Shown here: positions 1 through 64,000 of the stretch, piece after piece
How the letters are laid out: each line of letters starts with the position of its first letter
Position numbering within the stretch: position 1 is the first letter of the stretch
Source of the DNA: Sphingomonas sp.
GTDB taxonomy: Bacteria > Pseudomonadota > Alphaproteobacteria > Sphingomonadales > Sphingomonadaceae
Length of the DNA: 64,000 nt
Assembly (NCBI GenBank): GCA_965248885.1
Contig: OZ252211.1
Coordinates: 661,179-725,178 of the forward strand
Reading direction: 5' to 3'
Made by a program: the position numbers and the translations under genes
Notes under the pieces: model-generated
The model's input: the letters and a program-made list of their open reading frames with translations, nothing else
Told to the model about the DNA's origin: nothing
Database searches by the model: none

Positions 1-150
1 CTTTGCCATCTTGGCGACACCTGTGACATTGTTCACGAGCGTGCCCATTTCGATCGAGCGGACCGAGAAGGCGACGAAGGGCTGATTGTCGATAAGGGTG
101 AGCACCGCGTTCGACGGTGTCAGTTCGTTGTCATTCGTCATGCGAACTCC
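1..150 (-). CDS. isochorismatase-family (YcaC-like) hydrolase, N-terminal part; gene runs off the left window edge
   Basis: Reverse-strand ATG at 148-150. Translated N-terminus MTNDNELTPSNAVLTLIDNQPFVAFSVRSIEMGTLVNNVTGVAK resembles the isochorismatase/YcaC N-terminus (xLxLID.Q..F ... NNV). Partial, not in the ORF track. Confidence 0.45.
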
Positions 151-162
151 CCGGGATGATGG

Positions 163-540
163 TTATTGCTTGGGCCGCGCGTCGGTCACCTGAAACGCCA
201 GCGCCTTCCAGGCCTCACCGTCGCGCACCCAGACACGGGTGATGCGGGCTGGGCCTTGGAACGGCGTGCCGCGATAGGCTTCGTCGACGGTCCAGGTAGC
301 GGTGACCACGGCAGTGTCGCCGTGGATTCGTATCTCTTCATCCGAAGGTTCGACAGACGTCAGCTTGACCGTGCCGTCGCGCAGATTGTTGAGATAAGTC
401 TGGCGCGAAACCTTTTCGCCGACAGGGCTGGTGTAGATGAAATCGTCCGTCAGCAGCTCGGCGAAGCTGTCGGCGTCGTTGCGTTTGTAGATCTCCACCC
501 ACTGGCGTTCCAGGGCAATGATGTCGGCTTCGCTCGGCAT
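163..540 (-). CDS. SnoaL-like / NTF2-fold (DUF4440-type) protein
   Basis: C-terminal 125 aa of ORF 163..927 from an internal Met (MPSEADIIALERQWVEIYKRNDADSFAELLTDDF...). A GGAGAA RBS lies upstream of ATG 540. The N-terminal extension in the ORF track is Arg/Cys-rich out-of-frame junk. Confidence 0.6.
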   Translation of the reverse strand: MPSEADIIALERQWVEIYKRNDADSFAELLTDDFIYTSPVGEKVSRQTYLNNLRDGTVKLTSVEPSDEEIRIHGDTAVVTATWTVDEAYRGTPFQGPARITRVWVRDGEAWKALAFQVTDARPKQ

Positions 541-769
541 GATGTTCTCCTTTGGCGCGCAGGTTGCGGGTGTAACTCGCAGACCTGCGCATCGTTGCGG
601 CCCCGAATTGGTCAAGTGATGCCCACTTTCCGGAACGCTTTTCCCCCCGTGCTGGCGTCGAAGGCACAGAAAGGCCGGCGATAATCGCCAGCAAAAGCCG
701 CCTGCCGATCTCAATTGGTCTAAATGAGGTTGAAAGCGCAGCCGCGCGGCGCGGAGACGTCGGCAGCCG

Positions 770-1657
770 TCAGCACGAGAAATCGAGCTGGCTCGACAGA
801 TGATCGATGAACACCCGCACCTTGGGGCTGAGGCCGCGCCGGCTCGGATAAAGGGCATAAACTTCGGCCTCGCCGTGAAACCAGCCGGGCAGACAGACGC
901 GCAGCGCGCCTGATGCGATGTGATCACGGCACAGGCGGCGCGGCAGGCAGGTCAGACCCACGCCGTCGATCGCCGCCTGCAGCAAAATGCCCGCGTCGTT
1001 GGCGGCGATGCGCGGCACGAATTGCACCGTCACCTGCTCGTCGCCGCGCTTGAGCGTCCAGGATCGCGGATGAGCGATCACATGGTGAAACGCGAGCACC
1101 GTGTGCCGCACCAGGTCCCGGGGTTCCGACAAGTCGGGCGCGCTGTCCAGATAGGCCGGACTGGCGCACAGGACGAACGGGCTGACGCCCAGTCGGCGCC
1201 CGACCAGACTGCTGTTTTCGATCCGGCCGGCACGCAGCGCGACGTCGAAATCCTCGCCGATCAGGTCGACCTGCTTGACCGACATGTCGATCGATACCGA
1301 CAGGTCCGGATACTCCGCCATGAAGCTTGGCAGGAGCGGCGCGATCATGTTCATCGCAAAGCTGTACGGCGCGGTCACACGCAGCACGCCGCTCGCCACG
1401 GGAGCGGAAAGCGATTCCGAGATCGCGGCCTCTGCCTCGGCGATGCGCTGAAACTGCAGATGGACCAAGGCCCCCTCCTCGGTCAGCCCGAAGCTGCGGG
1501 TCGAGCGCTGCACCAGCCTCACACCCAGGCTTGCCTCCAGCGACGTGAGATGACGGCTGACCGTGGAGCGCGGCATGCCGAGTGCCCGCGCGGCAACCGA
1601 GACACCGCGCAGCTCGACGATCTTCAGGAAAACGCGGACGGCCTCAAACTCGCGCAT
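770..1657 (-). CDS. LysR-family transcriptional regulator
   Basis: N-terminal HTH (VFLKIVELRGVSVAARALGMPRSTVSRHLTSLE) plus LysR substrate-binding domain. Divergent from wrbA. Confidence 0.9.
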   Translation of the reverse strand: MREFEAVRVFLKIVELRGVSVAARALGMPRSTVSRHLTSLEASLGVRLVQRSTRSFGLTEEGALVHLQFQRIAEAEAAISESLSAPVASGVLRVTAPYSFAMNMIAPLLPSFMAEYPDLSVSIDMSVKQVDLIGEDFDVALRAGRIENSSLVGRRLGVSPFVLCASPAYLDSAPDLSEPRDLVRHTVLAFHHVIAHPRSWTLKRGDEQVTVQFVPRIAANDAGILLQAAIDGVGLTCLPRRLCRDHIASGALRVCLPGWFHGEAEVYALYPSRRGLSPKVRVFIDHLSSQLDFSC

Positions 1658-1831
1658 GGTTGAATTGTCCGATTCGTTGTCACCAGATGCTCATTTTTTG
1701 GACGCATCGAACTGCGCTGACAAGCATTACAGGCTAGCGTCGCGGCAGGGACGCAAACTCCGCTCTGCCTGACACGCCTTGAAATCAATCGATGCGAATC
1801 GCCCATTTGATCGAGAACCAGGAGAAAGACC

Positions 1832-2458
1832 TTGAGCACCAACGTCCTGATCGCCTTTTATTCCCGTTCCGGCTCAACCGAAGCACTCGCCCAAGCCATC
1901 GCCAAGGGTGCGCAAGCGAGCGGGGCCGAGGTCCGCCTGCGCCGCGCCCGCGAGCTGGTCGGCCCCGAAATCATGGCTAGGGCACCCGGCTGGGCCGAAG
2001 GTGCCGCGGCGATGAACGAACGCTACGAAGCGCCCACCGAAGCGGATGCCGAATGGGCCGATGCGATCGTGTTCGGCACGCCAACGCGGTTCGGAGCGGT
2101 CTGCGCAGAGTTGAAGGCCTATATCGACGGGCTGGGTGGTCTATGGTTCCAGGGCAAGCTGAACGGCAAGGCCGGTTCGGCGTTCACTTCGACCTCGAGC
2201 TTGCATGGCGGCAATGAATCGACGCTGTTGTCGTTGTACAATCCTATGGCGCATCTGGGGCTGATCATTGTCCCGCTGGGTTATGCCGACATGGCGCTGT
2301 ATCGCGCCGGAACCCCCTACGGCGCCTCTTCGGTTTCCGGCCAGCAGTCCGCCCCGCCGACCGACGATGATCTGGAAGTCGCACGCTTCCAAGGCCGCCG
2401 CGTCACGGAAGTTGCCGCGGCTCTCAAGAGCGCCGGCCTGACCGCCTCATCGCAGTAG
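1832..2458 (+). CDS. wrbA: NAD(P)H:quinone oxidoreductase, WrbA-type flavodoxin-like
   Basis: 208 aa with the typical WrbA start VLIAFYSRSGSTEALAQAIAKGA and ...YGTPTRFG... Divergently transcribed from a LysR gene. Confidence 0.9.
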   Translation: MSTNVLIAFYSRSGSTEALAQAIAKGAQASGAEVRLRRARELVGPEIMARAPGWAEGAAAMNERYEAPTEADAEWADAIVFGTPTRFGAVCAELKAYIDGLGGLWFQGKLNGKAGSAFTSTSSLHGGNESTLLSLYNPMAHLGLIIVPLGYADMALYRAGTPYGASSVSGQQSAPPTDDDLEVARFQGRRVTEVAAALKSAGLTASSQ

Positions 2459-2481
2459 CGGCCTGTACCGCGGTCGATCGC

Positions 2482-3360
2482 TTACGAAAACGCTGCGACG
2501 AGATAGTCGGTCAGCGCGCGGACCACGGTCGAGCGCTGTCGATGCGACGGATAGACCGCGTAGGCGGCACCGTCAGGCGGCGCATAGTGATCAAGCACGG
2601 TGGTCAGCGCGCCGCTGTCGAGGGCCGGCTGGACGATGAAGGTCGGCAGTTGCGCGATGCCGAGCCCGGCGACCGCCGCGGCAGCCAGCACGTCACCATT
2701 GTTGGCGCGGTAGACCCCGGCCACTGCCAGCGCCTGCGCCTTCCCTCCGGACGACAAGGTCCACGTCACGCCGCGACTGTGCCGGAACAACAGGCAGGCG
2801 TGATCCTTAAGTTCGGAAGGACTCATCGGCACGCCGCGCTGGCGGAGATATTCGGGGCTCGCGCAGATGACCAGCCGCAGCGCGATCAGCTTGCGCGCGA
2901 CCAGCGTGGAATCGGGGAGCACGCCGATCCGGATCGCCATGTCGAACCCCTCGGCGATGATGTCGACGGCGCGGTCGCTCAAATCGAGGTCGATCTCCAC
3001 GTCCGGATGGAGCCGCATGAAGTCGGCGAGCATCGGCGAGAGTCGCGCAACGCCGAACGACAGTGGCGCGGAAAGGCGCAGCGTCCCGCGCGGGACGACG
3101 ACGTGGCTCGACATGGCAAGCTCGGCCTCGGCGACGTCGGCGATGATGCGGCGGCCCCGTTCGGCGAAGTCGCGGCCCAGTTCGGTCGGCGACAGTCGGC
3201 GTGTAGTGCGCGTCAGCAGTTGAACGCCGAGCCGGTCCTCCAGCGCCATGATCCGGCGGCTGACGAGCTGCTTGGATAGCCGGAGCTGTCGCGCCGCGAG
3301 CGAGAAGCTGCCGCGGTCGATCACCTCGACCAGGATGCGCAAATCATCGAGCTGGTTCAT
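2482..3360 (-). CDS. LysR-family transcriptional regulator
   Basis: Start taken at MNQLDDLRILVEVIDRGSFSLAARQLRLSKQLVSRRI (HTH). The ORF-track upstream extension is unlikely. LysR C-terminal domain is present. Confidence 0.85.
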   Translation of the reverse strand: MNQLDDLRILVEVIDRGSFSLAARQLRLSKQLVSRRIMALEDRLGVQLLTRTTRRLSPTELGRDFAERGRRIIADVAEAELAMSSHVVVPRGTLRLSAPLSFGVARLSPMLADFMRLHPDVEIDLDLSDRAVDIIAEGFDMAIRIGVLPDSTLVARKLIALRLVICASPEYLRQRGVPMSPSELKDHACLLFRHSRGVTWTLSSGGKAQALAVAGVYRANNGDVLAAAAVAGLGIAQLPTFIVQPALDSGALTTVLDHYAPPDGAAYAVYPSHRQRSTVVRALTDYLVAAFS

Positions 3361-3485
3361 TGTCACATTATAGGCGACAGTCTTGCACGAAGAAAAGCTA
3401 TTATCTCGTTCGTGATTGACGTCTAGATTGATGGCGTTCGATCGGCGGGGCAACGGGCTCTTGCCGACACATCAGGAGAAAAATC

Positions 3486-3890
3486 ATGAGCATCGCTACC
3501 GCTACCCCCGTCTCGTCCCCCGCGCGTGGCCGCTGGGTCACTATTGGCCTGTGGACACTTCAAATTCTCGCCGCCGCCGCCTTCTTCGCCGCTGGAAGCT
3601 TCAAGCTTACGGGCGCGCCGATGATGGTGCAGATCTTCGATAATATCGGCGTTGGACAATGGTTCCGCATCGTCACCGGCGTCGTGGAAGTCAGCGGAGC
3701 AGCGCTCCTGCTGGTGCCGCGCCTCGCCGCTTTCGGCGGGCTGATGCTCGCGGTAACGATGGTCTTCGCAGCTCTGACGCACCTCTTCGTCATCGGTGGC
3801 AATCCGGCGCCGGCAATCGTGCTCTTCGCCATTACTGCGACGATCGCCTGGGCGCGCCGCGCCCAGCTCCGCCCGGTGCTGGGTCGCTAG
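3486..3890 (+). CDS. DoxX-family membrane protein
   Basis: 134 aa with four hydrophobic segments and DoxX-like composition. Divergent from the LysR at 2482-3360. Confidence 0.75.
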   Translation: MSIATATPVSSPARGRWVTIGLWTLQILAAAAFFAAGSFKLTGAPMMVQIFDNIGVGQWFRIVTGVVEVSGAALLLVPRLAAFGGLMLAVTMVFAALTHLFVIGGNPAPAIVLFAITATIAWARRAQLRPVLGR

Positions 3891-3928
3891 AAAGCCGTGC
3901 CCAACGAATGCGGTCGAGTGCGGGGCCG

Positions 3929-4833
3929 ATGAAACGGATTGCTCTTGACCTCGTGTCTGTTCGTCTGGCGTTGACAATTGCAGATCATCGGAGTGTTCGG
4001 CGCGCCGCAAAAGCCGTTAAAATGAGCGAGTCGTCCATCAGCCATCGCCTGAGATCGCTGGAAGACACGCTTGCCGTTTCGCTGTTCCATCGGTCGTCGG
4101 AAGGCGTTCAGCCAACCAATGCAGGGTTTGAATTTTTTGCTCGATCACGAGAAGCGCTTCGCATTCTCGACCTGGCAATGGCGCAAGCGGCGGCAAGTAG
4201 TCGTGGTACGGCCGGGCGGCCTAGGATCGGCCTCTACACCTCGCTATCGGGTGGAAAGCTGCTGGACGCGATCCGCGAATTTTTGCGTGAACATCCCGAC
4301 ATCGAGCTTGAGTTGGTCGAGGGCAGCCGCTCGCGGATGATCGAGGGCTTGAACGCGGGCACGATCGACGTGACGGTATTGATTGGTTCACCGGATCCCG
4401 TTCTCGGTGAGGCGCTCTCCCTTTGGAGCGAGCAGGCTTTCGCGATCGTGCCGCAGACGCACCCCATCGCGAGCGAGACCGAAATTGCTTGTTGGCAGAA
4501 GAGACGTTGCTGTTCTCCACGCGGGACGCCGGTCCGGAAGCTGAAAGCGCGCTAATCGCGCGGCTGGGCGGGCCGGGCCGATGGCCCAATCGCCGGCTGC
4601 ACAGCGTTAACCGCGATACGCTTCTGACGTTAGTCGCCATGGGCCGCAGCATCGCGATGATGATCGAGTCAGACCTTGGCCATCTCCCGACGGGTGCGGT
4701 AGCGGTGCCGCTCGTCCATGCCAATGGTCGGACAAGAGAATTGCTCACGGCTTACCGTGATCCCAGCAACGACAACCCGCCGCTGCGTCGGTTCTGGTCG
4801 ATGCTGATGAGGCGCTATTCGGAAGGCGGTTGA
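3929..4833 (+). pseudogene. LysR-family regulator disrupted by a 1-bp frameshift near 4486-4490
   Basis: The HTH plus N-terminal part of the effector domain is in frame 2 (ATG 3929 ... HPIASETEI). The C-terminal part (LLAEETLLFSTRDAG...RRFWSMLMRRY) continues in frame 1 (ORF 4423..4833). The junction implies loss of one T in attgc(t)ttg. Confidence 0.7.
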
Positions 4834-5060
4834 GCAATTGGCAGGGCGCGCCTCGCCTTGGCAAAAGCGCGGTCGGACGCGATGAAACGCACCAACATTG
4901 GCGCGATCAACTTGGCGGGCTCGATGCGCGTACCGGTTTCGGTCGCGAGCACCTCTGCATAGGCTACCAGATCGCGGTGGGTCGCGGCTGGAATCTCCAG
5001 GGTCATTCGTACGGGCCGTTCGTCCGCAATCGCGCCGAGTTTGAGTTTCGTCACGCTCAA
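4815..5060 (-). CDS. DUF2274-family protein (conjugative-element associated, usually follows trbI)
   Basis: 81 aa, MSVTKLKLGAIADERPVRMTLEIPAATHRDLVAYAEVL... Immediately downstream of trbI with a 4-bp overlap, as in Trb-type ICEs. Confidence 0.75.
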   Translation of the reverse strand: MSVTKLKLGAIADERPVRMTLEIPAATHRDLVAYAEVLATETGTRIEPAKLIAPMLVRFIASDRAFAKARRALPIAQPPSE

Positions 5061-6307
5061 CCCCGGTAGGGTTCGAGGATCAGGTCACGGGTGACAATCA
5101 CGCGTACCAGGAAGCCCGGCCGCACGGTGATGGTCGGCTGGATGTCGAGCGACCGGCCGACCACCTGGCGTCCGGTCTGACTGATGCTGTCGGACGCGCC
5201 CCGACGGAGTGCCTGAGACAGGTCGTTCTTGTCGGAGGATGTGCCCGCTTCCGACCCGACGCTAAGCAACGTCGAAAGCACCGCAGCCCGGAACAGCTGC
5301 CCCCAGTGGTTATCGACTCGATCGTGAAGCCCGGCATAGCCTTCCGGATCGGTGCCCGGTTGCCGCTTCAGGACAATCGAGCGCCCGTTGGGCAGGATCA
5401 GCCGCGTCCAGACCAGGAGCGCCCGGTTCTGACCGAACGAGATCTGCGCGTCGTACTGGCCGACCAGGCGCGACCCCTGCGGGATGAGCAACGTGCGACC
5501 TGTCGGGCCGTCATAGACGTTTTCGGTGACCTGCGCGGCGATCTGGCCGGGAAGATCGGATCGCAGGCCTGTGATCATCGCGGCGGCAATGACCGCGCCC
5601 GCTTGGAGCGTGTAGGGGCTGGCCGGCGCCGCGACGCGTTCGGTGCTGACGGTATTGCGATCGACCGCGCCGTTGAGGAAGGCGAGCTTACGATCGGAGC
5701 CGGTCGGTTGGGCCGGTTGAGACCCCTCGCTCACGGGCGTCCCCATCCCCGCAAGTCCGAGCGAGGGGGCTGCCGCCCCGGCGCCAGGTTGTGCGGTTCG
5801 CGCCTCGCTGGCGAACAGCCGACTGGTCCGCGCTGCGTCTAACTCCTGGGCGACGCGCTGGCGCCGCTGCTCGGCCTGCTGCCGGGCTGGATCTGGCGGC
5901 GAGCCCGCGCTAGTCGCCATCGGCGGCGGCGGCGTGCCGGCGGCTAGCATCGGGCGACCGAGATCGCCGGGGAGCGGCGGCCCGAGCTGCGGGACCGAGC
6001 GGGGCAGCCCGCCATAGTCGCCCGGAAGGCGTGCCAGGCCGTCGGCGGTCGTCCGGTGATCGGTGGCGTAGAGCTCTTCACTCGGCGCCTTGGGGTGCGA
6101 GCCCTGGAGCGCGAACACGAGCGCGCCACCCAAGGCGACCGCCGACACGCCCGCCAGCGTCGCGAGCGCGCGCCGCGACAGCCGCATGACGCGGGGCCGC
6201 TCCGGACGCAGCCGAAACGCCGCGGACCTGTCACGCGGCGGCTCGGGAAGGTCTGTTCGGGCCGAGGGCGCGTTCGCCTCGCGGTCTTCGACGCGGTCGT
6301 CGGTCAC
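5057..6307 (-). CDS. trbI: conjugal transfer protein TrbI (VirB10 family)
   Basis: 416 aa. Pro-rich N-terminal half with a TM segment. Conserved C-terminal VirB10 domain (...LVGQYDAQISFGQNRALLVWTRLILPNGRSIVL...RPGFLVRVIVTRDLILEPY). Confidence 0.9.
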   Translation of the reverse strand: MTDDRVEDREANAPSARTDLPEPPRDRSAAFRLRPERPRVMRLSRRALATLAGVSAVALGGALVFALQGSHPKAPSEELYATDHRTTADGLARLPGDYGGLPRSVPQLGPPLPGDLGRPMLAAGTPPPPMATSAGSPPDPARQQAEQRRQRVAQELDAARTSRLFASEARTAQPGAGAAAPSLGLAGMGTPVSEGSQPAQPTGSDRKLAFLNGAVDRNTVSTERVAAPASPYTLQAGAVIAAAMITGLRSDLPGQIAAQVTENVYDGPTGRTLLIPQGSRLVGQYDAQISFGQNRALLVWTRLILPNGRSIVLKRQPGTDPEGYAGLHDRVDNHWGQLFRAAVLSTLLSVGSEAGTSSDKNDLSQALRRGASDSISQTGRQVVGRSLDIQPTITVRPGFLVRVIVTRDLILEPYRG

Positions 6308-7563
6308 GACGCGGGCCCTCCGCTTTCGCTCCGGGCGCTCGTCGCCTGCGAGGCTCCCCCGGAGCCACGCATCCGCTGAAGCGGACCGCTCCTCACCCCA
6401 TCAGTCCGGACGATCCGCACGCGCTGCTGACGCGAGCCGCCCAAGCGCAACTCGGCGGCGGCGAACAGTCGGTCGACGATCATGTGGTGGCCGCGAACGC
6501 GGTAGTTGACGAGCTCGGCGCGACCCTCGGCACCAATGATCCAGAGCGGGGGCATCTCGCCCTGTCCTATCCCGGCCGGGAATTCGATGAACACCTGGCG
6601 ACCGTCGTCGAAGGCGCGGATCGGTCGCCAGGGCACGGCATCGCCTTCGATGCGGTAGCGGAACTGCAGGTTCTCGATCGCGGTGGCGCTGCTTTCGCCG
6701 ACGGGCTGGGCGGCTTCGGCCGCAGCGTTCTGGCGACGCAGCGCGATGAGCTGGTCGGCGGCGTAGGACCAGGAGACCGACGCCATGTAGGTGCGCTCGG
6801 CGGAGCGCATCTCGAGGTGATAGGTCCGGCGATCGGTGTTGATGACGAGGTTGGTGACGAGATCGGTGCGCGACGGCTTCACGAGGATGTGGACACGCCG
6901 CGTCGGGCCGGCGCCGCTTTCGGTATCGCCGATGATCCAGCGCACCGTGTCACCGGCCGCGACCGGGCCGGTGCCGACGAGCTGTTCGTCGGGCTCCAGC
7001 GCGATGTCGGTGACCTGGCCGGGCGCGGCGTAGAGTTGATAGAGCGCGCCGTCGGCGAAGGGATAGACCTGCACGGCGTTGACGTAGCCGCTGCGCGAGG
7101 GCTGGACCCGGGCGGCGCCGTTGGCGGCTTCGACCCGCGCCCGCGGATCGGCGGGTTCGCTCGCGGGCACAGGGATCGGGCCGGGCAGCGGCATCAGCTG
7201 ACCCGGCAGGGGCAGCGGCTGTGAGATGGTGACGATCTGCACCGGCCGCGGGAGTTCGGGGGCCAGGACGGCCGGCGTCAACGGCGCATCGTAGCTGATG
7301 GTCGGGGGCGAGTATTTGTGGGCGCAGGCGGCGCCCGCGACCGAGGCACCGCCGCTGGCGAGGCCAGCGACCGCGCCGCCGGCGAGAGATGCGCCACCGG
7401 TCGCGAGCGCAGCGCCCCCGGCCAGCACGCCGCCTGCGGCGAGACCGGTGCCGATCGCGGCACCCGCGCCGAGCTGTGGGCCACCGGAGACGATACCGTT
7501 GGCGATCCCGGGTCCGAAAATCCCAAGGCCGAGCAAGGTGAGCGAGGCGAGCATGATGCCCAT
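6304..7563 (-). pseudogene. trbG: TrbL Gly-rich C-terminal tail fused in frame to a TrbG (VirB9-like) body; trbF and the TrbG signal peptide are absent
   Basis: Frame of ORF 6304..7704 taken from the internal Met. MGIMLASLTLLGLGIFGPGIANGIV plus poly-Gly/Ala matches the TrbL/VirB6 tail. It then runs without a stop into TrbG-like sequence (GYVNAVQVYPFADGALYQLYAAPGQVTDIALEPDE ... PIRAFDDGRQVFIEFP). No TrbF-like sequence appears in any frame. Confidence 0.6.
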
Positions 7564-7564
7564 C

Positions 7565-8275
7565 GCGTCCCTCGATCGTCGGTGTGGCCGGAAAGCCGGT
7601 CTTGAACTCGTCGAACAGAGTCGAGCCGATGCCGATGATGACGGCGAGGACGAGCACCTTGATGCCTGACGACATGACGTTGCCGAGCACGCGCTCGGCG
7701 GCAAACGCGGTCTTGTTGAACAGGCCGAACGGGATGAGCACGAAGCCCGCGAGCGTCGTCAGCTTGAACTCGATGAGCGTGACGAAGAGCTGGATCGCGA
7801 GGATGAAGAACGACAGCAGCACGATCACCCAGGCGAACAGCAGCACCGCGATCTGGATGAAGTTCTCGAAGAACGACACGTAGCCCACCAGGCCGGAGAT
7901 CGAATCGAGGATCGGCTTGCCCGCGTCGAGGCCGACCTGCGCGACGCGGCCGGGCCGCAGGAAATCGGCCGTCGCGAGCGAGGTTCCCGAGGCCTTCAGC
8001 CCGAGGTGCGCGAAGCTCTCGAACACGATGCGGGCAAGGTTGCCCCAATTGTTGATGATGAAGGCGAAGGCGCCGACGAACAGCACTTTCTTGACGAGGC
8101 GTGCCGGCACGTTCTCGTCGGGCGCCCACGCCCAGAACAGCGCGGCGAGCACGAGATCGATGACGATCAACGTCGCCGCCAGCCACTTCACCTCGCCCTG
8201 CAGCAGGCCAAACCCGCTGTCGATGTAGCGGGTGAAGACCTCGAGGAAGCGATCGACGACGCCGGTCCCGCCCAT
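7565..8275 (-). pseudogene. trbL: TrbL/VirB6 N-terminal 236 aa; reading frame breaks at ~7566 (extra G in gaGGGac)
   Basis: MGGTGVVDRFLEVFTRYIDSGFGLLQGEVKWLAATL... with multiple TM helices ending ...FKTGFPATPTIEG, then junk in this frame. The expected continuation DAMGIML is in the +1 frame (see 6304-7563). Confidence 0.75.
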
Positions 8276-8277
8276 GG

Positions 8278-8613
8278 TCAGCGCCCCTCTGTCGGCATGG
8301 AGACGACGGCGGGATTGGGCGCGACGGGGCGGCGATCGGGTGCGAGGAACCGACGACGGTTCTCTGCCCATGCCGCTAGGCATGCGGGGTCGTGCGCGCC
8401 CGCCTCGCCGAGACCCTGGCACCGCGCGAATTCTGCCTGTAGCGGGTCCGTCGCAACGATGTTCTCGGTGGCCTGACGTTCGGCCGACGACGTCTGATCG
8501 GTCGTCGCCATCCAGGCGGCGGCGCCGGCGAGGATGATGCCGATCAGGATCAGCACGATCAGCTTCTTGGCGGCCGGACCTTCCATCGTGCGAAATCCAA
8601 GCAAACGCCGCAC
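8278..8613 (-). CDS. TrbK-alt-like small entry-exclusion lipoprotein of Trb-type ICEs
   Basis: 111 aa with a TM/signal segment (KKLIVLILIGIILAGAAAWMA) and a conserved-looking C-terminus (DPLQAEFARCQGLGEAGAHDPACLAAWAENRRRF). Sits between the trbJ fragment and trbL as in ICE trb operons. Confidence 0.55.
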   Translation of the reverse strand: MRRLLGFRTMEGPAAKKLIVLILIGIILAGAAAWMATTDQTSSAERQATENIVATDPLQAEFARCQGLGEAGAHDPACLAAWAENRRRFLAPDRRPVAPNPAVVSMPTEGR

Positions 8614-8627
8614 CGTCGCCTCCGTCA

Positions 8628-9062
8628 GTTGTGGAACATCGTGACGGTCGTCGGCCGGTAGCCGGTCCCCGGCGTCAGGAAGCGACGGAGCTGTTCGCGC
8701 GCCTGGTCCTGCGCGGCGGCACGTTGAGCCGCTTCGAGGCTCTGCGCTCGGCCCTGCGCGGCGACCGCCGCAGTCAGGTCGGCGAGTTGCTGTGCCTGGA
8801 GCGCGAGCAACTGGTTGCCGGCTTGTGCGGCCTGCAGCGCACCAGTCGCGCCTTGGCTCGAGGAGACGAGCGCGGACATCTGGCTGCGGTTGGTGTCGAG
8901 GTTGCCGACGACGGTCGCCTGCGCGTCCAGATCACCGACAACAGCGGGCGCGGCGTACGCGACGAAGGCAAGGTCGTCTCGGCGATCGACATGAACATCC
9001 AGCGGCTCGACCGCGAGGAGCGCCGGCTGGGGCTGCGCGGCATTGGTGAGGATTTGCGCATT
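8628..9062 (-). pseudogene. trbJ: TrbJ C-terminal fragment (~145 aa); N-terminal ~100 aa and the upstream trbB-E genes are absent
   Basis: Minus-strand translation ...NAQILTNAAQPQPALLAVEPLDVHVDRRDDLAFVAYAAPAVVGDLDAQATVVGNLDTNRSQMSALVSSSQGATGALQAAQAGNQLLALQAQQLADL...RRFLTPGTGYRPTTVTMFHN is a TrbJ-like coiled-coil tail. Homology stops at ~9060, where the upstream frame becomes Arg-rich junk. Confidence 0.55.
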
Positions 9063-9512
9063 CCGCGTTCGACGACCTTTTCGTTTTCCGGCTTCGGACC
9101 GACGGCGACGCCGCCACCGGGCCTGCCGGTTCTCACGACCGATGCGGTGCTCGCTTTCGGCCGCTCGCGCACCCGCACGGACGGCGGCGATGGTGACGTG
9201 CGGCTGCTAATCGGGGATGTTGGCGGCAAAATCGATGAAGAGCTTTCGCAAATGGTGTCGCGCCGCCATTTCGAAGTTTACGTCGAGAACGATCGACTGA
9301 TGCTGCGTGTCAACGGCTCCAACGGCCTCAGGATCAACGGCAAGGCCCACGGCGTCGACACGGTCGTTCGACTCAGCGACGGCGACATCATCGCTCCGGT
9401 CGTCAAAGCGCCCGACGCCCTGACGCTGGCCGTCCGCTTTGCGCGCGAGCGCGATCAGGTGTGCGCGATCACCATAGCGCAATCGCCGGAATTCAAGGGG
9501 GCGGCGCTATGA
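8991..9512 (+). CDS. FHA-domain protein; start uncertain (ATG 8991 or TTG 9054)
   Basis: C-terminal FHA fold: AVLAFGRSRTRTDGGDGDVRLLIGDVGGKIDEELSQMVSRRHFEVYVENDRLMLRVNGSNGLRINGKAHGVDTVVRLSDGDII. Stop overlaps the kinase ATG (ATGA at 9509-9512). Confidence 0.6.
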   Translation: MNIQRLDREERRLGLRGIGEDLRIPRSTTFSFSGFGPTATPPPGLPVLTTDAVLAFGRSRTRTDGGDGDVRLLIGDVGGKIDEELSQMVSRRHFEVYVENDRLMLRVNGSNGLRINGKAHGVDTVVRLSDGDIIAPVVKAPDALTLAVRFARERDQVCAITIAQSPEFKGAAL

Positions 9513-11070
9513 TCAAATGCCTGCAATGTGGCGCCGATAATCCCGCCGGTAACACGTTTTGCCAGAATTGCGGAAAGCCCATTTTGGCTGTGGGCAGCGG
9601 CGGTGCGGCGCTGCAGACGCTAAGTGGATTGCGGACGATCGGCGGCGGCGAGACGCTGCACCACGATGCCTATCCGAAGGGCGACGTCGCAATCCTCGAG
9701 CCGGGCGCGGTATTTGCCGGCCGCTACACGATCGAATCGCGTATCGGAATCGGCGGGATGGGCGTTGTTTATCGTGCCAAGGACAAGATCGGCGACCGGA
9801 TCGTGGCGCTGAAGCTCATTCGCTCGGACCGGCTTTCCGGCGAAGACGCCGTCAGCCGGCTCAGCGCTGAAGGTGTTCTCACTCAGGATATTCGCCACAA
9901 GAACATCGTCAACGTTTACCATGTCGATCAATTCGAAGGTCAGCCATTCCTGTCGATGGAGTTCGTCGAAGGCGTGTCGCTGCGCGAATGGATCCGCAAG
10001 CAGAAGCGCGCGGGGACCGAGGTGGGCCTCATGGTGGCCGCGCGGATCGTGAACGAGGTGCTCGCTGGCCTTCAGGTCGCGCATGAGATGGGCATCGTCC
10101 ACCGTGATCTTAAACCCGAGAACATCATGCTGACGGCGGAACCGAGCGCCGACGCTGCGGCGCTCAAGATCCTTGATTTCGGCATCGCGCGCGTCGAGGC
10201 GCGGCAGGTCGTCAGTGGCACCGGCCGCGAAGGCACCGTCGAATATATGGCGCCTGAGCAAATTACCGACGCCGACAGTGCCGGCCCCGAGGCCGATTTC
10301 TACTCGCTTTCGATCATCTTTTACGAGCTGCTCGTCGGGGTGCTGCCGAAGGGGGGCTGGCAACCCCGTCGAGCGGCCGGTCCGACGTGCCGACGGGAAT
10401 CGATTCACTGATCCAGTCGGGGCTCCAGAACCGGACGGCAAGCCGTCCGCAGAGCGTCGCCGAATATCGCCAGAAACTCAACGCTGCGATCGGCAGTGCG
10501 CCGATCGGCGGAAAAAAGCGCACGGATGTCGATCGGTTCGTCGGCGGCGACGATCCGCCGAAGAAGCACAACTGGTGGATAATCGGCGGCGGTATCTTTG
10601 CTGGGTTCCTCGTGCTCGGCGTGATCGGCAACATGATCGACCAGACCGAGCCTGGGATTCTCAAAAACGGCAACGTTATAACTTCGACCGGGGGCCGTGA
10701 GGACGATCCGCCGCCGCCACCGCCGCCACCGCTGCCCAGCTATTCGCAGCTGAGCGGCCAGTGGCTCGACGGAAACGGCGCTGGCATCGCGGCCGACGTC
10801 AACGCCAACGGGACATTTTCCGGGACCGGTCGCGCAACCGATGGCACGCCGTTCACAATTCAGGGCGCTTTTTCGGGAACCGTCGCGAATTATACCGTCA
10901 CCAACACCGCCGGCGCGCTCGGCGGTCGGCTGGCGTGGGACGGCCGCAATTGCCACCTCGACTTCCGGACGCTGTATCCCAACGGCGCGATCGCCGTGCA
11001 AGGGCAGTTCCACGTCAATCACGCACCGGGAGAACCCTGTCCGGCGGGATGGGGTGCAAACGGGCCATGA
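9509..11070 (+). pseudogene. membrane Ser/Thr protein kinase (N-terminal zinc-ribbon, Hanks kinase, TM helix, extracytoplasmic domain) with a frameshift at ~10351-10368
   Basis: N-terminal zinc ribbon MIKCLQCGADNPAGNTFCQNCGKP. Kinase motifs VALKLI, HRDLKPENIML, DFGIA and APE, ending ...FYELLVGVLPKGGW in frame 2 (ORF 9461..10411). Continuation ...SDVPTGIDSLIQSGLQNRTASRPQSVAEYRQKL, TM helix WWIIGGGIFAGFLVLGVIG and a ~150-aa extracytoplasmic domain run in frame 1 (ORF 10387..11070). The break lies in the ggggggctggcaaccccg run. Confidence 0.75.
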
Positions 11071-11086
11071 CTTCAGGAGACCGAGC

Positions 11087-12028
11087 ATGACAGACAGTTG
11101 GAACGGCCATCCGCTCAACGGCTGCCTTTTCGAGGCAACACCGTCGCCTGCGCCGACGCTGGGGCTCGCGACCGGTCAGGGCGCGCTGCCGCGGCGGGTC
11201 GACCTGCGCGCTCACTGCACGCCGGTCGAGAATCAGGAAAAAACCAACAGCTGCGTTGCGAACGCTATCGTCGGCGCGCTCGAGCTGCACCAGCGCAAGG
11301 CGGGATTGCCGGTTACTGATCTATCGCGGCTGTTCCTATACTACAACGCGCGCAGCCTTTCGAAGACCGAGGGGCGGGATTGCGGCACTCACATCCATCA
11401 CGGAATGGCCGCCGTGCTCGCCTATGGCGTCTGCGAGGAACGGATGTGGCCGTTTGAAACCGCGATGGTTACGGCCCCGCCGACCGAGGCCTGTTTCAAG
11501 AATGCGACCTCCTATGAGGCGGTGCAGTTCGCGCGCACGCCGGCGGGACAGCCGGCGATGGCGGCATTGGCACAGGGGCTTCCCGTCGCGTTCGGCATCG
11601 TTTTGCCTGGCGAATGCTATACCGTTGCAGCCAAGACCGGGACGGTTCCCAATCCGGACACCATTCAGGTGCAGAGCGCGCCGAGCGGGCACGCCATGCT
11701 GATCGTCGGCTACGACATAGACGAGAAAGTCTATTTCGTCCGCAACAGTTGGGGCGCTGGCTATGGCCAGAACGGTTATATCAACGTGCCCTTCGACGTG
11801 ATGGAGCGCCACGCGCGTCCCGATCAGTTCTGGACGATCGGGGCGATCGAACAATCACCGGCGCTCAGCATTTTCGGACCGTCGGTGAAAGAGACGGTCG
11901 AGAATGCTACCGAAGGCAAACGCCCGCCGACCAAGCTCGACCTGTTGCGCGCCGAGTTGAAATCGAGCCTCGAATCGCGCCTCGGAAGTGCGCGGCAAGG
12001 CTTTGCAAGTCGGCTTCGCGGGAATTAG
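11087..12028 (+). CDS. papain-like cysteine peptidase (MEROPS C1A-like), no signal peptide
   Basis: 313 aa from ATG 11087 with an AGGAGA RBS. Catalytic Cys context VDLRAHCTPVENQEKTNSCVANAIVGALE and His/Asn context HAMLIVGYD...YFVRNSWGAGYGQNGYINVPFD. Follows the kinase after a 17-bp spacer. Confidence 0.8.
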   Translation: MTDSWNGHPLNGCLFEATPSPAPTLGLATGQGALPRRVDLRAHCTPVENQEKTNSCVANAIVGALELHQRKAGLPVTDLSRLFLYYNARSLSKTEGRDCGTHIHHGMAAVLAYGVCEERMWPFETAMVTAPPTEACFKNATSYEAVQFARTPAGQPAMAALAQGLPVAFGIVLPGECYTVAAKTGTVPNPDTIQVQSAPSGHAMLIVGYDIDEKVYFVRNSWGAGYGQNGYINVPFDVMERHARPDQFWTIGAIEQSPALSIFGPSVKETVENATEGKRPPTKLDLLRAELKSSLESRLGSARQGFASRLRGN

Positions 12029-12418
12029 ATCGTGAGTTGCCATGCTTATGATTGAGGGTGCCCGAGGCGGGACCGTGATCTACTGGAATGTCCAACGCGC
12101 GTCGCGTTCGATGGCTGATCTTCGCTTCGGTGCCCTGCGGCATCCTCTTTTCGTACTTGGCTTTCAACCTGCAGCTGATTTAGGGATTTTCGCCGGCCGA
12201 CGGCGGGGACTTGCGGCCGTTGAACGAACGATGGGCATGGGCCGCACTGGTCATGACGGTCGCTGTGGCGCCATTGACTGGAATGCGGTTTTTTCGTCGG
12301 GATCTGTCTCGTCCGGGTCGAACAATGCGGGTCGTTGCTGATCCTATCGACTGTCCGGGCCTCCGGCGCCGAGGTCGCCGTGTCGAAGGCGAACAGGCAA
12401 CGCGCTCAAGATGAACTG

Positions 12419-12673
12419 ATGCGACAGGGGCGCGCACCGGAACCAATGCAGCTCGCGCGAAACGCAGCGATGCGGACAGTCGCGAGCAGCTTTGCGACGC
12501 CGCTTCGTGCCGCAGGCATTGACGCCAGCGTTGTCGTCCGATTCATCGACCCTTCGGGACGGGAAATCATGTCCTTCCTCGACCGATCGCGCCGCATCGA
12601 GGACGTGTTGCGCAGCCGCCGCGCAGGCGCCCAGAAAATTAGGGCGTCGCGCGACGAGCCTACGGCACCCTAG
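12419..12673 (+). CDS. hypothetical small protein (weak call)
   Basis: 85 aa from the internal ATG of ORF 12335..12673 with unbiased composition (AGIDASVVVRFIDPSGREIMSFLDRSRRIEDVL). No recognisable family. Confidence 0.3.
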   Translation: MRQGRAPEPMQLARNAAMRTVASSFATPLRAAGIDASVVVRFIDPSGREIMSFLDRSRRIEDVLRSRRAGAQKIRASRDEPTAP

Positions 12674-12942
12674 TTCTGCATGATGGCCGCGCGAGCGTGC
12701 GGTTGCTTCTCTTCGGTTGTCGCTTTGCGAAGCTGGCCGGCGACCGCGCACTTCTCTCATCGGTTTTGTCGGAGCAAATGCAAAACGCGTTAAGCGGCGG
12801 CGCGATCCTCCGCCCGCATGACCGCGATCAGCGTAGATGGCGACCCCGACATGCCCGAAGAGCCGATACACGGTCCCACGACTATGTCGACGCCCCCTGT
12901 CGCACTGGGATGACTTCGCGCCCTGTTCGCCTGGCGAGGGTA

Positions 12943-13353
12943 TCACGCCCCGCTCGGGACAACTGGGATCATCCAGCCCTGCGGAAGACGGTCAAGATCG
13001 GTGGCGGCGATTACCCGCGATTCCGCGTCGAGGAATACCACCATGTACCGCGGAGGATCGGGAAATCCGAACCACAGCCGCTCGCCCATCAACCAAGTCT
13101 CACCCTCCGAAGTCGCGATCGCGTCCAACGCGTCGGCAAACATCTCCACCACCCCTCCGAAGCGAGCCCGCTCCTCTGAGTCGGGATGCCTCCAGCTGAC
13201 CATCCGGCGCTCACGAGTGGCGATGCGGAGCCGGTCGACGACAGTCTCGGCTAGGTTGCGCGGCAGAGCGAAGCCGAGCGCCGCGCCACGCGAGCGCAGC
13301 GCGCGATGCTCCGCCGTCTCGTCCGCACCCCAGAACCAGCGCCACCAGCCCAT
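12943..13353 (-). CDS. hypothetical protein
   Basis: 136-aa ORF with balanced composition (…GGVVEMFADALDAIATSEGETWLMGERLWFGFPDPPRYMVVFLDAESRVIAATDLDRLPQGWMIPV). No family recognised. Confidence 0.4.
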   Translation of the reverse strand: MGWWRWFWGADETAEHRALRSRGAALGFALPRNLAETVVDRLRIATRERRMVSWRHPDSEERARFGGVVEMFADALDAIATSEGETWLMGERLWFGFPDPPRYMVVFLDAESRVIAATDLDRLPQGWMIPVVPSGA

Positions 13354-13576
13354 CAGCTCGGCATATCCCCTCGCACCGCCCGCCGCGAGCGAGAGTTACT
13401 CATCTGGCAACCGCGTCGATCGCAATCCACAGCGCCGTGCCGGTTGGGCTGCCGATCAATGCGCTGAATGCGATATTACTATCAGAATGAATGAACGACT
13501 GCTTTGGAACAGCGGAAGCATTCAAAGAGACGGCCGACTTTGGGTCACCGTATATTTCGCGCCGATGGCGCGAGAG

Positions 13577-14263
13577 CTACCCGTGCGACGGGCTGGGATG
13601 CGGACCGTGACCTCCCGTCTTCATCCAAACTCGCGCGCCTTGTCGACCAGCCACGGCGCTTAAGTGACCGTCGTTAGGCAAGCGCAGCCAGCTCTGGACC
13701 CGCATGATTTCGCCAAAGGCGGCGCAGGTGCCTTCAAGCACCAACAGTTCGGCACCATCCGGCGTACTCAGCTCAATTGTCGTATCTGGCGCCCATACCT
13801 CGATCCGCACGCTTTCGCACCCATCCTCGAACAGCGGCACGACCGCGACTCCTGGTCGATCGAGTGCATCGCGCAGCCTGAGGGCGTGCGTGTTGATCGT
13901 CAGCGCAGCCCTGTCGCACGGATCGAACTGCCACAGCTTGACGAAAATCACACAACCGGAAGCAGAGCCAGGTCGGTGCCGCGACGTCGGCGGATTACGA
14001 ACGTAGGTACCGGCTGGATAGTCGCCGTGTTCGTCCTGGAACACACCGTCGAGAACGAAGAACTCTTCGCCGCCGCCGTGAACGTGCTCCTCGAATAGGC
14101 TGCCGGGCGCGTAGCGGACGATGGAGGTGGCGCGTGCCACCTCCCCGCCTATCCGATCGAGCATGCGCCGGTCGACACCGGGCATGGGCGATGGTGTCCA
14201 GGCGATCCTGTCGCCATGGAGCAGAACTCGTCGCGAAAAGTCGCTGTTCAATTCCATCGTCAT
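13577..14263 (-). CDS. ChrR-like bicupin domain protein
   Basis: Start taken at MTMELNSDF... Has the HGGGEEFFVLDGVF cupin motif and a second cupin half. The ORF-track N-terminal extension is discarded. Confidence 0.65.
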   Translation of the reverse strand: MTMELNSDFSRRVLLHGDRIAWTPSPMPGVDRRMLDRIGGEVARATSIVRYAPGSLFEEHVHGGGEEFFVLDGVFQDEHGDYPAGTYVRNPPTSRHRPGSASGCVIFVKLWQFDPCDRAALTINTHALRLRDALDRPGVAVVPLFEDGCESVRIEVWAPDTTIELSTPDGAELLVLEGTCAAFGEIMRVQSWLRLPNDGHLSAVAGRQGARVWMKTGGHGPHPSPSHG

Positions 14264-14291
14264 CGCTTCTCGCCGCGAGATGTCGTGCCGC

Positions 14292-14672
14292 TCACGTGAA
14301 CGCGACGACAGCGACCTTATTGCCGGTCGGGTCACGCAGATAAGCCATAACCGTGTTTGGCAGACCACCGGCACCTGGCGCGCCGTTCACATCGCTGCCG
14401 CCGGCAGCGAGACCGGCTCGATACCAGGCTTCGGCGGTCGCCGTTGAGTTTGCTTTGAACATGATCGTGCCGCCATTGGCATGACATGCAGCCCCCTTAT
14501 CCTGCGGCTTCGTTACGAGAAACAGTCCGTCCTTAGGGTCGCCGTACATTAAGGCTGCAGGGTCATCGCGGAACTGACCCTTGCTTTCGATCCCAAGCGT
14601 TCCGAACGTTGCGTCGTAGAAAGTCTTAGAGGCTTCGAGATCGTTCGAACCTACCATCACGTGAAAATACAT
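14292..14672 (-). CDS. VOC (glyoxalase/bleomycin-resistance fold) family protein
   Basis: 126 aa, MYFHVMVGSNDLEASKTFYDATFGTLG... Typical small VOC protein. Confidence 0.7.
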   Translation of the reverse strand: MYFHVMVGSNDLEASKTFYDATFGTLGIESKGQFRDDPAALMYGDPKDGLFLVTKPQDKGAACHANGGTIMFKANSTATAEAWYRAGLAAGGSDVNGAPGAGGLPNTVMAYLRDPTGNKVAVVAFT

Positions 14673-14779
14673 TTGCTGCCTTCCTGTCGATCGGTCTGAA
14701 TCTTTTAACCGCTCGGCTACCTACTAGTAGGGCGTTTGAGTGGCAAGTGCTATGTTGACGCTTACTCGCCACCTACTAC

Positions 14780-15352
14780 ATGGTAGGGATGGACACGAAG
14801 ACCGCATTGCTTATTGCCGCGGAGGACGCGGTCCGCGCGCGTGGCTACAACGGTTTCAGCTATGCCGATCTCGCCGCAGCCGTCGGCATCCGGAAGGCGA
14901 GTATTCACCATCACTATCCGACAAAGGCGGATCTCGCACTGGCGCTAATCGAGCGATACGCGGCACGCTTCTTCGCGACACTCGACCAGATCTCCGGGTC
15001 ACATTCGACAGGTGGAGCACGCTTACGTGCCTGTATCGGCGCGTATCGCGGAGTGCTCGAAGGGGGTGATAAGACCTGCTTATGCGTAGCGCTGTGCATC
15101 GGTCGCGACGGATTGAGCAAGGCGGTGCTGGCCGAGTTGGACACTTTTCACGCGACAATCACGGCCTGGCTTGCGGACTGCTTTTCAATCGCGAAGAAGG
15201 ACGGGACCATCGCGGACGTCGGCGACCGTGAGGCTGAAGCGCACGCCTGCCTCGCGCAGATGGAAGGCGCTCAGTTGATCGCGCGGGCAGCCAAGGACGC
15301 GCGGCGCTTCGACATGGCGACGGCACAAGTGCTCGGGCGGATACGAGGCTAA
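14780..15352 (+). CDS. TetR/AcrR-family transcriptional regulator
   Basis: N-terminal HTH ALLIAAEDAVRARGYNGFSYADLAAAVGIRKASIHHHYPTKADL. Divergent from the VOC/cupin genes. Confidence 0.85.
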   Translation: MVGMDTKTALLIAAEDAVRARGYNGFSYADLAAAVGIRKASIHHHYPTKADLALALIERYAARFFATLDQISGSHSTGGARLRACIGAYRGVLEGGDKTCLCVALCIGRDGLSKAVLAELDTFHATITAWLADCFSIAKKDGTIADVGDREAEAHACLAQMEGAQLIARAAKDARRFDMATAQVLGRIRG

Positions 15353-15635
15353 CGACCGCCTAAGTCGAATGGCCATTCGTTGCTGCCCCGCAAAGCAGGG
15401 GGGTAGACAACGACCACAACGCCACACGATTTTGTCCTCGTAGGTGGAGCTGACGTTAAATCGAAGAACTACGGGTCCGCGGTCAATGTCGGCAGATTGC
15501 CTTGTCCACCCTGGAGTGAGAGACTCTAACCCGACAGCCCGAATGAGCGCGGTGAGGATCAGAACGCCCACTGACGTGACCCCCGTTTTTTCCTCCGGAT
15601 GGAACTAGAGTCTGGCCCGAAGAAGGGACGGACAG

Positions 15636-15903
15636 ATGAAGCGGAAGCAGTTTTGCCGAAGAGCATATCATCGGCATCCTGAAGGAAGCCGAAGCAGGCG
15701 CGGTGGTGACGGAGCTGTGCCGGCGGCACGGCATGTCGAGCGCGACCTATTACGCATGGAAGGCCAAGTTCGGCGGCCTGGAGGTGTCTGATGCGAAGCG
15801 GCTGCGAGCGCTCGAGGAGGAGAACGCTCGGCTCAAGCGGCTGCTGGCGGATACGATGCTCGACAACGCAGGCCTGAAGGACCTGCTATCAAAAAAATGG
15901 TAG
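15636..15903 (+). pseudogene. IS3 transposase OrfA (HTH), with an N-terminal frameshift (extra T at 15651-15654)
   Basis: ATG 15636 reads MKRKQF then goes out of frame. Downstream frame gives ...[80 protein letters not shown], the canonical IS3 OrfA. Observed TTTTGCC where TTTGCC (F-A) is expected. Confidence 0.7.
15891..15897 (+). promoter_or_regulatory. A AAA AAA slippery heptamer for programmed -1 ribosomal frameshifting (orfA to orfB)
   Basis: Sequence ctatcaAAAAAAAtggtag at the orfA/orfB overlap, the standard IS3-family frameshift signal. Confidence 0.5.
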
Positions 15904-16802
15904 CGCCCGCTGCAAAGCGCGAAGCGGTCGCGCATCTCCAGACGACGCTGGGGATGAGCGAGCGGCGGGCGTGCATGGTCGTCGGGGCGGATCGCAAGAG
16001 TATGCGGTATCGGTCGTGCCGGGCCGATGATGGCGACCTGCGGTCGCGGCTGTGCGAGCTGGCGCAAGCGCGCCGGCGGTTCGGCTATCGGCGGCTGCAC
16101 ATCCTGCTGCGGCGCGACGGCATCACGATCAACCGCAAGAAGACGCAGCGGCTTTACCGCGAAGAGGGGCTGACGGTGCGTCGCAGGAAGGGCCGGAAGC
16201 GCGCTGTCGGCGCACGGGCACCCGCACCTGTGCTGGCGCTTCCCAACCAGCGCTGGAGCCTGGACTTCGTCCACGACCAGCTGGCGACGGGTCGGCGGTT
16301 CCGCGTCCTCAACATCGTCGACGACGTGACGCGCGAGTGCCTGGCGGCGGTGGTCGATACGTCGATCTCGGGCAGACGGGTGGTGCGCGAGTTGAGCGAT
16401 CTGATCGACAGGCGCGGTGCGCCGAGGACGATCGTCAGCGACAACGGGACTGAGCTGACGTCCAACGCCGTGCTGGCATGGTCGGGCGATATGGGCATCG
16501 ACTGGCATTACATCGCGCCCGGCAAGCCGACCCAGAACGGGTTCGTCGAGAGCTTCAATGGTCGCATGCGCGACGAGCTCCTCAACGAGACGCTGTTCTT
16601 CACGATCGGTCAGGCCCGCGCGATCCTCGCCCGCTGGGCCCACGATTACAACACCGAGCGGCCACACTCGTCGCTCGGCTATGCCACCCCGGCGGCCTTC
16701 GCCGCCGAACTCGAAAAGCAACGGGCGGGGTTAACCCCGCCCGTTGCTTCACCTGCGCTCATGCGCGACAACACCGGTCGGTCTCTGGTGGCGGCTGGAT
16801 GA
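15897..16802 (+). CDS. IS3 transposase OrfB (DDE integrase core), normally made as an OrfAB fusion by -1 frameshifting
   Basis: 301 aa with rve-type motifs ([10 protein letters not shown] ... [10 protein letters not shown] ... [12 protein letters not shown] ... [12 protein letters not shown]). Starts within the A AAA AAA slippery run at 15891-15897. Confidence 0.9.
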
Positions 16803-17020
16803 AAGACGGGGGTCACGTCACCACCGCCAAGGCACTCGCAAGTGCGACGCGCAGATGATTGAACGACTGAATCCAGGGCAATTCTTGACCGTGTTGAGCG
16901 TATGGTTGTGGGTCCAGTTGCACATAGCATTTAATCGCCTGCCCCAATCTGTAACACGCCACTCGCATGGCTCGATCTGCCTTCACTGCTAATTAATGGG
17001 CAAGCCCTCTGAGTTCTTGT

Positions 17021-17767
17021 TTAGGGAACCGAATAGAGGCGAACATAGTCATCGCTAACGGAAGCGTTGAGTTTTTGGCGATATGCATCGTAGGAGCCCG
17101 ATGAAATGCCAATGAGTCCGAACTCATAGACCTCGAACTGTTCTACTTTCGACATGGCCACCGGTGCAGCTATCGGCACCAGTTGCGATCCCTGGCCCGC
17201 CTGCAACGTGGCGAGCAGGCCGTATAGCGTGCCGTCGCTGGTCGGTCGTGAAAGCGTCTGCAGGCGATGTTGGCCCTGCTCGTTGGTCACGAGGTAAATA
17301 TGCCCGGAGAGGTTGGGCAGCGAGACATAACCTGCCTGTTGAAACCGCGCATCGACCCGCTCGGATTCGACGAAGCCCAGATGGCCATTCTCGTCGCTCC
17401 ATTGTATCGTCGTCAGGTAAGCATAAATCCCGCCCGGCGTGCCGAAGCTCGGCCGTAACGTCAGGTACCGCCCCTCCAGCCAGCCGACCGCCGCGCGGGA
17501 ATAGGCTCCCATGTGCTCGGGCGCCGTCTGTCGCGCCGGGGCGGCAGCCGCGACCGAACGCACCGCTATGCCGAGCGCCTCCTCGATCCGGATCGTCGTC
17601 GTCAGCGTGAAAGGCCGCGTTCCCGCGAGCGCTTTTTCCAACGTTGAGATGCTGACCCTTGCCATGTCGGCGAGCGCCTGGCGCGACATGCGACGGCGGG
17701 CAAGTTCCTCGCGCACGCGACGGCCCACTGCCTCTGCCTCCGCCCCGATCAACTCCTGGTCCCGCAT
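17021..17767 (-). CDS. XRE-family HTH transcriptional regulator with an uncharacterised ~170-aa C-terminal domain
   Basis: Start taken at MRDQELIGAEAEAVGRRVREELARRRMSRQALADMARVSISTLEKALAG (HTH_XRE). C-terminal domain (…YAYLTTIQWSDENGHLGFVESERVDARF…) is unrecognised. Divergent from the sortase-target operon. Confidence 0.7.
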   Translation of the reverse strand: MRDQELIGAEAEAVGRRVREELARRRMSRQALADMARVSISTLEKALAGTRPFTLTTTIRIEEALGIAVRSVAAAAPARQTAPEHMGAYSRAAVGWLEGRYLTLRPSFGTPGGIYAYLTTIQWSDENGHLGFVESERVDARFQQAGYVSLPNLSGHIYLVTNEQGQHRLQTLSRPTSDGTLYGLLATLQAGQGSQLVPIAAPVAMSKVEQFEVYEFGLIGISSGSYDAYRQKLNASVSDDYVRLYSVP

Positions 17768-17778
17768 GCCGCCTCCCG

Positions 17779-17806
17779 CCGCACATATCCGCACATATCC
17801 GCACAA
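17779..17806 (+). repeat. tandem direct repeat CCGCACATAT x2.8 in the XRE / sortase-target intergenic region
   Basis: ccgcacatat ccgcacatat ccgcacaa seen directly, just upstream of the XRE regulator start on its strand. Confidence 0.4.
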
Positions 17807-17935
17807 CCCGTCAAGGACATTGCACCGGCCCGCCGGCGGCGGCGGTTGCGGGTGGAAAGAGGATAAGACTGCTCGTGGCTGTGCGGCTCCGGGTAGGCAT
17901 AGAGGGAACGCTCCACGCTATCGAGGAGCCTTGTA

Positions 17936-20080
17936 ATGTACCGCATTCACTACTTCCGTCGCGCCCTGATCCCGGCCATTGCACTTCTGGTTTCGCTGCC
18001 CGTGATGGGAGCGCTGGGTGCCAGCGCCGCGCCAGCTGCCGCTGCCGACGCCTCGGAGGGTCAGGAGGATGGCCCGCGAGCGGGCACGCTGATGTTGCGC
18101 GGTTTGAAGGCGACCGACGCTGTGCCGGCCATGCGGCTCGGTACCGACATGGATGTCACCGTATCCGGCAGCGTTGCGCGGGTGCGAGTGACGCAAGCGT
18201 TCCGCAACACGTCGGACAAGTGGATGGAGGCGGTTTATCTCTACCCGTTGCCCGACAATGGTGCGGTCGACAGCCTAAAGATGGTGGTCGGCAACCGCGT
18301 AATCGTCGGGCAGATCGAAAAGCGTGAAGCGGCGCGCGCCATCTATGAGCGAGCCAAGGCGAACGGGCAGAAGGCCGGACTGGTCGAGCAGCAGCGCCCC
18401 AACATGTTCACCAACAGCGTCGCCAATGTCGGCCCGGGCGAGACGGTGCTGATCTCGATCGAATATCAGGCGCCCGTCGCGCAAGCGAGCGGCACCTATT
18501 CGCTGCTCCTGCCGCTGGTGGTAGGTCCGCGCTATGCACCGCCGCACACGCTGCGCTCGGGCGCTGCAATGGCGGACGCAAACGCGGTCACCTCGGCGCC
18601 GGTGATGAACCCGAAGACGGGAGTCACGCTCAATCCGACCTCGGTCACCGTGCATCTCCAGCCCGGCTTCGACACGGCGAATGTGATCAGCCGTTATCAC
18701 CGCATCGTGGTCGGCGGTCGCGGGGATAGTCGCACGATCAAGCTCGCGGCCGCCAGCGTGCCGGCCGATCGCGATTTCGAGTTAAACTGGCGTTCCGCCT
18801 CGGCCGATCCGACGTTGGCGTTGTTCCGCCAGCATACGGATGACGGCGACTATGTGATGGCGACGGTCACGCCGCCTGCGGATCTCTCAAGCCTCCCTAC
18901 GCCGCCGCGCGAGATGGTGTTCGTGATCGACAATAGCGGGTCGATGGGGGGCGCGTCGATGAACGAGGCGAAGGCGAGCCTGCTGCACGCGCTGACGACG
19001 CTGCGGCCGCAGGATCACTTCAACATCATTCGGTTTGACGACACGCTCACTCAACTGTTCGACCACAGCGTCGCGGCCACGCCCGACCAGGTCGCGCTTG
19101 CAACGCGGTTCACGCAAGGGCTGGAGGCGAGCGGCGGCACCGAGATGTTGCCGGCGCTGCGCGCTGCGCTGAAGGACGCGGCGGCGAGCGGCGGGCCCGA
19201 GACGCTGCGCCAAGTGATTTTCCTCACCGACGGCGCGGTTTCGGACGAACAGGAGATGATGGCGGCGATCGGGCAGGACGGCGCGCGCAGCCATGTCTTC
19301 TTCGTCGGGATCGGCTCGGCACCGAACGACTTTCTGATGAGCCGCATGGCGACGCTGGGGCGCGGTGCCTACACCCATGTCGGCACGCCCGAAGAGGTCG
19401 CGGCGCGGATGCTGCCGTTGCTCGATATGCTTGGCCACCCTGCGATGCAGGATCTGGCCGTGAAGATCGAAGGCGCCTCGCTCGACATGACGCCGCGGAC
19501 GCTGCCCGACCTTTATGCCGGTCAGCCGCTGGTGCTGGTCGGCAAAACCAAGCATCTGTCGGGCAGAATTACGATCAGCGGCATGATCGGGGGAAAAAGC
19601 TGGGTTCGTACGATCGACCTCGCCAAGGCAGCGGAAAGCCCGGCCGTTGCGAAGCTCTGGGCGCGGCGCCGGATCGACGACATCGAGGCGGATCGTACCC
19701 TCGGGAAGATGGACGAAGCGGCCGCCGATGCCGCGATCACCGAGATCGGGCTGACGAGCGGACTGGTCACCAGCCAGACGAGCCTGATCGCGGTCGACCG
19801 GACGCCGACGCGCCCGGCCGGCGAAGGGCTGGTGAAGGAGGATTTGCCGCTCAACCTGCCCGCCGGCTGGGACTTCGACACCTTGTTCGGCGGCGAGAGT
19901 GGTCAGGCCGCGCTGCGCAATACCGACACGATGGCGGCGCGCGCTGCCGAGCAGGCGAGGCAGCTCGACCTTCCGCAGACCGCGACCGGGTTCATGGGTG
20001 CGATCGCTCAAGGCGCGGCCTTGCTACTGGTCGGGTTGTGCGGCCTGCTGCTGCTCCGCCGTCGGGGAGCGCGGGCATGA
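17936..20080 (+). CDS. marine-proteobacterial sortase target protein (VIT + vWA, C-terminal LPQTATG sorting signal, TM helix, RRRGARA tail)
   Basis: 714 aa with a signal peptide, a vWA MIDAS motif (VFVIDNSGSM) and a C-terminal LPQTATG-hydrophobic-RRRG sequence. Matches the described VIT/vWA sortase-substrate family. Confidence 0.9.
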   Translation: MYRIHYFRRALIPAIALLVSLPVMGALGASAAPAAAADASEGQEDGPRAGTLMLRGLKATDAVPAMRLGTDMDVTVSGSVARVRVTQAFRNTSDKWMEAVYLYPLPDNGAVDSLKMVVGNRVIVGQIEKREAARAIYERAKANGQKAGLVEQQRPNMFTNSVANVGPGETVLISIEYQAPVAQASGTYSLLLPLVVGPRYAPPHTLRSGAAMADANAVTSAPVMNPKTGVTLNPTSVTVHLQPGFDTANVISRYHRIVVGGRGDSRTIKLAAASVPADRDFELNWRSASADPTLALFRQHTDDGDYVMATVTPPADLSSLPTPPREMVFVIDNSGSMGGASMNEAKASLLHALTTLRPQDHFNIIRFDDTLTQLFDHSVAATPDQVALATRFTQGLEASGGTEMLPALRAALKDAAASGGPETLRQVIFLTDGAVSDEQEMMAAIGQDGARSHVFFVGIGSAPNDFLMSRMATLGRGAYTHVGTPEEVAARMLPLLDMLGHPAMQDLAVKIEGASLDMTPRTLPDLYAGQPLVLVGKTKHLSGRITISGMIGGKSWVRTIDLAKAAESPAVAKLWARRRIDDIEADRTLGKMDEAAADAAITEIGLTSGLVTSQTSLIAVDRTPTRPAGEGLVKEDLPLNLPAGWDFDTLFGGESGQAALRNTDTMAARAAEQARQLDLPQTATGFMGAIAQGAALLLVGLCGLLLLRRRGARA

Positions 20081-20691
20081 TGCGCGCTCCCGCCAACGTT
20101 GGCCGCGTCTCCGGACGCGGCCTCGCCATGATCGCGTCGGCGGTGTTGTGCGCGTTTGGCGTCCTGCAGATCGCGGCCGGGGCGCTGATCCCCGCCAAGG
20201 CGTTCGCCGCCCAGCTCCTGCTTCAGCGTGCGTTCGATCGGAGCGTTGCGCAGCACCGGCCGATAAAACCTTGGTATTGGGCGGATATGGCGCCGGTCGC
20301 CCGGATCAGCGTGCCGCGACTCGGCATCGACCGGATCGTACTGGATACGGGCTCGGGACAGGCGATGGCGTTCGGCCCGACGCTGCTCCCCGGCAGCGCG
20401 CCGCTGGGCAAGCCGGGTGTCTCAGTGATCAGCGCCCACCGTGACACCCACTTCCGGTTCCTGAAAGACGTCCGCGTTGGGGACCGGATCGACCTCGAGA
20501 GCATCGATGGGGTCCGCTGGCACTATCAGGTAATTGGAAATGACGTCGTTGCATGGGACGAGTTCGCGGTGCCGCTGCAAGGGGCGGGCAGCGCGCTGGC
20601 GTTGTCGACCTGCTATCCGTTTGACCAGATCCAACACGGACCTTTGCGCTACGTCGTGCGGGCCGCGGCAATGAATTATCGCCACCCTTAA
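20077..20691 (+). CDS. class GN (marine proteobacterial) sortase
   Basis: Start ATG overlaps the target-gene stop (ATGA). TM anchor AMIASAVLCAFGVLQIAAGAL, catalytic His context ISAHRDTHFRFLKDV and Cys context LALSTCYPFD. Confidence 0.85.
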   Translation: MMRAPANVGRVSGRGLAMIASAVLCAFGVLQIAAGALIPAKAFAAQLLLQRAFDRSVAQHRPIKPWYWADMAPVARISVPRLGIDRIVLDTGSGQAMAFGPTLLPGSAPLGKPGVSVISAHRDTHFRFLKDVRVGDRIDLESIDGVRWHYQVIGNDVVAWDEFAVPLQGAGSALALSTCYPFDQIQHGPLRYVVRAAAMNYRHP

Positions 20692-21199
20692 CTCCGACAT
20701 AAAAGAAACCTAAAGCAGAAAGTCGAGCCGGGTCAGCACTCGGACAACCATATTGTTGGCCGACCGAACGAGGAACGACTCAGCTACCAGTTGGCCCGAA
20801 TTGACGCCCCGCGCCGGACCGTCTGTTTTGGCCGATCAGGCTGACGACGAGCAGACACAACGAACATCGCGCAGGACCACTGGAAGGTTATTGGCGGGCA
20901 TGTCGGCGTGCACTTGGCACAGTATATCGCTGATAAAGCCGCAGTGGTAGGTACGGTGATTAACGACGGTGAAGAGTGACCGGTTTCAAAGAGGCGACGT
21001 TCGACAAAGGTGTTTAGCACTGGCGATTCTGCCGAAATGCGAAGGAGATTCGGTCGTGTCGAAACGATAGGTTATAAAGCGAGTTGCTTGGCCGGTGATG
21101 GGTCCCAAGGGCTGTTCGCGGCATTGTTGCTTAGCCCCGCCGACCAGAGAACACGGTCATTTCGAACCTCCTCGAAAAACCGATCGAGGAACCCCGCCG

Positions 21200-21525
21200 C
21201 TAAGAACCATTCCAGCCTGAGCGCTCCAGTTCATCGTAGATCGGCGTGAGGTCACGGCGCGCGGCCTCAAGCAACCCTTCCGGTGCGGGCGGAATGTCCG
21301 CCCATTTGAAGATCGCGACGTCGGTCACAATCGCGTCGATCACCGTATCGGCCTCGCGCTCCCAACGGCGCACCTGCGCGTAGCTCACAGCGTCGCGCGG
21401 GTAGAGCGCGAGATCATCATGCTTGCGATCCAGATACCCGAGAATATCGGAAGAGTTGACCACCGTCAGGTCGCCATCGATCAAAATCGGTATTTCAGCG
21501 CGCGGATTGTAGCCGGGAGGGGCGA
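21200..21525 (-). pseudogene. glutathione S-transferase fragment (C-terminal ~105 aa; the N-terminal thioredoxin-fold strands are missing)
   Basis: ...PPGYNPRAEIPILIDGDLTVVNSSDILGYLDRKHDDLALYPRDAVSYAQVRRWEREADTVIDAIV... matches the GST region from the VPvL / S.aI..YL motif onward. Upstream in frame is junk that overlaps the RND fragment. Confidence 0.55.
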
Positions 21526-21538
21526 GCGCGCACCCGCG

Positions 21539-22519
21539 ATGCGCCTCGTGTTCGACCAGGAGCGACTGCGGCTGATGGGCCTCGATCCGGCGAGCGTGGC
21601 GCGCCAGGTCACTGCGCTCGTCTCGGGCGTGACGGTGAGCCAGGCAAGGACCGGTGACCGCGTCGTCGACGTCGTCGTGCGCGCACCTGAAGTCGAGCGG
21701 CGAGGGCTCGGCCAACTCGGCGATCTGACCATCGCCAACGCGACTGGGCAGGCAATCCCGCTCAGCGCCGTCGCCCGGCTCCAGCCCGAGTTCGAGGATC
21801 CCGTGCTCATCCGTCGTAACCGCGCGCCGACGATCAGCGTGCGGGCTGATGTGCGTCAAGGCGTGCAACCACCCGACGTGACCGCGTCGATCATGCCGAA
21901 CCTCAAGGCGCTGATCGTCGGCCTGCCGGAGGGCTACGCGCTCACACCTGCGGGCGCGGTCGAGGAAGCGGGCAAGGCCAATGCTGCGCTCGCGCCCATC
22001 TTTCCGATCATGGTGCTGCTGATGCTCGCTGTGATCATGTTCCAGACGCGCAGCTTCCGCATGACCGGGCTGGTGTTCGCGACCGCACCCCTCGGGCTGG
22101 TCGGCGCGGCGCCGTCGCTCGTGCTGACCGGCGCGCCGTTCGGGTTCAATGCGATCCTCGGGTTGATCGGCCTCGCCGGGATTCTGATGGGCAACACACT
22201 GATTCTGGTCGATCAGATCGACCTGGAGAAAGCGCGCGGGCTCGATGATCGCGACGCGGTGATCGAGGCAACAGTGCGGCGCGCCCGTCCCGTCCTGCTG
22301 ACCGCGCTCGCTGCGGTTTTCGCGTTCCTGCCGCTGACGCTGTCGAGCTTCTGGGGACCGCTCGCGATCGTTCTGATCGGGGGTACTCTATTCGGCACGG
22401 CAATTACGCTGTTCTTCCTGCCCGCGCTGTATGCGTTGTGGTTTCGGGTGCGAAGGGTACGCGGCACCGATGATCAGCCGCTCACTGCTGGTCGCAAGAT
22501 TGCCAGTGCAATCGGGTAG
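21539..22519 (+). pseudogene. RND efflux transporter (AcrB/CzcA family) C-terminal ~325 aa only; ~700 N-terminal residues absent
   Basis: MRLVFDQERLRLMGLDPASVARQVTAL ... then the last TM bundle (MVLLMLAVIMFQTRSF...LIGLAGILMGNTLILVDQID...LPALYALWFRV). A full RND pump is ~1,050 aa. This abuts the GST fragment. Confidence 0.7.
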
Positions 22520-22708
22520 GCCGGTTCGGCCGGCGTACCTTCAGGCAGCTCACCGATCTCGCAACGGCCAGCGTCTCGCCCGGTCATGCCCTGCCGGAAC
22601 TATCACGCGCAGTTAATCGCGTTATTGTTCTGGAGCCACCTCATCGGGAAGGTCTCGACGCGCTCGGACGTGTCGACGATCGCGTTCCAGTATAGGAAGA
22701 CCCTTGCC

Positions 22709-23368
22709 ATGATCAGTGAAGCGACCTTCGATCTTCTCACTGGGCTCGCCGCCGACAATTCGAAGGCTTGGTTCGACGCGCACCGGGACGCCATGCGGGA
22801 GCACGTCCAAGCGCCGTTTGCCGAGGTGCTGGCGGCGGTCAGCGAGCGCCTGGCCGATGGCCCGCTTCCGCTCAAGGGTGGCGAGGACACGATGTTCCGG
22901 ATGAATCGCGACGTCCGGTTCGCCAAGGACAAGTCGCCCTACAATACTCACGTTAGCGGGGTCCTGACGCGCGGTGGGACCAAGAAGGAAGACGACGGCC
23001 TGACGTATCTGCAGATGGATGCGCATGGCGGCCTCGTCGCCTGCGGCTTCTATAATTTGCCGCCCAAGGCCCTTGCGCCGATCCGCGATCGCATCGTCGA
23101 GCGGGCGGCGGAGTTCGATAAGGCGGTCCGGATGATTGTCGATGAAGGGTTCACGCTCGCTGACGATGACGTGCTCACCGGAATGCCCAACGGCTACGCT
23201 CAATACGCCGATGCTCCCTTCGCCGATCACCTCAAGCTGAAGTCGCTGGTGGTGACGTCCAGACTGCCGAAGGTTGCCTGGACGTCGGGCCGGGTCGTCG
23301 ACGAAGCCGTCCGGATGACAACAGCCTGCGCAGGGCTTGTCGCGTTCGGGAGAGCGGCGCGCCGATGA
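22709..23368 (+). CDS. DUF2461 (TIGR02453) family protein
   Basis: Start MISEATFDLLTGLAADNSKAWFDAHRDAMREHVQAPF... with motifs typical of DUF2461. Confidence 0.65.
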   Translation: MISEATFDLLTGLAADNSKAWFDAHRDAMREHVQAPFAEVLAAVSERLADGPLPLKGGEDTMFRMNRDVRFAKDKSPYNTHVSGVLTRGGTKKEDDGLTYLQMDAHGGLVACGFYNLPPKALAPIRDRIVERAAEFDKAVRMIVDEGFTLADDDVLTGMPNGYAQYADAPFADHLKLKSLVVTSRLPKVAWTSGRVVDEAVRMTTACAGLVAFGRAARR

Positions 23369-23431
23369 ACAAAGCGGGCGGATCGAGCACGACCTCAAAG
23401 TCTCGGCTGGCTATCCGGTCGTGGTGAAGGC

Positions 23432-24010
23432 ATGATTCCAACCGAGCGGTTCGAGCAAGTTGAGGTGTCAAGCATCGCTTCGCTGCGCGCGTGGCTCGCC
23501 GCGAACTACACCCGTCCCGAAGGCGTCTGGCTCGTCCGCTACCGCAAGTCGGTACCGGACAAGTTCGTCGACCGCCTCGATGTGCTCGACGAATTACTCT
23601 GCTTCGGATGGGTCGACGGGATTGCCCGCAAGCTCGATGCGGATAGGACGATGCAGCTCGTCTTTCCGCGAAAGCAACAGGCTTGGGCGCAAAGCTACAA
23701 GGATCGTGCCGCGCGCCTCGAACGTAACGGGCGCATGGCAGCGCCAGGCCGTAACGCGATCGAGGAGTCGAAGCGTCTCGGACTCTGGGATGCCTATGCC
23801 GCGATCGACGCCTTGCTGGTTCCAGACGATTTGCGGAGGGCCCTGAGGTGCGCGCCTGCCGCCGAACTGCGGTTCGATAACGCGCCGCCTTCCTATCGTC
23901 GCAACGTTCTACGCTGGCTTGGCCAGGCGAAGCGGGCGGACACCCGGAACCGGCGTATCGAGGTGATCGTCAGCGCAGCGGCGCAGGGCATCCGCGTTCC
24001 TCAAATGTAA
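23432..24010 (+). CDS. YdeI/OmpD-associated (DUF1801-like) family protein
   Basis: 192 aa; C-terminal ...[26 protein letters not shown] is typical of the YdeI/OmdA family. Confidence 0.6.
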
Positions 24011-24034
24011 AGCGCTGCTGTCGGTGGAACCGCG

Positions 24035-24625
24035 TTCAATTCGCCCAGACCACGAACACATCGGCGATGGGGCTGTTGGTGATCCACATTTTCGAGCCCG
24101 ACAGGATATAGCCATCGGCGACAGCGCGCGCGCGTCCGCATCGCGCCCGGATTGCTGCCTGCGTCCGGTTCGGTGAGGCCGAATGCACCGATCCATTCGC
24201 CGGTCGCGAGCCTGGGCAGATAGGTTTGGCGCTGCTCTTCGGAGCCGTAAGCCCAGATGGGGTACATCACGAGGCTGGACTGCACCGACATTGCGCTGCG
24301 ATAGGCCGAGTCGACCCGCTCCACTTCACGGGCGATCAGGCCATATGTGACATAGCTGACGCCGGGACACCCATAGCCCTCTATCGTTGGGCCCAATAAC
24401 CCCGCTGCGCCGAATTTGCGCATCAGCCCCTTGTCGAACGTTTCTTCGCGGTTCGACATTTTGACGATTGGCGCAAGCTCGGCGTCGCAAAAGGCGCGCC
24501 GTGTCGCGAACCATGCGCTCCTCGTCGGTTAGCTGCGCCTCGAGCAAAAACGGGTCGGTCCAGTCGAACGACGGCCACTTCGGTGCGCTGGGGTGAGCGG
24601 TGGAGGCGGCGAATGCGGTAGCCAT
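24035..24625 (-). pseudogene. gcdH: glutaryl-CoA dehydrogenase (acyl-CoA dehydrogenase) remnant: N-terminal ~195 aa with two frameshifts and a 3' truncation
   Basis: ATG 24625 (AAGGA RBS): [44 protein letters not shown], then frame change (TTTT for expected TTTTT near 24470) to ...[75 protein letters not shown]...[19 protein letters not shown] second shift in a (CG)n run near 24150 gives ...[26 protein letters not shown], then the homology ends. Confidence 0.75.
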
Positions 24626-24805
24626 TAGATAATCCTTCAATCGGGAATGACAGCGGTCGTTTCGATCTCGACCAGTGCTGGCGGTTCGACGAGCCGCCAC
24701 ACCTCGACAACTGCCTTCGCGGGATAGTCTTTGCCGTAACATCCCTTCAGGCAGCGCCGATTATCGGCAATTGCTCATGCGCAGTGCGGCGACCTGCACG
24801 CCTGA

Positions 24806-25014
24806 TCACCGCCAGCGCCCGGTTTCCATCCACTTGAGCACCGGCCCGAGCGGCACGATCCATACGATCCCCGCAACGAGGTAGACAATCGCCTCCGCCC
24901 AGCCGGGAAGGCGGCCGATGTACGGCGACAGGCCCGCGACGATCAGCGACCAGACGAGCACGATGGCGAGGATCAGACCGACGCCGAGCGGCTTGCGGAT
25001 CGAGGGCTCGGTCA
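24806..25014 (-). CDS. DUF2842-family small membrane protein (TTG start inferred)
   Basis: ~69 aa LTEPSIRKPLGVGLILAIVLVWSLIVAGLSPYIGRLPGWAEAIVYLVAGIVWIVPLGPVLKWMETGRWR with two TM helices. The ORF-track N-terminal extension is Arg-rich junk. Confidence 0.55.
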
Positions 25015-25584
25015 AGCGGCGTGCCACGCTGCTTCGGTGGCCACTGCGTGGAGCGGGACGTCCCAATCGTCGCGCGGCAGCGTGTCGATCCGCTGCGCTT
25101 CCCACGCAAGGCCGATGCGGCGCGCGTCGGGCAGGCGCGCAAACGCCGTATCATAATGCCCCGCACCATAGCCGAGCCGGTCGAGCGCATCGTCGAACGC
25201 GAGCAGCGGCGTCAGGATGACGTCGGGTACGACCTCGGGCGCGTCCCCATGCGGCTGGCGCAGCCCCATCGGCCCGGCCGGTAGCGGATCGCCGGGCGAC
25301 CAGCGCAGAAAGCGCAGACTCCCGCGCCGCGCAGTGACGTGCGGCAGCGCGATCGTCTTTCCGGCGCGCACCAGATGGTCGATCAGCGGCAGTGGGTCGA
25401 TCTCGCTGCCGATCGCGAGATAAGCGGCAACAACACGCGCGTCGCCGATGTGCGGTTCGACATTCCCTGCCAGCATGACGAATGCCGCGCATTGTTGTGC
25501 GGGCGACAGGCTCGCGACATGCGCCGCGCGCGCGGCCTTGGCGGCCTTGCGCAGATCAGGTTTGGCGAGTGGCGGGACCGCCAT
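25012..25584 (-). CDS. ygfA: 5-formyltetrahydrofolate cyclo-ligase (MTHFS)
   Basis: 190 aa with the MTHFS fold (…VAAYLAIGSEIDPLPLIDHLVRAGKTIALP… GYGAGHYD). Position downstream of zapA with an intervening RNA gene mirrors the E. coli zapA-ssrS-ygfA arrangement. Confidence 0.85.
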   Translation of the reverse strand: MAVPPLAKPDLRKAAKAARAAHVASLSPAQQCAAFVMLAGNVEPHIGDARVVAAYLAIGSEIDPLPLIDHLVRAGKTIALPHVTARRGSLRFLRWSPGDPLPAGPMGLRQPHGDAPEVVPDVILTPLLAFDDALDRLGYGAGHYDTAFARLPDARRIGLAWEAQRIDTLPRDDWDVPLHAVATEAAWHAA

Positions 25585-25587
25585 GGC

Positions 25588-25742
25588 CGTGTGCTCCGTA
25601 TATCCTCTGACGCACGGTACGTCAGGTGGGGACCATGTGCTTCGGGCCAGGACCCGGGCAGGGACAGCCCCCTAGGATTGATGAATAGCCTCAGGGATAT
25701 GATCGAGCTCGTACCGGGCAGACCCGCCACCGGACTATCTAG
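25588..25742 (-). ncRNA. ssrS: candidate 6S RNA (ssrS)
   Basis: 154-bp non-coding gap between zapA and ygfA on the same strand. Minus-strand RNA has long-range 5'/3' complementarity (5' ...GAUCAUAUCCCUGAGGC... with 3' ...CGUCAGAGGAUAUAC...; 5' CCGGUGG with 3' CCACCUG) around a central unpaired region, like the 6S closing stem and bubble. The ends are approximate. Confidence 0.5.
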
Positions 25743-26026
25743 GGTGTCGCGGCCTGCGCCTCAAGGGCATCGGCGATCCGCTCGATCCGCTCGGCGATCG
25801 CGGCGAGCAAGTCGGAGGCAGGCGGAGGATCCGTTTCGTCGGTATCGGCGAGCAAAAGCGCCGCGAACAGCAGCTGGCGGACTTCGCTGGCGTTGCCCAC
25901 CGCCGCGCGCGCCTCGGCCACCTTGGCGTCGACCTTGGCGGCAATGGCGTGCAGGTGCGCCTCGCCCCCATCGCGACACGCCACGCCGTAGCGATGTCCC
26001 CCGATCTCGAGTTCGACACTCGCCAT
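25739..26026 (-). CDS. zapA: cell division protein ZapA
   Basis: MASVELEIGGHRYGVACRDGGEAHLHAIAAKVDAKVAEARAAVGNASEVRQLLFAALLLAD..., a typical ZapA. Start codon overlaps the stop of the upstream DUF4164 gene. Confidence 0.8.
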   Translation of the reverse strand: MASVELEIGGHRYGVACRDGGEAHLHAIAAKVDAKVAEARAAVGNASEVRQLLFAALLLADTDETDPPPASDLLAAIAERIERIADALEAQAATP

Positions 26027-26199
26027 CAGCGCGCCTCGCTCGATTCGAGCCGCGCGATAATCGCGTCGAGATCGGCGAGCGCCGCGCGCACTTTGTCGGC
26101 GGCAACGCTTTGCGCCGGGGTCGCCGGACGACGCGCGAGCGCCGCCTCGGCGCGGGTCAACGCGGCTTCGATACGGGAAAAGGCAGGATCTTCTGTCAT
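26026..26199 (-). CDS. DUF4164-family coiled-coil protein (commonly precedes zapA in alphaproteobacteria)
   Basis: MTEDPAFSRIEAALTRAEAALARRPATPAQSVAADKVRAALADLDAIIARLESSEAR, 57 aa. Confidence 0.55.
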   Translation of the reverse strand: MTEDPAFSRIEAALTRAEAALARRPATPAQSVAADKVRAALADLDAIIARLESSEAR

Positions 26200-26327
26200 C
26201 GGAGTGCAACGAGATAGCGAAGTCGCCGCGCGCGGCAAGCGTTGCAGCGTTGACGCGTGCGCCAGCCCGTTACAAAGGGGCCACGACGGCCGCCAGTCCC
26301 GTGCGGCAACGGGAACTGGGGATTCGC

Positions 26328-28292
26328 GTGACGGTTTCGAACGAACAGATGGCGAATGCGATTCGCGCGCTGGCGATGGACGCGGTCGAGGCGGCGAATT
26401 CGGGGCATCCCGGCATGCCGATGGGCATGGCCGATGTCGCGACGGTGCTGTATTCTAAATATCTGAAGTTCGATCCTGCGCAGCCCCGCTGGCACGACCG
26501 CGACCGCTTCGTGCTGTCGGCGGGTCACGGGTCGATGCTGATCTACGCATTGCTCTACCTGACGGGTTATGCGCACCCGACGATCGACGACATCGCCAAT
26601 TTCCGGAAGCTCGGCAGCCCGTGCGCGGGCCACCCGGAAAATTTCGAGCTCGAAGCGATCGAGTGCACCACCGGGCCGCTGGGTCAAGGGCTGGCGATGG
26701 CCGTCGGCATGGCGCTTGCCGAGCGACACCTGAACGCCGAATTCGGCGACGACCTCGTCGATCACCGTACCTGGGTGGTCGCGGGCGACGGATGCCTGAT
26801 GGAGGGCATCAACCACGAGGCGGTGGGGCTCGCCGGGCATCTGGGTCTCGGGCGGATGATCGTGTTGTGGGACGACAACCGCATCACCATCGATGGCGCG
26901 GTATCGCTGTCGTCGAGCGAGGATATACCGGCCCGCTACCGCGCGAGCGGCTGGCACGTCGAGGCGTGCGACGGGCATGATCCCGCCGACATATCGCGTG
27001 CCATCGAGGCGGCGATGGCCGATCCGCGCCCTTCGCTGGTCGCGTGCCGCACGATCATCGGCAAAGGCGCGCCGAACAAGCAGGGCACGTCGGCAACGCA
27101 CGGTGCGGCGCTCGGCAAGGACGAGGTCGCCGCCGCGCGCGCGCATCTCGTCTGGACCGACGAGCCGTTCGTCATTCCGCAGCCGATCCTCGACGCATGG
27201 CGCGCGACCGGCGCGCGTGGGGCAAGGCTAAGCGGCGAATGGGGCGCGCGCGCGAAGAACGCCGAGTTCGAGCGGCGCATGGCGGGTGGATTGCCCGCGA
27301 CCGACTGGCTGACGCCGTATCTGGCCGGGCTGATCGCCGCGCCGCAAAAGGTCGCGACGCGGAAGGCGTCGGAGGCCGTGCTCGGCGCGATCAACGATGC
27401 GCTTCCCGAAACGATCGGCGGGTCGGCCGACCTGACGGGGTCGAACAACACCCGGACCAAAGCCACGACGCCGCTGACGCGCGACGATTACAGCGGGCGC
27501 TATCTCTACTACGGCATCCGCGAATTCGGGATGGCGGCGGCGATGAACGGCATGGCGCTGCACGGCGGCGTCATTCCCTATGGCGGGACCTTCCTCGTCT
27601 TCGCCGATTATTGCCGTGCCGCGATCCGCCTTTCGGCGCTGCAGCGGGCGCGTGTCGTCTATGTGATGACGCACGACAGCATCGGGCTTGGCGAGGACGG
27701 GCCGACGCATCAGCCGGTCGAACACATCATGTCCCTGCGCGTTATGCCGGGGCTCGACGTCTATCGCCCATGCGACACGGTTGAGACCGCCGAATGCTGG
27801 GCACTCGCGCTGGAAAAAGCCGATGGCCCCTCGCTGCTCGCGCTGACCCGCCAGAATCTGCCGCAGCTGCGCACCGACGTGTCGCAGAACTGGTCGGCGC
27901 GCGGCGCGTATCGCCTGCGTGCCGCCAAGGCCGTCCGCCGCGTCATCCTGATCGCGACGGGTTCCGAAGTTGAAATCGCCTGCGCGGTCGCCGACGCGCT
28001 CGAAGCCGAAAGGGTGGGGGCCGATGTCGTTTCGATGCCGAGCTGGGAGCGCTTCGACGCGCAGCCCGAGGCATATCGTGACGACGTGCTGCCCTCCGAC
28101 ACGAACATTGTGCGCGTGTCGATCGAGGCGGGCGTCACGATGGGTTGGGAACGCTATACGATGGTCAGGGGATTGCGCTTCGGCGTCGACAGCTTCGGTG
28201 CCTCGGCCCCCATCGACGACCTCTACCGCCATTTCGGGCTGACCGCCGAGGCTATCGCGCCGCAGGTGATCGCCGCATGCCAAGGGAAGTAA
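26328..28292 (+). CDS. tkt: transketolase
   Basis: TPP motifs ([17 protein letters not shown]; GDGCLMEGI), full length. Start ambiguous: GTG 26328, ATG 26349 or ATG 26250. First gene of the tkt-gap-pgk-fba cluster. Confidence 0.9.
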
Positions 28293-28293
28293 G

Positions 28294-29301
28294 ATGACCA
28301 GAGTTGCCATCAACGGGTTCGGACGCATCGGGCGGCTGGTCGCGCGTGCGATCCTCGAGCGCCCCGAATCGGGGCTCGAGCTCGTCGCGATCAACGACCT
28401 CGCCGATGCCAAGTCGAACGCGATGCTGTTCAAGCGCGACAGCTGTCATGGGCCGTTCGCGGGCGACGTTGCGGTCGATGGTGACGCGCTGGTGATTGAC
28501 GGCAAGCGCATCGTCGTGACCAAGGAACGCGACCCGGCCAACCTGCCGCACGCCGCCAACCAGGTCGACATCGCGCTCGAATGCACCGGCTTCTTCACCG
28601 ATCGCGCGTCGGCGCAGAAGCATCTCGACGCCGGAGCCCGGCGTGTGCTGATCTCGGCACCCGGCAAGGACGTCGACCTGACCATCGTGTTCGGCGTCAA
28701 CGACGCGCTGCTGAAGGCCGAGCACACGATCGTTTCGAACGCGAGTTGCACGACCAACTGCCTCGCGCCGCTCGTCCGCGTGCTGCACGACGCCGTCGGG
28801 ATCGAACGCGGGCTGATGATGACGATCCACAGCTATACCAACGACCAGTCGCTGCTCGACGTCTATCACAAGGATCCGCGGCGTGCGCGCGCGGCCGCCG
28901 TGTCGATGATCCCGACCTCGACCGGTGCGGCCAAGACCGTCGGTGAGGTCGTCCCCGAACTGAAGGGCAAGCTCGATGGCATTTCGGTGCGCGTGCCGAC
29001 GCCCAACGTCAGCCTCGTCGATTTCACCTTCACCCCCAGCCGCGCGACGACGATCGACGAGATCAACGGCGCGCTGAAGGCGGCCTCTGAAACCGGGCCC
29101 ATGGCGGCGGTGCTCGACTATTCGGACGAACCGCTCGTTAGCCATGATTATAACCACAACCCCGCCTCTTCGACGGTCGACAGTCTCGAAACGACTGTGC
29201 TCGACGGGCTGCTCGTGCGCGTCGTCAGCTGGTACGACAATGAATGGGGCTTTTCGAACCGCATGGTCGACACCGCAGGCGCGATCGCCAAGCTCATCTG
29301 A
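28294..29301 (+). CDS. gap: type I glyceraldehyde-3-phosphate dehydrogenase
   Basis: 335 aa with INGFGRIGR and active-site [12 protein letters not shown]. Confidence 0.95.
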
Positions 29302-29756
29302 TGGCAGGCGTGCTTGCCGGGATCGCGCGCCATGCACGCCCGCGCGGGCGCATGGAAGTGGTCGAGCGCGCCGCCGTCACGCTCGAGGGCGGCATTGCGG
29401 GCGACTTTCGCGGCAGCATGAAGGGCAAGCCTTATAAGCGTCAGGTGACGCTGATGGAGGCGGGCGACTGGGATGCGGCGATGGCCGAGGTAGGGCATAA
29501 TATCGCCTGGCACGAGCGCCGGTCGAACTTGCTCGTCGTCGGGCTCGACCTGCCGCAGCGGCCCGGCGCGCGGCTGCGGATCGGCAGCGAGGTCGTCCTC
29601 GAAATGATGTGCGAGACCAATCCGTGCGAGCGGATGGAGCTGCTTGCAGAGGGACTGCGCGCCGCGCTGACGCCCGACTGGCGCGGCGGCGTGTGCACCA
29701 TGGTTGTGACGGGCGGCGACATCGCCGTCGGCGACCCGATCGGGATCGAAGAATGA
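29301..29756 (+). CDS. MOSC-domain protein
   Basis: Start overlaps the gap stop (ATGA). ~150 aa with a MOSC beta-barrel signature (…RQVTLMEAGDWDA… NLLVVGLDL… GDIAVGDPI). Confidence 0.65.
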   Translation: MAGVLAGIARHARPRGRMEVVERAAVTLEGGIAGDFRGSMKGKPYKRQVTLMEAGDWDAAMAEVGHNIAWHERRSNLLVVGLDLPQRPGARLRIGSEVVLEMMCETNPCERMELLAEGLRAALTPDWRGGVCTMVVTGGDIAVGDPIGIEE

Positions 29757-30955
29757 CAGCTGGCTTCAGGACGCTCGACGATATCGGCGACGTGCACGGC
29801 AAACGCGTGATCGTGCGCGAGGATCTGAACGCGCCGCTCGACCAGGGCAAGGTCACCGACGACAGCCGCCTGCGCGCGGCGGTCCCGACGCTAGCCGAAC
29901 TGTCCGACGCGGGCGCGCTCGTGCTCGTCCTCGCGCATGTCGGGCGACCTGAGGGACGCATGAATCCCAATGACTCGACGGCGTTGCTTACCGGGCCCCT
30001 GTCGGCGCTGCTCGGGCGCGAAGTGATGTTCGTCGCAGATTGTGTGGGGGAGGGGGCACAGGCGGCGATCGACCTGATGCAGCCCGGCAGCATCGCGCTG
30101 CTCGAAAACACACGTTTTCACCTCGGCGAGGAGGCGAACGATCCGGCGTTCGTGCGCGCGCTCGCCGATCTCGGCGACCTCTACGTCAACGACGCGTTTT
30201 CCGCCTCGCACCGCGCGCATGCGTCGACCGAGGGGCTGGCGCACGTACTTCCCGCTTTTGCCGGACGCCAGATGCAGGCTGAACTGAGCGCGCTCGACCG
30301 CGCGCTGGGCTCGCCCGAACATCCCGTCGCCGCCGTCGTGGGGGGCGCAAAGGTTTCGACCAAGCTCGACGTGCTCACGCATCTCGTCGCGCGCGTCGAC
30401 CATCTGATCATCGGCGGCGCGATGGCGAACACCTTTCTCGTCGCGCGCGGCGTTGCCGTCGGCAAGTCGCTTTGCGAGCACGACCTCGTCGCGACCGTCA
30501 ACGGCATCTTCGACGCGGCGGAGCGTGCGGGCTGCACGATCCACCTCCCGTACGACGTCGTCGTCGCGACCGAATTCCGCGCCAACCCGCCGACGCGCAC
30601 CATTAACGTCCACGAAGTCGCCCACGACGAGATGATCCTCGATATCGGTCCGGCCGCCGTCGAGGCACTGGGCGACGTCCTGAAAACCTGCCGCACGCTC
30701 GTTTGGAATGGCCCGCTGGGCGCGTTCGAAACCCCTCCGTTCGACGCGGCGACCATCGCGCTCGCACGGCTCGCGGCGGCGCTGACCAAGGACGGCGCGC
30801 TTGTGTCGGTTGCGGGCGGTGGCGATACGGTCGCCGCGCTCAACCAGGCCGGCGTCGCCGCCGACTTCACCTTCGTCTCGACGGCAGGCGGCGCGTTCCT
30901 CGAATGGATGGAAGGGCGCGAATTGCCGGGGGTGGCCGCGTTGACGCATCGCTGA
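29753..30955 (+). CDS. pgk: phosphoglycerate kinase
   Basis: Start MTAGFRTLDDIGDVHGKRVIVREDLNAPLD... with full-length PGK motifs. The ORF-track upstream extension is discarded. Confidence 0.95.
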   Translation: MTAGFRTLDDIGDVHGKRVIVREDLNAPLDQGKVTDDSRLRAAVPTLAELSDAGALVLVLAHVGRPEGRMNPNDSTALLTGPLSALLGREVMFVADCVGEGAQAAIDLMQPGSIALLENTRFHLGEEANDPAFVRALADLGDLYVNDAFSASHRAHASTEGLAHVLPAFAGRQMQAELSALDRALGSPEHPVAAVVGGAKVSTKLDVLTHLVARVDHLIIGGAMANTFLVARGVAVGKSLCEHDLVATVNGIFDAAERAGCTIHLPYDVVVATEFRANPPTRTINVHEVAHDEMILDIGPAAVEALGDVLKTCRTLVWNGPLGAFETPPFDAATIALARLAAALTKDGALVSVAGGGDTVAALNQAGVAADFTFVSTAGGAFLEWMEGRELPGVAALTHR

Positions 30956-31058
30956 CCGACAGCTAGTCGCGGACTCGGATCAGCCATTTCGTTCGGGCTC
31001 TTGAGACCCGGCGGGCGCGGTCGGCTTTGCCGGTGCCGTGTTCCATGGCGACGTCCAC

Positions 31059-31115
31059 GCTGGTGGCAACAGACTAATAATCTGTGTGTAGCAGGTTCGA
31101 ATCCCGCACCAGAAC
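31059..31115 (+). other. tRNA-like fragment: anticodon-type hairpin plus canonical T-arm (GGTTCGAATCC) flanked by CTGGTG...CACCAG, with no D-arm
   Basis: gCTGGTGgcaACAGActaataaTCTGTgtgtaGCAGGTTCGAATCCCGCACCAGaac seen directly. No full cloverleaf could be built. Lies in a 480-bp non-coding region downstream of pgk. Confidence 0.3.
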
Positions 31116-31435
31116 ATGCCCTTGTAAGGCATTCCTCATGGGAAGGCCGGGGATGTTCAAGCCGACGGGCGTGGCGCAAGCCATACCCCGACGCACCCGA
31201 TACCGGGCCCTGTGCCGACGGGGATATCGGCAGGCCGACGGTCGCGCAGCGCGCCTCCCAGCTGTATCCTCCGGGGTACAGGCTGCGGGCGACGTCAACC
31301 GATCTGACGCCTGCCTCAACCGCCGGACCGCTTCGATGTCGCGGGAACATTCCCCGGCCGACCTTTACGCCGGTCCTTTACGTGGCCCGTCGTCAACCCT
31401 ACGCGTAGCGCGGGCACCGAGGGGAAGCCGCGACG

Positions 31436-32566
31436 ATGATCGACACCTATGTCATCGCTGAGAACCAGCGTGGCCTCCTCGTCAGGGACGGTCGTCTCGT
31501 TCGCATGCTCGATCCCGGGCGGCACACCATCTGGAACTGGGGCCGTCGCACGCAGGTCGAAATCGTCGTGGCGGAGGGTGTGTTCCGCTCCCCGTGGGTT
31601 CCAGTGATCGAGCGTCTCCACCCCGAGCTTGTCGCCGACCATTTTGTCAGCGTCCGTCCGCCCGAGGGCGAGGCCGCGGTCGTCTTCCTCGACGGGCGCG
31701 CGACACTCGTCGTGCCACCGGGGCGAACCGCGCTCGTCTGGAAGGTGCTCAACGACGTGAGTGTCGAGACGTTCGACGTCCTCGCCCACCCGCGTCTCGA
31801 CAAGGCGCAGCTGGTGGCGATCGAAAAGGCCGACGTCGCGGGAGCAATCGTGGTTGTCGCCGTGCCCGAAGCGAATGCCGGGTTAGTCTTCTTCGATGGC
31901 GAGCTCGTCGAGACGCTCGGCCCTGGTCGCTATGGCTATTGGTCGGTCGGCCGCAAGGTGACCGCCAAGACGCTCGACACGCGCCCGCTCCCGCTTGAGG
32001 TGACGGCGCAGGAGATACTGACGCGCGACCGAATCTCGATCCGCGTCACGCTGACCTGCTTCGTCAAGGTCGTGCATATGGAACGTGCGGCGCTTTCGAC
32101 GCCCGACTATCAGGCGCATATCTACAAACTCGTCCAGTTTGCGGTGCGTGACGCGGTCGGTGGGCGAACGCTCGACGAATTACTCAACGACCGCGAAACG
32201 GTCGACGCGCAGATCGTCGCGCACGTCCGGCGCGAACTCGGCGACATCGGAGTCGACGTCACCGAACTGGGCGTGAAGGACGTCATCCTGCCCGGCGAGA
32301 TGCGCGAATTGATCAACAAGGTCGTCGAGGCCGAAAAACTCGCGCAGGCCAATCTCATCCGCCGTCGCGAAGAGACTGCGGCAACGCGCTCGCTGCTCAA
32401 CACGGCCAAGCTGATGGAGGACAACCCGATCCTGCTGCGGCTCAAGGAACTCGAGTCGCTCGAACGCGTGACCGAAAAGATCGGGCGGATCGACGTGCAT
32501 GCCTCGTCGGGCGAGGGGCTCCATGCCGTTATGGACAAACTGATCAGCCTGCGCCCGCGCGACTGA
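31436..32566 (+). CDS. SPFH/band-7 (stomatin/slipin-like) domain protein
   Basis: 376 aa with the SPFH core (…ISIRVTLTCFVKVVH… coiled-coil EAEKLAQANLIRRREETAATR). Confidence 0.8.
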   Translation: MIDTYVIAENQRGLLVRDGRLVRMLDPGRHTIWNWGRRTQVEIVVAEGVFRSPWVPVIERLHPELVADHFVSVRPPEGEAAVVFLDGRATLVVPPGRTALVWKVLNDVSVETFDVLAHPRLDKAQLVAIEKADVAGAIVVVAVPEANAGLVFFDGELVETLGPGRYGYWSVGRKVTAKTLDTRPLPLEVTAQEILTRDRISIRVTLTCFVKVVHMERAALSTPDYQAHIYKLVQFAVRDAVGGRTLDELLNDRETVDAQIVAHVRRELGDIGVDVTELGVKDVILPGEMRELINKVVEAEKLAQANLIRRREETAATRSLLNTAKLMEDNPILLRLKELESLERVTEKIGRIDVHASSGEGLHAVMDKLISLRPRD

Positions 32567-32750
32567 TCGGGCCTGGGACGGCGATGTAACCCAGCCGTGA
32601 TGCTTGTCGCGTGGCAGAACCGGCGAAATCGAGAACGAAGCGATGCGGGGGATCGATGCCGCGCTTCGCCGATGGCTCGACCTCTGACGCAAGGTTGCCC
32701 GCCGTAACGCACGTCGCTATCCGCGCGGCAACCAGAGCTACGGAGCGACC

Positions 32751-33671
32751 ATGACCCCGCCGATGACTCCCGCCGTCAAAGCCATCCTCGCGCATTATGA
32801 ATCGGACAATCCGGGTACCAAGGGCAATCTTGCGCGCATCCTGATGCAGGGCAAGCTCGGCGGCACGGGCAAGCTCGTCATCCTGCCCGTCGACCAGGGG
32901 TTCGAACATGGTCCCGCGCGCAGCTTTTCGGTCAACCCTGACGCCTATGACCCGCATTATCACTACCAGATGGCGATTGACGCGGGACTGTCGGCCTATG
33001 CCGCGCCGCTCGGGCCGCTCGAGGCCGGGGCGGACACGTTCGCGGGGCAGATACCGACAATCCTGAAGGTCAATTCGTCGAACAGTTGGGCGACGTGTAT
33101 CGACCAGGCGGTGACGGGCACGGTCGACGACGCGCTGCGGCTGGGGTGCGCGGCGATCGGCTTCACCATCTATCCGGGCAGCGACTGCGTGATGGAAATG
33201 ATGGAGGAAATCCGCGAAATGTCCGCCGAGGCCAAGTCGGTGGGCCTCGCGACTGTCATCTGGAGCTATCCGCGCGGCGGCAAGCTCAGCAAGAAGGGCG
33301 AACTCGCGCTCGACGTCGGGGCCTATGCCGCGCACATGGCAGCGCTGCTCGGCGCGCACATCATCAAGGTGAAGCTGCCGACCGATCATATCGAACAGGA
33401 GGACGCGCAGAAAAGCTATGCTGACGGCGACTGGTCGACTCAGGCCAAACGAGTCGCGCATGTCGTGCAGGCAAGCTTTGCGGGGCGACGGATCGTCGTT
33501 TTTTCGGGCGGTGCAGCCAAGGGCCACGACGCGGTCTATCAGGACGCGCGCGACATTCGCGACGGCGGCGGCAACGGCTCGATCATCGGCCGCAACACGT
33601 TCCAGCGGCCGCGCGCCGATGCACTTGCGATGCTCGACAAACTGGTGCGCATCTACAAGGGCGAGGAATAG
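32751..33671 (+). CDS. fba: class I fructose-bisphosphate aldolase (bacterial FbaB/DhnA type)
   Basis: 306 aa with Schiff-base Lys context HIIKVKLP and DhnA-family motifs. Completes the tkt-gap-pgk-fba cluster. Confidence 0.85.
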   Translation: MTPPMTPAVKAILAHYESDNPGTKGNLARILMQGKLGGTGKLVILPVDQGFEHGPARSFSVNPDAYDPHYHYQMAIDAGLSAYAAPLGPLEAGADTFAGQIPTILKVNSSNSWATCIDQAVTGTVDDALRLGCAAIGFTIYPGSDCVMEMMEEIREMSAEAKSVGLATVIWSYPRGGKLSKKGELALDVGAYAAHMAALLGAHIIKVKLPTDHIEQEDAQKSYADGDWSTQAKRVAHVVQASFAGRRIVVFSGGAAKGHDAVYQDARDIRDGGGNGSIIGRNTFQRPRADALAMLDKLVRIYKGEE

Positions 33672-33683
33672 GCACGAAGACCG

Positions 33684-34550
33684 ATGGCAAAGCTCGCATT
33701 TATCGGACTGGGCGTCATGGGCGGCCAGATGGCGCGTCACCTGATCGAGGCCGGGCATGACCTGACCGTCTATAACCGCACCCGCGCCAAGGCCGAGGCG
33801 TGGGTTGCCGAGCATGGCGGCGTGGTCGCCGACAGCCCGGCGCAGGCCGCGCGCGACGTCGCGGCGGTGATCGCATGCGTCGGGACCGATGACGATTTGG
33901 CAGCGGTGACGCTGGGCCGCGACGGTTCCTTCCGGGCGATGACGAAGGGGACGGTGTTCATCGATCACACGACCGTGTCGGCGCGGATCGCGCGCCAACT
34001 CGCGGTCGAGGCCAAGGGGCTCGGGCTGCACAGCGTCGATGCGCCGGTGACGGGCGGTCAGGCGGGCGCGGTCAACGGTACGCTGACGTTGATGTGCGGC
34101 GGGACTGCGGGCGGGATCGCTGCGGCGACGCCGTTCATGCAAGCCTATTCGAAGCGAATCGTCCATGTCGGTGCGGCAGGGGCGGGCCAGACGACCAAGA
34201 TGTGCAACCAGATCGCGTTTGCCGGCACGATACAATCCTTGTCCGAGGCGATGCGCTTTGCGCAGGCCGCCGAGCTCGACCTCGACCGCGTGTTCGAAAG
34301 CATCTCGGGCGGTGCCGCGGGAAGCTGGCAGATGACCAATCGCTGGGCGACCATGGTCAAGGACGAATTCGATTTCGGCTTTGCGGTCGACTGGATGCGC
34401 AAGGATCTCGGGCTCGCACTCGAGGAAGCGCGTGCCAACGGCGCGACACTGCCCGTCGCCGCGCTGACCGATCAATTCTATGCCGAGGTCCAGGCGATGG
34501 GCGGCGGGCGGCAGGACACGAGCGCCATCGTCCGCCGTCTGAAAAAATAA
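33684..34550 (+). CDS. NAD(P)-dependent 3-hydroxyisobutyrate / beta-hydroxyacid dehydrogenase family oxidoreductase
   Basis: N-terminal Rossmann fold KLAFIGLGVMGGQMARHL and catalytic region of the 6PGDH-like family. Confidence 0.85.
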   Translation: MAKLAFIGLGVMGGQMARHLIEAGHDLTVYNRTRAKAEAWVAEHGGVVADSPAQAARDVAAVIACVGTDDDLAAVTLGRDGSFRAMTKGTVFIDHTTVSARIARQLAVEAKGLGLHSVDAPVTGGQAGAVNGTLTLMCGGTAGGIAAATPFMQAYSKRIVHVGAAGAGQTTKMCNQIAFAGTIQSLSEAMRFAQAAELDLDRVFESISGGAAGSWQMTNRWATMVKDEFDFGFAVDWMRKDLGLALEEARANGATLPVAALTDQFYAEVQAMGGGRQDTSAIVRRLKK

Positions 34551-34645
34551 ATCTGCGTTAATTTCATGAATCGGTAAGGAATTGCGGAACCTGACGCGGC
34601 ATGCCTAGTTGATTGAGGTAACGGTGCCTGAACGTAGCAAGAGTT

Positions 34646-35059
34646 ATGAACGCAAACATTCTGATCGTCGAAGATGAGATGCTGGTCGCGATGAACGTCG
34701 AGGCGGTTCTCGAGGATCTCGGTCACCGCGTCGTTGGCATCGCCCCCGACCTCAAGTCGGCACTCGCCGTCGATGCGGGTTGCATCGATCTCGCACTCGT
34801 CGATCTCAACCTGCGCGACGGGCTCACCGGTCCCGAAATCGGTCGTCGACTGTGCGAACAGCACCGCGTCTCGGTGCTGTTCGTGACCGCCAATCCGCGC
34901 ATTCTGGGTGAGGGCATTGCCGGGACGATCGGCGTGCTGACCAAACCAACCGACGAGGACGCGGTGCGTGCTGCGGTGGACTATGCGCTGCGCGTGCGCG
35001 CGGGTGATACGTCGGCAGTTGCGCCTGCGGAGCTGAAGGTGTTTGCGAAAGCGGCTTAG
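34646..35059 (+). CDS. single-domain response regulator (CheY-like receiver)
   Basis: 137 aa: ILIVEDEMLVAMNVEAVLEDLGH... DLALVDLNLRDG... VLTKP. Confidence 0.85.
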   Translation: MNANILIVEDEMLVAMNVEAVLEDLGHRVVGIAPDLKSALAVDAGCIDLALVDLNLRDGLTGPEIGRRLCEQHRVSVLFVTANPRILGEGIAGTIGVLTKPTDEDAVRAAVDYALRVRAGDTSAVAPAELKVFAKAA

Positions 35060-35065
35060 GCGACG

Positions 35066-36160
35066 TTACCGCACCAGATGCGCCCTTGGTACGTCGATCT
35101 CGACGCACAGCCCTTCGTGTCGCCAATGCCGGTCGATCCGCCCGCCCAATTGCTGGCGAATGCTGATTTCGGCGAGCTTGGTGCCAAAGCCTTCGCGCAC
35201 CGGAACACCCGCGACCGGAGGGCCGCCCGCTTCGGTCCATCGCACCGTGACCCTGTCGGGGCCCGGCACGATGGAAATATCGATCCGCCCCACGGGCGCG
35301 GCGAGCGCACCATATTTCATCGCGTTGGTCGCCAGTTCGTGAAACACCAGCGCTATCGGCGTTGCGCCGCGATCGTCGAGTGCGACGTCGTCGCCCACGA
35401 TGGCGATGCGCCCGTCGTCGAGCGCAGGATAGGCCCCGAGCAGATCGATCAGCATGTTGCGCAGCGTGCTCGGCGGCTGGCTCGGGCGCGATTCCTCGCT
35501 GTGCGGGCGCACGAATTCGTGCGCGCGCGCGAGAGCGCCGATCCGCGCCTGGAGCTCGGCGGCATATTCCTTCGCCTCGGGCTTGCGTCGCGCCGACAGC
35601 CCGACAAGTCCGACGATGACCGCAAAGATGTTCTTGATGCGGTGGCTCAACTCGCGGCTAAGGATCTCGTTGTGCGCGGCGTTGCGCTTCGCGTCGTCGA
35701 TGTCGGTGCACGTACCGATCCAGCGCGTGATCGCCCCCGTCGCATCGCGCACCGGCAGCGCGCGCCCGAGCGTCCAGCGATAATCGCCACTGTGGTGGCG
35801 CAGCCGATACTCGATCTCATAGGCTTCACCCGTCGCCAGGCTGTTGCGCCAGCGTCCCCATGCGCGATCCTGATCGTCGGGGTGGAACATGCCGTTCCAC
35901 GCCTCGCCATCGGTCGACCCTTTCGGCATGCCGGTGAATTCATACCAGCGTGCGTTGTAATAATCGTGATAGCCGTCGGGCAGCGTCGACCAGACCATCT
36001 GTGGCATCGCGTCGCACAGCACCTCGAACCGCGCGTTGCTCTCGCGCAGCGCAACGGTTGCCGCATCGAGCGGCGAGCCGGACGCGCCGTCGATCATGGT
36101 TTCGAGATCGGCGAGCAGCGAAGCGTTGGCGGCAGGATCGGTCATCGGCCAGTCGCCCAT
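35066..36160 (-). CDS. PAS-domain sensor histidine kinase, HWE/HisKA_2 family
   Basis: PAS region (…VWSTLPDGYHDYYNARWYEFTGM…) then H-box HRIKNIFAVIVGLVGL and ATPase HELATNAMKYGAL...GFGTKL. Start at ATG 36160 or 36145; the ORF-track N-terminal extension is discarded. Confidence 0.8.
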   Translation of the reverse strand: MGDWPMTDPAANASLLADLETMIDGASGSPLDAATVALRESNARFEVLCDAMPQMVWSTLPDGYHDYYNARWYEFTGMPKGSTDGEAWNGMFHPDDQDRAWGRWRNSLATGEAYEIEYRLRHHSGDYRWTLGRALPVRDATGAITRWIGTCTDIDDAKRNAAHNEILSRELSHRIKNIFAVIVGLVGLSARRKPEAKEYAAELQARIGALARAHEFVRPHSEESRPSQPPSTLRNMLIDLLGAYPALDDGRIAIVGDDVALDDRGATPIALVFHELATNAMKYGALAAPVGRIDISIVPGPDRVTVRWTEAGGPPVAGVPVREGFGTKLAEISIRQQLGGRIDRHWRHEGLCVEIDVPRAHLVR

Positions 36161-36263
36161 GGCACGTGGGCAGGCATTGGCAAAGCCCGTGTCTTCATCT
36201 CGTGTCGGTAACGACCGGTGACACGCCGGGTTCCCCCTATATTGTGCCCCGTCGCTCTGGCAT

Positions 36264-37931
36264 GTGGATGCGATGATCCGCTGTCTCACTTTCGCCGCCG
36301 TGCTGTTTGCTGCCGCCCCCGCATTCGCCGACGGGCTGATCGATAACGTCGAGGGCGTCACGCTCGATGCGCAAGGGGGCGTGGTCCGCTTCACCGGATT
36401 GACGGTGACCGCCGATGGCAAGATCGGGCGGCTGATCCGGCGCGGGGAAAAGCTTGCCGAGCGCCCGGACTGGCGGCTCGATGGCAAGGGACGCGTGCTC
36501 CTCCCCGGCATGATCGACGCGCACGGCCACGTCGTCCAAACCGGTGCCGCGGCGCTGACGCTCGACCTGTCGGACACGCGCAGCCTTGCCGACGCACAGG
36601 CCAGGATCGCCGCCTATGCCGTGCGCTATCCCGACCGTCGATGGATTCTGGGCGGTGGGTGGAACCAGGAGAAATGGGGTCTGGGCCGCTTTCCGACTGC
36701 GGCCGAGATCGACGCGGCGGTGGCTGATCGCCCCGTCTGGCTGAGCCGCGCCGACGGGCACGCCGGCTGGGCGAACAGCGCGGCGATCGCGGCGGCGGGC
36801 GTCGCGGCAGCGACTCGGTCGCCCGTCGGCGGCCGGATCGAGACGCTGGGGGGCAAGCCGGGCGGCGTGTTCGTCGATGCCGCCGAAGAGCTGATCCAGC
36901 GCGCCGTCCCTGCTATGTCAGCGAAGGACCGCGACTTCGCGCTTGCCAAAGCGCAGGAGATACTCGTCGCGTTCGGCATCACGGCGATTGCCGACATGGG
37001 GACGAGCGTCGAGGACTGGATGGCCTATCGTCGTGCGGGCGATGCGAATTCTCTCTCGGTACGAATCCTGTCGTACGCGCGCGGCGTCGAGCCGATCCAG
37101 GTCATCGCGGCGGGCGCGCCGACGCCGTGGCTCTATGGCGACCGGCTGCGCATGGCAGGCGTCAAGCTTTATGCCGACGGTGCGCTCGGCTCGCGCGGCG
37201 CGTGCCTCAAGCTGCCCTATGCCGACATGCCCGGCCAGTCGGGCGCGTGTTTCATGGACGATGCCAAGCTGCGCAACCAGATGAGCCGCGCGGCGATGGA
37301 TGGCTTCCAGCTCGCGGTCCATGCGATCGGCGACCGCGCCAACGCGCAGGTCCTCTCGGCGGTCGAGGACCTCGCGCAGACCTACAAGGGCGACCGTCGC
37401 TGGCGGATCGAGCATGCGCAGGTCGTCGACTTCGTCGACTTGCCGCGCTTTGGACGCAACGGGATCGTCGCCTCGATGCAGCCGGTGCACCAGACCAGCG
37501 ACCGGACGATGGCCGAGGCGCGGCTGGGCCCAGCGCGGCTCGCCGGAGCCTATGCCTGGGCGTCGATGCTCCGCGTCGGCGCGCACCTCGCGTTCGGCTC
37601 CGACACGCCGGTGGAAAGCGCGAACCCCTTTCCCGGCCTTGCCGCCGCGATCACGCGCGAGGGGGCCGACGGCCAGCCGTTCGGCGGATGGCAGCCGCAG
37701 GAACGTGTGTCGCGCGAGGCGGCGCTCGCGGGTTTCACGACGGGTGCGGCCTATGCCGCGTTCGCCGACGATCGCATCGGGCGTCTCGCACCCGGCTACC
37801 GCGCCGACTTCATCCTTGTCGACCGCGACCCGCTGCTCGCGAGCCCGGCGGAAATCCGCGCGACCCGGGTGTTCGAGACATGGGTCGGCGGCAAGCGCGT
37901 CTACCGCGCGAAATCAGGGTCTAACGACTAA
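36264..37931 (+). CDS. secreted amidohydrolase-family (YtcJ-like metal-dependent hydrolase) protein
   Basis: Signal peptide MDAMIRCLTFAAVLFAAAPAFA and metal-binding motifs (PGMIDAHGH ... HAIGD ... FGSD). Confidence 0.85.
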   Translation: MDAMIRCLTFAAVLFAAAPAFADGLIDNVEGVTLDAQGGVVRFTGLTVTADGKIGRLIRRGEKLAERPDWRLDGKGRVLLPGMIDAHGHVVQTGAAALTLDLSDTRSLADAQARIAAYAVRYPDRRWILGGGWNQEKWGLGRFPTAAEIDAAVADRPVWLSRADGHAGWANSAAIAAAGVAAATRSPVGGRIETLGGKPGGVFVDAAEELIQRAVPAMSAKDRDFALAKAQEILVAFGITAIADMGTSVEDWMAYRRAGDANSLSVRILSYARGVEPIQVIAAGAPTPWLYGDRLRMAGVKLYADGALGSRGACLKLPYADMPGQSGACFMDDAKLRNQMSRAAMDGFQLAVHAIGDRANAQVLSAVEDLAQTYKGDRRWRIEHAQVVDFVDLPRFGRNGIVASMQPVHQTSDRTMAEARLGPARLAGAYAWASMLRVGAHLAFGSDTPVESANPFPGLAAAITREGADGQPFGGWQPQERVSREAALAGFTTGAAYAAFADDRIGRLAPGYRADFILVDRDPLLASPAEIRATRVFETWVGGKRVYRAKSGSND

Positions 37932-37956
37932 CGGCTTTGTTGCGCACTCATCGGCT

Positions 37957-39924
37957 TTACTTTCCCAAAGCGGTCAGCATTCCCGGCGTCAGCACTTGGG
38001 GCAGCACCTGCGCCTCGCCGCCGGGCGGGTAGTATAGATAGAGCGGCACGCCCGAGCGGCTCTGCGCCGCGAGGAAGCGGCCGATCGCGGGGTCGCTGCG
38101 CGTCCAGTCGCCGACGAGGGTGGCGATGTTGGCGGCCCTGAATGCGGCGGCGACCGTCGGCTGGTCGATCGCGACACGCTCGTTGACCTTGCACGTCAGA
38201 CACCAGTCGGCGGTGAAATAGACGAACACCGGGCGGCGTTCGGCGCGCAGCGCGGCGAGGCGCGCTTCGCCGAACGGTGCGGCAGCGAGCGCCGAAGTCG
38301 TCGCCGCGGTCGCGGGCGGCGCGACGGGCAGCACGACGGCGGCGAGCGCGGTCGCGGCGACAGCGCCGAGCGCGGCGAACGCGAGGCCGCTCCGCCCGGC
38401 GTGCTGACGCAAGCCCGCCCACCAGAGTGCAAGCGCCGCCGCGAGCGTGCCGAGCAGCCCCACCGCGACCGCGTCGCTCCCTGCCTGCCGCCCGAGCAGC
38501 CACGCGAGCCCGATCGCGGTTGCAAACATCGGAATGCTGAGGATGCGGCGCAGCGTCGCCATCCAGACCCCCGGCTTCGGCAGGCGTCGCCGCAGCGTGG
38601 GAACGAACCCGAGCAGCAGGAACGGAAGCGCGAGCCCGAGGCCGAGTCCGGCGAACACCGCGAGCGCGGCAAGCGTCGGCAGCACCAGCGCCGCGCCCAG
38701 TGCCGCGCCCATGAACGGCCCGGTACACGGCGTCGCGACGAACGCGGCGAGTGCACCGGTCGCGACGCTGCTGCGGCTCGACACATTGCCCGCGACGACG
38801 GGGAGCTCGAACAATCCGGCGAGGTTGAGCGCGAGCGCAGTCATCAGCACGAGCAGCACGACGATGACGCGCGGATCCTGCAACTGGAACGCCCAGCCGA
38901 CACTGCTGCCGCCCGCGCGCAGTGCAAGCACCGCGCCGCCGAGCGCGACGCACACCAGCATAGCGCCGAGCGTGTAGCCGAGCGCGTCGCGCCGCGCGCT
39001 GGATTCGCTGCCGCCTGCCTTGGCGAGGCTCATCGCCTTCAGGCTCAGGATCGGAAAGACGCACGGCATGACGTTGAGGATGAGCCCGCCGAGCACCGCG
39101 CCGCCGAGCGCGAGCAGGATGGTCGACAGCCCGCTGCTCGCCAACGCCGACGGGACCGCGCCCGGCCTCGCGCCAATCGTCAACCCGCGTCCCTCGCCGA
39201 GCGCGAGCACCCCGGCCACCGGCGACGTGCCGCCTTTGGCGGCTTCGAGATCGGCGATCAGCAGGTCGCCCTGACGCACGAAGCGTTGCGCCGCGATGTC
39301 GGCGACGATGCCGCTGGTCGCCGGGAAGAAATGCGGATCGCCGAGCGCTGCACTGGCAGGAAAAGGGATGGCGAGGCGCAGCCGCCCGCCGTCGCGCGCA
39401 AAGCTGGCCTGCGACCCTAGCGGCGTCGGCAGGCGTGTCCGCCATCCGTCGAACCGTGTCTGCGTCGCGGGATCGGTCGTCGCCCCGCCGGGCGCGACCC
39501 CGGTCGTCAGCATCGCGCGTTGCGGCACGCAGATCTTGTCGGTGCACGCGAGATAGTCGATCTTGACCGCGACCGTTCCGCCGCGCGCGCCAAGCTTGAG
39601 CGGGACAAGCAGCGCATGTTCGCCCTCGTACACATAATTCATCAGCCCGCCGATCACGAGCGTCTGCGGCACCGGAAACGCCGGCGCGCCGACGCTGGCC
39701 CCGGCGGGCAATTTCCAGTCGAAGCGCGGCTCGAACCCGGCCTCGCCCGGGTTTTTCCAATAGCCGTGCCAGCCGGGTTCGGGGCGAAAGACGATGGCGA
39801 GCGTTGCGCCGTCGCTGAGCAATTCGGTCGCAACATGCTCGTCGCGAGGCGCGGGTTGAGCAATCGCCGATGCTGACGCCAGCGAGAAAAGCAGCGTCAC
39901 CAATATGCCATAGAGTCGCGTCAT
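37957..39924 (-). CDS. dsbD: thiol:disulfide interchange protein DsbD (membrane disulfide reductase)
   Basis: Start MTRLYGILVTLLFSLASASA. N-terminal periplasmic domain, central multi-TM domain with a Cys pair (…NVMPCVFPIL… ATPCTGPF…) and C-terminal thioredoxin (WCLTCK). Confidence 0.85.
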   Translation of the reverse strand: MTRLYGILVTLLFSLASASAIAQPAPRDEHVATELLSDGATLAIVFRPEPGWHGYWKNPGEAGFEPRFDWKLPAGASVGAPAFPVPQTLVIGGLMNYVYEGEHALLVPLKLGARGGTVAVKIDYLACTDKICVPQRAMLTTGVAPGGATTDPATQTRFDGWRTRLPTPLGSQASFARDGGRLRLAIPFPASAALGDPHFFPATSGIVADIAAQRFVRQGDLLIADLEAAKGGTSPVAGVLALGEGRGLTIGARPGAVPSALASSGLSTILLALGGAVLGGLILNVMPCVFPILSLKAMSLAKAGGSESSARRDALGYTLGAMLVCVALGGAVLALRAGGSSVGWAFQLQDPRVIVVLLVLMTALALNLAGLFELPVVAGNVSSRSSVATGALAAFVATPCTGPFMGAALGAALVLPTLAALAVFAGLGLGLALPFLLLGFVPTLRRRLPKPGVWMATLRRILSIPMFATAIGLAWLLGRQAGSDAVAVGLLGTLAAALALWWAGLRQHAGRSGLAFAALGAVAATALAAVVLPVAPPATAATTSALAAAPFGEARLAALRAERRPVFVYFTADWCLTCKVNERVAIDQPTVAAAFRAANIATLVGDWTRSDPAIGRFLAAQSRSGVPLYLYYPPGGEAQVLPQVLTPGMLTALGK

Positions 39925-39998
39925 TGCGTCTTCTGTCTCCCGCGTGCACTCTCCATACGGTCGTGGCGCGCGTTCCGATACGCCCGAAAGGCACGAAG

Positions 39999-41651
39999 AT
40001 GCTCCGTCACCTGCTCGCCGCCGCATTGGCGCTCGCACCCGTCACGCTGACCGCCCAGAGCGCGCAAACGCAGACGCCGCCGCCACCCAAATTGCTCGTG
40101 GTGATTTCGGTCGACCAATTCTCCGCCGATCTGTTCGCCGAGTACCGCCCGTACTGGACCGGCGGCATGCGGCGGCTCGGCGAGGGTGCAGTGTTCCCGA
40201 GCGGGTATCAGAGCCACGCCGCGACCGAGACCTGCCCCGGCCATTCGACCATCCTGACCGGCGACCACCCCGCGCGCACCGGCATCATCGCGAACAACTG
40301 GATCGACCAGAATGCGACGCGCGCCGCCAAGGACATCTACTGCGCCGAGGACGAGACGCTCGCCGCCTCGTCGAAATCGGGCGTCTATGTGCCGTCGGTC
40401 GCGCATTTGCGCGTGCCCACGCTCGGCGACCGGATGAAAGCCGCCAACCCTGCCTCGCGCGTCGTGGCGGTGGCGGGCAAGGACCGCGCGGCGATTATGA
40501 TGGGGGGGCATGCGACCGACGCGATCTGGTTCCTGAACCCGGTCGATTATGCCAGCTTCATCTCGCTCCCCGGCCGGACGCCGAGCGCGGCGGTGACGCG
40601 CGCCAATGCTACGATCGCGACGGCGGTCGCACGCGCGAAGCCTGACATGCCACTGTCGCCGCTGTGCGCGACGCACAGTCGGGCCGTCGCCATTTCATCG
40701 ACCAAATCGGTCGGCACCGGGCGCTTCGGGCGCGCGGCGGGCGACAAGCGCGCTTTTCGCGTGTCGCCCGAATCGGATGTGGCGGTGCTCGATCTCGCAG
40801 GCGCGCTGATCGACGAGATGCGCCTCGGGCGCGGCCCCGCGACCGACCTGATCGCGATCGGCGCCTCGGCGACCGATCCCGTCGGCCACGCCTATGGCAC
40901 CGAGGGGAGCGAGATGTGCCTGCAGCTGGCCGCGCTCGACGCGGCGCTGGGCAAGTTCTTCGACAGGCTCGACCGCGCGCGGATCGATTATGCGGTGGTG
41001 CTGACCGCCGACCATGGCGGGCACGACGCGCCCGAACGCAACGTGCAGGACGCGCTGCCCGACGCACAGCGGGTCGATGCAGCGCTGTCGCCGCAGGTCA
41101 TCGGCGCGAAGGTGGCGCAGGAACTGGGGCTGAGCGGGTCGGTGCTGGTGGGGGCGGAGGCGGCGGGCGATGTCTGGCTCGCCAAATCGCTTGCCGCCGA
41201 CAAGCGCGCGTCGGCGCTCGCGCGCGCCAGGGCCCTCTACCTCGCGCACCGGCAGGTCGCCGCAGTCTTCACCGGCGACGAGCTTGCCGCGACGCCCGCG
41301 CCGACGCTCCCCGCCGACATGTGGTCGCTCGCCGAGCGTGCGCGCGCGTCGTACACGGCCGGCCGGTCGGGCGACCTGATCGTGATGCTCAAGCCACGTG
41401 TGACCCCGATCACCGCCGAGGACGCGGGCAAGGGCTATATCGCGACGCACGGCAGCCCGTGGAACTACGACCGCCGCGTGCCGATCCTGTTCTGGCGCAA
41501 GGGGATGGCGGGGTTCGAACAGCCCAACAGCGTCGAAACCGTCGACATCGCGCCGACGCTGGCGGCGATGATCGGACTGCCGGTGCCGACGGGCGAGATG
41601 GACGGGCGGTGTCTCGACCTGGTCGTGGGCGAGGGGACTAACTGCCGATAA
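39999..41651 (+). CDS. secreted alkaline-phosphatase/nucleotide-pyrophosphatase superfamily protein
   Basis: Start MLRHLLAAALALAPVTLTA (signal peptide). Metal-site motifs VVISVDQFSAD ... CPGHSTILTGDHP ... LTADHGGHD. Confidence 0.75.
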   Translation: MLRHLLAAALALAPVTLTAQSAQTQTPPPPKLLVVISVDQFSADLFAEYRPYWTGGMRRLGEGAVFPSGYQSHAATETCPGHSTILTGDHPARTGIIANNWIDQNATRAAKDIYCAEDETLAASSKSGVYVPSVAHLRVPTLGDRMKAANPASRVVAVAGKDRAAIMMGGHATDAIWFLNPVDYASFISLPGRTPSAAVTRANATIATAVARAKPDMPLSPLCATHSRAVAISSTKSVGTGRFGRAAGDKRAFRVSPESDVAVLDLAGALIDEMRLGRGPATDLIAIGASATDPVGHAYGTEGSEMCLQLAALDAALGKFFDRLDRARIDYAVVLTADHGGHDAPERNVQDALPDAQRVDAALSPQVIGAKVAQELGLSGSVLVGAEAAGDVWLAKSLAADKRASALARARALYLAHRQVAAVFTGDELAATPAPTLPADMWSLAERARASYTAGRSGDLIVMLKPRVTPITAEDAGKGYIATHGSPWNYDRRVPILFWRKGMAGFEQPNSVETVDIAPTLAAMIGLPVPTGEMDGRCLDLVVGEGTNCR

Positions 41652-41768
41652 TCCCTCCTCGAGCAACCGAGGGGCTGTACCGAGCGGAGCGAGGCTCCCG
41701 ATGCGAGCGCGCTACTCTCCCTGATGCTCGAACCAGCCCCTCGCTTCGCTCGGGGAAGGTTTGCGGGT

Positions 41769-42689
41769 CTACCGGCTGTCGCTGACCTTCACCCGCGGGC
41801 CCAGTTTGTTCGCGCCGATGCGCAGCGGCTCGTGGCTCCAGTCGGCGACGAAAGTCGTCCCCCAGTCGATCCCCGGTGCGATCGAGGCGTCGTTGCCCTC
41901 GATGCTCAGCCCGGCCGAGCGGTTCTCGCGGCGTTCGGCGGCGACCGTGATGATCGCCGAATGGTTTTCCTTGTCGCGCCCGATGACGAACATGTTGCGC
42001 GCGATGACCCCGGTCGCGCCGTTGGGCAGGTCGATCGAATAATTGGTCGTATGCCCGTTCGAATCGTCGAAGCTCGAATCGCTGACCTCGATCAGCGGTG
42101 CACGACTCTTCAGATAATGCCCGCCGGTGCCACGTTCGAAGCGCACGCGCCGCACGGTCAGCTTGCCGTAGCCGCCGACGTAGATCGAATGCGAGCAATT
42201 GCCATCGGGGCAACCACCGAGCCCCGAAAAGGTCGAACGCTCGACCAGAATCGCGCTCGCCGGGTCGTTCGCGGTCAGGATGCCCTGTTCGGAATTGCGA
42301 AAGGTCGAGCGTATGACGGTCAGATTCCCGCGTTCGAGGCGGATGCCCGACCCGTTGCGGTCGGGGACGCGGACGTTCTGGAACACCAGCCCGTCGATCG
42401 TCGCGCTGTCGGTGCGCAGGACCAATGTGCCCTTGCCCTCGCACGCGCCGCCGTCGAAGATCGCGGTGGAAGGAGTCGCTGCACGGATCGTCACCGTCCC
42501 CGACGGGATCGACGCGCATTCGGGATAGCTGCCGGGCGCCACGACGATCGTGCCGTCGCCGCCATTCAGCGCCTTGACCGCATCGTCGAGCCGGTAATAA
42601 CTGCCGCCGCCCTCGATAGTGAACGGGCCACCGGTCTGCGCCGACGCAACGGTGGCGAGAAGGGCGGAGGCAATCAGCAAATAACGCAT
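41769..42689 (-). CDS. secreted right-handed parallel beta-helix repeat protein
   Basis: Start MRYLLIASALLATVASAQ (signal peptide). Repeated beta-helix rungs (…GNLTVIRSTFRNSEQGIL… VERSTFSGLGG…). Confidence 0.7.
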   Translation of the reverse strand: MRYLLIASALLATVASAQTGGPFTIEGGGSYYRLDDAVKALNGGDGTIVVAPGSYPECASIPSGTVTIRAATPSTAIFDGGACEGKGTLVLRTDSATIDGLVFQNVRVPDRNGSGIRLERGNLTVIRSTFRNSEQGILTANDPASAILVERSTFSGLGGCPDGNCSHSIYVGGYGKLTVRRVRFERGTGGHYLKSRAPLIEVSDSSFDDSNGHTTNYSIDLPNGATGVIARNMFVIGRDKENHSAIITVAAERRENRSAGLSIEGNDASIAPGIDWGTTFVADWSHEPLRIGANKLGPRVKVSDSR

Positions 42690-42745
42690 TCGAAACACTC
42701 CGTCGCCCCGGCCTCCGACGGCCGACGAATAGCGGTTGCTCACCC

Positions 42746-45328
<2,583 letters not shown>

Positions 45329-45472
45329 GGGTTCTTTCTGCCTCCCTCTCCCTAAAGGGGAGAGGGACAGCTTGGCCAAGCCAAGCAGGGTGAGGGCGCG
45401 TCGTGGCGGGAGAGCTCCCTCACCCTGACGCTTCGCGTCTGTCCCTCTCCCCTTCAGGGAGAGGGGAAATGA
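45329..45472 (-). repeat. hairpin-rich spacer between the two metH genes: three GC-rich stem-loops plus a GCTTGGCCAAGC palindrome
   Basis: mRNA sense CCCCUCUCCCUGAAGGGGAGAGGG ... CAGGGUGAGGG-(loop)-CCCUCACCCUG ... GUCCCUCUCCCCUUUAGGGAGAGGGAGG. The last hairpin includes the GGAGG RBS of the downstream metH gene. Confidence 0.5.
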
Positions 45473-46519
45473 TCACGCCGCCATCATCATCGGCTCCAGC
45501 CCCGCCAGCCGCGTGACGACCGGCGGCACGACCGGCAGGCGCGGGCTCAGCCCCGCGACCGCGCGCGCCATCGCCGCGATATGCGCGGGCGTCGACCCGC
45601 AGCACCCGCCGAGGATGTTGACCTGTCCGGCGTCGGCCCATTCGCGCACCAGCGCGGCGGTCTGTTCGGGCAGCTCGTCATATTCGCCCAGGTCGTTGGG
45701 CAGCCCGGCGTTGGGATAGACCATGATCAGCGTGTCGGCGATGCCGCTCAACACCTTGACGTGAGGGCGAAGCTGTTCGGCCCCGAACGAGCAATTAAGC
45801 CCGATGGTGATCGGCTTCGCATGGCGCACCGCGTGCCAGAATGCCTCGACCGTATGCCCCGAAAGGTTCCGCCCCGACAGGTCGGTCAGCGTCATCGAAA
45901 TCATGACGGGTACTTCGATTTCGCGATCGTCGCCGGCCTCGATCACCGCCATGATCCCCGCCTTGGCGTTGAGCGTGTCGAACACGGTTTCGATCAGAAT
46001 GAAATCCACGCCGCCTTCGAGCAGCGCGTCGACCTGTTCGCGGTATACATCCTTCAGCGTGTCGAAATCGATCTCGCGGTAACCGGGATCGTTGACGTCA
46101 GGGCTGAGCGACAGGGTCTTGTTGGTCGGACCGATCGCGCCGGCGACAAAGCGTGGGCGACCATCTTTCGCCTCGGCCGCATCGGCGAGTTCGCGCGCGA
46201 TCTGCGCCGACGCCAGGTTGATCTCGCGCACCAGATGTTCGGCGGCGTAATCGGCCTGACTGATCCGGTTCGCGCTGAACGTGTTGGTCGACACGATGTC
46301 CGACCCTGCATCGAGATAGGCCTGCGTGATGCTGCGCGGCACTTCGGGCTTGGTCAGCGCGAGGATGTCGTTGTTGCCCTTGGCGTCGCGCGGCAGCGCG
46401 AGCGCGCCGGCATAATCGGCCTCGGTCAGCTTCCAATTCTGGATCTCGGTCCCGAATGCGCCATCGGTCAGCAGGATGCGTTCGCCGGCGGCGGCGCTGA
46501 GCCGGTCGCGCGCGCTCAT
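45473..46519 (-). CDS. metH: methionine synthase homocysteine S-methyltransferase domain protein (split metH, N-terminal module)
   Basis: 348 aa: [27 protein letters not shown] ... Zn-binding Cys (GLNCSFG; [11 protein letters not shown]). Start overlaps the metF stop. Confidence 0.9.
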
Positions 46520-47493
46520 GCCGCCACCTTCATCGATTCGGGCATCGCTTCTGGCATCGCTTCGGCCACCGCGCCGGATTGCGACCGGATCCCCAGCAGA
46601 TGGCAGATGGCATAGCTCAGCTCGGCGCGGTTGAGCGTGTAGAAGTGGAAATGCCGCACCCCGCCGGCATAGAGCCGCCGGGCGAGTTCGGCGCTGATCG
46701 TCGCCGCTACCAGCTGGCGTGCGGCGGGAAGCTCGTCGAGCCCGTCGAACAGGCGGTCCATCCACGCGGGGATCGCCGCACCGCACATCGCCGCGAACTT
46801 GCGCGTCTGCGCGACGTTGGACACCGGCAGGATGCCCGGCACGATTTCCTGCGTGATGCCCGCTGCCGCCGCGGCATCGCGAAAGCGGAAAAACGTTTCG
46901 GGCGCGAAGAAGAACTGGCTGATCGCCCGGTCCGCGCCCGCGTCGAGCTTGCGCTTGAGATGGTCGACGCAGGTCTGCGCGCTCACAGCAGTCGGGTGCG
47001 CCTCCGGATAGGCGGCGACCGAGATTTCGAATGGCGCGATCTTCTTCAACCCTTCGACCAGCTCGGCCGCGCCTGCATAGCCACCGGGATGCGGCGCGAA
47101 GGCAGCGCCCGGCTCGGGCATGTCGCCGCGCAGCGCGACGATGTGACGCACACCCGACGACCAATAGTCGCGCGCAACCTGTGCGATCTCGTCCTTGCTC
47201 GCGCCGACACAGGTCAGATGCGCGGCGGCGGGAACGCTCGTTTCGGCCGCGATCCGCGCGACGGTCGCATGCGTGCGCTCACGCGTCGATCCGCCCGCGC
47301 CATAGGTAACCGACACGAAACGAGGGGCCAGCGGTTCGAGCATCCGAACCGCCTCCCACAGAGCTTCGTTCATCTTGTCCGATTTGGGCGGAAAAAATTC
47401 GAACGACACTTCGGCGTCGCCGTTGAGGTCGGCATAGAGCGGCGCGGCGAGCGCGCGGCGGGCATCTTCGAGTTGGGTGAGTGTCGGGTTCAT
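46516..47493 (-). CDS. metF: 5,10-methylenetetrahydrofolate reductase
   Basis: 325 aa: ...VSFEFFPPKS... FVSVTYGAGGSTRERT... typical MetF. Confidence 0.9.
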   Translation of the reverse strand: MNPTLTQLEDARRALAAPLYADLNGDAEVSFEFFPPKSDKMNEALWEAVRMLEPLAPRFVSVTYGAGGSTRERTHATVARIAAETSVPAAAHLTCVGASKDEIAQVARDYWSSGVRHIVALRGDMPEPGAAFAPHPGGYAGAAELVEGLKKIAPFEISVAAYPEAHPTAVSAQTCVDHLKRKLDAGADRAISQFFFAPETFFRFRDAAAAAGITQEIVPGILPVSNVAQTRKFAAMCGAAIPAWMDRLFDGLDELPAARQLVAATISAELARRLYAGGVRHFHFYTLNRAELSYAICHLLGIRSQSGAVAEAMPEAMPESMKVAA

Positions 47494-48428
47494 GCGGCAC
47501 GTGCCTTTGCTTGGGGGGCGCGAATGCCCAGCCAGAGTTTGACGGTCAGCTCGCCACCGGCGAGGTCTTCGGTTCGGGCGAGCGTGAGGCCGCCCGCCGC
47601 AAGCCAGCCCGCAATCTGAGCGTCGGAAAAGCCGAGGCGGGCATGCGCGTCCTGCGTGCGCAATTCCTCACGGTCGTGGCTCGCAAAATCGACGATCAAC
47701 AGCTTTCCGCCCGGTGCGACGATCCGCGCCGCTTCGCGCAGCGCAGCCTCTGGCGCGGGCAGGTAATGAAGCACCTGATGGATGACGACAGTGTCTGCGC
47801 TCGCATCGTCGACGGGCAGCGCGGCGACATCACCCTGCTTGAGCTCGACTGTCCCGCCCGCTTCGGCAAGCTTGGCGCGCGCGAGGCGGAGCATTTCAGG
47901 GCTGCGGTCGATCCCCGTCACGCGTTCGGCGGCGGGGCCGAACAGTTCGACGATCCGCCCGGTGCCGGTGCCGATGTCGACCAGCCGCCCGGGGGCATCG
48001 CCGATGAGTGCGCACATGCGCGCCTCGACAGAAGCATCGGCGACGTGAAGCGAGCGCAGCGCGTCCCACTGGTCGGCATGAAGCGCGAAATAACGCTCGG
48101 CCGCCGCCGCGCGGTCGGCGCGCACTGCTGCGAGCCGCGCGCTGTCGGCGACCGCCCAATGATCGTCGCCGCCCACATCGATCAGCGCATAGAGCGGGAC
48201 CGCGACCGGCGAAGGCGCGGGGGTCAGGAACACCCAGCTGCCTTCGCGCCGACGCGCGGCAAGCCCGGCATCGACAAGGATGCGGACATGGCGCGACACG
48301 CGCGGCTGGCTTTGTCCCAGAACCTGCGCCAGTTCGCCGACCGACAATTCCATCCGCCGCAACAGCGCAAGGATGCGTAACCGGGTGGGGTCGGCAAGGG
48401 CACGGAAAAGATCGACCCGATCGAGCAT
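47490..48428 (-). CDS. ArsR-family HTH fused to a SAM-dependent methyltransferase-like domain (SahR-type regulator of the methionine cycle)
   Basis: HTH: LFRALADPTRLRILALLRRMELSVGELAQVLGQSQPRVSRHVRIL. MTase fold: LVDIGTGTGRIVELF...IDRSPEML. Start taken at ATG MLDRVDLF; the ORF-track TTG at 48464 would extend 12 aa over the palindrome. Upstream of and co-oriented with metF and metH. Confidence 0.75.
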   Translation of the reverse strand: MLDRVDLFRALADPTRLRILALLRRMELSVGELAQVLGQSQPRVSRHVRILVDAGLAARRREGSWVFLTPAPSPVAVPLYALIDVGGDDHWAVADSARLAAVRADRAAAAERYFALHADQWDALRSLHVADASVEARMCALIGDAPGRLVDIGTGTGRIVELFGPAAERVTGIDRSPEMLRLARAKLAEAGGTVELKQGDVAALPVDDASADTVVIHQVLHYLPAPEAALREAARIVAPGGKLLIVDFASHDREELRTQDAHARLGFSDAQIAGWLAAGGLTLARTEDLAGGELTVKLWLGIRAPQAKARAA

Positions 48429-48433
48429 GAGTT

Positions 48434-48460
48434 CGCATATAAAGGATTCTTTATATGCGG
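48434..48460 (-). promoter_or_regulatory. perfect AT-rich inverted repeat CGCATATAAAG-gatt-CTTTATATGCG, candidate operator for the ArsR/SahR-like regulator
   Basis: 11-bp perfect arms seen directly, immediately upstream of the regulator start. AT-rich in a ~67% GC context. Coordinates +/-1. Confidence 0.5.
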
Positions 48461-48572
48461 TCAAATCAATTAGCGATCGCTTGCCAAGCTTTCAGTCCGC
48501 ACGTAATCGGCCAGCACCGGAGCGATCCACGCAACGGGGGCCTCGCGCCCGTACCACGACGGGGGATGTTCC

Positions 48573-48881
48573 ATGAAGAAAATCGTCACGATCGCGATTG
48601 CCGCCGCCGCGCTGTCGGTCTCGGCCTGCAGTCAGAAAACCGAAGACGCGACCGCCAATGCGGCGAGTGCGGCGGCGACCGATGCCAACGCCACCGCCGC
48701 CGCCGCAATCAATTCGGTCGATGCCGCGACCGACAACGCGATGGGGGCCGCTGGCAATGCGATGGACCATGCCGGCAACGCCACGATGAGCGCGGCCGAG
48801 CGCATGAGGGCCGGTGCCAGCAACGCCATGTCGGCGACGGGCAACGCGATTTCGGCGACCGGCAACAGCATGGCACGCTGA
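48573..48881 (+). CDS. small Ala/Asn-rich lipoprotein (hypothetical)
   Basis: MKKIVTIAIAAAALSVSACS lipobox, GGGGGATG RBS, 102 aa of low-complexity (A/N/T/M-rich) sequence. Confidence 0.5.
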   Translation: MKKIVTIAIAAAALSVSACSQKTEDATANAASAAATDANATAAAAINSVDAATDNAMGAAGNAMDHAGNATMSAAERMRAGASNAMSATGNAISATGNSMAR

Positions 48882-48906
48882 ACTTCGATCAGCTTTGCAA
48901 AAGGGG

Positions 48907-48940
48907 CCGCGCGACCAAGGGGTTGCGTGGCTCTTTTTTT
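48907..48940 (+). terminator. putative intrinsic terminator (imperfect GC stem + T7 run)
   Basis: gccgcgcgaccaaggggttgcgtggctcTTTTTTT downstream of the lipoprotein gene. Confidence 0.35.
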
Positions 48941-48958
48941 ATGTGCGAGGATCGCGTC

Positions 48959-49099
48959 ATGCGAACGCTGCTGATCCTGCTTTTTCTCGTCGGCTGCGGC
49001 GCTGCGCCTGACAAGCGACCCGGCGGTGTCACGCAGGCCGAAGCCGACGCGCTGAACGCCGCAGCCGCCCGGACCGAAGCAGACCAGGCGGGTAAGTAG
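48959..49099 (+). CDS. very small lipoprotein (46 aa, weak call)
   Basis: GAGGA RBS then MRTLLILLFLVGCGAAPDKRPGG... (lipobox LVGC). Confidence 0.3.
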   Translation: MRTLLILLFLVGCGAAPDKRPGGVTQAEADALNAAAARTEADQAGK

Positions 49100-49230
49100 C
49101 GGCGAGCGCGCAGTGCTGTACCGCGCGAGGCTGCTGGTGCTTGAAGCTGAAGTGAGTGCCTCGACTCTGCGAAATCCGGATCATCAAGCCACGCAAATCC
49201 GCCATTTCTGAGATTTATGCGCGGGGCAAG

Positions 49231-50442
49231 TCAGACAGGCACTTCGTCGTTGCGCCGCAAGGCTTCGCCCGCGAGATACAGCGACCCGACGATCAGGATC
49301 GGCGCATCATCGACTGCCATCGCAGCGACAAGCGACCCGGCGGCGCGCCCACCCCACCGTGCCGCAAGCGCTTCGGGGTCGTGGCTGTCGTGGTCGGGTA
49401 CGGCGACGAAGGTGAGGCTGAGCGCATGCGGTGCGAGCGCGGCGAGGATGCCGTCGGCGTCCTTATTAGCGAGGATGCCGAGGACGAGGTGCATCGGGCG
49501 GCGTTCGAGTTCGGCGGCGAGCGCGTGCGCCGCCGCAAGATTGTGCGCGCCGTCGATCCAGACTTTGCGCCCTTGCGTCAGCGGGCCGTCGCCGAGGCGC
49601 TGGAGCCGCGCCGGCCAGCGCGCACCGGTGACGCCCTGGCGGATTGCGCTGTCGGCCACGCCGCACAGCTGGAGCATCTGCGCCGCCAGATTGGCGTTTC
49701 GGATCTGCCAGCCACCCAGGATGCCCGGCGCGAGTTTCGCGTCGATCTGCCACTCTCGCCCCTCGAGCCACAGCGGTGCGCCTGCCGCCGCGGCGACATC
49801 GGCGATGCGCGCGGTCGCTTCGGGGGCTTGCGCGAGGGCGACGAGCGCGACGCCGCGCTTGGCGATCCCCGCTTTCTCGCCCGCGATTTCGACCAGCGTC
49901 TCGCCGAGGAAAGCCTGATGATCGATGCCGACCTGCGCAATCCCGCACACGACCGGGGTGACGACATTGGTCGCGTCCAGCCGACCGCCCAGCCCGACCT
50001 CGATCACGCAGCCATCGGCAGGCGTGCGCGCGAACGCGAGGAAGGCAGCCGCCGTCGTCGCTTCGAAAAAGCTCGGGCCGATGTCATGGGCTTGCGCCAC
50101 ATCGAGGACTTCGCCGAGCAGGGGCGCGAGCGCTGCGTCGTCGATCAGCTTGCCAGCGAGGCGGATGCGTTCGTTGAAGCTGACGAGGTGCGGGCTGGTG
50201 TAGACATGCACGCGCTGCCCGTCGGCTTCGAGCGCGGCACGCAGGAACGCGCAGGTCGATCCCTTGCCGTTGGTTCCCGCGACGTGGAACACCGGGGGCA
50301 GGTCGTGCTGCGGGTTCCCGAGCAGGTCGAGCAATGCCGTGATGCGTTCGAGGCCAAGGATGTCGCGACCCGGCGACAGCTGTGCAAAACGGTCGAGCTG
50401 CGCCTGAACTGCGGGGTCGGAAGAACGCGCGTGGTCGGGCAC
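49231..50442 (-). CDS. folC: bifunctional folylpolyglutamate synthase / dihydrofolate synthase
   Basis: 403 aa: VFHVAGTNGKGSTCAF... typical Mur-ligase/FolC motifs. Confidence 0.9.
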   Translation of the reverse strand: MPDHARSSDPAVQAQLDRFAQLSPGRDILGLERITALLDLLGNPQHDLPPVFHVAGTNGKGSTCAFLRAALEADGQRVHVYTSPHLVSFNERIRLAGKLIDDAALAPLLGEVLDVAQAHDIGPSFFEATTAAAFLAFARTPADGCVIEVGLGGRLDATNVVTPVVCGIAQVGIDHQAFLGETLVEIAGEKAGIAKRGVALVALAQAPEATARIADVAAAAGAPLWLEGREWQIDAKLAPGILGGWQIRNANLAAQMLQLCGVADSAIRQGVTGARWPARLQRLGDGPLTQGRKVWIDGAHNLAAAHALAAELERRPMHLVLGILANKDADGILAALAPHALSLTFVAVPDHDSHDPEALAARWGGRAAGSLVAAMAVDDAPILIVGSLYLAGEALRRNDEVPV

Positions 50443-50451
50443 GCGTGCGCC

Positions 50452-51300
50452 TCAGGCCGCCTTGGCTTGCGTCAGGTATCGCACGAGTTGACCCAGCGTC
50501 GCGCGTAGCTCTTTGCGTGCGACGACCATGTCGAGCATGCCGTGCTCGAGCAGATACTCGGCGCGCTGGAACCCTTCGGGCAATTTCTCGCGGATCGTCG
50601 ACTCGATCACGCGCTGCCCCGCAAAGCCGATCAGCGCGCCGGGCTCGGCGATCTGGATGTCGCCGAGCATCGCATAACTTGCGGTGACGCCGCCGGTCGT
50701 CGGGTCAGTCAGCACGACGATATAGGGCAGGCGCTCGGCGCGCAGCCGCTGGATCGCGACCGTCGTCCGCGGCATCTGCATCAGCGAGAGGATGCCTTCC
50801 TGCATGCGTGCGCCGCCAGCGGCCGTGAAAATGATGTACGGCGCGCGCGCGGTGATCGCCGCCTCGACCCCGGCCATGAATGCCGCGCCGACCGCGATCC
50901 CCATCGAGCCGCCCATGAACGCGAAGTCCTGAACCCCGACGATCGCGCGCTGTCCCTCGATATTGCCGCGTGCGGTGATCAGTGCGTCCTGCTCGCCGGT
51001 CGCGGCGCGCGCCGCCTTCAGTCGCTCGGGGTAACGCTTGGTGTCGCGGAACTTGAGCGGGTCTTCGACGACCTTGGGCGTGGTCAGCAGCGTAAAGCCC
51101 GGATCGAACAGCTGGTCGAAGCGCGCGGCGGGGCCGATCCGCCCGTGATGGTTGCACTGCGGACAAACCGACAGGTTTTCGGCATATTCGCGCGCAAAGA
51201 TCATCTGGTTGCACGAGGGGCATTTGACCCAGAGATTGTCGGGCGTCTCGCGCTTGGCGATGAAGGGGATGCGGTTGCGGACGCGGTCGAGCCAGCTCAT
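50452..51300 (-). CDS. accD: acetyl-CoA carboxylase carboxyltransferase beta subunit
   Basis: [13 protein letters not shown]... Zn-finger CPSCNQ...CPQCNHH and CT-beta core. The ORF-track N-terminal extension is discarded. Confidence 0.9.
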
Positions 51301-52076
51301 GCGGGGACTTTCGTGTGGACAGCGTCGGCGAGCGTGCGGACGTACGCCTCTACCTGCGCGGGGGCCTCGTCGCGATACCTGGCGACGAGCTCGACGATCG
51401 CCGAACCGACGACGACGCCATGGGCGACACGGGCGATCGCCGCCGCCTGTTCGGGGGTGCGCACGCCGAAGCCGACCGCGACCGGCAGGTCGGTTGCGGC
51501 CTTTAGTCGGGCGACGGCGGTCTCGATGCTCGCCTGTGCCGCCTGTTGCAGGCCGGTGATCCCTGCCACCGAGACGTAATAGAGGAACCCGCTCGCGCCA
51601 TCGAGCACGGCGGGCAGGCGCGCGGCATCGGTCGTCGGGGTGGCGAGGCGGATCGGCGCGACCCCGGCAGCGCGTAAGGGGGCGGCGAGTTCGTCCTCCT
51701 CGGGCGGCAGGTCGACGCAGATCACGCCGTCGACGCCCGCCTTGACGCACTCGGCGGCGAACCAGTCGCTGCCCCGGATCGTCATCGGGTTGGCATAGCC
51801 CATCAGGACGAGCGGCACTTGCGGGTGGCGCGCGCGGAAATCGGTGGCGAGTTTGAAGATGTCGGCGGTCTTTGTGCCCGCCGCGAGACTGCGCAGGTTC
51901 GCGGCTTGGATCGCGGGGCCGTCGGCCATCGGATCGGTGAACGGCATGCCGAGCTCGATCACATCCGCCCCACCTGCGACGAGCGAGTCGAGGATTTCGG
52001 CGGTGGGACCGTCACCTGCGGTGACGAAGGTAACGAGCGCTGGGCCGCGCGAAAAGGCTTTGGAAAGGCGGGTCAC
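51297..52076 (-). CDS. trpA: tryptophan synthase alpha chain
   Basis: 259 aa: ...[12 protein letters not shown]... [20 protein letters not shown]... typical TrpA. Confidence 0.9.
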
Positions 52077-52315
52077 TTCATCGAAGCAAGAACGGCGACA
52101 AGTGTTCCAATAATCGTACAGAAAAGCGTCAGGAGCCCCGCCGTGATAATACTGAGCTTGATGGTTTGCTTGTCGAGAGCTGCCTCAAGCATGTCCTTGG
52201 TAACAAGGTCGCTCGTTCCGTCGTCGATCTCTTCCGCAATTGCTTCTGCTTGTTTGCGCGTAAGTCCGGCAGCTTCAAGCCGCTGAGTCGCTGACAAGGG
52301 ATTGTACATGTTCAC
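52073..52315 (-). CDS. DUF1640-family small coiled-coil membrane protein inserted between trpB and trpA
   Basis: 80 aa: [80 protein letters not shown]. Locally lower GC than the flanking trp genes. Confidence 0.55.
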   Translation of the reverse strand: MNMYNPLSATQRLEAAGLTRKQAEAIAEEIDDGTSDLVTKDMLEAALDKQTIKLSIITAGLLTLFCTIIGTLVAVLASMK

Positions 52316-52325
52316 GTCTTGGCCA

Positions 52326-53546
52326 TCATAGCTTCACCCCCAGCGCATCCGCAACGGTGAAGATGTCCTTGTCGCCGCGCCCGCACAGGTTGACGATGAC
52401 GATCGCGTCCCTCGGCATCGCCGGCGCACGCTTGATGACGGCGGCAATCGCGTGGCTCGGTTCGAGCGCAGGGATGATCCCTTCGAGGCGACACAGGGTC
52501 TTGAACGCCTCCAGCGCCTCGACATCGGTGATGCTGTCGTATTCGACGCGGCCGATTTCCTTGAGCCACGAATGCTCTGGGCCAATCCCGGGATAATCGA
52601 GGCCCGCGCTGATCGAATGAGCCTCGGTGATCTGGCCGTCGTCGTCCTGCAGCAGGAACGTCTTGTTGCCGTGGAGGATGCCCGGCGATCCGCCCGCGAG
52701 CGACGCGGCATGTTCCTTGTCGAGGCCGTGCCCTGCTGCCTCGATGCCGAGCATCGCGACCTCGCTGTCGTCGAGGAAGGGGTGGAACAGACCGATCGCG
52801 TTCGACCCGCCGCCGATGCTCGCGATCAGCAGGTCGGGCAGGCGACCTTCGCGGGCGAGCATTTGTTCGCGCGCTTCTTTGCCAATCACGCTCTGAAAAT
52901 CGCGGACGAGCTCGGGATAAGGGTGCGGCCCCGCCGCCGTCCCGATGATGTAGAACGTGTCCTCGACGTTGGCGACCCAGTGGCGCAGCGCTTCGTTCAT
53001 CGCGTCCTTCAGCGTCGCCGAGCCGCTGGTGACCGGGACGATCTCGGCACCGAGCAGCTTCATCCGGAACACGTTTGGCGACTGCCGCTCGACATCGCGA
53101 GCACCCATAAAGATCGTGCACGGCAGCCCGAAGCGCGCGGCGACGGTCGCAGTGGCAACGCCGTGCTGGCCCGCGCCGGTTTCGGCGATGATCTTCGTCT
53201 TGCCCATCCGTATCGCGAGCAGGATCTGGCCGATGCAATTGTTGATCTTGTGCGCGCCGGTGTGGTTCAGCTCGTCGCGCTTGAAATAGATTTTCGCGCC
53301 GCCCAGCTCGGCCGTCAGCCGCTCGGCGAAATACAGCGGACTCGGGCGCCCGACATAATGTTCGAGCAGGTCGTCGAATTGTGCCGCGAACGCCGGGTCG
53401 GCCTTGGCCGCACGATACTCGCGGTCGAGGTCGAGGACGAGCGGCATCAGCGTTTCGGCAACATAGCGTCCGCCGAACTGGCCGAAATGCCCGCGGTCGT
53501 CGGGTTGTGCGCGCAGGGTGTTGGGTCGTTCGATCTGGGCGGTCAT
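52326..53546 (-). CDS. trpB: tryptophan synthase beta chain
   Basis: 406 aa: ...[14 protein letters not shown]... HTGAHKINN... GGGSNAIG..., full-length TrpB. Confidence 0.95.
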
Positions 53547-54181
53547 GATGACGCGGCCTTAAGGAAGGCAGCGATCTTGTCCACATCCTTGACGCCCGGC
53601 CCCGACTCGACTCCCGACGACACATCGACAAGCGGTGCGCTGGTGATGCGCAGCGCCTCGCCGAGATTGTCTGGCGTCAGCCCCCCCGACAGCCCCCAGG
53701 GCAGCGGGTGTCGGTATCCGCCGAGCAGCGTCCAGTCGAAGCGAAGCCCGTTGCCGCCGGGCATGTCTGCTCCGGGCGCGGGCTTGGCATCATAGAGGAT
53801 CATCGACGCCGCGCCGCGGTAGCGCGCGCCCGCGTCGCGATCCGCGGCGGTGCGCACGGGGATGGCCTTCCAGACCTCGATCGCGTGGCGTTTGGCGATC
53901 CCGGCGACGGTGTCGGGCGTTTCTTCGCCATGAAGCTGGAGAATGTCGATGCGCACGGTCGACAGGATGCGATCAAGGTCACCGGGCGAGGGATCGACGA
54001 ACAGGCCGACGGATTTGACGTGCGACGGCACGCGCGCGGCGAGCGACGCGGCCTGATCGGGCGACAGATTGCGCGGGCTCTTGGCGAAGAACACGAAGCC
54101 GACGTGCGACGCGCCGCCCGCAAGCGCCGCGTCGAGGGTTTCAGGCGTCGATAGACCGCAAATTTTAACAAGCATCGGCAA
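53543..54181 (-). CDS. trpF: phosphoribosylanthranilate isomerase
   Basis: 212 aa: [29 protein letters not shown]... typical TrpF. Confidence 0.85.
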
Positions 54182-54184
54182 CCG

Positions 54185-54766
54185 CTAGGACAGGCACGAT
54201 TCGTCGGGGGGATACGCGCTTGCGCCGAGGTCGCGACGCGCCATGGTCAACAGGCGGGTAGCGTCATCGGCGGCGCGTAATCTGACGGCCTTGTTCAGCG
54301 CCTGTACCAGTGCGCCGCTGCAGGTACCCATGTCCCTCATCGCGCCGAGCAGCGCAGTCCGCCGCCCATCAGCCAGTTCGCGCGCAGGCGGTTCGTTGGG
54401 TAGCGCGTCTGGTAGCCTTCCCGTCGGACTGAAGATCGCCTCGGTCACGCCGCCCGCGATCTTCGCCGCGGCTCCCCAGCGCCGCGTCTGATAATTCAGC
54501 ATGTATTTCTCACCGTACACCCCGAAAGCCGCCACCGTCGCCGCTGCTTCTTTCTCCGAAAGTCCTGCTTCAGCAAGCCAAGCGGGCAATTGTGTCACGC
54601 GCGCACCAGGAGCAATCACCGCAGGCGCGACGGCGAGGAGGCGAACATTGGAAGGCAATATATTATAGGCCGCGACGGCCTTCGCAAGCGTTGCATCCTT
54701 GGCGCTTGCTACCGTGGTCATTGCCAGCAAGATCGCTCCGAGAACGGCTTTGTTTCGAATCATCAT
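54185..54766 (-). CDS. hypothetical secreted protein
   Basis: Signal peptide MMIRNKAVLGAILLAMTTVASA, 193 aa, no recognised family. Confidence 0.45.
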   Translation of the reverse strand: MMIRNKAVLGAILLAMTTVASAKDATLAKAVAAYNILPSNVRLLAVAPAVIAPGARVTQLPAWLAEAGLSEKEAAATVAAFGVYGEKYMLNYQTRRWGAAAKIAGGVTEAIFSPTGRLPDALPNEPPARELADGRRTALLGAMRDMGTCSGALVQALNKAVRLRAADDATRLLTMARRDLGASAYPPDESCLS

Positions 54767-54790
54767 TCGCTCCTGACAAACTGGCCTTTG

Positions 54791-55465
54791 TTACAACGTG
54801 GCTTCGATTGCGCGGACTGCTGCATCCGGGTCTGCCGCCTGTGTGATCGGTCGGCCCACGACAAGGATCGTTGCTCCTGCGTCGAGCGCGGCGCGCGGCG
54901 TTACCACGCGCTTCTGGTCACCGAGCGTGCTGTCGGCAGGGCGGACGCCGGGAACGACGAAGAAGCCGAGCGGCCACAGCTTGTGCGCGGCGGCGACTTC
55001 GGCACCCGAACACACCACGCCGTCGAGCCCGGCCTCGCGCGCGGCGTGCGTGAGGCGCATGACCTGGTCGTGCGCGCTGCCGCTCACGCCCGCCGCCGCG
55101 AGGTCGGCGGCGTCGAGGCTGGTCAGCACTGTCACCCCGACGACGCGCGTTCCCGTGGGCGCGGCTGCCTTGGCATCCTCCATCATCGCGCGCCCGCCGG
55201 CGGCATGGACCGTCAGGATTGCCGGGTTGAGCGGACGCAACGCCTGCACGGCCTTGGCGACCGTGTTGGGAATGTCGTGCAGCTTCAGGTCGAGAAAGAT
55301 CGGCAGCCCCAGCCCCGCCATCGTCCGCACCCCCGCGCGCCCGTTGGCGGAAAAGAATTCGAGGCCGAGCTTGATTCCGCCGACATGACGGCGGACGCGC
55401 GCCACGATGTCCTTGGCGCGCTCGAGTTCGGGCGTGTCGATCGCGACCCAGATCGGGCTGGTCAT
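54791..55465 (-). CDS. pyrF: orotidine 5'-phosphate decarboxylase
   Basis: Start MTSPIWVAIDTPELERAKDIV..., with DLKLHDIPNTV and LTVHAAGG motifs. The ORF-track N-terminal extension is discarded. Confidence 0.9.
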   Translation of the reverse strand: MTSPIWVAIDTPELERAKDIVARVRRHVGGIKLGLEFFSANGRAGVRTMAGLGLPIFLDLKLHDIPNTVAKAVQALRPLNPAILTVHAAGGRAMMEDAKAAAPTGTRVVGVTVLTSLDAADLAAAGVSGSAHDQVMRLTHAAREAGLDGVVCSGAEVAAAHKLWPLGFFVVPGVRPADSTLGDQKRVVTPRAALDAGATILVVGRPITQAADPDAAVRAIEATL

Positions 55466-55806
55466 GGCGTCGCGGCGTAATTGGGGGGCATAGGGTCGGC
55501 GACAACGGGCACGGGCGGATTGGTGGGCGAAGGCGCCGTTGGCGGCGCGGGACTTGCGACCTGAACGTCGGTCAGCGCGCGCTGCACGGTGTCGAGGCGA
55601 CGGCGCAGGCTCCAGCGCGTCGCGCGGTGGAGGATCAGCATCGGCACGAGCCCAAGCAGGAAGGTGAGGACGAGCAGCACCGGCAGCCGCGTATCGACGA
55701 CAATATCGCCCCACAGCCTGACCGTGACCAGCGTCCAGTTGGCGAGCGAGAAGATGACGCCGGCAACGGCCAGAACCACCCAGAAAATGGTGCGCAGGAA
55801 CTGCAT
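55462..55806 (-). CDS. lapA: LapA-family (DUF1049) small inner-membrane protein
   Basis: Start MQFLRTIFWVVLAVAGVIFSLANWTLVTVRLWGDIVVDTRLPVLLVLTFLLGLVPMLI (two TM helices). Immediately upstream of pyrF, as in lapAB-pyrF synteny. Confidence 0.6.
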   Translation of the reverse strand: MQFLRTIFWVVLAVAGVIFSLANWTLVTVRLWGDIVVDTRLPVLLVLTFLLGLVPMLILHRATRWSLRRRLDTVQRALTDVQVASPAPPTAPSPTNPPVPVVADPMPPNYAATP

Positions 55807-55835
55807 CGGATCGCCCTCGCTCCTTCGGTTGGCGA

Positions 55836-58043
55836 TCAGTCTATGCCGCCCGCGCCGGCATTGCCAGCCATCGCGGCAATACGTTGGCGAAGCGTCGCGA
55901 TCAGCGGTGCGATGTGCGTCAGCCGCAACGCCTCGCTGTCGACGATCGCTGTGAAAACCGCACTCTTTATCGCGACGACTTCGCCGGGCGACAGGCTGCC
56001 CGGCGGGACCGTCGAGGCGACGATGTCGATCATGCGCTCGGCGCCGTGCAGCCGACCCCACAGATAGTCGTTCTCGCGATAGGCGCGCGCGAAGAACGCG
56101 CCGAAATTGTTGAACTGAATGCCCTTCAGCGGTGGGCTGTCGCCCGCGAGCGAGCGCGCGTCGTCAGGGGCGATGCGATCGACCTTGACCGGATCGAACT
56201 CGTCGAAACCCTCGCCCTGCAGCAGGGCATAAGTCGCGACGTCGTAGAAAGCGAAGCCGAGATAGGCGAAGAGCGGCTCGCGGCGGCGTTCGCGCGGCAG
56301 CCCCGCGATCGCGGTCGCGAGTGCCGCATCGGTCGCTCCGTCGAGCGCGCGCAGGTTCCAGCGGCGCGCCAGCAGATCGGGCACGTCGGCGGGATCGCTC
56401 GCGACGATCGTCCCGCCGAAGCGTGAAGACTGGCGCTCGATATAGGCGGCGAGCGAGGCATAGACGGCCGCGAGCACGGGTTCGAACGCCGCCTCGCCCT
56501 CTGCCGCGAGCCGACGCGCGACGAAGCGCAGGCGGCGGATGCGCGTCGCGAGGTCGAGCGCACCGATGTCGGTCATCGTCGCGATCTGGCTTTCGAGTGC
56601 GGCGCGCGGCTGGTCGCTGGCGCGCGCCGCCGCGTCGACGATCGTCGCGCGAACGAGCGCGCGATAGGCGAGCGCACCGAAACCGGCCTGCGTCAGCGCG
56701 GTGGTCTCGGCACGGATCCGCCAGCTGCCCAGCCGTGCGGCCGTTGGCCGGTCGAGGAACATGGTCCGCCCGAACAGCGCCTCGACTGCGGCCTCGACCT
56801 GCGGGCGAAGGTTGGCGACGATGCCGCGCGTCCGCTCGACGCGCGCGCTGTGCGCGGCGATCGCCTCGAGATTGTCGCGGATCGGCTGCTCGCGCGGAAT
56901 GTCCGACAGTGCGGCGAACAGCGTCGTGAAAAAGCCCGGGACGTCGCCGTTCCTGCCGGCGGTCAGCTTGACCGCGCGGCTGCCCGGCTTGGGGTCGATA
57001 TAGACGAAGCGCCGGTCGACCGCGCGGCGGGCAGGCCGATCGCGCAGCGCCTCGATCGCGGGCCGGAACGGCGCGTTGGCGAGGACCGACCCGTCGATCA
57101 GCACCGTCCGCTCGGCCGCACCGACCGAGGCCTGCCGCGGCAGGATGCGCGCGAGGAAATCGTCGCGCCCCGGCCAGCCGCGCGCGTCCTCGGCAAGCAC
57201 GCGGTCGAGCTCGGCGACCTTGAAGGGCGCAAACGCTCCCGGAAAGCTCGCGGTCGCGCGCGCCGCGAGCACGAGCCCTGCAACATGGCCGAGCGCGGTG
57301 TCGTCGCCCGGCGCGTCGCGGAACGACAGGGTCAGCCGATGCTCGTTCTCGACGATGCTCGGCGGCGAATGCAGCGGCAGCGCCTCGGGATGACCGGTGA
57401 AGTCGGTAACGCTGACGAACAGGTCGAGCGGCTGTTCGGCGGGCAGCAGCCGCGCGCCCGATGGCCCCACGCGCATCGCATCGAAGGCCGAGAGCAGCAG
57501 CCGGTCGAAATTGGCGCCGCCGAAGGGTGGTTCGAACCAGCGCGCGCGGACGAGGCGCGTGAGCTTGTCGTCGATCTCTTCGCGCACCGCGGGATCGGCT
57601 TCCTCATCGCGCAGCGCCTCCTGCCGTCCGGCGAACGCACGCGCGAGCGGACCCGCCCACAGCCGCGAGAAGCGCGACGGCGCGCGGCTGTCGCGGTCGA
57701 GCAACGCCTCGACATCGGCATGGTCGAGCCACAATGCGGTCAGCGGGTCGAGCGACTGTCCGCTCGCGATCGCCTGCGCAAGGAAGACCGCGTTGATGCC
57801 GCCCGCCGAAGCCCCGGCAAGGATATCGGCAAGCACGCGCACCCTTGTCCCCGACGCCGCCTCGATCCGGGCGAGCAGATCGGCATAGACCTCCTCGAGC
57901 GCGTTTGCAGGCGGCGTGCCGTCGTGCGCGGCGCGGCTGGCGCGGACGAGGTGCCACACCTCCTTGGTGATGCCATGCATATAAACCGCCAGGCTGATCC
58001 CGCCGTAGCAGATCAGCGCCAGCCGGAGTTCCATTTCGCGCAT
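55836..58043 (-). CDS. patatin-like phospholipase family protein with a large C-terminal extension
   Basis: LALICYGGISLAVYMHG and GASAGGINAV (GxSxG) motifs. ~735 aa. Start at ATG 58043 or 58034. Confidence 0.8.
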   Translation of the reverse strand: MREMELRLALICYGGISLAVYMHGITKEVWHLVRASRAAHDGTPPANALEEVYADLLARIEAASGTRVRVLADILAGASAGGINAVFLAQAIASGQSLDPLTALWLDHADVEALLDRDSRAPSRFSRLWAGPLARAFAGRQEALRDEEADPAVREEIDDKLTRLVRARWFEPPFGGANFDRLLLSAFDAMRVGPSGARLLPAEQPLDLFVSVTDFTGHPEALPLHSPPSIVENEHRLTLSFRDAPGDDTALGHVAGLVLAARATASFPGAFAPFKVAELDRVLAEDARGWPGRDDFLARILPRQASVGAAERTVLIDGSVLANAPFRPAIEALRDRPARRAVDRRFVYIDPKPGSRAVKLTAGRNGDVPGFFTTLFAALSDIPREQPIRDNLEAIAAHSARVERTRGIVANLRPQVEAAVEALFGRTMFLDRPTAARLGSWRIRAETTALTQAGFGALAYRALVRATIVDAAARASDQPRAALESQIATMTDIGALDLATRIRRLRFVARRLAAEGEAAFEPVLAAVYASLAAYIERQSSRFGGTIVASDPADVPDLLARRWNLRALDGATDAALATAIAGLPRERRREPLFAYLGFAFYDVATYALLQGEGFDEFDPVKVDRIAPDDARSLAGDSPPLKGIQFNNFGAFFARAYRENDYLWGRLHGAERMIDIVASTVPPGSLSPGEVVAIKSAVFTAIVDSEALRLTHIAPLIATLRQRIAAMAGNAGAGGID

Positions 58044-58369
58044 GCCGCTTTGTGCCACGATGCCGCACGGCGACAAACCCGAATTCTTGGGGAGCGTTGG
58101 TTTGGCAGGCCAGCGAGTCGCGCCGACGGGTGCAGCGGCCGCGGCTTGAGCGCGCGTGGCCGAAAATGGCGGTTTGGCGTGCGTAGACTTCGCACACTTC
58201 GCACGGTCGAGAGATCCGTCGCTGCGTCGACGGTCCCACCGGTGAGGGCTGCACGGCGAAGGCGGCGGGGCGCATGCCGCATGCTTAGGCTTCCTAACAG
58301 CGTGTAGGACATCCGCGCGAAGCGGCCGCGTTGACGGTCGCTTTACCTGAGCAGGGCTAACGCCCCGGC

Positions 58370-59332
58370 ATGGCCTGGATCACGCAAGAGGGTGAACGGA
58401 TCGCGGGCGCGTTGCTCTCGCCGGGTTCGTTGCTGTCGATCTGGTCGCTGCTTGCCGCGCTGATGATCGCGAGCGCGGCGGCGCTGGCGCGGCGGCGGGG
58501 GCGGGGGGTCGCGGTCCGCGCCTTGATCCGCGCGGTGCTGCCGCACCGCTGGTGGCGCTCGGCGTCGGGGCGGACCGACATCGCCTTTACGCTGTTCTCG
58601 GTGTTGTTCAGCGGGACGCTGTTCGCGGGGACGATCGCGTCGCATCTCGCGATTGCCGATGCGACCGGCGGGATGTTCGCAACGACGCACGCGCTGGTTC
58701 CGCGCGGCTTCGGGGTCGCGCTGACGACCGTCGCGCTGTGGTTGGCCTATGAGGCGGCCTATTTCGTGCAGCATTACGCCTGCCACAAGCTGCCTTTCCT
58801 CTGGCAGTTCCACCGCGTTCATCACAGCGCCGAAAGCCTGTCGCCGCTGACGGTGTTCCGCGTCCATCCGGTCGACTCGATCCTGTTCTACAATGCGGTC
58901 GCGCTGTTCACCGGCGTTGCAGCGGGGCTGATGCGGCAGGTGACGGGGCCGGGTCTGGCGCCCCTGATGGTCGGGGGCAGCAACATGATGGTTGTCGCCG
59001 GGCTGTTCACGATCAAGCACCTCCAGCATTCGCACAGCTGGATCGGCTGGCGCGGCGCATGGGCGAAACTGGTCATCAGCCCCGCCGCACACCAGCTCCA
59101 CCATTCGTCGGCCCCCGAGCATCACGACCGCAATTTCGGCGCGACGCTCGGGCTGTTCGACTGGCTGGCGGGGACGCTGACCGAACCGGCGCGCGCGCGA
59201 CCCCGGCTGACCTTCGGCGTCGAAGGCTTGCGCGATCCGCACGGCATTTATGGCACCACGCTCGCGCCCGTCGTCGATGCGGGCGCGATGCTGGTGCCCG
59301 CCGTTCAGCCCTCGCTTGCGACCGGCGGGTAA
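58370..59332 (+). CDS. fatty-acid hydroxylase / sterol-desaturase superfamily membrane protein
   Basis: His boxes HYACHK, HRVHHSAE and HQLHHS, with multiple TM helices. Confidence 0.75.
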   Translation: MAWITQEGERIAGALLSPGSLLSIWSLLAALMIASAAALARRRGRGVAVRALIRAVLPHRWWRSASGRTDIAFTLFSVLFSGTLFAGTIASHLAIADATGGMFATTHALVPRGFGVALTTVALWLAYEAAYFVQHYACHKLPFLWQFHRVHHSAESLSPLTVFRVHPVDSILFYNAVALFTGVAAGLMRQVTGPGLAPLMVGGSNMMVVAGLFTIKHLQHSHSWIGWRGAWAKLVISPAAHQLHHSSAPEHHDRNFGATLGLFDWLAGTLTEPARARPRLTFGVEGLRDPHGIYGTTLAPVVDAGAMLVPAVQPSLATGG

Positions 59333-60216
59333 CGCCGCGCCTTGCCGCGCGCGAAGCGCCGCCAGATCACCCACGCGATGCCGCCGAGGATCGCCCATGG
59401 CAGCAGCGCGCCGAATGCGACGATGAACAGCCCGAGCATCGTCGTGAACGCGCCCCACGACGAGCCCATCGCCTCGCGCAGCGGCGAGGTGTCGCTGAAC
59501 CCGGGGATCACGCTGCCCGAACCATAGGTCATCACCATCGGCGTGGTGGCGAGCGACGCGAGCGCCTCGCTGCGCGTCTGCGACGCCCCGCGAATCCGCG
59601 TGCGCAATTCGGCAGCCTGTTGTTCGAGGTCGGAACGGTTGGGGTCGTTGGCGCGCAACCCGGCGAGCCGCGCTTCGATCGTCTTTAGCTGCGCCTGGAG
59701 CGTCGCGCTGTCGCGCGTGCTTGCCTCGATCGTCGCGCCGGCGTCGACGCCGGTGATCTCGCTGTCGACGAGCATACCGCTGGCGCGCGTCACGCCGGCG
59801 TTCGCGTCCTTGCCGAACTGGCGCGCGATCGCGGGGTCGAGCTTGAATTCAAGCATCGCCGAAATGTCGGTTTCGTTCTCGAGGCGATACCGCATGCCGG
59901 TGATGCGGCAGCGATCGATGCCGAGCTTTTCGCACATCTGCGCATGTTCCTCCTGCACCGCCGCGATCTTGGCGTTGGGCAGGCGAAAGGCGTAGCGATA
60001 GTTGAACGCCACGCCCGGCGCAGCGGTCGGCGCGATGCCGCCGCCGGCGGCGTCACCTGCGACGACGCCGGGGGGTGCGACCCTTGCCTGGGGTGAAGAC
60101 ATTGGCGACGAAGGTTCCTCGCGCACATCGAATTGGCGCACATCGCGCTCTTCGTTGCGGGGCGCCTTGCTGCAGGCGGACAGGGCGATGAGTGAAGCGA
60201 GCAGGACACGACGCAT
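59305..60216 (-). CDS. DUF4349-family lipoprotein
   Basis: Start MRRVLLASLIALSACS (lipobox), coiled-coil middle region and a C-terminal TM helix. The ORF-track N-terminal extension is discarded. Confidence 0.55.
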   Translation of the reverse strand: MRRVLLASLIALSACSKAPRNEERDVRQFDVREEPSSPMSSPQARVAPPGVVAGDAAGGGIAPTAAPGVAFNYRYAFRLPNAKIAAVQEEHAQMCEKLGIDRCRITGMRYRLENETDISAMLEFKLDPAIARQFGKDANAGVTRASGMLVDSEITGVDAGATIEASTRDSATLQAQLKTIEARLAGLRANDPNRSDLEQQAAELRTRIRGASQTRSEALASLATTPMVMTYGSGSVIPGFSDTSPLREAMGSSWGAFTTMLGLFIVAFGALLPWAILGGIAWVIWRRFARGKARRYPPVASEG

Positions 60217-60305
60217 CGGACGACTCCTCAAATGTCTACCGTGCGAAGGGTATATCAACGTTTCGCCGTGTAAAGCGATCGTTTCGTCGTCGCCGTCGAT
60301 TATGG

Positions 60306-60683
60306 TCAACCGTCCCAAACGTTGACGAGATGTTCGGGCAGCCGCCCGGGCCGGATCAGGATGACGTCGATGCGCACGTCGCCGCCGGGAAACGCATGTC
60401 GTGCCGACAGCGCGGCGGCGGCGGCCGCGACGCGTCGCAAGCGCAGCCGGTCGACCGCGTTGGCGAGTTCGGCGGCGCTGCCGCGCGTCTTGACCTCGAC
60501 AAACGCCGTCGTGCGAAAGCGGCGCGCGACGATGTCGACCTCGCCGACCGGGGTGCGGACGCGGCGGCCGACGATGCGCCAGCCCTTCATGCGCAGATAC
60601 CAGGCGGCGATGCGCTCGGCGCGGCGGCCGCGCGCCTCGGCCCCCTGCTTGTCGTTGCGCCGCACCGGCGTCGTACGTCTCAT
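60306..60683 (-). CDS. yraN: YraN-family (UPF0102) putative endonuclease
   Basis: AERIAAWYLRMKGWRIVGRRVRTPVGEVDIVARR...AFVEVKTR: YraN signature. ~125 aa. Confidence 0.75.
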   Translation of the reverse strand: MRRTTPVRRNDKQGAEARGRRAERIAAWYLRMKGWRIVGRRVRTPVGEVDIVARRFRTTAFVEVKTRGSAAELANAVDRLRLRRVAAAAAALSARHAFPGGDVRIDVILIRPGRLPEHLVNVWDG

Positions 60684-61513
60684 GCCGCGCCCTTGAGTTC
60701 GAGCGCGCGCGTATAGAGTGCGCGACGGTCGAGCCCGCTCGCAGTCGCGACTTCGCTCGCCGCGCGCCCGACGGGAAGCCGCGCCATCGCCTCGATCAGC
60801 GCCGCATCGGGGTCGAACACCGATTCGCGCGTACCGGGCGGCGCGATCATCAGGACGATCTCCCCCCTGGGCGGCGCGTCGGCATAGCGTTCGGCCAGTT
60901 CGACGAGCGTACCAGTGACGCATTCTTCGTGAAGCTTCGTCACTTCGCGGGCGACCGCAGCCTCGCGTTCGCCCAGGCCTTCGGCGAGCGCCGACAGCGT
61001 TGCAGCGAGGCGAGGGCCGCTTTCGTAGAACACCAACGTTGCGCGGACATGCGCGACCTCGGCGATGGCGGTGTCGCGTGCCCCGGGCTTGGCGGGCAGA
61101 AAGCCCATGAACAGGAAACGGTCGGTCGGCAGCCCCGCGAGCGTGAGCCCCGCGATCGCCGCGCAAGGCCCCGGGATGGTGACGATGGCATGCCCAGCCG
61201 CGCGCGCATCGCGGACGAGTTTATAGCCGGGATCGGAGATCAGCGGGGTCCCCGCGTCGCTCGCCAGCGCCACCGATTCGGACCCCATCCGCGCGACCAG
61301 CGACGGACGAAGCGCGTCGGCATTATGGTCGTGATAGGCGAGCATCGGACGCTTGACGCCGATGTGGTTGAGCAGCTTTCCCGTCACGCGGCTGTCCTCG
61401 ACCGCGAGCACATCAGCACGCGCGAGCACCGCCGCGGCGCGCGGCGACAGATCGCCGAGATTGCCGATCGGGGTCGCGACGATGTAGAGGCCAGGCGCAA
61501 GAGGTTCGGTCAT
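60680..61513 (-). CDS. rsmI: 16S rRNA (cytidine1402-2'-O)-methyltransferase
   Basis: Start MTEPLAPGLYIVATPIGNLGDLSPRAAAVLARADVLAVEDSR (tetrapyrrole-methylase fold). Divergent from lpoA. Confidence 0.9.
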   Translation of the reverse strand: MTEPLAPGLYIVATPIGNLGDLSPRAAAVLARADVLAVEDSRVTGKLLNHIGVKRPMLAYHDHNADALRPSLVARMGSESVALASDAGTPLISDPGYKLVRDARAAGHAIVTIPGPCAAIAGLTLAGLPTDRFLFMGFLPAKPGARDTAIAEVAHVRATLVFYESGPRLAATLSALAEGLGEREAAVAREVTKLHEECVTGTLVELAERYADAPPRGEIVLMIAPPGTRESVFDPDAALIEAMARLPVGRAASEVATASGLDRRALYTRALELKGAA

Positions 61514-61531
61514 ACGGGGATGTACGGGGTC

Positions 61532-62707
61532 ATGGCAGAGGTAAGCGTAGCGCTGCAAGTGCGTGTGGCCAGAGCGCTGGTCGTGGGTGCGCTCGCGCTG
61601 CTGTCGGCGTGTCAGGTGGTGCCCAAGGGGCCGCCGCGCACCGTCGATACCACGCCGCCGCCGACGCGGCCCGAACCCGTCACGCCAACGCTGCCGACCG
61701 ACACCGCGCGCAACCGTGTCGCGCTGCTCGTGCCGCTGTCGGGCGCGAACGCCGGGGTCGGCGAATCGATCGCCAACGCCGCCAACATGGCGGTGCTCGA
61801 CACCGGCGGGCGCGCGATCCGCGTGACGATGTACGATACCGCGGGCGGAGCGGCGGCGGCCGCGCAAAAGGCGGTGGCGGAGGGCAATCGGCTGATCCTG
61901 GGGCCGCTGCTCGCCGAGGACGTGCGCGCGGTCGCCCCGGTCGCGCGGGCGGCACGCGTTCCCGTCATCGCCTTTTCGAACGACACCGGGCTGGCGGGCA
62001 ACGGCACCTATGTGATGGGCTTTGCGCCGGGACAGTCGGTCGAACGCATCGTCAGCTATGCGCGTGGTAAAGGCATGAGCAAGTTCGGCGCACTCGTGCC
62101 CGCCGGGCTGTACGGGCAGCGTGCGTCGACCGCGATGCTGCGCGCGGTCGAGGCGGGCGGGGGACAGGTCGTCTCGCTCCAGACCTTCGACCGCACGGCG
62201 GGGTCGATCACGGCGGCGATCACACGGCTGGCGAAAACCGCGCCGTACGACGCGGTGCTGATCGCCGATTCGGCGCATACCGCATTGCAAGCCGCCCCGG
62301 TGCTGCGTGCGCGCGGGATGACGGGCTCACGGCTGCTCGGCACCGAATTGTGGAACACCGACGGCGCGGTCGGTACAAACCCCGCGCTGCGCGGCGCGTG
62401 GTTCGCGAGCGTTTCCGATGCCGTCTATGGCCAGCTCGCGACCAAATACCGCGTACGTTTCGGCAAGGGGCCGTACCGGCTCGCGAGCCTCGGCTATGAC
62501 GCGGTGCTGCTGGTGACGCGGATCGGCAACGAGTGGCGCGTCGGCGCGCCGTTCCCGGTGGCTCGGCTGAGCGACACAGGCGGGTTTACCGGCATCGACG
62601 GCGCGTTCCGCTTCGGCCGCGACGGCATCGCCGAGCGCGCGTTGGAGGTGCAGCAGGCGGGGGCTGGCGGGTTCATGGTCGTCGATCCGGCACCGCGGGG
62701 ATTTTAG
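61532..62707 (+). CDS. lpoA: penicillin-binding protein activator LpoA-like (YraM/LppC family) periplasmic lipoprotein
   Basis: Start MAEVSVALQVRVARALVVGALALLSACQ (lipobox), then a periplasmic-binding-protein-like domain. Divergent from rsmI, as in the E. coli rsmI / lpoA-yraN neighbourhood. Confidence 0.7.
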   Translation: MAEVSVALQVRVARALVVGALALLSACQVVPKGPPRTVDTTPPPTRPEPVTPTLPTDTARNRVALLVPLSGANAGVGESIANAANMAVLDTGGRAIRVTMYDTAGGAAAAAQKAVAEGNRLILGPLLAEDVRAVAPVARAARVPVIAFSNDTGLAGNGTYVMGFAPGQSVERIVSYARGKGMSKFGALVPAGLYGQRASTAMLRAVEAGGGQVVSLQTFDRTAGSITAAITRLAKTAPYDAVLIADSAHTALQAAPVLRARGMTGSRLLGTELWNTDGAVGTNPALRGAWFASVSDAVYGQLATKYRVRFGKGPYRLASLGYDAVLLVTRIGNEWRVGAPFPVARLSDTGGFTGIDGAFRFGRDGIAERALEVQQAGAGGFMVVDPAPRGF

Positions 62708-62767
62708 GCGAATGAGTAAGACATTTTAAGGCGCTCGGCGCAAAAGAGCTGGGAGGAGTTCAGCTCG

Positions 62768-63166
62768 ATGATCAGCGTTTGGAACAAGCGGGTTCCCCGG
62801 CCCTATTACGGACTGATGTTGGCTATCGTGATTTTGGCCATGATTTTGTTCGGAAAATCGCTTGGACTGCTATTTCTGATCTGGATGACGACTCTCGCCA
62901 TGGGTCGCCTCAACGATACCGGCTTGTCGCGTTGGCTGGCGCTCGTCCCGATCGCGTTCGTGTTCGGCGTGGCATTTGCGACACGCGCGGCGAACATTGC
63001 GATGCCAAATGCGCAGCACCCCGAATATTCTACGGCGGCGGGCAGCCTTTTCTTGCTCGCCTACGTTTCAATCGGCTTTTTCCCTGGCCAGAAGGATACC
63101 AATCGCTTCGGCCCACCCGCCAAGTCGGGTTGGGCTTTGGGTCAGCGAATCAAAATTCGCAGCTAA
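62768..63166 (+). CDS. DUF805-family inner-membrane protein
   Basis: 132 aa with three TM helices and a GRLNDTGLSRWLALVP motif typical of DUF805. Lower GC than its surroundings. Confidence 0.6.
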   Translation: MISVWNKRVPRPYYGLMLAIVILAMILFGKSLGLLFLIWMTTLAMGRLNDTGLSRWLALVPIAFVFGVAFATRAANIAMPNAQHPEYSTAAGSLFLLAYVSIGFFPGQKDTNRFGPPAKSGWALGQRIKIRS

Positions 63167-63176
63167 AGGTCAGTTG

Positions 63177-64000
63177 CTAGGCGACGACTTCGACTAGGAT
63201 CGCGTCGAGCACGCCGAAGCCGGCTTCGGTGATGCGCAACCGGGCACCTTCGCTCGCGACCAGCCCATGGCTTGCGAGCTTTGCGACGGCCGGCCAGTCG
63301 ACCGGGTCGGCCATGCCGCTGGCGTTGGCGACGCGCGCGACGTCGACGCCTTCGCGCAGCCGCAGCCCCATGACCAGTGCCTCACGCGCGCGGTCGCGGG
63401 GGGAGAGGGCGTCCTCGACTTGAATGCCGTGGCCGTTGCGCGCGACGGCGCCTAGCCAGTTCTCGGGTTTTTTGTGGCGCACTGTCGCCTGTCCGCCTCG
63501 CCGTCCGTGCGCGCCGGGACCGATGCCGACATAGTCGCCGTAGCGCCAGTAGGTCAGATTGTGGCGGCTCTCCGCGCCGATGCGTGCGTGGTTCGAGATT
63601 TCATAGGCAGGCAGCCCCGCCGACGCCATCGTCGCGCGCGTCGCGGTGAACAGGTCGGCGGCGGCGTCGGGGTCGAGTTCGGTCAGCGTCCCTTCGCGCA
63701 GCAGCGTGGCAAATTGCGTGCCGGGTTCGATCGTCAGCTGGTAGAGCGAGAGATGCTCGGTTCCGAAACTGAGCGCGCGGGCTAGCTCGGCGTGCCAGTC
63801 TGCGAGCGACTGGTCGGGGCGCGCGTAGATCAGGTCGAAGCTCACGCGCGCGAACGCCGCCTGCGCGGTGTCGAGCGCCGCCAGTCCTTCGGCGACCGAA
63901 TGCGCGCGACCGAGCCAGCCGAGCGTGGCGTCGTCGAGCGCCTGCAGCCCGAGCGACACGCGGTTTACGCCAGCACGCGCGAGATCGGCGAAACGCGCGG
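63177..64000 (-). CDS. hemW: radical-SAM heme chaperone HemW (coproporphyrinogen-III-oxidase-like), C-terminal part; N-terminus beyond the window
   Basis: ...VNRVSLGLQALDDATLGWLGRAHSVAEGLAALDTAQAAFARVSFDLIYARPDQSLADWHAELARALSFGTEHLSLYQLTIEPGTQF..., the HemW C-terminal domain. The frame continues to the window end. Confidence 0.8.
   Translation of the reverse strand, partial: ARFADLARAGVNRVSLGLQALDDATLGWLGRAHSVAEGLAALDTAQAAFARVSFDLIYARPDQSLADWHAELARALSFGTEHLSLYQLTIEPGTQFATLLREGTLTELDPDAAADLFTATRATMASAGLPAYEISNHARIGAESRHNLTYWRYGDYVGIGPGAHGRRGGQATVRHKKPENWLGAVARNGHGIQVEDALSPRDRAREALVMGLRLREGVDVARVANASGMADPVDWPAVAKLASHGLVASEGARLRITEAGFGVLDAILVEVVA

Follow-up and report, generated by a model that had tools for sequence, protein, structure and literature searches.

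A decayed remnant of a Trb conjugation operon in a sphingomonad chromosome, very probably left by a Tn4371/ICEMlSymR7A-type element

Trb genes and cargo at the locus

The minus strand of the window (the whole 64-kb stretch of sphingomonad DNA that was analysed) carries at 4815-8922 the distal half of a trb operon of the Ti/Tn4371/ICEMlSym type, as identified by Pfam/TIGR profile matches and alignment to relatives (Table 1). The surviving order is trbJ' - trbK-alt - trbL (frameshifted) - (deletion) - 'trbG - trbI - DUF2274. An initial annotation of this DNA had proposed the same genes as the distal half of a trb operon; domain and profile assignment confirmed the set at the place claimed, on the minus strand, and the order proved collinear with the intact operons of three related loci, L081, L082 and L149. 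The operon had been carried on to 9062, which was too far: Trb-derived DNA stops at 8922, and from 8926 onward the sequence belongs to an unrelated FHA/kinase module.

TrbI, the VirB10 component of a functional MPF_T system, is present at full length and is 94% identical in amino acids to its counterpart in relative L150, with zero indels; an identical protein is encoded on a public contig of 2.99 Mb. The DUF2274 gene (82% amino acid identity to L150, dN/dS 0.12) likely starts at a GTG at 5054, giving a protein of 79 aa, the same as in relatives. The trbK-alt product is 85% identical to that of L081 over residues 1-111 and scores above the curated cut-offs of both profiles (66 bits against 33 for TIGR04360; 82.5 against 23.9 for PF20084, a full-length match). 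Open reading frames across the damaged genes are traps for gene calling, the 466-aa 'TrbG' and the 490-aa 'TrbL' being chimeric or out of frame: the former (6304-7704) matches TrbL profile positions 236-322 in its residues 45-128 and TrbG/CagX in residues 210-434, and the latter (6950-8422) matches TrbL profile positions 1-236 in residues 50-284. An 84-aa ORF at 8625-8879 corresponds to TrbJ profile positions 163-246 of 246.

Table 1. Features of the trb remnant and its flanks, in window coordinates
Feature	Position	Strand	Evidence and state
Cargo of the same element: SnoaL/DUF4440-like gene; LysR (770-1657, -); WrbA-type flavodoxin (1832-2458, +); LysR (2482-3453, -); DoxX (3486-3890, +)	1-3890		alignment to L150
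LysR-family regulator pseudogene	4022-4830	+	convergent with DUF2274; split into two frames by tblastn
DUF2274 gene	4815-5060	-	PF10038, E 5.6e-31; intact
trbI (VirB10 homologue)	5057-6307	-	PF03743 full length, E 2.9e-65; 416 aa, intact
trbG (VirB9 homologue), lipobox cysteine to stop	6304-7325	-	TIGR02775, E 3.9e-80
Deletion joint trbL/trbG	7326-7333	-	four-way DNA alignment
trbL codons 236 to ~316, including DAMGIML and Gly/Ala-rich stretch	7326-7569	-	TrbL profile positions 236-322
GGG run with one extra G	7569-7571	-	direct read, pairwise alignment and five relatives
trbL (VirB6 homologue) codons 1-235, ATG at 8275	7571-8275	-	PRK13875 profile positions 1-236, E 3.6e-130
trbK-alt, putative entry-exclusion gene	8278-8613	-	TIGR04360, E 3e-18; PF20084, E 2.6e-23; intact, 111 aa
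trbJ (VirB5 homologue) 3' fragment, codons 148-245 and stop	8625-8922	-	alignment to L081 TrbJ
Joint of trbJ stump and FHA-kinase-peptidase module	8923-8925		homology ends from both sides

The trb genes are collinear with those of several relatives, at 88-91% nucleotide identity with L081, L149, L151 and L143 over trbJ-trbL and, the deleted segment aside, at 85-93% with L149 and L150 over trbG-DUF2274. A single continuous 7355-bp alignment runs from window position 7339 to position 1 (L150 positions 1097-8442) at 92.7% nucleotide identity, with patches of 99-100%, and the L150 order after DUF2274 matches that of the window (DUF2274-LysR-DoxX-LysR-WrbA-LysR-SnoaL). The cargo block runs past the window start. 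A 7-nt deletion near 4492 shifts the frame of its LysR gene next to DUF2274, as comparison with L150 shows; the L150 copy stays in one frame. A scan of GTDB genomes with TrbI gave at best 68% amino acid identity among the matches listed, and these were used as a comparison set, with no close relatives among them. ICE-derived DNA occupies 1-8922, and its collinearity with L150 continues as far as window position 1. Between 8923 and 24800 there was no homology to any ICE relative, one IS3 match excepted, and matches to PLSDB plasmids from 8.9 to 25 kb were limited to IS3 copies and a sortase-target gene. The suggestion that the element explains a mosaic block at ~3.4-24.8 kb holds for the ICE-derived 1-8922 but not for 8923-24800, which is unrelated to these elements.

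Truncation, frameshift and deletion in the trb genes

Only residues 148-245 of the 245 residues of TrbJ are left. This stump is 99% identical in amino acids to the same residues of L081 TrbJ and corresponds to positions 138-237 of 237 in a second TrbJ profile. An N-terminal truncation had been recognised in the initial annotation, but the loss is larger than the third it had given, residues 1-147 of 245 (60%) being gone. The trb DNA homology ends at 8922 and homology to another locus, L157, begins at 8926, 65 bp ahead of the start codon of the FHA gene; trbJ codon ~147 here adjoins the unrelated FHA-kinase-peptidase module at a novel joint. A public 293-aa FHA gene call overlaps the trbJ stump in antisense. 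The FHA/kinase/peptidase neighbours were not classed as a defence system, PADLOC giving only generic kinase-domain matches (PD-T4-6, mad6).

The reading frame of trbL is broken after codon 235 by one surplus G. The window reads ACGATCGAGGGACGC at this site, L081, L082, L143 and L149 read ACGATCGAGGACGC and L151 reads ACAATCGAAGACGC; GAGGGAC stands where the five close relatives have GAGGAC or GAAGAC, and among the six sequences aligned the extra G occurs in the window only, as expected from the frame change proposed earlier. Codons 1-235 are 95% identical in amino acids to L081, and the following piece, out of frame with the trbL start, is 96% identical to L081 residues 235-317. Programmed frameshifting was ruled out: all relatives are without the extra G, so there is no conserved shift site.

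The extra G might instead be a sequencing or assembly error, the true gene then being an in-frame trbL(1-~316)-trbG(~17-end) fusion ORF of ~657 codons. A single-base change in a short G run (GG to GGG) would be consistent with such an error, as would the codons past the G, which retain 96-99% amino acid identity to relatives. We consider it doubtful, however. A run of three bases is a weak homopolymer context, the lesion in the nearby LysR gene is a 7-nt deletion and no homopolymer slip, which argues against a pure homopolymer artefact of sequencing, and the assembly is not generally indel-prone, since long core genes in 25-64 kb read through uninterrupted. Even if the G were erroneous, the verdict of a dead system would be unchanged, because trbF, trbB-E, most of trbJ, the trbL C-terminus and the TrbG signal peptide would still be gone.

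Downstream of the surplus G, ~1.09 kb (1090 bp) is missing, and the ends are joined at an 8-bp microhomology, CGCCGCCT, common to trbL codon ~315 (7 of 8 bases) and trbG codon ~17. In the DNA alignment the window tracks trbL and changes to trbG at the joint; the joint positions in L081, 8958 and 10048, are 1090 bp apart, so that trbG enters the trbL frame. The deleted segment comprises trbL codons ~317-432, the whole of trbF and the signal peptide of trbG; its loss leaves trbL and trbG joined in frame. Alignment with eight TrbG proteins showed the signal peptide (~16 codons) to be missing and the mature part to be complete (tblastn coverage of TrbG, residues 12-327). Where TrbG homologues begin MRLVQLGSALAATTALAAC, the window has ...ASVAGAAC, and their N-terminal export signal MRLVQLGSALAATTALA is swapped for TrbL sequence. 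Alignment and frame arithmetic thus bear out the in-frame fusion without TrbG signal peptide described at the outset, and alignment to related Trb sequences, suggested there for locating the deletion endpoints, placed them at the 7326-7333 joint and at the trbJ end at 8922.

Such a fusion could be viewed as a natural and functional architecture, possibly read via programmed frameshifting, that takes the place of three separate proteins, TrbL, TrbF and TrbG, in a secretion system of streamlined type; in favour of this view, the deletion keeps the frame exactly and the mature part of TrbG is complete. Conservation of the fusion in related elements had been named beforehand as evidence for this reading and against decay, and it was found nowhere. 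When a 5.8-billion-protein database was searched with the fusion ORF, the best 120 matches listed were all stand-alone TrbG of 318-358 aa. In 76 of 76 related genome loci trbL, trbF and trbG are separate, with trbF between the other two, and L149, L150, L151, L153 and L083 all retain trbF and a TrbG with signal peptide. A codon-degenerate junction motif gave 0 matches in 241 million metagenome records, in a scan for which a control trbL motif was a weak positive control (65 matches, only three of them trbL genes); in these three relatives trbL is full length and, on every contig that reaches further, trbF comes next. The window also lacks the partner ATPases and the pilin, and we know of no precedent for a periplasmic/outer-membrane VirB9 that is fused to the end of a polytopic VirB6 and has no signal peptide of its own. 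The trbL'-'trbG fusion is unique to the window, and a natural functional role for it is scarcely credible.

Missing transfer functions and type of element

Six-frame profile searches of the whole 64 kb found none of TrbF, TrbB, TrbC, TrbD, TrbE and TraG (best E 0.024-3), with profiles of 18-79 relatives for the Trb proteins and of only three sequences for the coupling protein TraG. For TrbF (VirB8), an unfiltered six-frame search with a 79-sequence profile reached no better E than 1.3, and tblastn with TrbF of the intact L081, which is ~90% identical in nucleotides over trbJ-trbL, found nothing in the window. The statement that no TrbF-like sequence exists therefore withstood the search of alternative frames that the initial annotation had singled out as decisive. 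With 64-sequence profiles, TrbE (VirB4-type ATPase) and TrbB (VirB11-type ATPase) gave best E values of 3 and 2.7 in six frames and no tblastn matches. The best E for the pilin TrbC (VirB2) was 0.52 in the six frames of the window, and that for TrbD (VirB3), 0.024, came from a stretch of 28 residues at 102-239 and is not a credible match. The absence of trbB, trbC, trbD and trbE accordingly extends over all frames of the window. Pfam scans of ~50 window ORFs revealed no relaxase or recombinase domain, the IS3 (rve) transposase excepted; no tRNA genes were found in the window, and no convincing att-like long direct repeats in 1-27 kb. Because both ATPases, the pilin, VirB3, VirB8, intact VirB5 and VirB6 and export of VirB9 are lacking, the locus should be unable to build a conjugation channel, and its ability to transfer has presumably been lost.

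We propose that the locus is very probably a dead remnant of a Trb mating-pair-formation (P-type type IV secretion) operon from an ICE of the Tn4371/ICEMlSymR7A kind in a sphingomonad chromosome. The order trbJ-(trbK)-trbL-trbF-trbG-trbI without trbH, together with close similarity (deleted segment aside), points to this ancestry. Intact operons run relaxase-traG-orf-trbBCDEJ-K-LFGI-DUF2274-LysR in L081 and L082, on 98-117 kb contigs, and traG-orf-trbBCDEJ-K-LFGI-DUF2274-LysR in L149, on a 1.35-Mb contig. Because the intact relatives carry the full operon on large contigs, ICE origin with loss of self-transfer, as originally suggested, is the natural reading; the ICE label rests on these relatives, since integrase, relaxase and att site were unseen in the window.

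The same type of trb gene is common on alphaproteobacterial plasmids, and 11 of 14 PLSDB matches lie on plasmids typed as conjugative, which would suit a fragment of an integrated conjugative plasmid. We regard a plasmid source as unlikely: the plasmid matches reach only 75-79% nucleotide identity and concern trbL only, whereas the closest relatives (patches of 88-100%) lie on large contigs with a relaxase (L081/L082), traG and chromosomal-type cargo, and the window is itself a piece of chromosome, in which a block of core genes begins at ~25 kb.

On this reading, at least three independent lesions destroyed the trb operon of the proposed ICE. In one, a rearrangement or deletion, everything upstream of trbJ codon 148 was lost, including the operon's own promoter region, traG and trbBCDE, and the trbJ stump was joined to the unrelated FHA/Ser-Thr-kinase/papain-like-peptidase module. 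Another was the ~1.09-kb deletion, which took place between short GC-rich microhomologies, cost trbL its 3' quarter and trbG its signal peptide, eliminated the whole of trbF and left the in-frame trbL'-'trbG. The third was the insertion of a single G in trbL, ahead of the point of fusion. In the LysR gene alongside, a cargo regulator, the 7-nt deletion is a separate lesion. We infer the order of these events, a lack of expression and an origin from an ICE and not from a plasmid.

Age of the damage, entry exclusion and comparison with known elements

Values of dN/dS are 0.01-0.26 throughout, and those of the out-of-frame trbL piece (0.011-0.033) and of the orphan trbJ piece (0.017-0.028) are the same as in intact genes. 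Since dN/dS is low even in the out-of-frame trbL piece, the damage is recent, and nearly all of the sequence divergence from the relatives predates the lesions. The patches of 98-100% nucleotide identity to L150, which keeps trbF and a full trbG, also point to recent damage. Taken alone, the uninterrupted trbI, mature trbG, trbK-alt and DUF2274 with their low dN/dS would fit continued selection too; most likely trbK-alt, trbI and DUF2274 are intact only because the damage is recent.

The remnant might be partly domesticated, with trbK-alt, perhaps together with trbI and DUF2274, kept because it still excludes related conjugative elements. The gene is full length, and TrbK-type proteins act in the recipient, where no transfer apparatus is required; a cloned trbK alone cut plasmid entry 200-400-fold (PMC8923210), and the presence of trbK varies among Mesorhizobium ICEs, with proposed consequences for encounters between ICEs (PMC8627217). 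We hold such retention to be improbable. Pieces that cannot be correctly translated have equally low dN/dS, so these values reflect recency and not selection on the remnant; the upstream half of the operon and the promoter region are gone, and a scan of 4700-9300 for the sigma-70 consensus only gave 0 promoter-like sites. On the plasmid cited above, exclusion also required trbK in the donor (PMC8923210). It is very improbable that trbK-alt, possibly with trbI/DUF2274, works on its own as an entry-exclusion module under a foreign promoter, so that part of a dead element would have been domesticated; if true, the module would shield this sphingomonad from re-invasion by a very common related ICE family.

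The locus is an ordinary decayed ICE remnant, the usual kind of genomic debris, and opens no new question. Its value for annotation is that the chromosome carries a non-transmissible ICE stump and not an active transfer system. With breakpoints mapped to 3-8 bp, it also illustrates, cleanly and on a small scale, microhomology-mediated deletion and the speed at which an ICE backbone is dismantled.

The surviving genes have the same order and orientation, without trbH, as the Tn4371/ICEMlSymR7A-type module (MPF_T, a P-type T4SS related to the Ti-plasmid Trb), and DUF2274 and LysR follow trbI as in the intact L081, L149 and L151. Compared with Tn4371/ICEMlSymR7A, the window has the distal half only, with trbJ truncated, trbL frameshifted and truncated, trbF deleted and trbG deprived of its signal peptide, and is without traG, relaxase and integrase. 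Unlike Tn4371 elements, which were described without a trbK, this lineage has trbK-alt. L149 and L150, both from sample ERZ26165376, have a TrbI at least 90% identical in amino acids to that of the window (same 90% cluster); unlike the window, both retain trbF (227 aa) and the full 358-aa TrbG, L149 also traG-trbBCDE and full-length trbJ and trbL, and L150 an unbroken LysR. A plasmid whose gene layout is related no longer transferred once trbJ or trbL had been deleted in frame (PMC8923210). Tn4371-like ICEs have traG and then trbBCDEJLFGI, and truncated or partial copies are known, possibly some without trbI (PMC2789088); Mesorhizobium ICEs contain gene remnants and pseudogenes (PMC8627217). 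The window presents the same phenomenon as these reported truncated copies and pseudogenes, in a new instance; here both breakpoints are placed with a precision of a few bases, and the in-frame VirB6'-'VirB9 joint is unusual.

Gene content and lesions of the trb remnant

Domain and profile searches placed six ORFs matching the DUF2274 and Trb families, in order, on the minus strand at 4815-8879 (table). The trb stretch has a GC content of 0.68-0.71 vs 0.62-0.65 in neighbouring DNA. Aligned to TrbJ of the relative L081, homology starts at 8922, corresponding to residue 148 of 245 (99% amino acid identity); 60% of TrbJ is gone, rather than the N-terminal third proposed in the initial annotation. 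Homology to L157, an unrelated metagenomic locus, starts at 8926; the FHA start codon, at 8991, lies 65 bp further on. The joint is therefore fixed at 8923-8925 from both sides, and the right-hand limit, previously placed at 9062, was withdrawn to 8922. As had been claimed for trbB, trbC, trbD and trbE upstream of trbJ, tblastn and filter-off profiles built from 3-66 relatives each (the traG profile from only 3 sequences) matched neither these genes nor traG in any reading frame of the 64-kb window.

Features of the window, by position
Feature	Position	Strand	Remarks
DUF2274	4815-5060	-	family match
TrbI/VirB10	5057-6307	-	family match
466-aa ORF	6304-7704	-	residues 45-128 = TrbL profile 236-322; residues 210-434 = TrbG/VirB9
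490-aa ORF	6950-8422	-	residues 50-284 = TrbL profile positions 1-236
TrbK-alt	8278-8613	-	family match
84-aa ORF	8625-8879	-	TrbJ last third only, profile positions 163-246 of 246
FHA/kinase/peptidase module	8926-12028, possibly to ~12600	+	four genes
FHA protein, 173 aa	8991-9512	+	module gene 1
Zinc-ribbon Ser/Thr kinase	9461-10411	+	module gene 2
227-aa protein	10387-11070	+	module gene 3; Pro-rich linker, no Pfam match
Papain-family C1 peptidase	about 11100-12028	+	module gene 4
ChrR-type cupin, glyoxalase, TetR regulator	within 8.9-24.8 kb		
DUF2461 and YdeI genes	within 8.9-24.8 kb		
IS3-family element, 1249 bp	15572-16820		19-bp terminal inverted repeats TGACGTGACCCCCGTTTTT / AAAGACGGGGGTCACGTCA
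XRE-type HTH regulator	17021-17806	-	upstream of sortase system
Sortase system	17936-20691	+	714-aa VIT + vWA 'marine proteobacterial sortase target protein', then overlapping sortase 20038-20691
GST-like tail	21200-21500	-	fragment
AcrB-family C-terminal fragment	21419-22519	+	profile positions 711-1019 of 1021 only
Acyl-CoA dehydrogenase N-terminal fragment	24001-24742	-	reading frame breaks
6S RNA (SsrS)	25571-25727	-	Rfam RF00013, 48.1 bits, just above gathering score 46.4

The window has ACGATCGAGGGACGCGATGGG at the trbL frameshift site, compared with ACGATCGAGGACGCGATGGG in the relatives L081, L082, L143 and L149 and ACAATCGAAGACGCGATGGG in L151. The extra G to which the frame change had been attributed lies within 7569-7571, after TrbL codon 235, and is absent in each of these relatives; codons 236 to ~316 run on in the other frame at 96-99% amino acid identity to the relatives. 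There is some, though a minor, chance that this single G is a sequencing error, and the conclusion on the trb locus would be unaffected even then.

A four-way alignment confirmed that the trbL tail runs into a TrbG without its signal peptide. The window tracks trbL to ...TCGGTCGCGGGCGC and thereafter trbG ...GCGCCCACAAATAC, with the crossover within CGCCGCCT at 7326-7333, where L081 has CGCAGCCT on its trbL side and L083, another relative, has CGCCGCCT on its trbG side. Alignment to the relatives' trb sequences, along the lines suggested in the initial annotation, located both endpoints. The crossover sites are 1090 bp apart in L081, where trbL and trbG are in different frames, so the deletion puts trbG in the trbL frame. 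It takes out TrbL residues ~317-432, the whole of trbF (227 codons) and the first ~16 trbG codons, which encode MRLVQLGSALAATTALA, a putative lipoprotein-type signal peptide ahead of an invariant Cys. A 79-sequence profile found no TrbF match in the window in any frame (best E 1.3), as the initial annotation had stated.

TrbG has two natural length forms, which differ at the trbG 3' end (6304-6400, minus strand). The 358-aa form, found in the window, L149, L150 and the proteins P0001/P0006, carries a 26-residue insertion, VRSGPLQRMRGSGGASQATSARSESG, directly ahead of a C-terminal PAS; the 332-aa form of L081, L151 and L153 is without it.

Intact relatives and the fusion ORF

With the fusion ORF as query against 5.8 billion proteins, the best 120 listed matches were all stand-alone TrbG proteins (318-358 aa), covering 65-75% of the ORF with a top identity of 94-95% among these 120. 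One came from the L081/L082 contig, with the order relaxase-traG-orf-trbB-trbC-trbD-trbE-trbJ-trbK-trbL-trbF-trbG-trbI-DUF2274, then a divergent LysR. A 90%-identity cluster of 16 proteins includes the TrbI of the window, and members of this cluster led us to the closer relatives L149, L150, L151 and L153. L149 carries a complete trb operon on a 1.35-Mb contig, L150 reads trbL'-trbF-trbG-trbI-DUF2274-LysR-DoxX-LysR-flavodoxin-LysR-SnoaL..., and both L151 and L153 have trbF-trbG-trbI-DUF2274.

The possibility that the trbL/trbG fusion is a conserved natural architecture, raised in the initial annotation as a potential refutation, was ruled out. trbF lies between trbL and trbG in 76/76 related genome loci holding both genes (one was flagged solely because its copy sits on the reverse strand), and wherever the region can be seen in a close relative, trbF is a gene of its own and trbG retains its signal peptide. 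No match to the junction peptide SVAGAACAHKY, searched as a codon-degenerate motif, turned up in 241 million metagenome records; a control motif on the unbroken trbL side recovered three relatives with full-length trbL, and both contigs that reach past trbL go on into trbF. It is very unlikely that the fusion is functional.

Extent of the element and flanking DNA

From 7339 to 1 the window matched L150 in one unbroken alignment (92.7%), indicating that the genes at 1-4830 (LysR/DoxX/LysR/WrbA/LysR/SnoaL) belong to the cargo of the trb-bearing element, which continues past the window start. In the LysR gene adjoining DUF2274, 7 nt are deleted near 4492; L150 has no such deletion. Between 8923 and 64000, a single IS3 match was the only homology to the ICE loci. 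An ICE remnant thus explains the proposed 3.4-24.8 kb block as far as 8922 but not beyond, the ICE-derived DNA being 1-8922, and 8.9-24.8 kb is a separate patchwork.

The four-gene FHA module recurs on the L157 contig in the same order at 71-75% nucleotide identity, from FHA and Ser/Thr kinase to papain-like peptidase. Its kinase matches the PADLOC PD-T4-6 and mad6 models via the generic kinase domain only. We placed the FHA start at the ATG at 8991 on the basis of the 173-aa homologue P0260 (81% identity). Public annotation gives a 293-aa FHA protein (P0259) spanning the whole ORF at 8631-9512 (plus strand), its first ~120 codons antisense to the trbJ stump. The IS3 element, with an orfB at 15897-16802 bearing rve domains, is apparently complete; IS copies on Polymorphobacter, Sphingomonas and Sphingobium plasmids match it at 84-89% identity. 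The AcrB, acyl-CoA dehydrogenase and GST-like fragments lie in the same low-GC block, which over its entire 9-25 kb resembles a scrapyard of incomplete accessory genes.

The core chromosome runs from about 25 kb (5-formyl-THF cyclo-ligase, 6S RNA, ZapA, transketolase, GAPDH, PGK, MetH, MTHFR, TrpFBA and others). The 6S RNA gene, flanked by a ZapA-like ORF and 5-formyltetrahydrofolate cyclo-ligase, marks its start. The transketolase shares 100% identity with a protein on a public contig of 2,987,862 bp and about 82% with Sphingomonas proteins, so the host is a sphingomonad, in agreement with the initial annotation.

Age of the damage and history of the locus

Nei-Gojobori dN/dS was 0.01-0.26 for every piece against L081, L143, L149 and L150. 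The out-of-frame trbL segment differs from L081 by 25.5 synonymous and 2.5 non-synonymous changes (dN/dS 0.033); for the orphan trbJ stump the counts are 17 and 1. Neutral drift would give mostly non-synonymous changes; the low ratios even in broken pieces indicate that almost all the divergence is older than the inactivation and that the lesions are recent. The lack of indels in trbG, trbI and DUF2274 relative to L150 agrees with this, as do the 98-100% patches shared with L150 over 6090-6840 and 2099-4097. These lie between 80-90% blocks, with lower identity (74-90%) over 4348-6089 and 355-849 (window 1-7339 vs L150 1097-8442). The mosaic indicates recent recombination patches between the two elements, a pattern that recombination between related ICEs typically leaves (PMC8627217).

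The only intact structural Trb part in the window is TrbI. A Trb system, a P-type T4SS, requires TrbB, TrbC, TrbD, TrbE, TrbJ, TrbL, TrbF, TrbG and TrbI. With TrbI alone intact the locus cannot support conjugation, and the loss of transfer ability claimed earlier is the natural reading, trbB-E and trbF being absent from the window. The roles of the trb genes have been summarised for Tn4371-like ICEs (PMC2789088), and losing either one of trbJ and trbL was enough to abolish transfer (PMC8923210). It is improbable, and unsupported, that trbK-alt was retained as a functioning exclusion gene.

The most likely course begins with integration of an ICE from the L149/L150 lineage, after which a rearrangement would have replaced its upstream portion as far as trbJ codon 147. 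trbL would have been joined to trbG by a microhomology-mediated deletion, and trbL and the LysR gene would have been struck by the 1-bp insertion and the 7-bp deletion, respectively; the proposal sets no relative order for the rearrangement, deletion, insertion and LysR lesion. Ancestry from a plasmid instead of an ICE is unlikely. The overall account in the initial annotation was essentially right, with the size of the TrbJ loss, the right boundary and the extent of ICE DNA corrected. Pseudogenised ICE genes and truncated ICE copies are well known (PMC2789088, PMC8627217), and the trb remnant is a new, neatly resolved case of this type.

Follow-up and report, generated by a model that had tools for sequence, protein, structure and literature searches.

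Probable decay of horizontally acquired DNA as the source of frameshifts in one part of a Sphingomonas chromosome segment

Introduction

Why are reading frames broken in one part of a chromosomal segment and open in the remainder? This question is raised by a stretch of 64,000 nucleotides from Sphingomonas sp. (GenBank assembly GCA_965248885.1, contig OZ252211.1), referred to below as the window. A preliminary description, made from these letters alone, listed six frameshifts at homopolymers or simple repeats, all in the accessory half, and attributed them to slipped-strand pseudogenisation of a decaying island. We have compared the affected genes with their homologues, and we weigh this reading against sequencing error, programmed or reversible frameshifting, and the decay of native genes.

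Results

The broken genes lie outside the syntenic chromosome

A conserved core begins at position 24809. From 24809 to 33722 the coverage of open reading frames by 40 related loci, together with NCBIfam and Rfam matches, reveals the order small ORF, fthC, 6S RNA, tkt, gap, pgk and further genes, and synteny with the 40 related genomes is confined to this interval. These relatives were collected in a scan of contigs with a transketolase query, and with at most 76% amino-acid identity they are usable for synteny only. The accessory region ends on the right where the core starts. It is very likely that 24.8-64 kb belongs to the conserved chromosome, with its housekeeping genes, of a Sphingomonadales member, and we hold with equal confidence that 1-24.8 kb is a patchwork of DNA gained by horizontal transfer and now under mutational decay. 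The left region is not the single decaying island first envisaged but consists of several unrelated remnants joined by deletions: a 5-kb trb remnant, a module with a truncated FHA gene, a broken kinase gene, a C1 peptidase gene, a broken hypothetical gene and a truncated DUF4230 gene, an IS3 insertion, and stubs of acrB and gcdH. Apparently intact accessory genes are interspersed among these remnants.

A different origin for the left half would be native chromosomal genes that are decaying in a reductive genome. The chromosome, at about 3 Mb, is small for a sphingomonad, and gcdH and acrB have ordinary roles in metabolism and efflux; both points are consistent with such an origin. However, in none of the 40 related genomes does a left-half gene adjoin fthC and tkt, the trb genes and the IS3 element, with nearest relatives on plasmids or ICE-like contigs, are mobile DNA, and the core half is without decay. 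Native-gene decay is on these grounds distinctly improbable.

A gene was regarded as a frameshift pseudogene when homologues aligned to it in at least two frames, with query coordinates contiguous over the junction. This pattern was found for LysR, trbL, the kinase, gcdH (in three frames) and the hypothetical gene, and a DNA alignment revealed the equivalent disruption in IS3 orfA. All five genes named in the preliminary description (LysR, trbL, the Ser/Thr kinase, IS3 orfA and gcdH) are accordingly disrupted in frame near the positions given there. Frames could not be called from a GC3 plot because of its noise, and when six-frame translations of 12.0-13.7 kb were masked at stops and scanned with Pfam, no further fragments appeared.

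A dismantled trb operon

The remnant of a trb-type (MPF_T) conjugative element spans 3926-8922, about 5 kb, and consists of a broken LysR gene, DUF2274, trbI, a truncated trbG, the site of a deleted trbF, a broken trbL, trbK and a truncated trbJ. The corresponding operon on a metagenomic contig, L086, is intact and reads LysR, DUF2274, trbI, G, F, L, K, J, E, D, C, B. Over LysR, DUF2274, trbI, trbG, trbL, trbK and trbJ the window is 87-90% identical to L086 in DNA sequence, and it differs from that contig in having lost 7 nt at one site and 1,065 bp at another, in having gained 1 nt, and in breaking off abruptly within trbJ. Comparable trb operons are found, besides L086, on a Paracoccus plasmid (NZ_CP098363) and an Indioceanicola plasmid (NZ_CP030129).

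The terminal conserved gene of the remnant encodes a LysR-family regulator (3929-4833, plus strand). Its Pfam LysR_substrate domain is split, with positions 2-96 in one frame to nt 4486 and positions 101-207 in another from nt 4492. A change from TTT to TT at about 4488 had been proposed. DNA alignment to L086 and L087 (81-90% identity) reveals instead the loss of 7 nt at 4491/4492, GCTTG[GGAGCGG]TTGG, flanked by TG microhomologies, and 15 homologues carry two residues more than the window.

On the minus strand, the DUF2274 gene (4887-5054, GTG start) is intact and collinear with L086, as judged by tblastn and alignment, and trbI (5057-6307) is likewise intact, matching Pfam TrbI over positions 1-188 of 188 and aligning by tblastn in a single frame over aa 9-382. 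The next gene, trbG (6304-7333, minus strand), is without its 5' end; tblastn recovers aa 21-341 only and the L086 alignment stops at L086 position 13338, inside trbG. About 10-20 of the first codons, specifying the signal peptide, are gone, and what remains is fused in frame to the tail of trbL. Two overlapping blastn blocks and a base-by-base comparison place the junction of the 1,065-bp deletion (L086 13338-14403) at 7326-7351, with the crossover at the microhomology AGGCGGCG/AGGCTGCG. This deletion took the 5' end of trbG, the whole of trbF and about 350 nt from the 3' end of trbL; a tblastn search for TrbF found no match within the window. The trbL pseudogene (7334-8275, minus strand; Pfam, tblastn and L086 alignment) combines this 3' truncation with a 1-nt insertion. 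By tblastn, aa 1-236 of TrbL lie at 8275-7571 and aa 237 onward begin at 7569 in another frame, and comparison with L086, 90% identical here, shows that a single base was added, turning CC into CCC on the plus strand at 7569-7571. Here the lesion first described, GG to GGG at about 7566, is borne out. A trbK-like entry-exclusion gene follows (8278-8613, minus strand), its frame open according to tblastn and gap-free collinearity with L086. Last comes a 3' fragment of trbJ (8625-8922, minus strand), delimited by tblastn (aa 156-256 only) and the alignment end points, which keeps about 100 of the 250 codons and ends where similarity to L086 ends, at 8922.

The window preserves the gene order of trb-type (MPF_T, P-type) ICEs and plasmids (trbB-C-D-E-J-K-L-F-G-I-DUF2274-LysR), but retains only about 5 kb of it, with three of the surviving genes broken. 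A functional MPF_T system requires a complete trbB-C-D-E-J-L-F-G-I set together with a coupling protein and a relaxase. Among the trb genes of the window only trbI and trbK are full-length, trbL and trbG are damaged, and trbE, trbD, trbC, trbB, the 5' end of trbJ, a relaxase or coupling protein and an integrase are absent. The remnant cannot work as a transfer system.

A broken kinase in a truncated module

Adjoining the trbJ stub is a fragment of an FHA-domain gene (8925-9512, plus strand), identified by Pfam and by tblastn with the protein from locus L089 (78% identity), which corresponds to residues 188-380 only of a 382-aa homologue. It is followed by a pseudogene for a zinc-ribbon Ser/Thr kinase (9509-11070, plus strand), defined by Pfam Pkinase (positions 1-196 of 263 in the first frame), translations, homologues and L089 DNA; transmembrane and extracellular parts are also encoded. 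The frame switches at about 10364 through a 1-nt deletion, with C4 at 10364-10367, and the missing base is seen against L089 DNA at 73-76% identity. The preliminary description had correctly placed a frame break near 10355 and named a G6 and a C4 run as candidate sites. Because 18 homologues read GGWQPPSSGR, the G6 run (10351-10356) is intact, and with GGWQP conserved it was dropped as the lesion; one base is gone from the neighbouring CCNCCG, now C4. Since all the catalytic motifs are retained, the kinase lesion must be very recent or artefactual.

The papain-like (C1) peptidase gene that follows (11087-12028, plus strand) is intact, with Pfam support and tblastn alignment over aa 1-312 of 312 in a single frame at 76% identity. 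Beyond it lies the pseudogene of the hypothetical gene (12088-12390, plus strand; homologue at L089 8572-9180), characterized by tblastn alignments and codon reading. It contains a TAG nonsense codon at 12181-12183 and a change from T5 to T6 at 12289-12294, where the exact base is reconstructed; this +1 is a seventh frameshift, absent from the preliminary description. The second tblastn segment of this gene was at first considered spurious, and its first 35 or so residues were accepted on the evidence of the alignment. The 3' end of the gene is deleted, and through this deletion its stub is joined to a fragment of a DUF4230 gene (12362-12637, plus strand) that retains residues 141-231 of 231 (tblastn, 66% identity).

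An IS3 element with an early frameshift

An IS3-family (IS407-like) insertion sequence of 1,249 bp (15572-16820, plus strand) was delimited by megablast to plasmid copies, alignment and its ends. It has perfect 15-bp terminal inverted repeats beginning TGACGTGACC, a 4-bp target duplication, CCAC, at 15568-15571 and 16821-16824, orfA and orfB with an A-rich slippery site, and a DDE transposase. The programmed-frameshift site, A7 at 15891-15897, is normal and orfB is intact. Copies on Polymorphobacter, Sphingomonas and Sphingobium plasmids are 84-89% identical, and the element resembles other IS407-group members in length, inverted repeats, duplication, orfA/orfB organization and A7 site. It differs from them in one extra base at codon 7 of orfA, within TTTTGCC (15651-15657), the exact base being reconstructed. 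The proposal that TTT had become TTTT at 15651-15654 was right in supposing an added base nearby, but three related IS3 copies likewise read TTTT, which leaves expansion of the T run without support. The extra base puts the DNA-binding N-terminus out of frame, and because the frame is broken so early this copy is probably non-autonomous.

The closest plasmid copy (Polymorphobacter, L003) has an independent +1 within about 12 nt of the one in the window, in codons 7-10, while two other copies are intact at these codons. If the pairing were not a coincidence, it would point to a mutational hot spot or to selection for transposase-dead copies. That the 5' end of orfA is a recurrent site of inactivation or attenuation in this element is, in our estimation, highly doubtful.

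Stubs of acrB and gcdH

A fragment of an acrB-type RND transporter gene, covering HMM positions 711-1019 of 1021, lies at 21419-22519 (plus strand; Pfam), and a three-frame Pfam scan of 20.65-21.45 kb found no further fragment upstream in any plus frame. At 24037-24625 (minus strand) is a stub of gcdH, encoding residues 1 to about 197 of the approximately 395 of glutaryl-CoA dehydrogenase (Pfam, PDB alignment, 25 homologues and L088 DNA). It occupies three reading frames, and the PDB alignment passes over both junctions without gaps. All 25 homologues, and L088 DNA at 73-76% identity, indicate that 2 nt were lost at each of two (GC)n tracts, GGCGCGCC (24493-24500) and (GC)5 (24124-24133). The second of these agrees with the (CG)n change that had been noted near 24150. 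The other had been ascribed to T5 becoming T4 near 24470, which would shift the frame in the wrong direction.

Lesion spectrum

Measured against relatives, the seven small indels are -7, +1, -1, +1, +1, -2 and -2. The nearest relatives are 61-90% identical, and at the kinase CCN and IS3 sites the ancestral state is reconstructed rather than observed. Four of the seven are deletions and three are insertions. There are in addition at least six truncations or large deletions, overlooked previously, and trbJ, FHA, acrB, gcdH and DUF4230 are truncated genes. Several of the frameshifted genes or their neighbours are cut by deletions of at least 0.6 kb, and for one or more of these deletions the breakpoint is at microhomology. 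The lesion that predominates is the large deletion rather than the frameshift.

We ascribed an indel to slippage when it equalled one repeat unit of a tract present in the inferred ancestral sequence. Both gcdH sites, each dropping exactly one GC unit, and the change from T5 to T6 conform to this pattern, and the kinase C run possibly does so (C5 to C4), the missing proline codon being readable only as CCN. In contrast, the LysR lesion is a 7-nt deletion between microhomologies, and the run at the IS3 insertion, T4, is conserved in relatives. Because runs of at least 2 bases occur in 84-93% of 6-9-nt windows, TT and GG contexts are uninformative, and GG to GGG in trbL cannot be told from a random insertion; C4, T6 and (GC)n of at least 4 units are rare, occurring in 0.5-10% of such windows. 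The slipped-strand mechanism first proposed for all sites fits only some of them.

The presence of some indels within short repeats, and the use of a programmed -1 frameshift by IS3 elements, might suggest that the tracts are reversible phase switches or programmed recoding sites. The tracts of typical contingency loci are far longer than the 4-6 nt or 3-5 dinucleotide units found here, and no affected locus has a long tract in an otherwise intact gene. Further, homologues of the affected genes are encoded in a single frame, the genes themselves are truncated or sit in operons that have been taken apart, and the IS3 lesion falls at codon 7 rather than where orfA and orfB overlap. A regulatory role for these tracts is scarcely credible.

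Distribution of the indels and the question of sequencing error

All seven small indels fall in the non-syntenic 38.75% of the window (P ~0.0013), at a density of about 1 per 3.5 kb, so that the confinement of frameshifts to the accessory half stands. Genes that have also been cut short by separate deletions make up 1.8 kb, and this small portion holds four of the seven (P ~2e-5). In the core, about 35 genes, including tkt, gap, pgk, metH and trpB, had been described as free of frameshifts; we find about 22 to be covered by NCBIfam models end to end in a single frame. The split metH was considered as a core pseudogene and dropped, its parts covering HMM positions 8-354 and 351-1230 with the same split in a distant Ferrovibrio genome.

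Could the frameshifts be indel errors in a long-read consensus, the genes being intact in the organism? The genome is apparently one contig of 2.99 Mb, which suggests long-read data, and the errors that remain in such data are for the most part short indels in homopolymers (PMC12007338). For the truncated kinase product no source protein accession is listed, which fits a pseudogene flag in a long-read assembly, and the kinase's retained catalytic motifs, noted above, would also fit an artefact. Three of the 1-nt events involve homopolymers of 3-6 bases, and three or four (kinase C run, T6, trbL CCC and IS3) could individually be errors. Homopolymer errors, on the other hand, should be of 1 nt and should occur regardless of gene category, whereas three of the seven events, the 7-nt and the two 2-nt (GC)n deletions, are larger. 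A nonsense substitution accompanies one indel. Finally, the core half contains more long repeats (16 homopolymers of at least 6 bases, 49 of 5 bases and about 50 (GC)n tracts of at least 4 units) and not one frameshift. Because four of the seven indels are in deletion-truncated genes and several are not of the homopolymer type, we favor genuine decay. It is very unlikely that the whole set arose by sequencing error; that at least one of the 1-nt events did so has a small but appreciable chance. The asymmetry between the two halves thus supports pseudogenisation over uniform error, as was originally argued.

Discussion

As a whole, these results make it highly probable that the frameshifts reflect genuine mutational decay of horizontally acquired accessory remnants. 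In the sequence of events that we envisage, the acquired elements would have ceased to function, large deletions probably coming first, and selection on them would have relaxed. Small indels may then have built up by replication slippage, in the (GC)n tracts, the T run and possibly the C run, and by microhomology-mediated deletion, together with one nonsense substitution, while purifying selection would have held the neighbouring core genes intact.

Horizontally transferred genes are enriched in pseudogenes (Liu, Harrison, Kunin and Gerstein 2004, PMC522871). As in the pseudogenes of failed horizontal transfer described there, and in the deletional decay known for bacterial pseudogenes, the disabled genes of the window are concentrated in acquired, non-syntenic DNA, the lesions are frameshifts, nonsense codons and truncations, with more deletions than insertions, and the core is intact. 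There is no substantive difference from these precedents, except that the present case is one local instance and not a genome-wide survey. The phenomenon is ordinary and already known, and it involves no new biology.

Comparison with relatives altered the diagnosis at 3 or 4 of the 6 sites first listed, where the reconstructed indels proved wrong; contexts guessed from one sequence are unreliable. The practical consequence is mainly one of annotation: the loci are to be entered as pseudogenes or as gene remnants left by a degraded conjugative element and by other acquired modules, and they should neither be "corrected" as sequencing errors nor tallied as functional genes.

Accessory and Core Parts of the Window

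A transketolase scan with one genome per species returned sphingomonad relatives only, with identities of at most 76%, and translated ORFs of 40 of these loci matched the window at 24809-33722 only. Since, in addition, the left-half genes were absent from the flanks of these loci, the left 24.8 kb is non-syntenic accessory DNA. Its left boundary falls outside the window. G+C varies between 61 and 72% across the window, and no tRNA genes were found in it. The right-hand housekeeping genes are fthC, 6S RNA, tkt, gap, pgk, fba, a split metH, metF, folC, accD, trpA, trpB, trpF, pyrF, rsmI and hemW. For about 22 core-half genes, family coverage runs from end to end in a single frame, which bears out the earlier claim that the core genes are intact.

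The 6S (SsrS) RNA gene (25571-25727, minus strand; Rfam score 48.1 bits, gathering threshold 46.4) lies directly upstream of the 5-formyltetrahydrofolate cyclo-ligase gene (25012-25584), as in the classical ssrS-ygfA arrangement. Methionine synthase occupies two adjoining minus-strand ORFs in different frames (42746-45331 and 45473-46600), which span HMM positions 8-354 and 351-1230 of 1234. The identical split in a distant Ferrovibrio genome (L048, 9807-13501) led us to reject a pseudogene, and the pair looks like a natural two-gene arrangement.

Some accessory genes are whole. Small intact genes cluster at 1-3890 (a SnoaL-like/DUF4440 gene, two LysR regulators, an FMN reductase and a DoxX gene), and a "marine proteobacterial sortase" system that looks intact occupies 17021-20691. 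Its DNA is 73% identical to Novosphingobium resinovorum plasmids, and it is made up of an XRE regulator, a VIT-VWA sortase-target protein (17936-20080) and a sortase (20038-20691).

Lesions in the Accessory DNA

The metagenomic contig L086 carries an intact operon in the order LysR, DUF2274, trbI, trbG, trbF, trbL, trbK, trbJ, trbE, trbD, trbC, trbB. The window matches it in two blocks, 3926-7351 and 7326-8922, between which 1,065 bp of L086 are missing; these comprise the 5' end of trbG, the whole trbF gene and some 350 nt of trbL. The near-repeat AGGCGGCG/AGGCTGCG holds the crossover, and similarity ends at 8922, within trbJ. In the LysR gene, LysR_substrate (Pfam) is broken between positions 2-96, in the frame of 3929 and up to nt 4486, and positions 101-207, in a second frame from nt 4492. 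All homologues from the protein search (72-84% identity) have two extra residues at this junction, and DNA alignment with two homologue contigs places a 7-nt gap at 4492, GCTTG[GGAGCGG]TTGG, a deletion between TG microhomologies and not the proposed change of TTT to TT. TrbL proteins of two plasmids match in two frames, one covering 8275-7571 and the other beginning at 7569; the sole gap in 1.6 kb against L086 (90% identical) is an additional C at 7569-7571 on the plus strand, confirming the GG to GGG change. At the trbI-DUF2274 junction (5052-5059) one intergenic base is lost relative to L086 and the DUF2274 start is GTG instead of ATG; neither change disturbs a reading frame.

Next to this remnant, 8925-12637 is a degraded copy of an Allosphingosinicella module. 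Metagenome contigs of that genus (L089, and L090 at 2602-13599) encode a conserved module of a Zn-ribbon protein, an FHA protein, a Zn-ribbon Ser/Thr kinase, a C1 papain-like peptidase, a hypothetical protein and DUF4230, followed by a TPR-CHAT protein; the FHA protein lies upstream of the same kinase and peptidase. In the window only residues 188-380 of the FHA protein are encoded, from 8925. The first frame of the kinase holds Pkinase positions 1-196 of 263 (Pfam), and the C-lobe, transmembrane segment and extracellular part continue in another frame. This disruption had been placed at G6/C4. Eighteen homologues carry LPxGGWQPPSSGR and GGWQP is still read in the first frame, so that the G6 run is intact; the two proline codons are short by one base, leaving C4 at 10364-10367. 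Downstream of the peptidase, the hypothetical gene has TAG at 12181 (Tyr in the homologue) and a T run lengthened by one base (T6, 12289-12294), and is fused to the final 91 codons of the DUF4230 gene.

An IS3 element (15572-16820) is flanked by a 4-bp target duplication, CCAC. At the start of orfA three related copies have TTTTCGGAAGAG, where the window has TTTTGCCGAAGAG. The reported extra base is present, but the T4 run is common to window and relatives, so a change of TTT to TTTT is not supported; the fewest-change reconstruction is an inserted G. The closest plasmid copy (L003, Polymorphobacter plasmid NZ_CP080242) has its own +1 at about 366-400 (GAAGGAG versus GAAGAG), some 12 nt away from that of the window (15651-15657), and the annotated CDS of this copy begins downstream. 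Two independent orfA 5' frameshifts thus occur among the four IS copies compared.

The gcdH gene is spread over three frames and breaks off near residue 197 of some 395. When two bases are re-used per junction, the product aligns gaplessly with solved GcdH structures (residues 8-187 of 399) and with 25 homologues. Against related DNA (L088) there are two 2-nt gaps, in GGCGCGCC (24493-24500) and (GC)5 (24124-24133). Both suggested repeat-tract frameshifts are therefore real, but as 2-nt losses; T5 to T4 would move the frame the wrong way. An acrB-type gene retains HMM positions 711-1019 of 1021 only.

Repeat Context, Possible Sequencing Error and Decay

The lesions total seven small indels (-7, +1, -1, +1, +1, -2, -2), a single nonsense codon, six or more truncations or deletions, and an IS insertion. 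All six sites of the preliminary description are disrupted, but three or four of its reconstructions fail, and it overlooked the T6 frameshift, the TAG codon and the truncations and deletions. Among 6-9-nt stretches, 84-93% hold a run of at least two identical bases and 28-36% one of at least three, so that TT and GGG contexts are uninformative; the figures are 7-10% for runs of at least four, 0.5-0.6% for at least six and 1.2-1.5% for (GC)n of at least four units. About half of the indel events are truly associated with repeats and the others are not, and a uniform slipped-strand mechanism is not borne out.

Could the frameshifts be sequencing errors? The truncated kinase product has an identical counterpart, listed without a source protein accession, on a contig of 2.99 Mb. 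One contig of 3 Mb points to long-read data, whose remaining errors are for the most part homopolymer indels (PMC12007338), and any of the 1-nt events (kinase, T6, trbL, IS3) may be of this kind. As a general cause, error is argued against by three indels of 2 or 7 nt and by the nonsense substitution and large deletions in the same genes. Moreover, the accessory part, which makes up 38.75% of the window, contains all seven indels (P = 0.0013), and four of them lie within the 1.8 kb taken up by genes that are truncated anyway (P about 2e-5 for the whole window, about 9e-4 within the accessory part). The core half contains 16 runs of at least six bases, 49 runs of five and about 50 (GC)n of at least four units, yet about 22 of its genes have the unbroken single-frame coverage described above.

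The earlier conclusion of genuine decay holds: these lesions are the ordinary decay of acquired DNA. The elements probably lost their function, with deletions as the most visible cause, and selection on them relaxed; further lesions were probably then added by slippage, microhomology-mediated deletion and substitution, while purifying selection kept the adjacent core genes whole. Pseudogenes have long been described as enriched among horizontally transferred genes (PMC522871), and the decay seen here is one local instance.

Follow-up and report, generated by a model that had tools for sequence, protein, structure and literature searches.

A 3′ remnant of a conserved five-gene operon with a papain-family peptidase beside a decayed trb cluster in Sphingomonas sp.

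Closest described systems and the intact five-gene operon

SPFH assemblies organise or confine proteases at the membrane, and in HflK/C-FtsH and stomatin-NfeD/STOPP the SPFH scaffold is genetically linked to a protease. As reported in PMC10936438 with reference to Ma et al. (2022), SPFH proteins assemble as 24-mers into a compartment with a lid at the membrane, and archaeal ESCRT loci display an architecture of SPFH, coiled coil and zinc ribbon (PMC10936438). In B. subtilis, the membrane proteins of SamGHI/YdjGHI (pspA-ydjGHI) recruit a cytosolic SPFH/zinc-ribbon protein and act in membrane-stress signalling (PMC8581546; bioRxiv 10.64898/2026.02.06.704340). ECF43 sigma factors are activated by an adjacent Hanks kinase (PMC13147305). 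For bacterial intracellular members of the papain family, functional data exist for two species only (PMC10380794).

The operon described here joins three separately well-studied things, namely a putative scaffold of the SPFH/flotillin type, signalling by a Hanks kinase and an FHA protein, and a protease of the papain family. Its 3′ end was met in a stretch of 64,000 nucleotides of Sphingomonas sp. (the window). The best overall explanation, to which a probability of about 0.7 is given, is a truncated remnant in the window of what is, when intact, an SPFH-scaffolded signalling operon. In relatives, the conserved unit consists of five genes in a fixed order, with the peptidase last:

Gene 1: membrane protein of ~180 aa with three TM segments
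Gene 2: TM-less protein of ~550 aa in which a probable SPFH/Band-7 domain is combined with a long coiled coil and, at the C-terminus, a zinc ribbon
Gene 3: protein of ~384 aa that begins with an 8-Cys zinc module and ends with an FHA domain, with a middle domain between them
Gene 4: Hanks kinase that carries a zinc ribbon at its N-terminus, a single TM helix and, in the periplasm, an 8-stranded beta-barrel
Gene 5: leaderless xylellain-type papain-family peptidase

The complete order was found in 55 of 59 informative species-level loci, all of which have 5.6 kb or more of flank upstream. The loci come from Alphaproteobacteria, Gammaproteobacteria, Planctomycetota, Acidobacteriota and Gemmatimonadota, and the order is present in Hyphomonas neptunium, Pontixanthobacter and Sphingomonas. 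The first-pass annotation of the window had described a self-contained triplet of FHA, kinase and peptidase genes and had raised the question of its recurrence. The three genes do recur together (55 of the 59 loci), as members of a unit of five of which the window has lost the first two and a half. An intact copy is carried by Hyphomonas neptunium ATCC 15444. Since this strain is genetically manipulable, the system should be open to experiment.

Outside gene 1 and the kinase, no TM segment was predicted in any product of the operon. In the gene-2 family, Band_7 (PF01145) was detected above threshold in a single member (L077, residues 51–233, 37 bits against a cut-off of 23.6), the other 18 of the 19 aligned orthologs scoring below it. 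The C-terminal zinc ribbon was recovered in all 19 members tested and was the sole match in a PDB profile search. Gene 1 showed no NfeD domain. Neither NCBIfam nor PADLOC has a curated family name for any of the specific components of the operon, and full-text literature searches returned no description of the five-gene unit.

Compared with SamGHI/YdjGHI, the operon likewise has a TM-less, putative SPFH protein encoded beside a small membrane protein, as well as zinc-ribbon modules. In contrast, it contains no PspA/ESCRT-III gene, its partners are an FHA adaptor, a Hanks kinase and a cysteine protease, and gene 2 is longer and too divergent for Pfam in most members. It resembles HflK/C-FtsH and stomatin-NfeD in the link between a putative SPFH scaffold and a protease, but here the protease is a soluble papain-family enzyme instead of FtsH or a ClpP-like NfeD, and phospho-signalling is added. 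The pairing of a transmembrane Hanks kinase with an FHA reader is also that of T6SS PpkA-Fha1-PppA. The T6SS threonine-phosphorylation pathway was nevertheless rejected as an assignment, since the TagH model TIGR03354 gave only 18.8–21.7 bits (cut-off 120), and neither T6SS genes nor a PP2C phosphatase were present in the window region or in the loci of relatives.

In relatives, the operon lies adjacent and divergent to an ECF sigma gene (211 bits to TIGR02999; nearby in 36 of 59 loci) together with a kinase of ~790 aa. This is the hallmark arrangement of ECF43 pairs such as EcfK-PknS and EcfP-PknT (PMC13147305, PMC7826278), from which the window differs by the lack of any ECF sigma gene.

A deletion remnant in the window

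The window holds a 3′ remnant, from position 8925 to about 12634, of this conserved chromosomal operon. A deletion that joined the middle of gene 3 to that of trbJ took half of gene 3 along with both preceding genes and the region upstream of the operon, where the promoter is expected. The features are the following:

8628–8924, minus strand: 3′ remnant of trbJ (residues ~151–251 of 255), rightmost gene of the decayed trb cluster (tblastn with pCHQ1 TrbJ)
8922–8928, no strand: deletion junction, 5′-truncated trbJ (minus) head-to-head with 5′-truncated FHA gene (plus) (tblastx start at 8925; end of TrbJ identity at ~8921–8930; reading of the sequence)
8925–9512, plus strand: 3′ part of the adaptor gene (Zn-ribbon/FHA, ~384 aa), corresponding to residues ~190–384 (tblastn with the FHA proteins of loci L006, L001 and L005; Pfam FHA; list of conserved columns)
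9509–11070, plus strand: Hanks-type Ser/Thr kinase gene with a 1-nt deletion in the C-run 10364–10367 (Pfam, translation, ortholog comparison)
Parts of the kinase, plus strand: Zn ribbon ~9515–9580; kinase domain ~9725–10510; TM helix ~10570–10638; Pro-rich linker; periplasmic 8-stranded beta-barrel ~10735–11046
11087–12028, plus strand: intact leaderless xylellain-type C1A cysteine peptidase, 313 aa (Pfam PF00112, family alignment, PDB profile search, Foldseek, no TM or signal-like segment)
Catalytic codons of the peptidase, plus strand: Cys56 11252–11254; His202 11690–11692; Asn220 11744–11746
12097–12634, plus strand: downstream stretch including the ORF 12335–12673, in which synteny with the closest relative still holds; the retained block ends here on the right (tblastx with L009)

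When seven Sphingomonadales relatives were compared with the window by tblastx, homology started exactly at position 8925 in all seven. This position corresponds to about residue 190 of the FHA protein, and here the gene is joined head-to-head to the last 101 codons of trbJ. With the Allosphingosinicella locus (L009), homology was continuous from 8925 to 12634 and nothing was detected beyond. The retained genes are collinear with the operon genes of Allosphingosinicella and Sphingomonas, with identities of 75–76% (peptidase), ~55–62% (kinase) and 67% (FHA fragment). Identity and collinearity together identify them as orthologs of the operon members. The ordered set of five is represented in the window by no more than its last two and a half members. 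Searches of the whole 64 kb gave zero matches for genes 1 and 2, the neighbouring gene pair m155/m473 and the ECF sigma gene; copies of genes 1 and 2 could sit elsewhere in the 3-Mb genome.

Much of the first-pass description of these genes is borne out. All three are present and co-directional at 8991–12028, as confirmed by strong family matches and coordinates, and Pfam agrees with their assignment to an FHA protein, a Hanks kinase with a zinc ribbon, and a C1A peptidase. The stop codon of the FHA gene overlaps the kinase start (ATGA, 9509–9512) as described. The gap between kinase and peptidase, previously given as 17 bp, was counted as 16 nt with AGGAG inside.

The view of the FHA product as a small protein has to be corrected, because the ATG at 8991 is an internal Met and ortholog homology extends upstream of it to 8925. 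The ORF 8991–9512 matched PF00498 with 33.3 bits (cut-off 20.7). Its FHA domain is complete (about 9246–9392) with GR, SRxH and NG motifs; the equivalents of G325-R326 and S358-R359-x-H361 are kept, and the NG motif was seen in the translation. Absent are the middle domain and the N-terminal double Zn-binding region, to which 8 invariant Cys belong; the window is gapped at every N-terminal invariant column.

In the kinase, Zn_Ribbon_1 (26.8 bits) and Pkinase (150.9 bits) were recognised, and the VALK Lys, HRDLKPEN, DFG and APE motifs are visible in the translation. A single hydrophobic segment covers residues 355–377. The ~143 residues that follow it had been left without a family in the first annotation and have no Pfam match; they form a family-specific 8-stranded beta-barrel with conserved Cys and His residues. 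Among 1.84 billion representatives, only 58 contain this ectodomain, in most cases as the C-terminal part of a protein of ~500 aa. In the sequence as given, the suspected frameshift is present: frame 1 reads ...LPKGGWQP up to a stop at 10409–10411, and the remainder lies in the −1 frame. Addition of one C to the C4 run 10364–10367 restored ...GGWQPPSSGRSDVP..., in agreement with every ortholog. The source assembly splits the gene into two called proteins of 300 and 227 aa. Being located in a homopolymer, the frameshift could also be an error of sequencing or assembly.

The peptidase matched PF00112 with 55.7 bits (cut-off 20.7). Its Gln50, Cys56, His202 and Asn220 are invariant among 15 diverse orthologs in the family alignment, as expected from the catalytic residues noted earlier. 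No hydrophobic N-terminal segment was found; the N-terminus, MTDSWNGHPLNG..., has no n- and h-regions. From its sequence, the peptidase is classed as an intracellular form without signal peptide. The N-terminal zinc ribbons of some orthologs are consistent with a cytoplasmic location and a shared docking mode. Xylellain of Xylella fastidiosa (PDB 3OIS) is by far the closest solved relative (30% identity), with 148 bits in the PDB profile search against ~53 bits for cathepsins. Foldseek also placed 3OIS on top, with xylellain and cathepsins both at probability 1.0. Both xylellain and the window peptidase are short enzymes with a papain fold, no classical long propeptide and an N-terminal extension, which in the window family is conserved and 33 aa long. 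Unlike xylellain, the window family displays its own N-terminal motif GCxFE..P.PAPxL and a helical C-terminal tail of ~60 aa ending in F..RLRG, and is embedded in a kinase/FHA/SPFH operon. Leite and colleagues reportedly found in 2013 that the N-terminal segment of xylellain blocks the active site. With a mediocre structure model (pLDDT 62.8), autoinhibition by the N-terminal extension of the window peptidase is no more than a possible analogy with xylellain.

State of the window copy

With its 5′ end and promoter region lost and a frameshift in the kinase, the window copy is unlikely to be the working sensor-kinase/protease module that had been envisaged. It is probably non-functional, or residually functional only. 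The window proteins depart from columns conserved at 90% or more in 1 of 21 cases for FHA, 0 of 80 for the kinase and 1 of 55 for the peptidase. As the conserved residues are thus undisturbed, with deviation levels typical of intact orthologs, the damage appears to be recent, or else the frameshift is a sequencing error. Ongoing selection acting on a reduced module would account for the undecayed sites equally well.

Such a reduced module would consist of a 173-aa FHA-only protein started at the in-frame ATG 8991, and of kinase and peptidase expressed by read-through or from a new promoter, the frameshift being a homopolymer sequencing error. The position of the indel in a C-run, the absence of excess changes at conserved positions in all three proteins, the complete FHA domain with its phosphothreonine-binding motifs, and the fully intact peptidase with a good Shine-Dalgarno sequence are in line with it. 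This possibility is nonetheless regarded as doubtful. ATG 8991 has no Shine-Dalgarno sequence upstream, and a scan of the plus strand from 8400 to 9000 for a sigma-70-like promoter yielded none, although this is a weak test. Moreover, genes 1 and 2 and the conserved first half of the adaptor, which are invariant across phyla, are lost. The adjacent trb genes show the same pattern of deletion and frameshift, so that the entire region is in decay.

For this genome the outcome is deflationary, the supposed ICE cargo module being a deletion scar, an operon tail without its head. It is by this scar that a five-gene operon strongly conserved across several phyla was exposed.

Role of the intact operon and the trb neighbourhood

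Judged from domain content and gene order, the intact operon most likely encodes an SPFH-scaffolded phospho-signalling system gating a cytoplasmic protease. The three-TM protein of gene 1 would anchor the cytosolic SPFH scaffold at the membrane. The barrel of the kinase may sense a small periplasmic ligand or the state of the envelope, upon which the kinase would phosphorylate itself or its partners, and the FHA adaptor would read the phosphothreonine marks. Within this zinc-ribbon-studded assembly, the cysteine protease would be recruited or freed from inhibition and would cleave its target. Transcription is probably driven by the adjacent kinase-activated ECF sigma factor. The role is likely to be in envelope or membrane-state signalling rather than in phage defence. 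The claim in its full extent, that an SPFH scaffold, a ligand-sensing Hanks kinase and an FHA adaptor form an ECF-wired and so far undescribed signalling machine gating a papain-family protease, with a window copy recently inactivated, is advanced tentatively. If true, it would represent a phosphorylation-controlled pathway of regulated proteolysis without characterised counterpart.

Alternatively, the intact five-gene operon could be a conflict system (anti-phage or abortive-infection) and not a housekeeping one, in which the kinase or the SPFH assembly senses infection or membrane damage and the protease is unleashed on host or phage proteins. Its patchy spread over distant phyla suggests horizontal transfer, and 14 of 59 loci have 2–3 paralogs of the protease 'effector' in tandem. 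Phages have acquired C1A peptidases of the xylellain type (PMC10380794), and kinase-based defence systems exist among the PADLOC models. However, PADLOC v2 gave no match for the FHA protein, the peptidase, genes 1 and 2, m155 or m473, and only generic Pkinase-domain matches. In Hyphomonas and Henriciella the arrangement of the genes is stable, the ECF/kinase and m155/m473 neighbours included, and the flanks in the inspected loci are metabolic (ectoine genes, GSTs, a TonB-dependent receptor) and not defence islands. The periplasmic ligand-type ectodomain further suggests an extracellular cue. A conflict system is therefore considered unlikely.

The proposal that the FHA/sensor kinase/protease triplet is a self-contained, abortive-infection-like or cargo-protection cargo of an ICE is highly improbable and already largely refuted: it lies directly beside trb genes, at the expected position of trbB-E, and its kinase domain matches the defence models PD-T4-6, MAD6 and PglW, but these matches are generic and give a defence role no positive support, the triplet starts an operon in none of the relatives examined, whose operons occupy stable chromosomal contexts by the ECF sigma/kinase pair, its FHA gene is cut, and no Trb homolog was present within 10 kb of the operon in 86 related loci fetched.

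The T4SS remnant itself is real. TrbJ of pCHQ1 gave 73% identity over 8628–8930 in tblastn, TrbI, CagX/TrbG, TrbL and TrbK were recognised by Pfam, and the decayed cluster trbJ-K-L-(F lost)-G-I occupies 5057–8924, with trbL frameshifted and truncated. No match to trbE, trbB or trbF was found in the window, so that the truncated trbJ and the missing trbB-E of the first-pass annotation stand. The implied embedding does not, since the trb remnant abuts the module only on the left. The ORFs examined on the other side included no gene for conjugation, a relaxase or an integrase; element genes on both sides of the module and its co-travel with an element in other genomes were not observed. The right flank consists of miscellaneous genes, followed by core metabolism.

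Genes retained in the window

The first-pass annotation had described an FHA-domain protein, a membrane Ser/Thr kinase and a leaderless papain-like peptidase as co-directional, tightly spaced genes. Window genes were called by ORF listing and translation, and domains were assigned with Pfam. All three agreed with that description:

8991 (ATG) to 9512, plus strand: FHA ORF (PF00498, 33 bits)
9509-11070, plus strand: kinase gene, with a C4 zinc ribbon (Zn_Ribbon_1, 26.8 bits) and a Hanks-type kinase domain (Pkinase, 150.9 bits)
from 11087, plus strand: papain-family peptidase gene, 313 aa (PF00112, 55.7 bits)

The TGA stop of the FHA ORF overlaps the kinase ATG (ATGA, 9509-9512), and 16 nt separate the kinase stop from the peptidase start, ahead of which lies an AGGAG. 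The VALK, HRDLKPEN, DFG and APE motifs are all present in the kinase domain. The kinase has a single hydrophobic helix (residues 355-377), and the ~143 residues past this helix gave no Pfam match. The peptidase carries Gln50, Cys56, His202 and Asn220, and no signal-like segment was found in it.

The suspected frameshift in the kinase is present in the given sequence. The frame is broken within a CCCC run at 10364-10367, and the deposited assembly accordingly splits the kinase into two proteins of 300 and 227 aa. Addition of one C to this run restores GGWQPPSSGRSDVPTGID, as in every ortholog, and the frameshift may be a homopolymer sequencing error. At columns at least 90% conserved among orthologs, deviations were counted at 0/80 positions of the kinase, 1/55 of the peptidase and 1/21 of the FHA fragment, no worse than in intact orthologs. 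The test for long-term decay being negative, the reading of this copy as an old pseudogene was dropped. Promoter and terminator scans gave counts at the level of shuffled sequence.

The five-gene operon of related genomes

Around peptidase homologues of Hyphomonas neptunium, Pontixanthobacter and a Sphingomonas MAG, an identical plus-strand series of five genes was found, coding for a protein of ~170-187 aa (gene 1), a protein of ~550 aa (gene 2), an FHA protein of ~384 aa, a zinc-ribbon kinase and the peptidase. The operon of H. neptunium ATCC 15444 is intact and occupies ~1.669-1.675 Mb of CP000158. A scan with the peptidase alignment, taking one genome per species, yielded 78 loci, the ORFs of which were assigned with iterated HMMs for each operon component. 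The complete series was recovered in 55 of the 59 loci in which 5.6 kb or more of sequence precedes the peptidase. The three genes of the window thus belong together as proposed, in a conserved unit that comprises five genes and not three. Hosts were found among Sphingomonadales, Hyphomonadaceae, Pseudohongiella and other gammaproteobacterial MAGs, as well as Pirellulaceae and other Planctomycetota, Acidobacteriota and Gemmatimonadaceae.

Two or three tandem C1 peptidase paralogs follow the kinase in 14/59 loci (among them L047, L056, L058, L070-L075, L079-L082). The FHA and kinase genes are swapped in order in L070-L072, the FHA gene of L039 lies elsewhere in the locus, not adjacent to the operon, and none was found in the locus of L041. 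An ECF sigma factor (211 bits to TIGR02999) and a ~790-aa kinase are encoded near the operon in 36/59 loci, mostly divergent from gene 1. Two further neighbours are m155, a small multi-TM protein (36/59), and the lipoprotein-like m473 (21/59). As a pair of ~155 aa and 385-473 aa they accompany the operon in many genomes, in variable position (L005, L006, L009-L012, L017 and others). Neither NCBIfam nor PADLOC gave a match for gene 1, gene 2, the FHA protein, m155 or m473, and the m155/m473 pair had no match in Pfam either.

Literature searches on combinations of FHA, kinase, papain, ECF and SPFH, on xylellain and on flotillin/Hanks kinases found no description of this operon, in line with the initial impression of an unrecognised combination. 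The operon represents a variant of kinase/FHA signalling, conserved but uncharacterised, that is coupled to a papain-like protease inside the cell, and it deserves experimental study where it is intact.

The deletion junction and its flanks

FHA proteins of the relatives match the window only from residue ~190 ('VQITDNSGR...'), a point upstream of the ATG at 8991. In tblastx comparisons of seven Sphingomonadales loci with the window, the similarity started at exactly 8925 in all seven; that of the closest relative, L009 (Allosphingosinicella), ran to 12634 and then ended. On the other strand, residues 151-251 of the 255 of pCHQ1 TrbJ align from 8628 to ~8921-8930. The divergent trbJ and FHA genes, each without its 5' half, thus meet head-to-head no more than a few bases from 8925. 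Such a junction of two 5'-less genes is the signature of one deletion, which took away the rest of trbJ, trbB-E, intervening DNA, the upstream region of the operon, genes 1 and 2 and 190 FHA codons. With these codons the FHA protein lost eight invariant cysteines, which make up two zinc sites, as well as its conserved middle domain. The conservation of the retained genes means that the truncation happened recently or that selection still acts on them.

The trb remnant left of the junction (6397-8275, minus strand) is itself decayed: trbL changes frame near 7570 and is cut at residue ~308 of 453, trbF is gone, and trbG starts at residue 32, immediately after the truncated trbL. Past 12.7 kb the window carries unrelated genes, gene fragments and an IS3 transposase, followed by core metabolism (transketolase, PGK, MetH):

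15703-16802: IS3-family transposase pair
17936-20080: VIT-vWA protein
21419-22519: C-terminal fragment of an AcrB-type transporter, 366 aa, covering profile positions 711-1019 only

These three features suggest a rearranged, decaying stretch before the core genes near 25 kb. Because no conjugation genes were found among the ORFs examined right of 12.7 kb, the operon remnant borders a T4SS remnant and does not lie inside an ICE. Trb homologs were likewise found in none of the 86 related loci fetched, and the proposal of ICE cargo was therefore abandoned. With its 5' end deleted at 8925 and the kinase frame broken, the locus is probably not the working module that had been envisaged; as a deletion remnant it is of little interest in itself. 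A 112-aa ORF directly downstream of the peptidase (12335-12673) is conserved in L009 (10293-10565) and had no family match.

Components and candidate mechanism

Three TM segments were detected in the product of gene 1 and none in gene 2, the FHA protein or the peptidase. Gene 1 as an NfeD-like partner found no support in Pfam, and the likeness was kept as an analogy only. A C-terminal zinc ribbon is present in 19/19 gene 2 members tested. In the member of L077 the N-terminal ~230 residues match SPFH/Band_7 (37 bits vs a cut-off of 23.6), and a long coiled coil follows this region; the 18 other members are too divergent to pass the Pfam threshold for SPFH/Band_7, and the gene 2 profile matched PDB sequences by the zinc ribbon only. 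On the basis of the L077 match, the coiled coil and the zinc ribbon, gene 2 is read as a putative cytosolic flotillin-like scaffold.

The kinase ectodomain was modelled as an eight-stranded up-and-down barrel (pLDDT above 93), with two conserved Cys and three conserved His. These form a conserved C-H ... H-V-N-H ... P-C-P cluster (window ~10950-11046; C189, H190, H209, H212 and C218 in the 227-aa fragment), the residues of which suggest a disulfide and perhaps a site for a metal or for redox chemistry in the periplasmic barrel. As the input to the barrel, the cluster suggests a metal, a redox cue or a small hydrophobic ligand. An exhaustive HMMER scan found the domain in only 58 of 1.84 billion representatives, mostly at the C-terminus of ~500-aa proteins; it is therefore not a common housekeeping sensor domain.

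The peptidase profile scored 148 bits against xylellain vs ~53 for cathepsins, and xylellain was also the top Foldseek match (30% identity). As its closest solved relative, xylellain places the peptidase in the short, xylellain-type class of bacterial C1A peptidases, for which hardly any functions are known (PMC10380794). A 33-residue N-terminal extension and a C-terminal helix are conserved across the family. In some orthologs (P0041, P0091, P0108) the N-terminus bears one or two zinc ribbons like those of scaffold, adaptor and kinase, which hints at a shared docking mode.

This recurrence of zinc ribbons in scaffold, adaptor, kinase and sometimes protease, together with one membrane anchor protein and one TM kinase, suggests that the products form a single membrane-associated complex. 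SPFH assemblies organise proteases, as in HflK/C-FtsH. In B. subtilis SamGHI, a cytosolic SPFH protein is recruited by membrane proteins (PMC8581546; bioRxiv 10.64898/2026.02.06.704340). An SPFH 24-mer encloses a membrane compartment (as cited in PMC10936438). ECF43 sigma factors are activated by an adjacent kinase (PMC13147305). By analogy with SamGHI, SPFH-protease assemblies of the HflK/C-FtsH type and ECF43/kinase pairs, the barrel would sense a periplasmic ligand or the envelope state and the kinase would phosphorylate threonines. These phosphothreonines would be recognised by the FHA adaptor on the SPFH platform, and the cytoplasmic protease, recruited or de-repressed, would cleave its target. 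Expression of the operon might be controlled by the ECF pair.

A role of the intact operon in defence is possible given its patchy phylogeny, the paralogy of the effector peptidase and the carriage of xylellain-type enzymes by phages, but it is without positive evidence, and a generic kinase domain was the sole PADLOC match among the components. Control of the T6SS Fha/PpkA type was considered and rejected.

Many hosts of the operon come from groups with budding or prosthecate members (Hyphomonas, Henriciella, Pirellulaceae, Gemmatimonadaceae, Porphyrobacter), a trend that may reflect coincidence or sampling.
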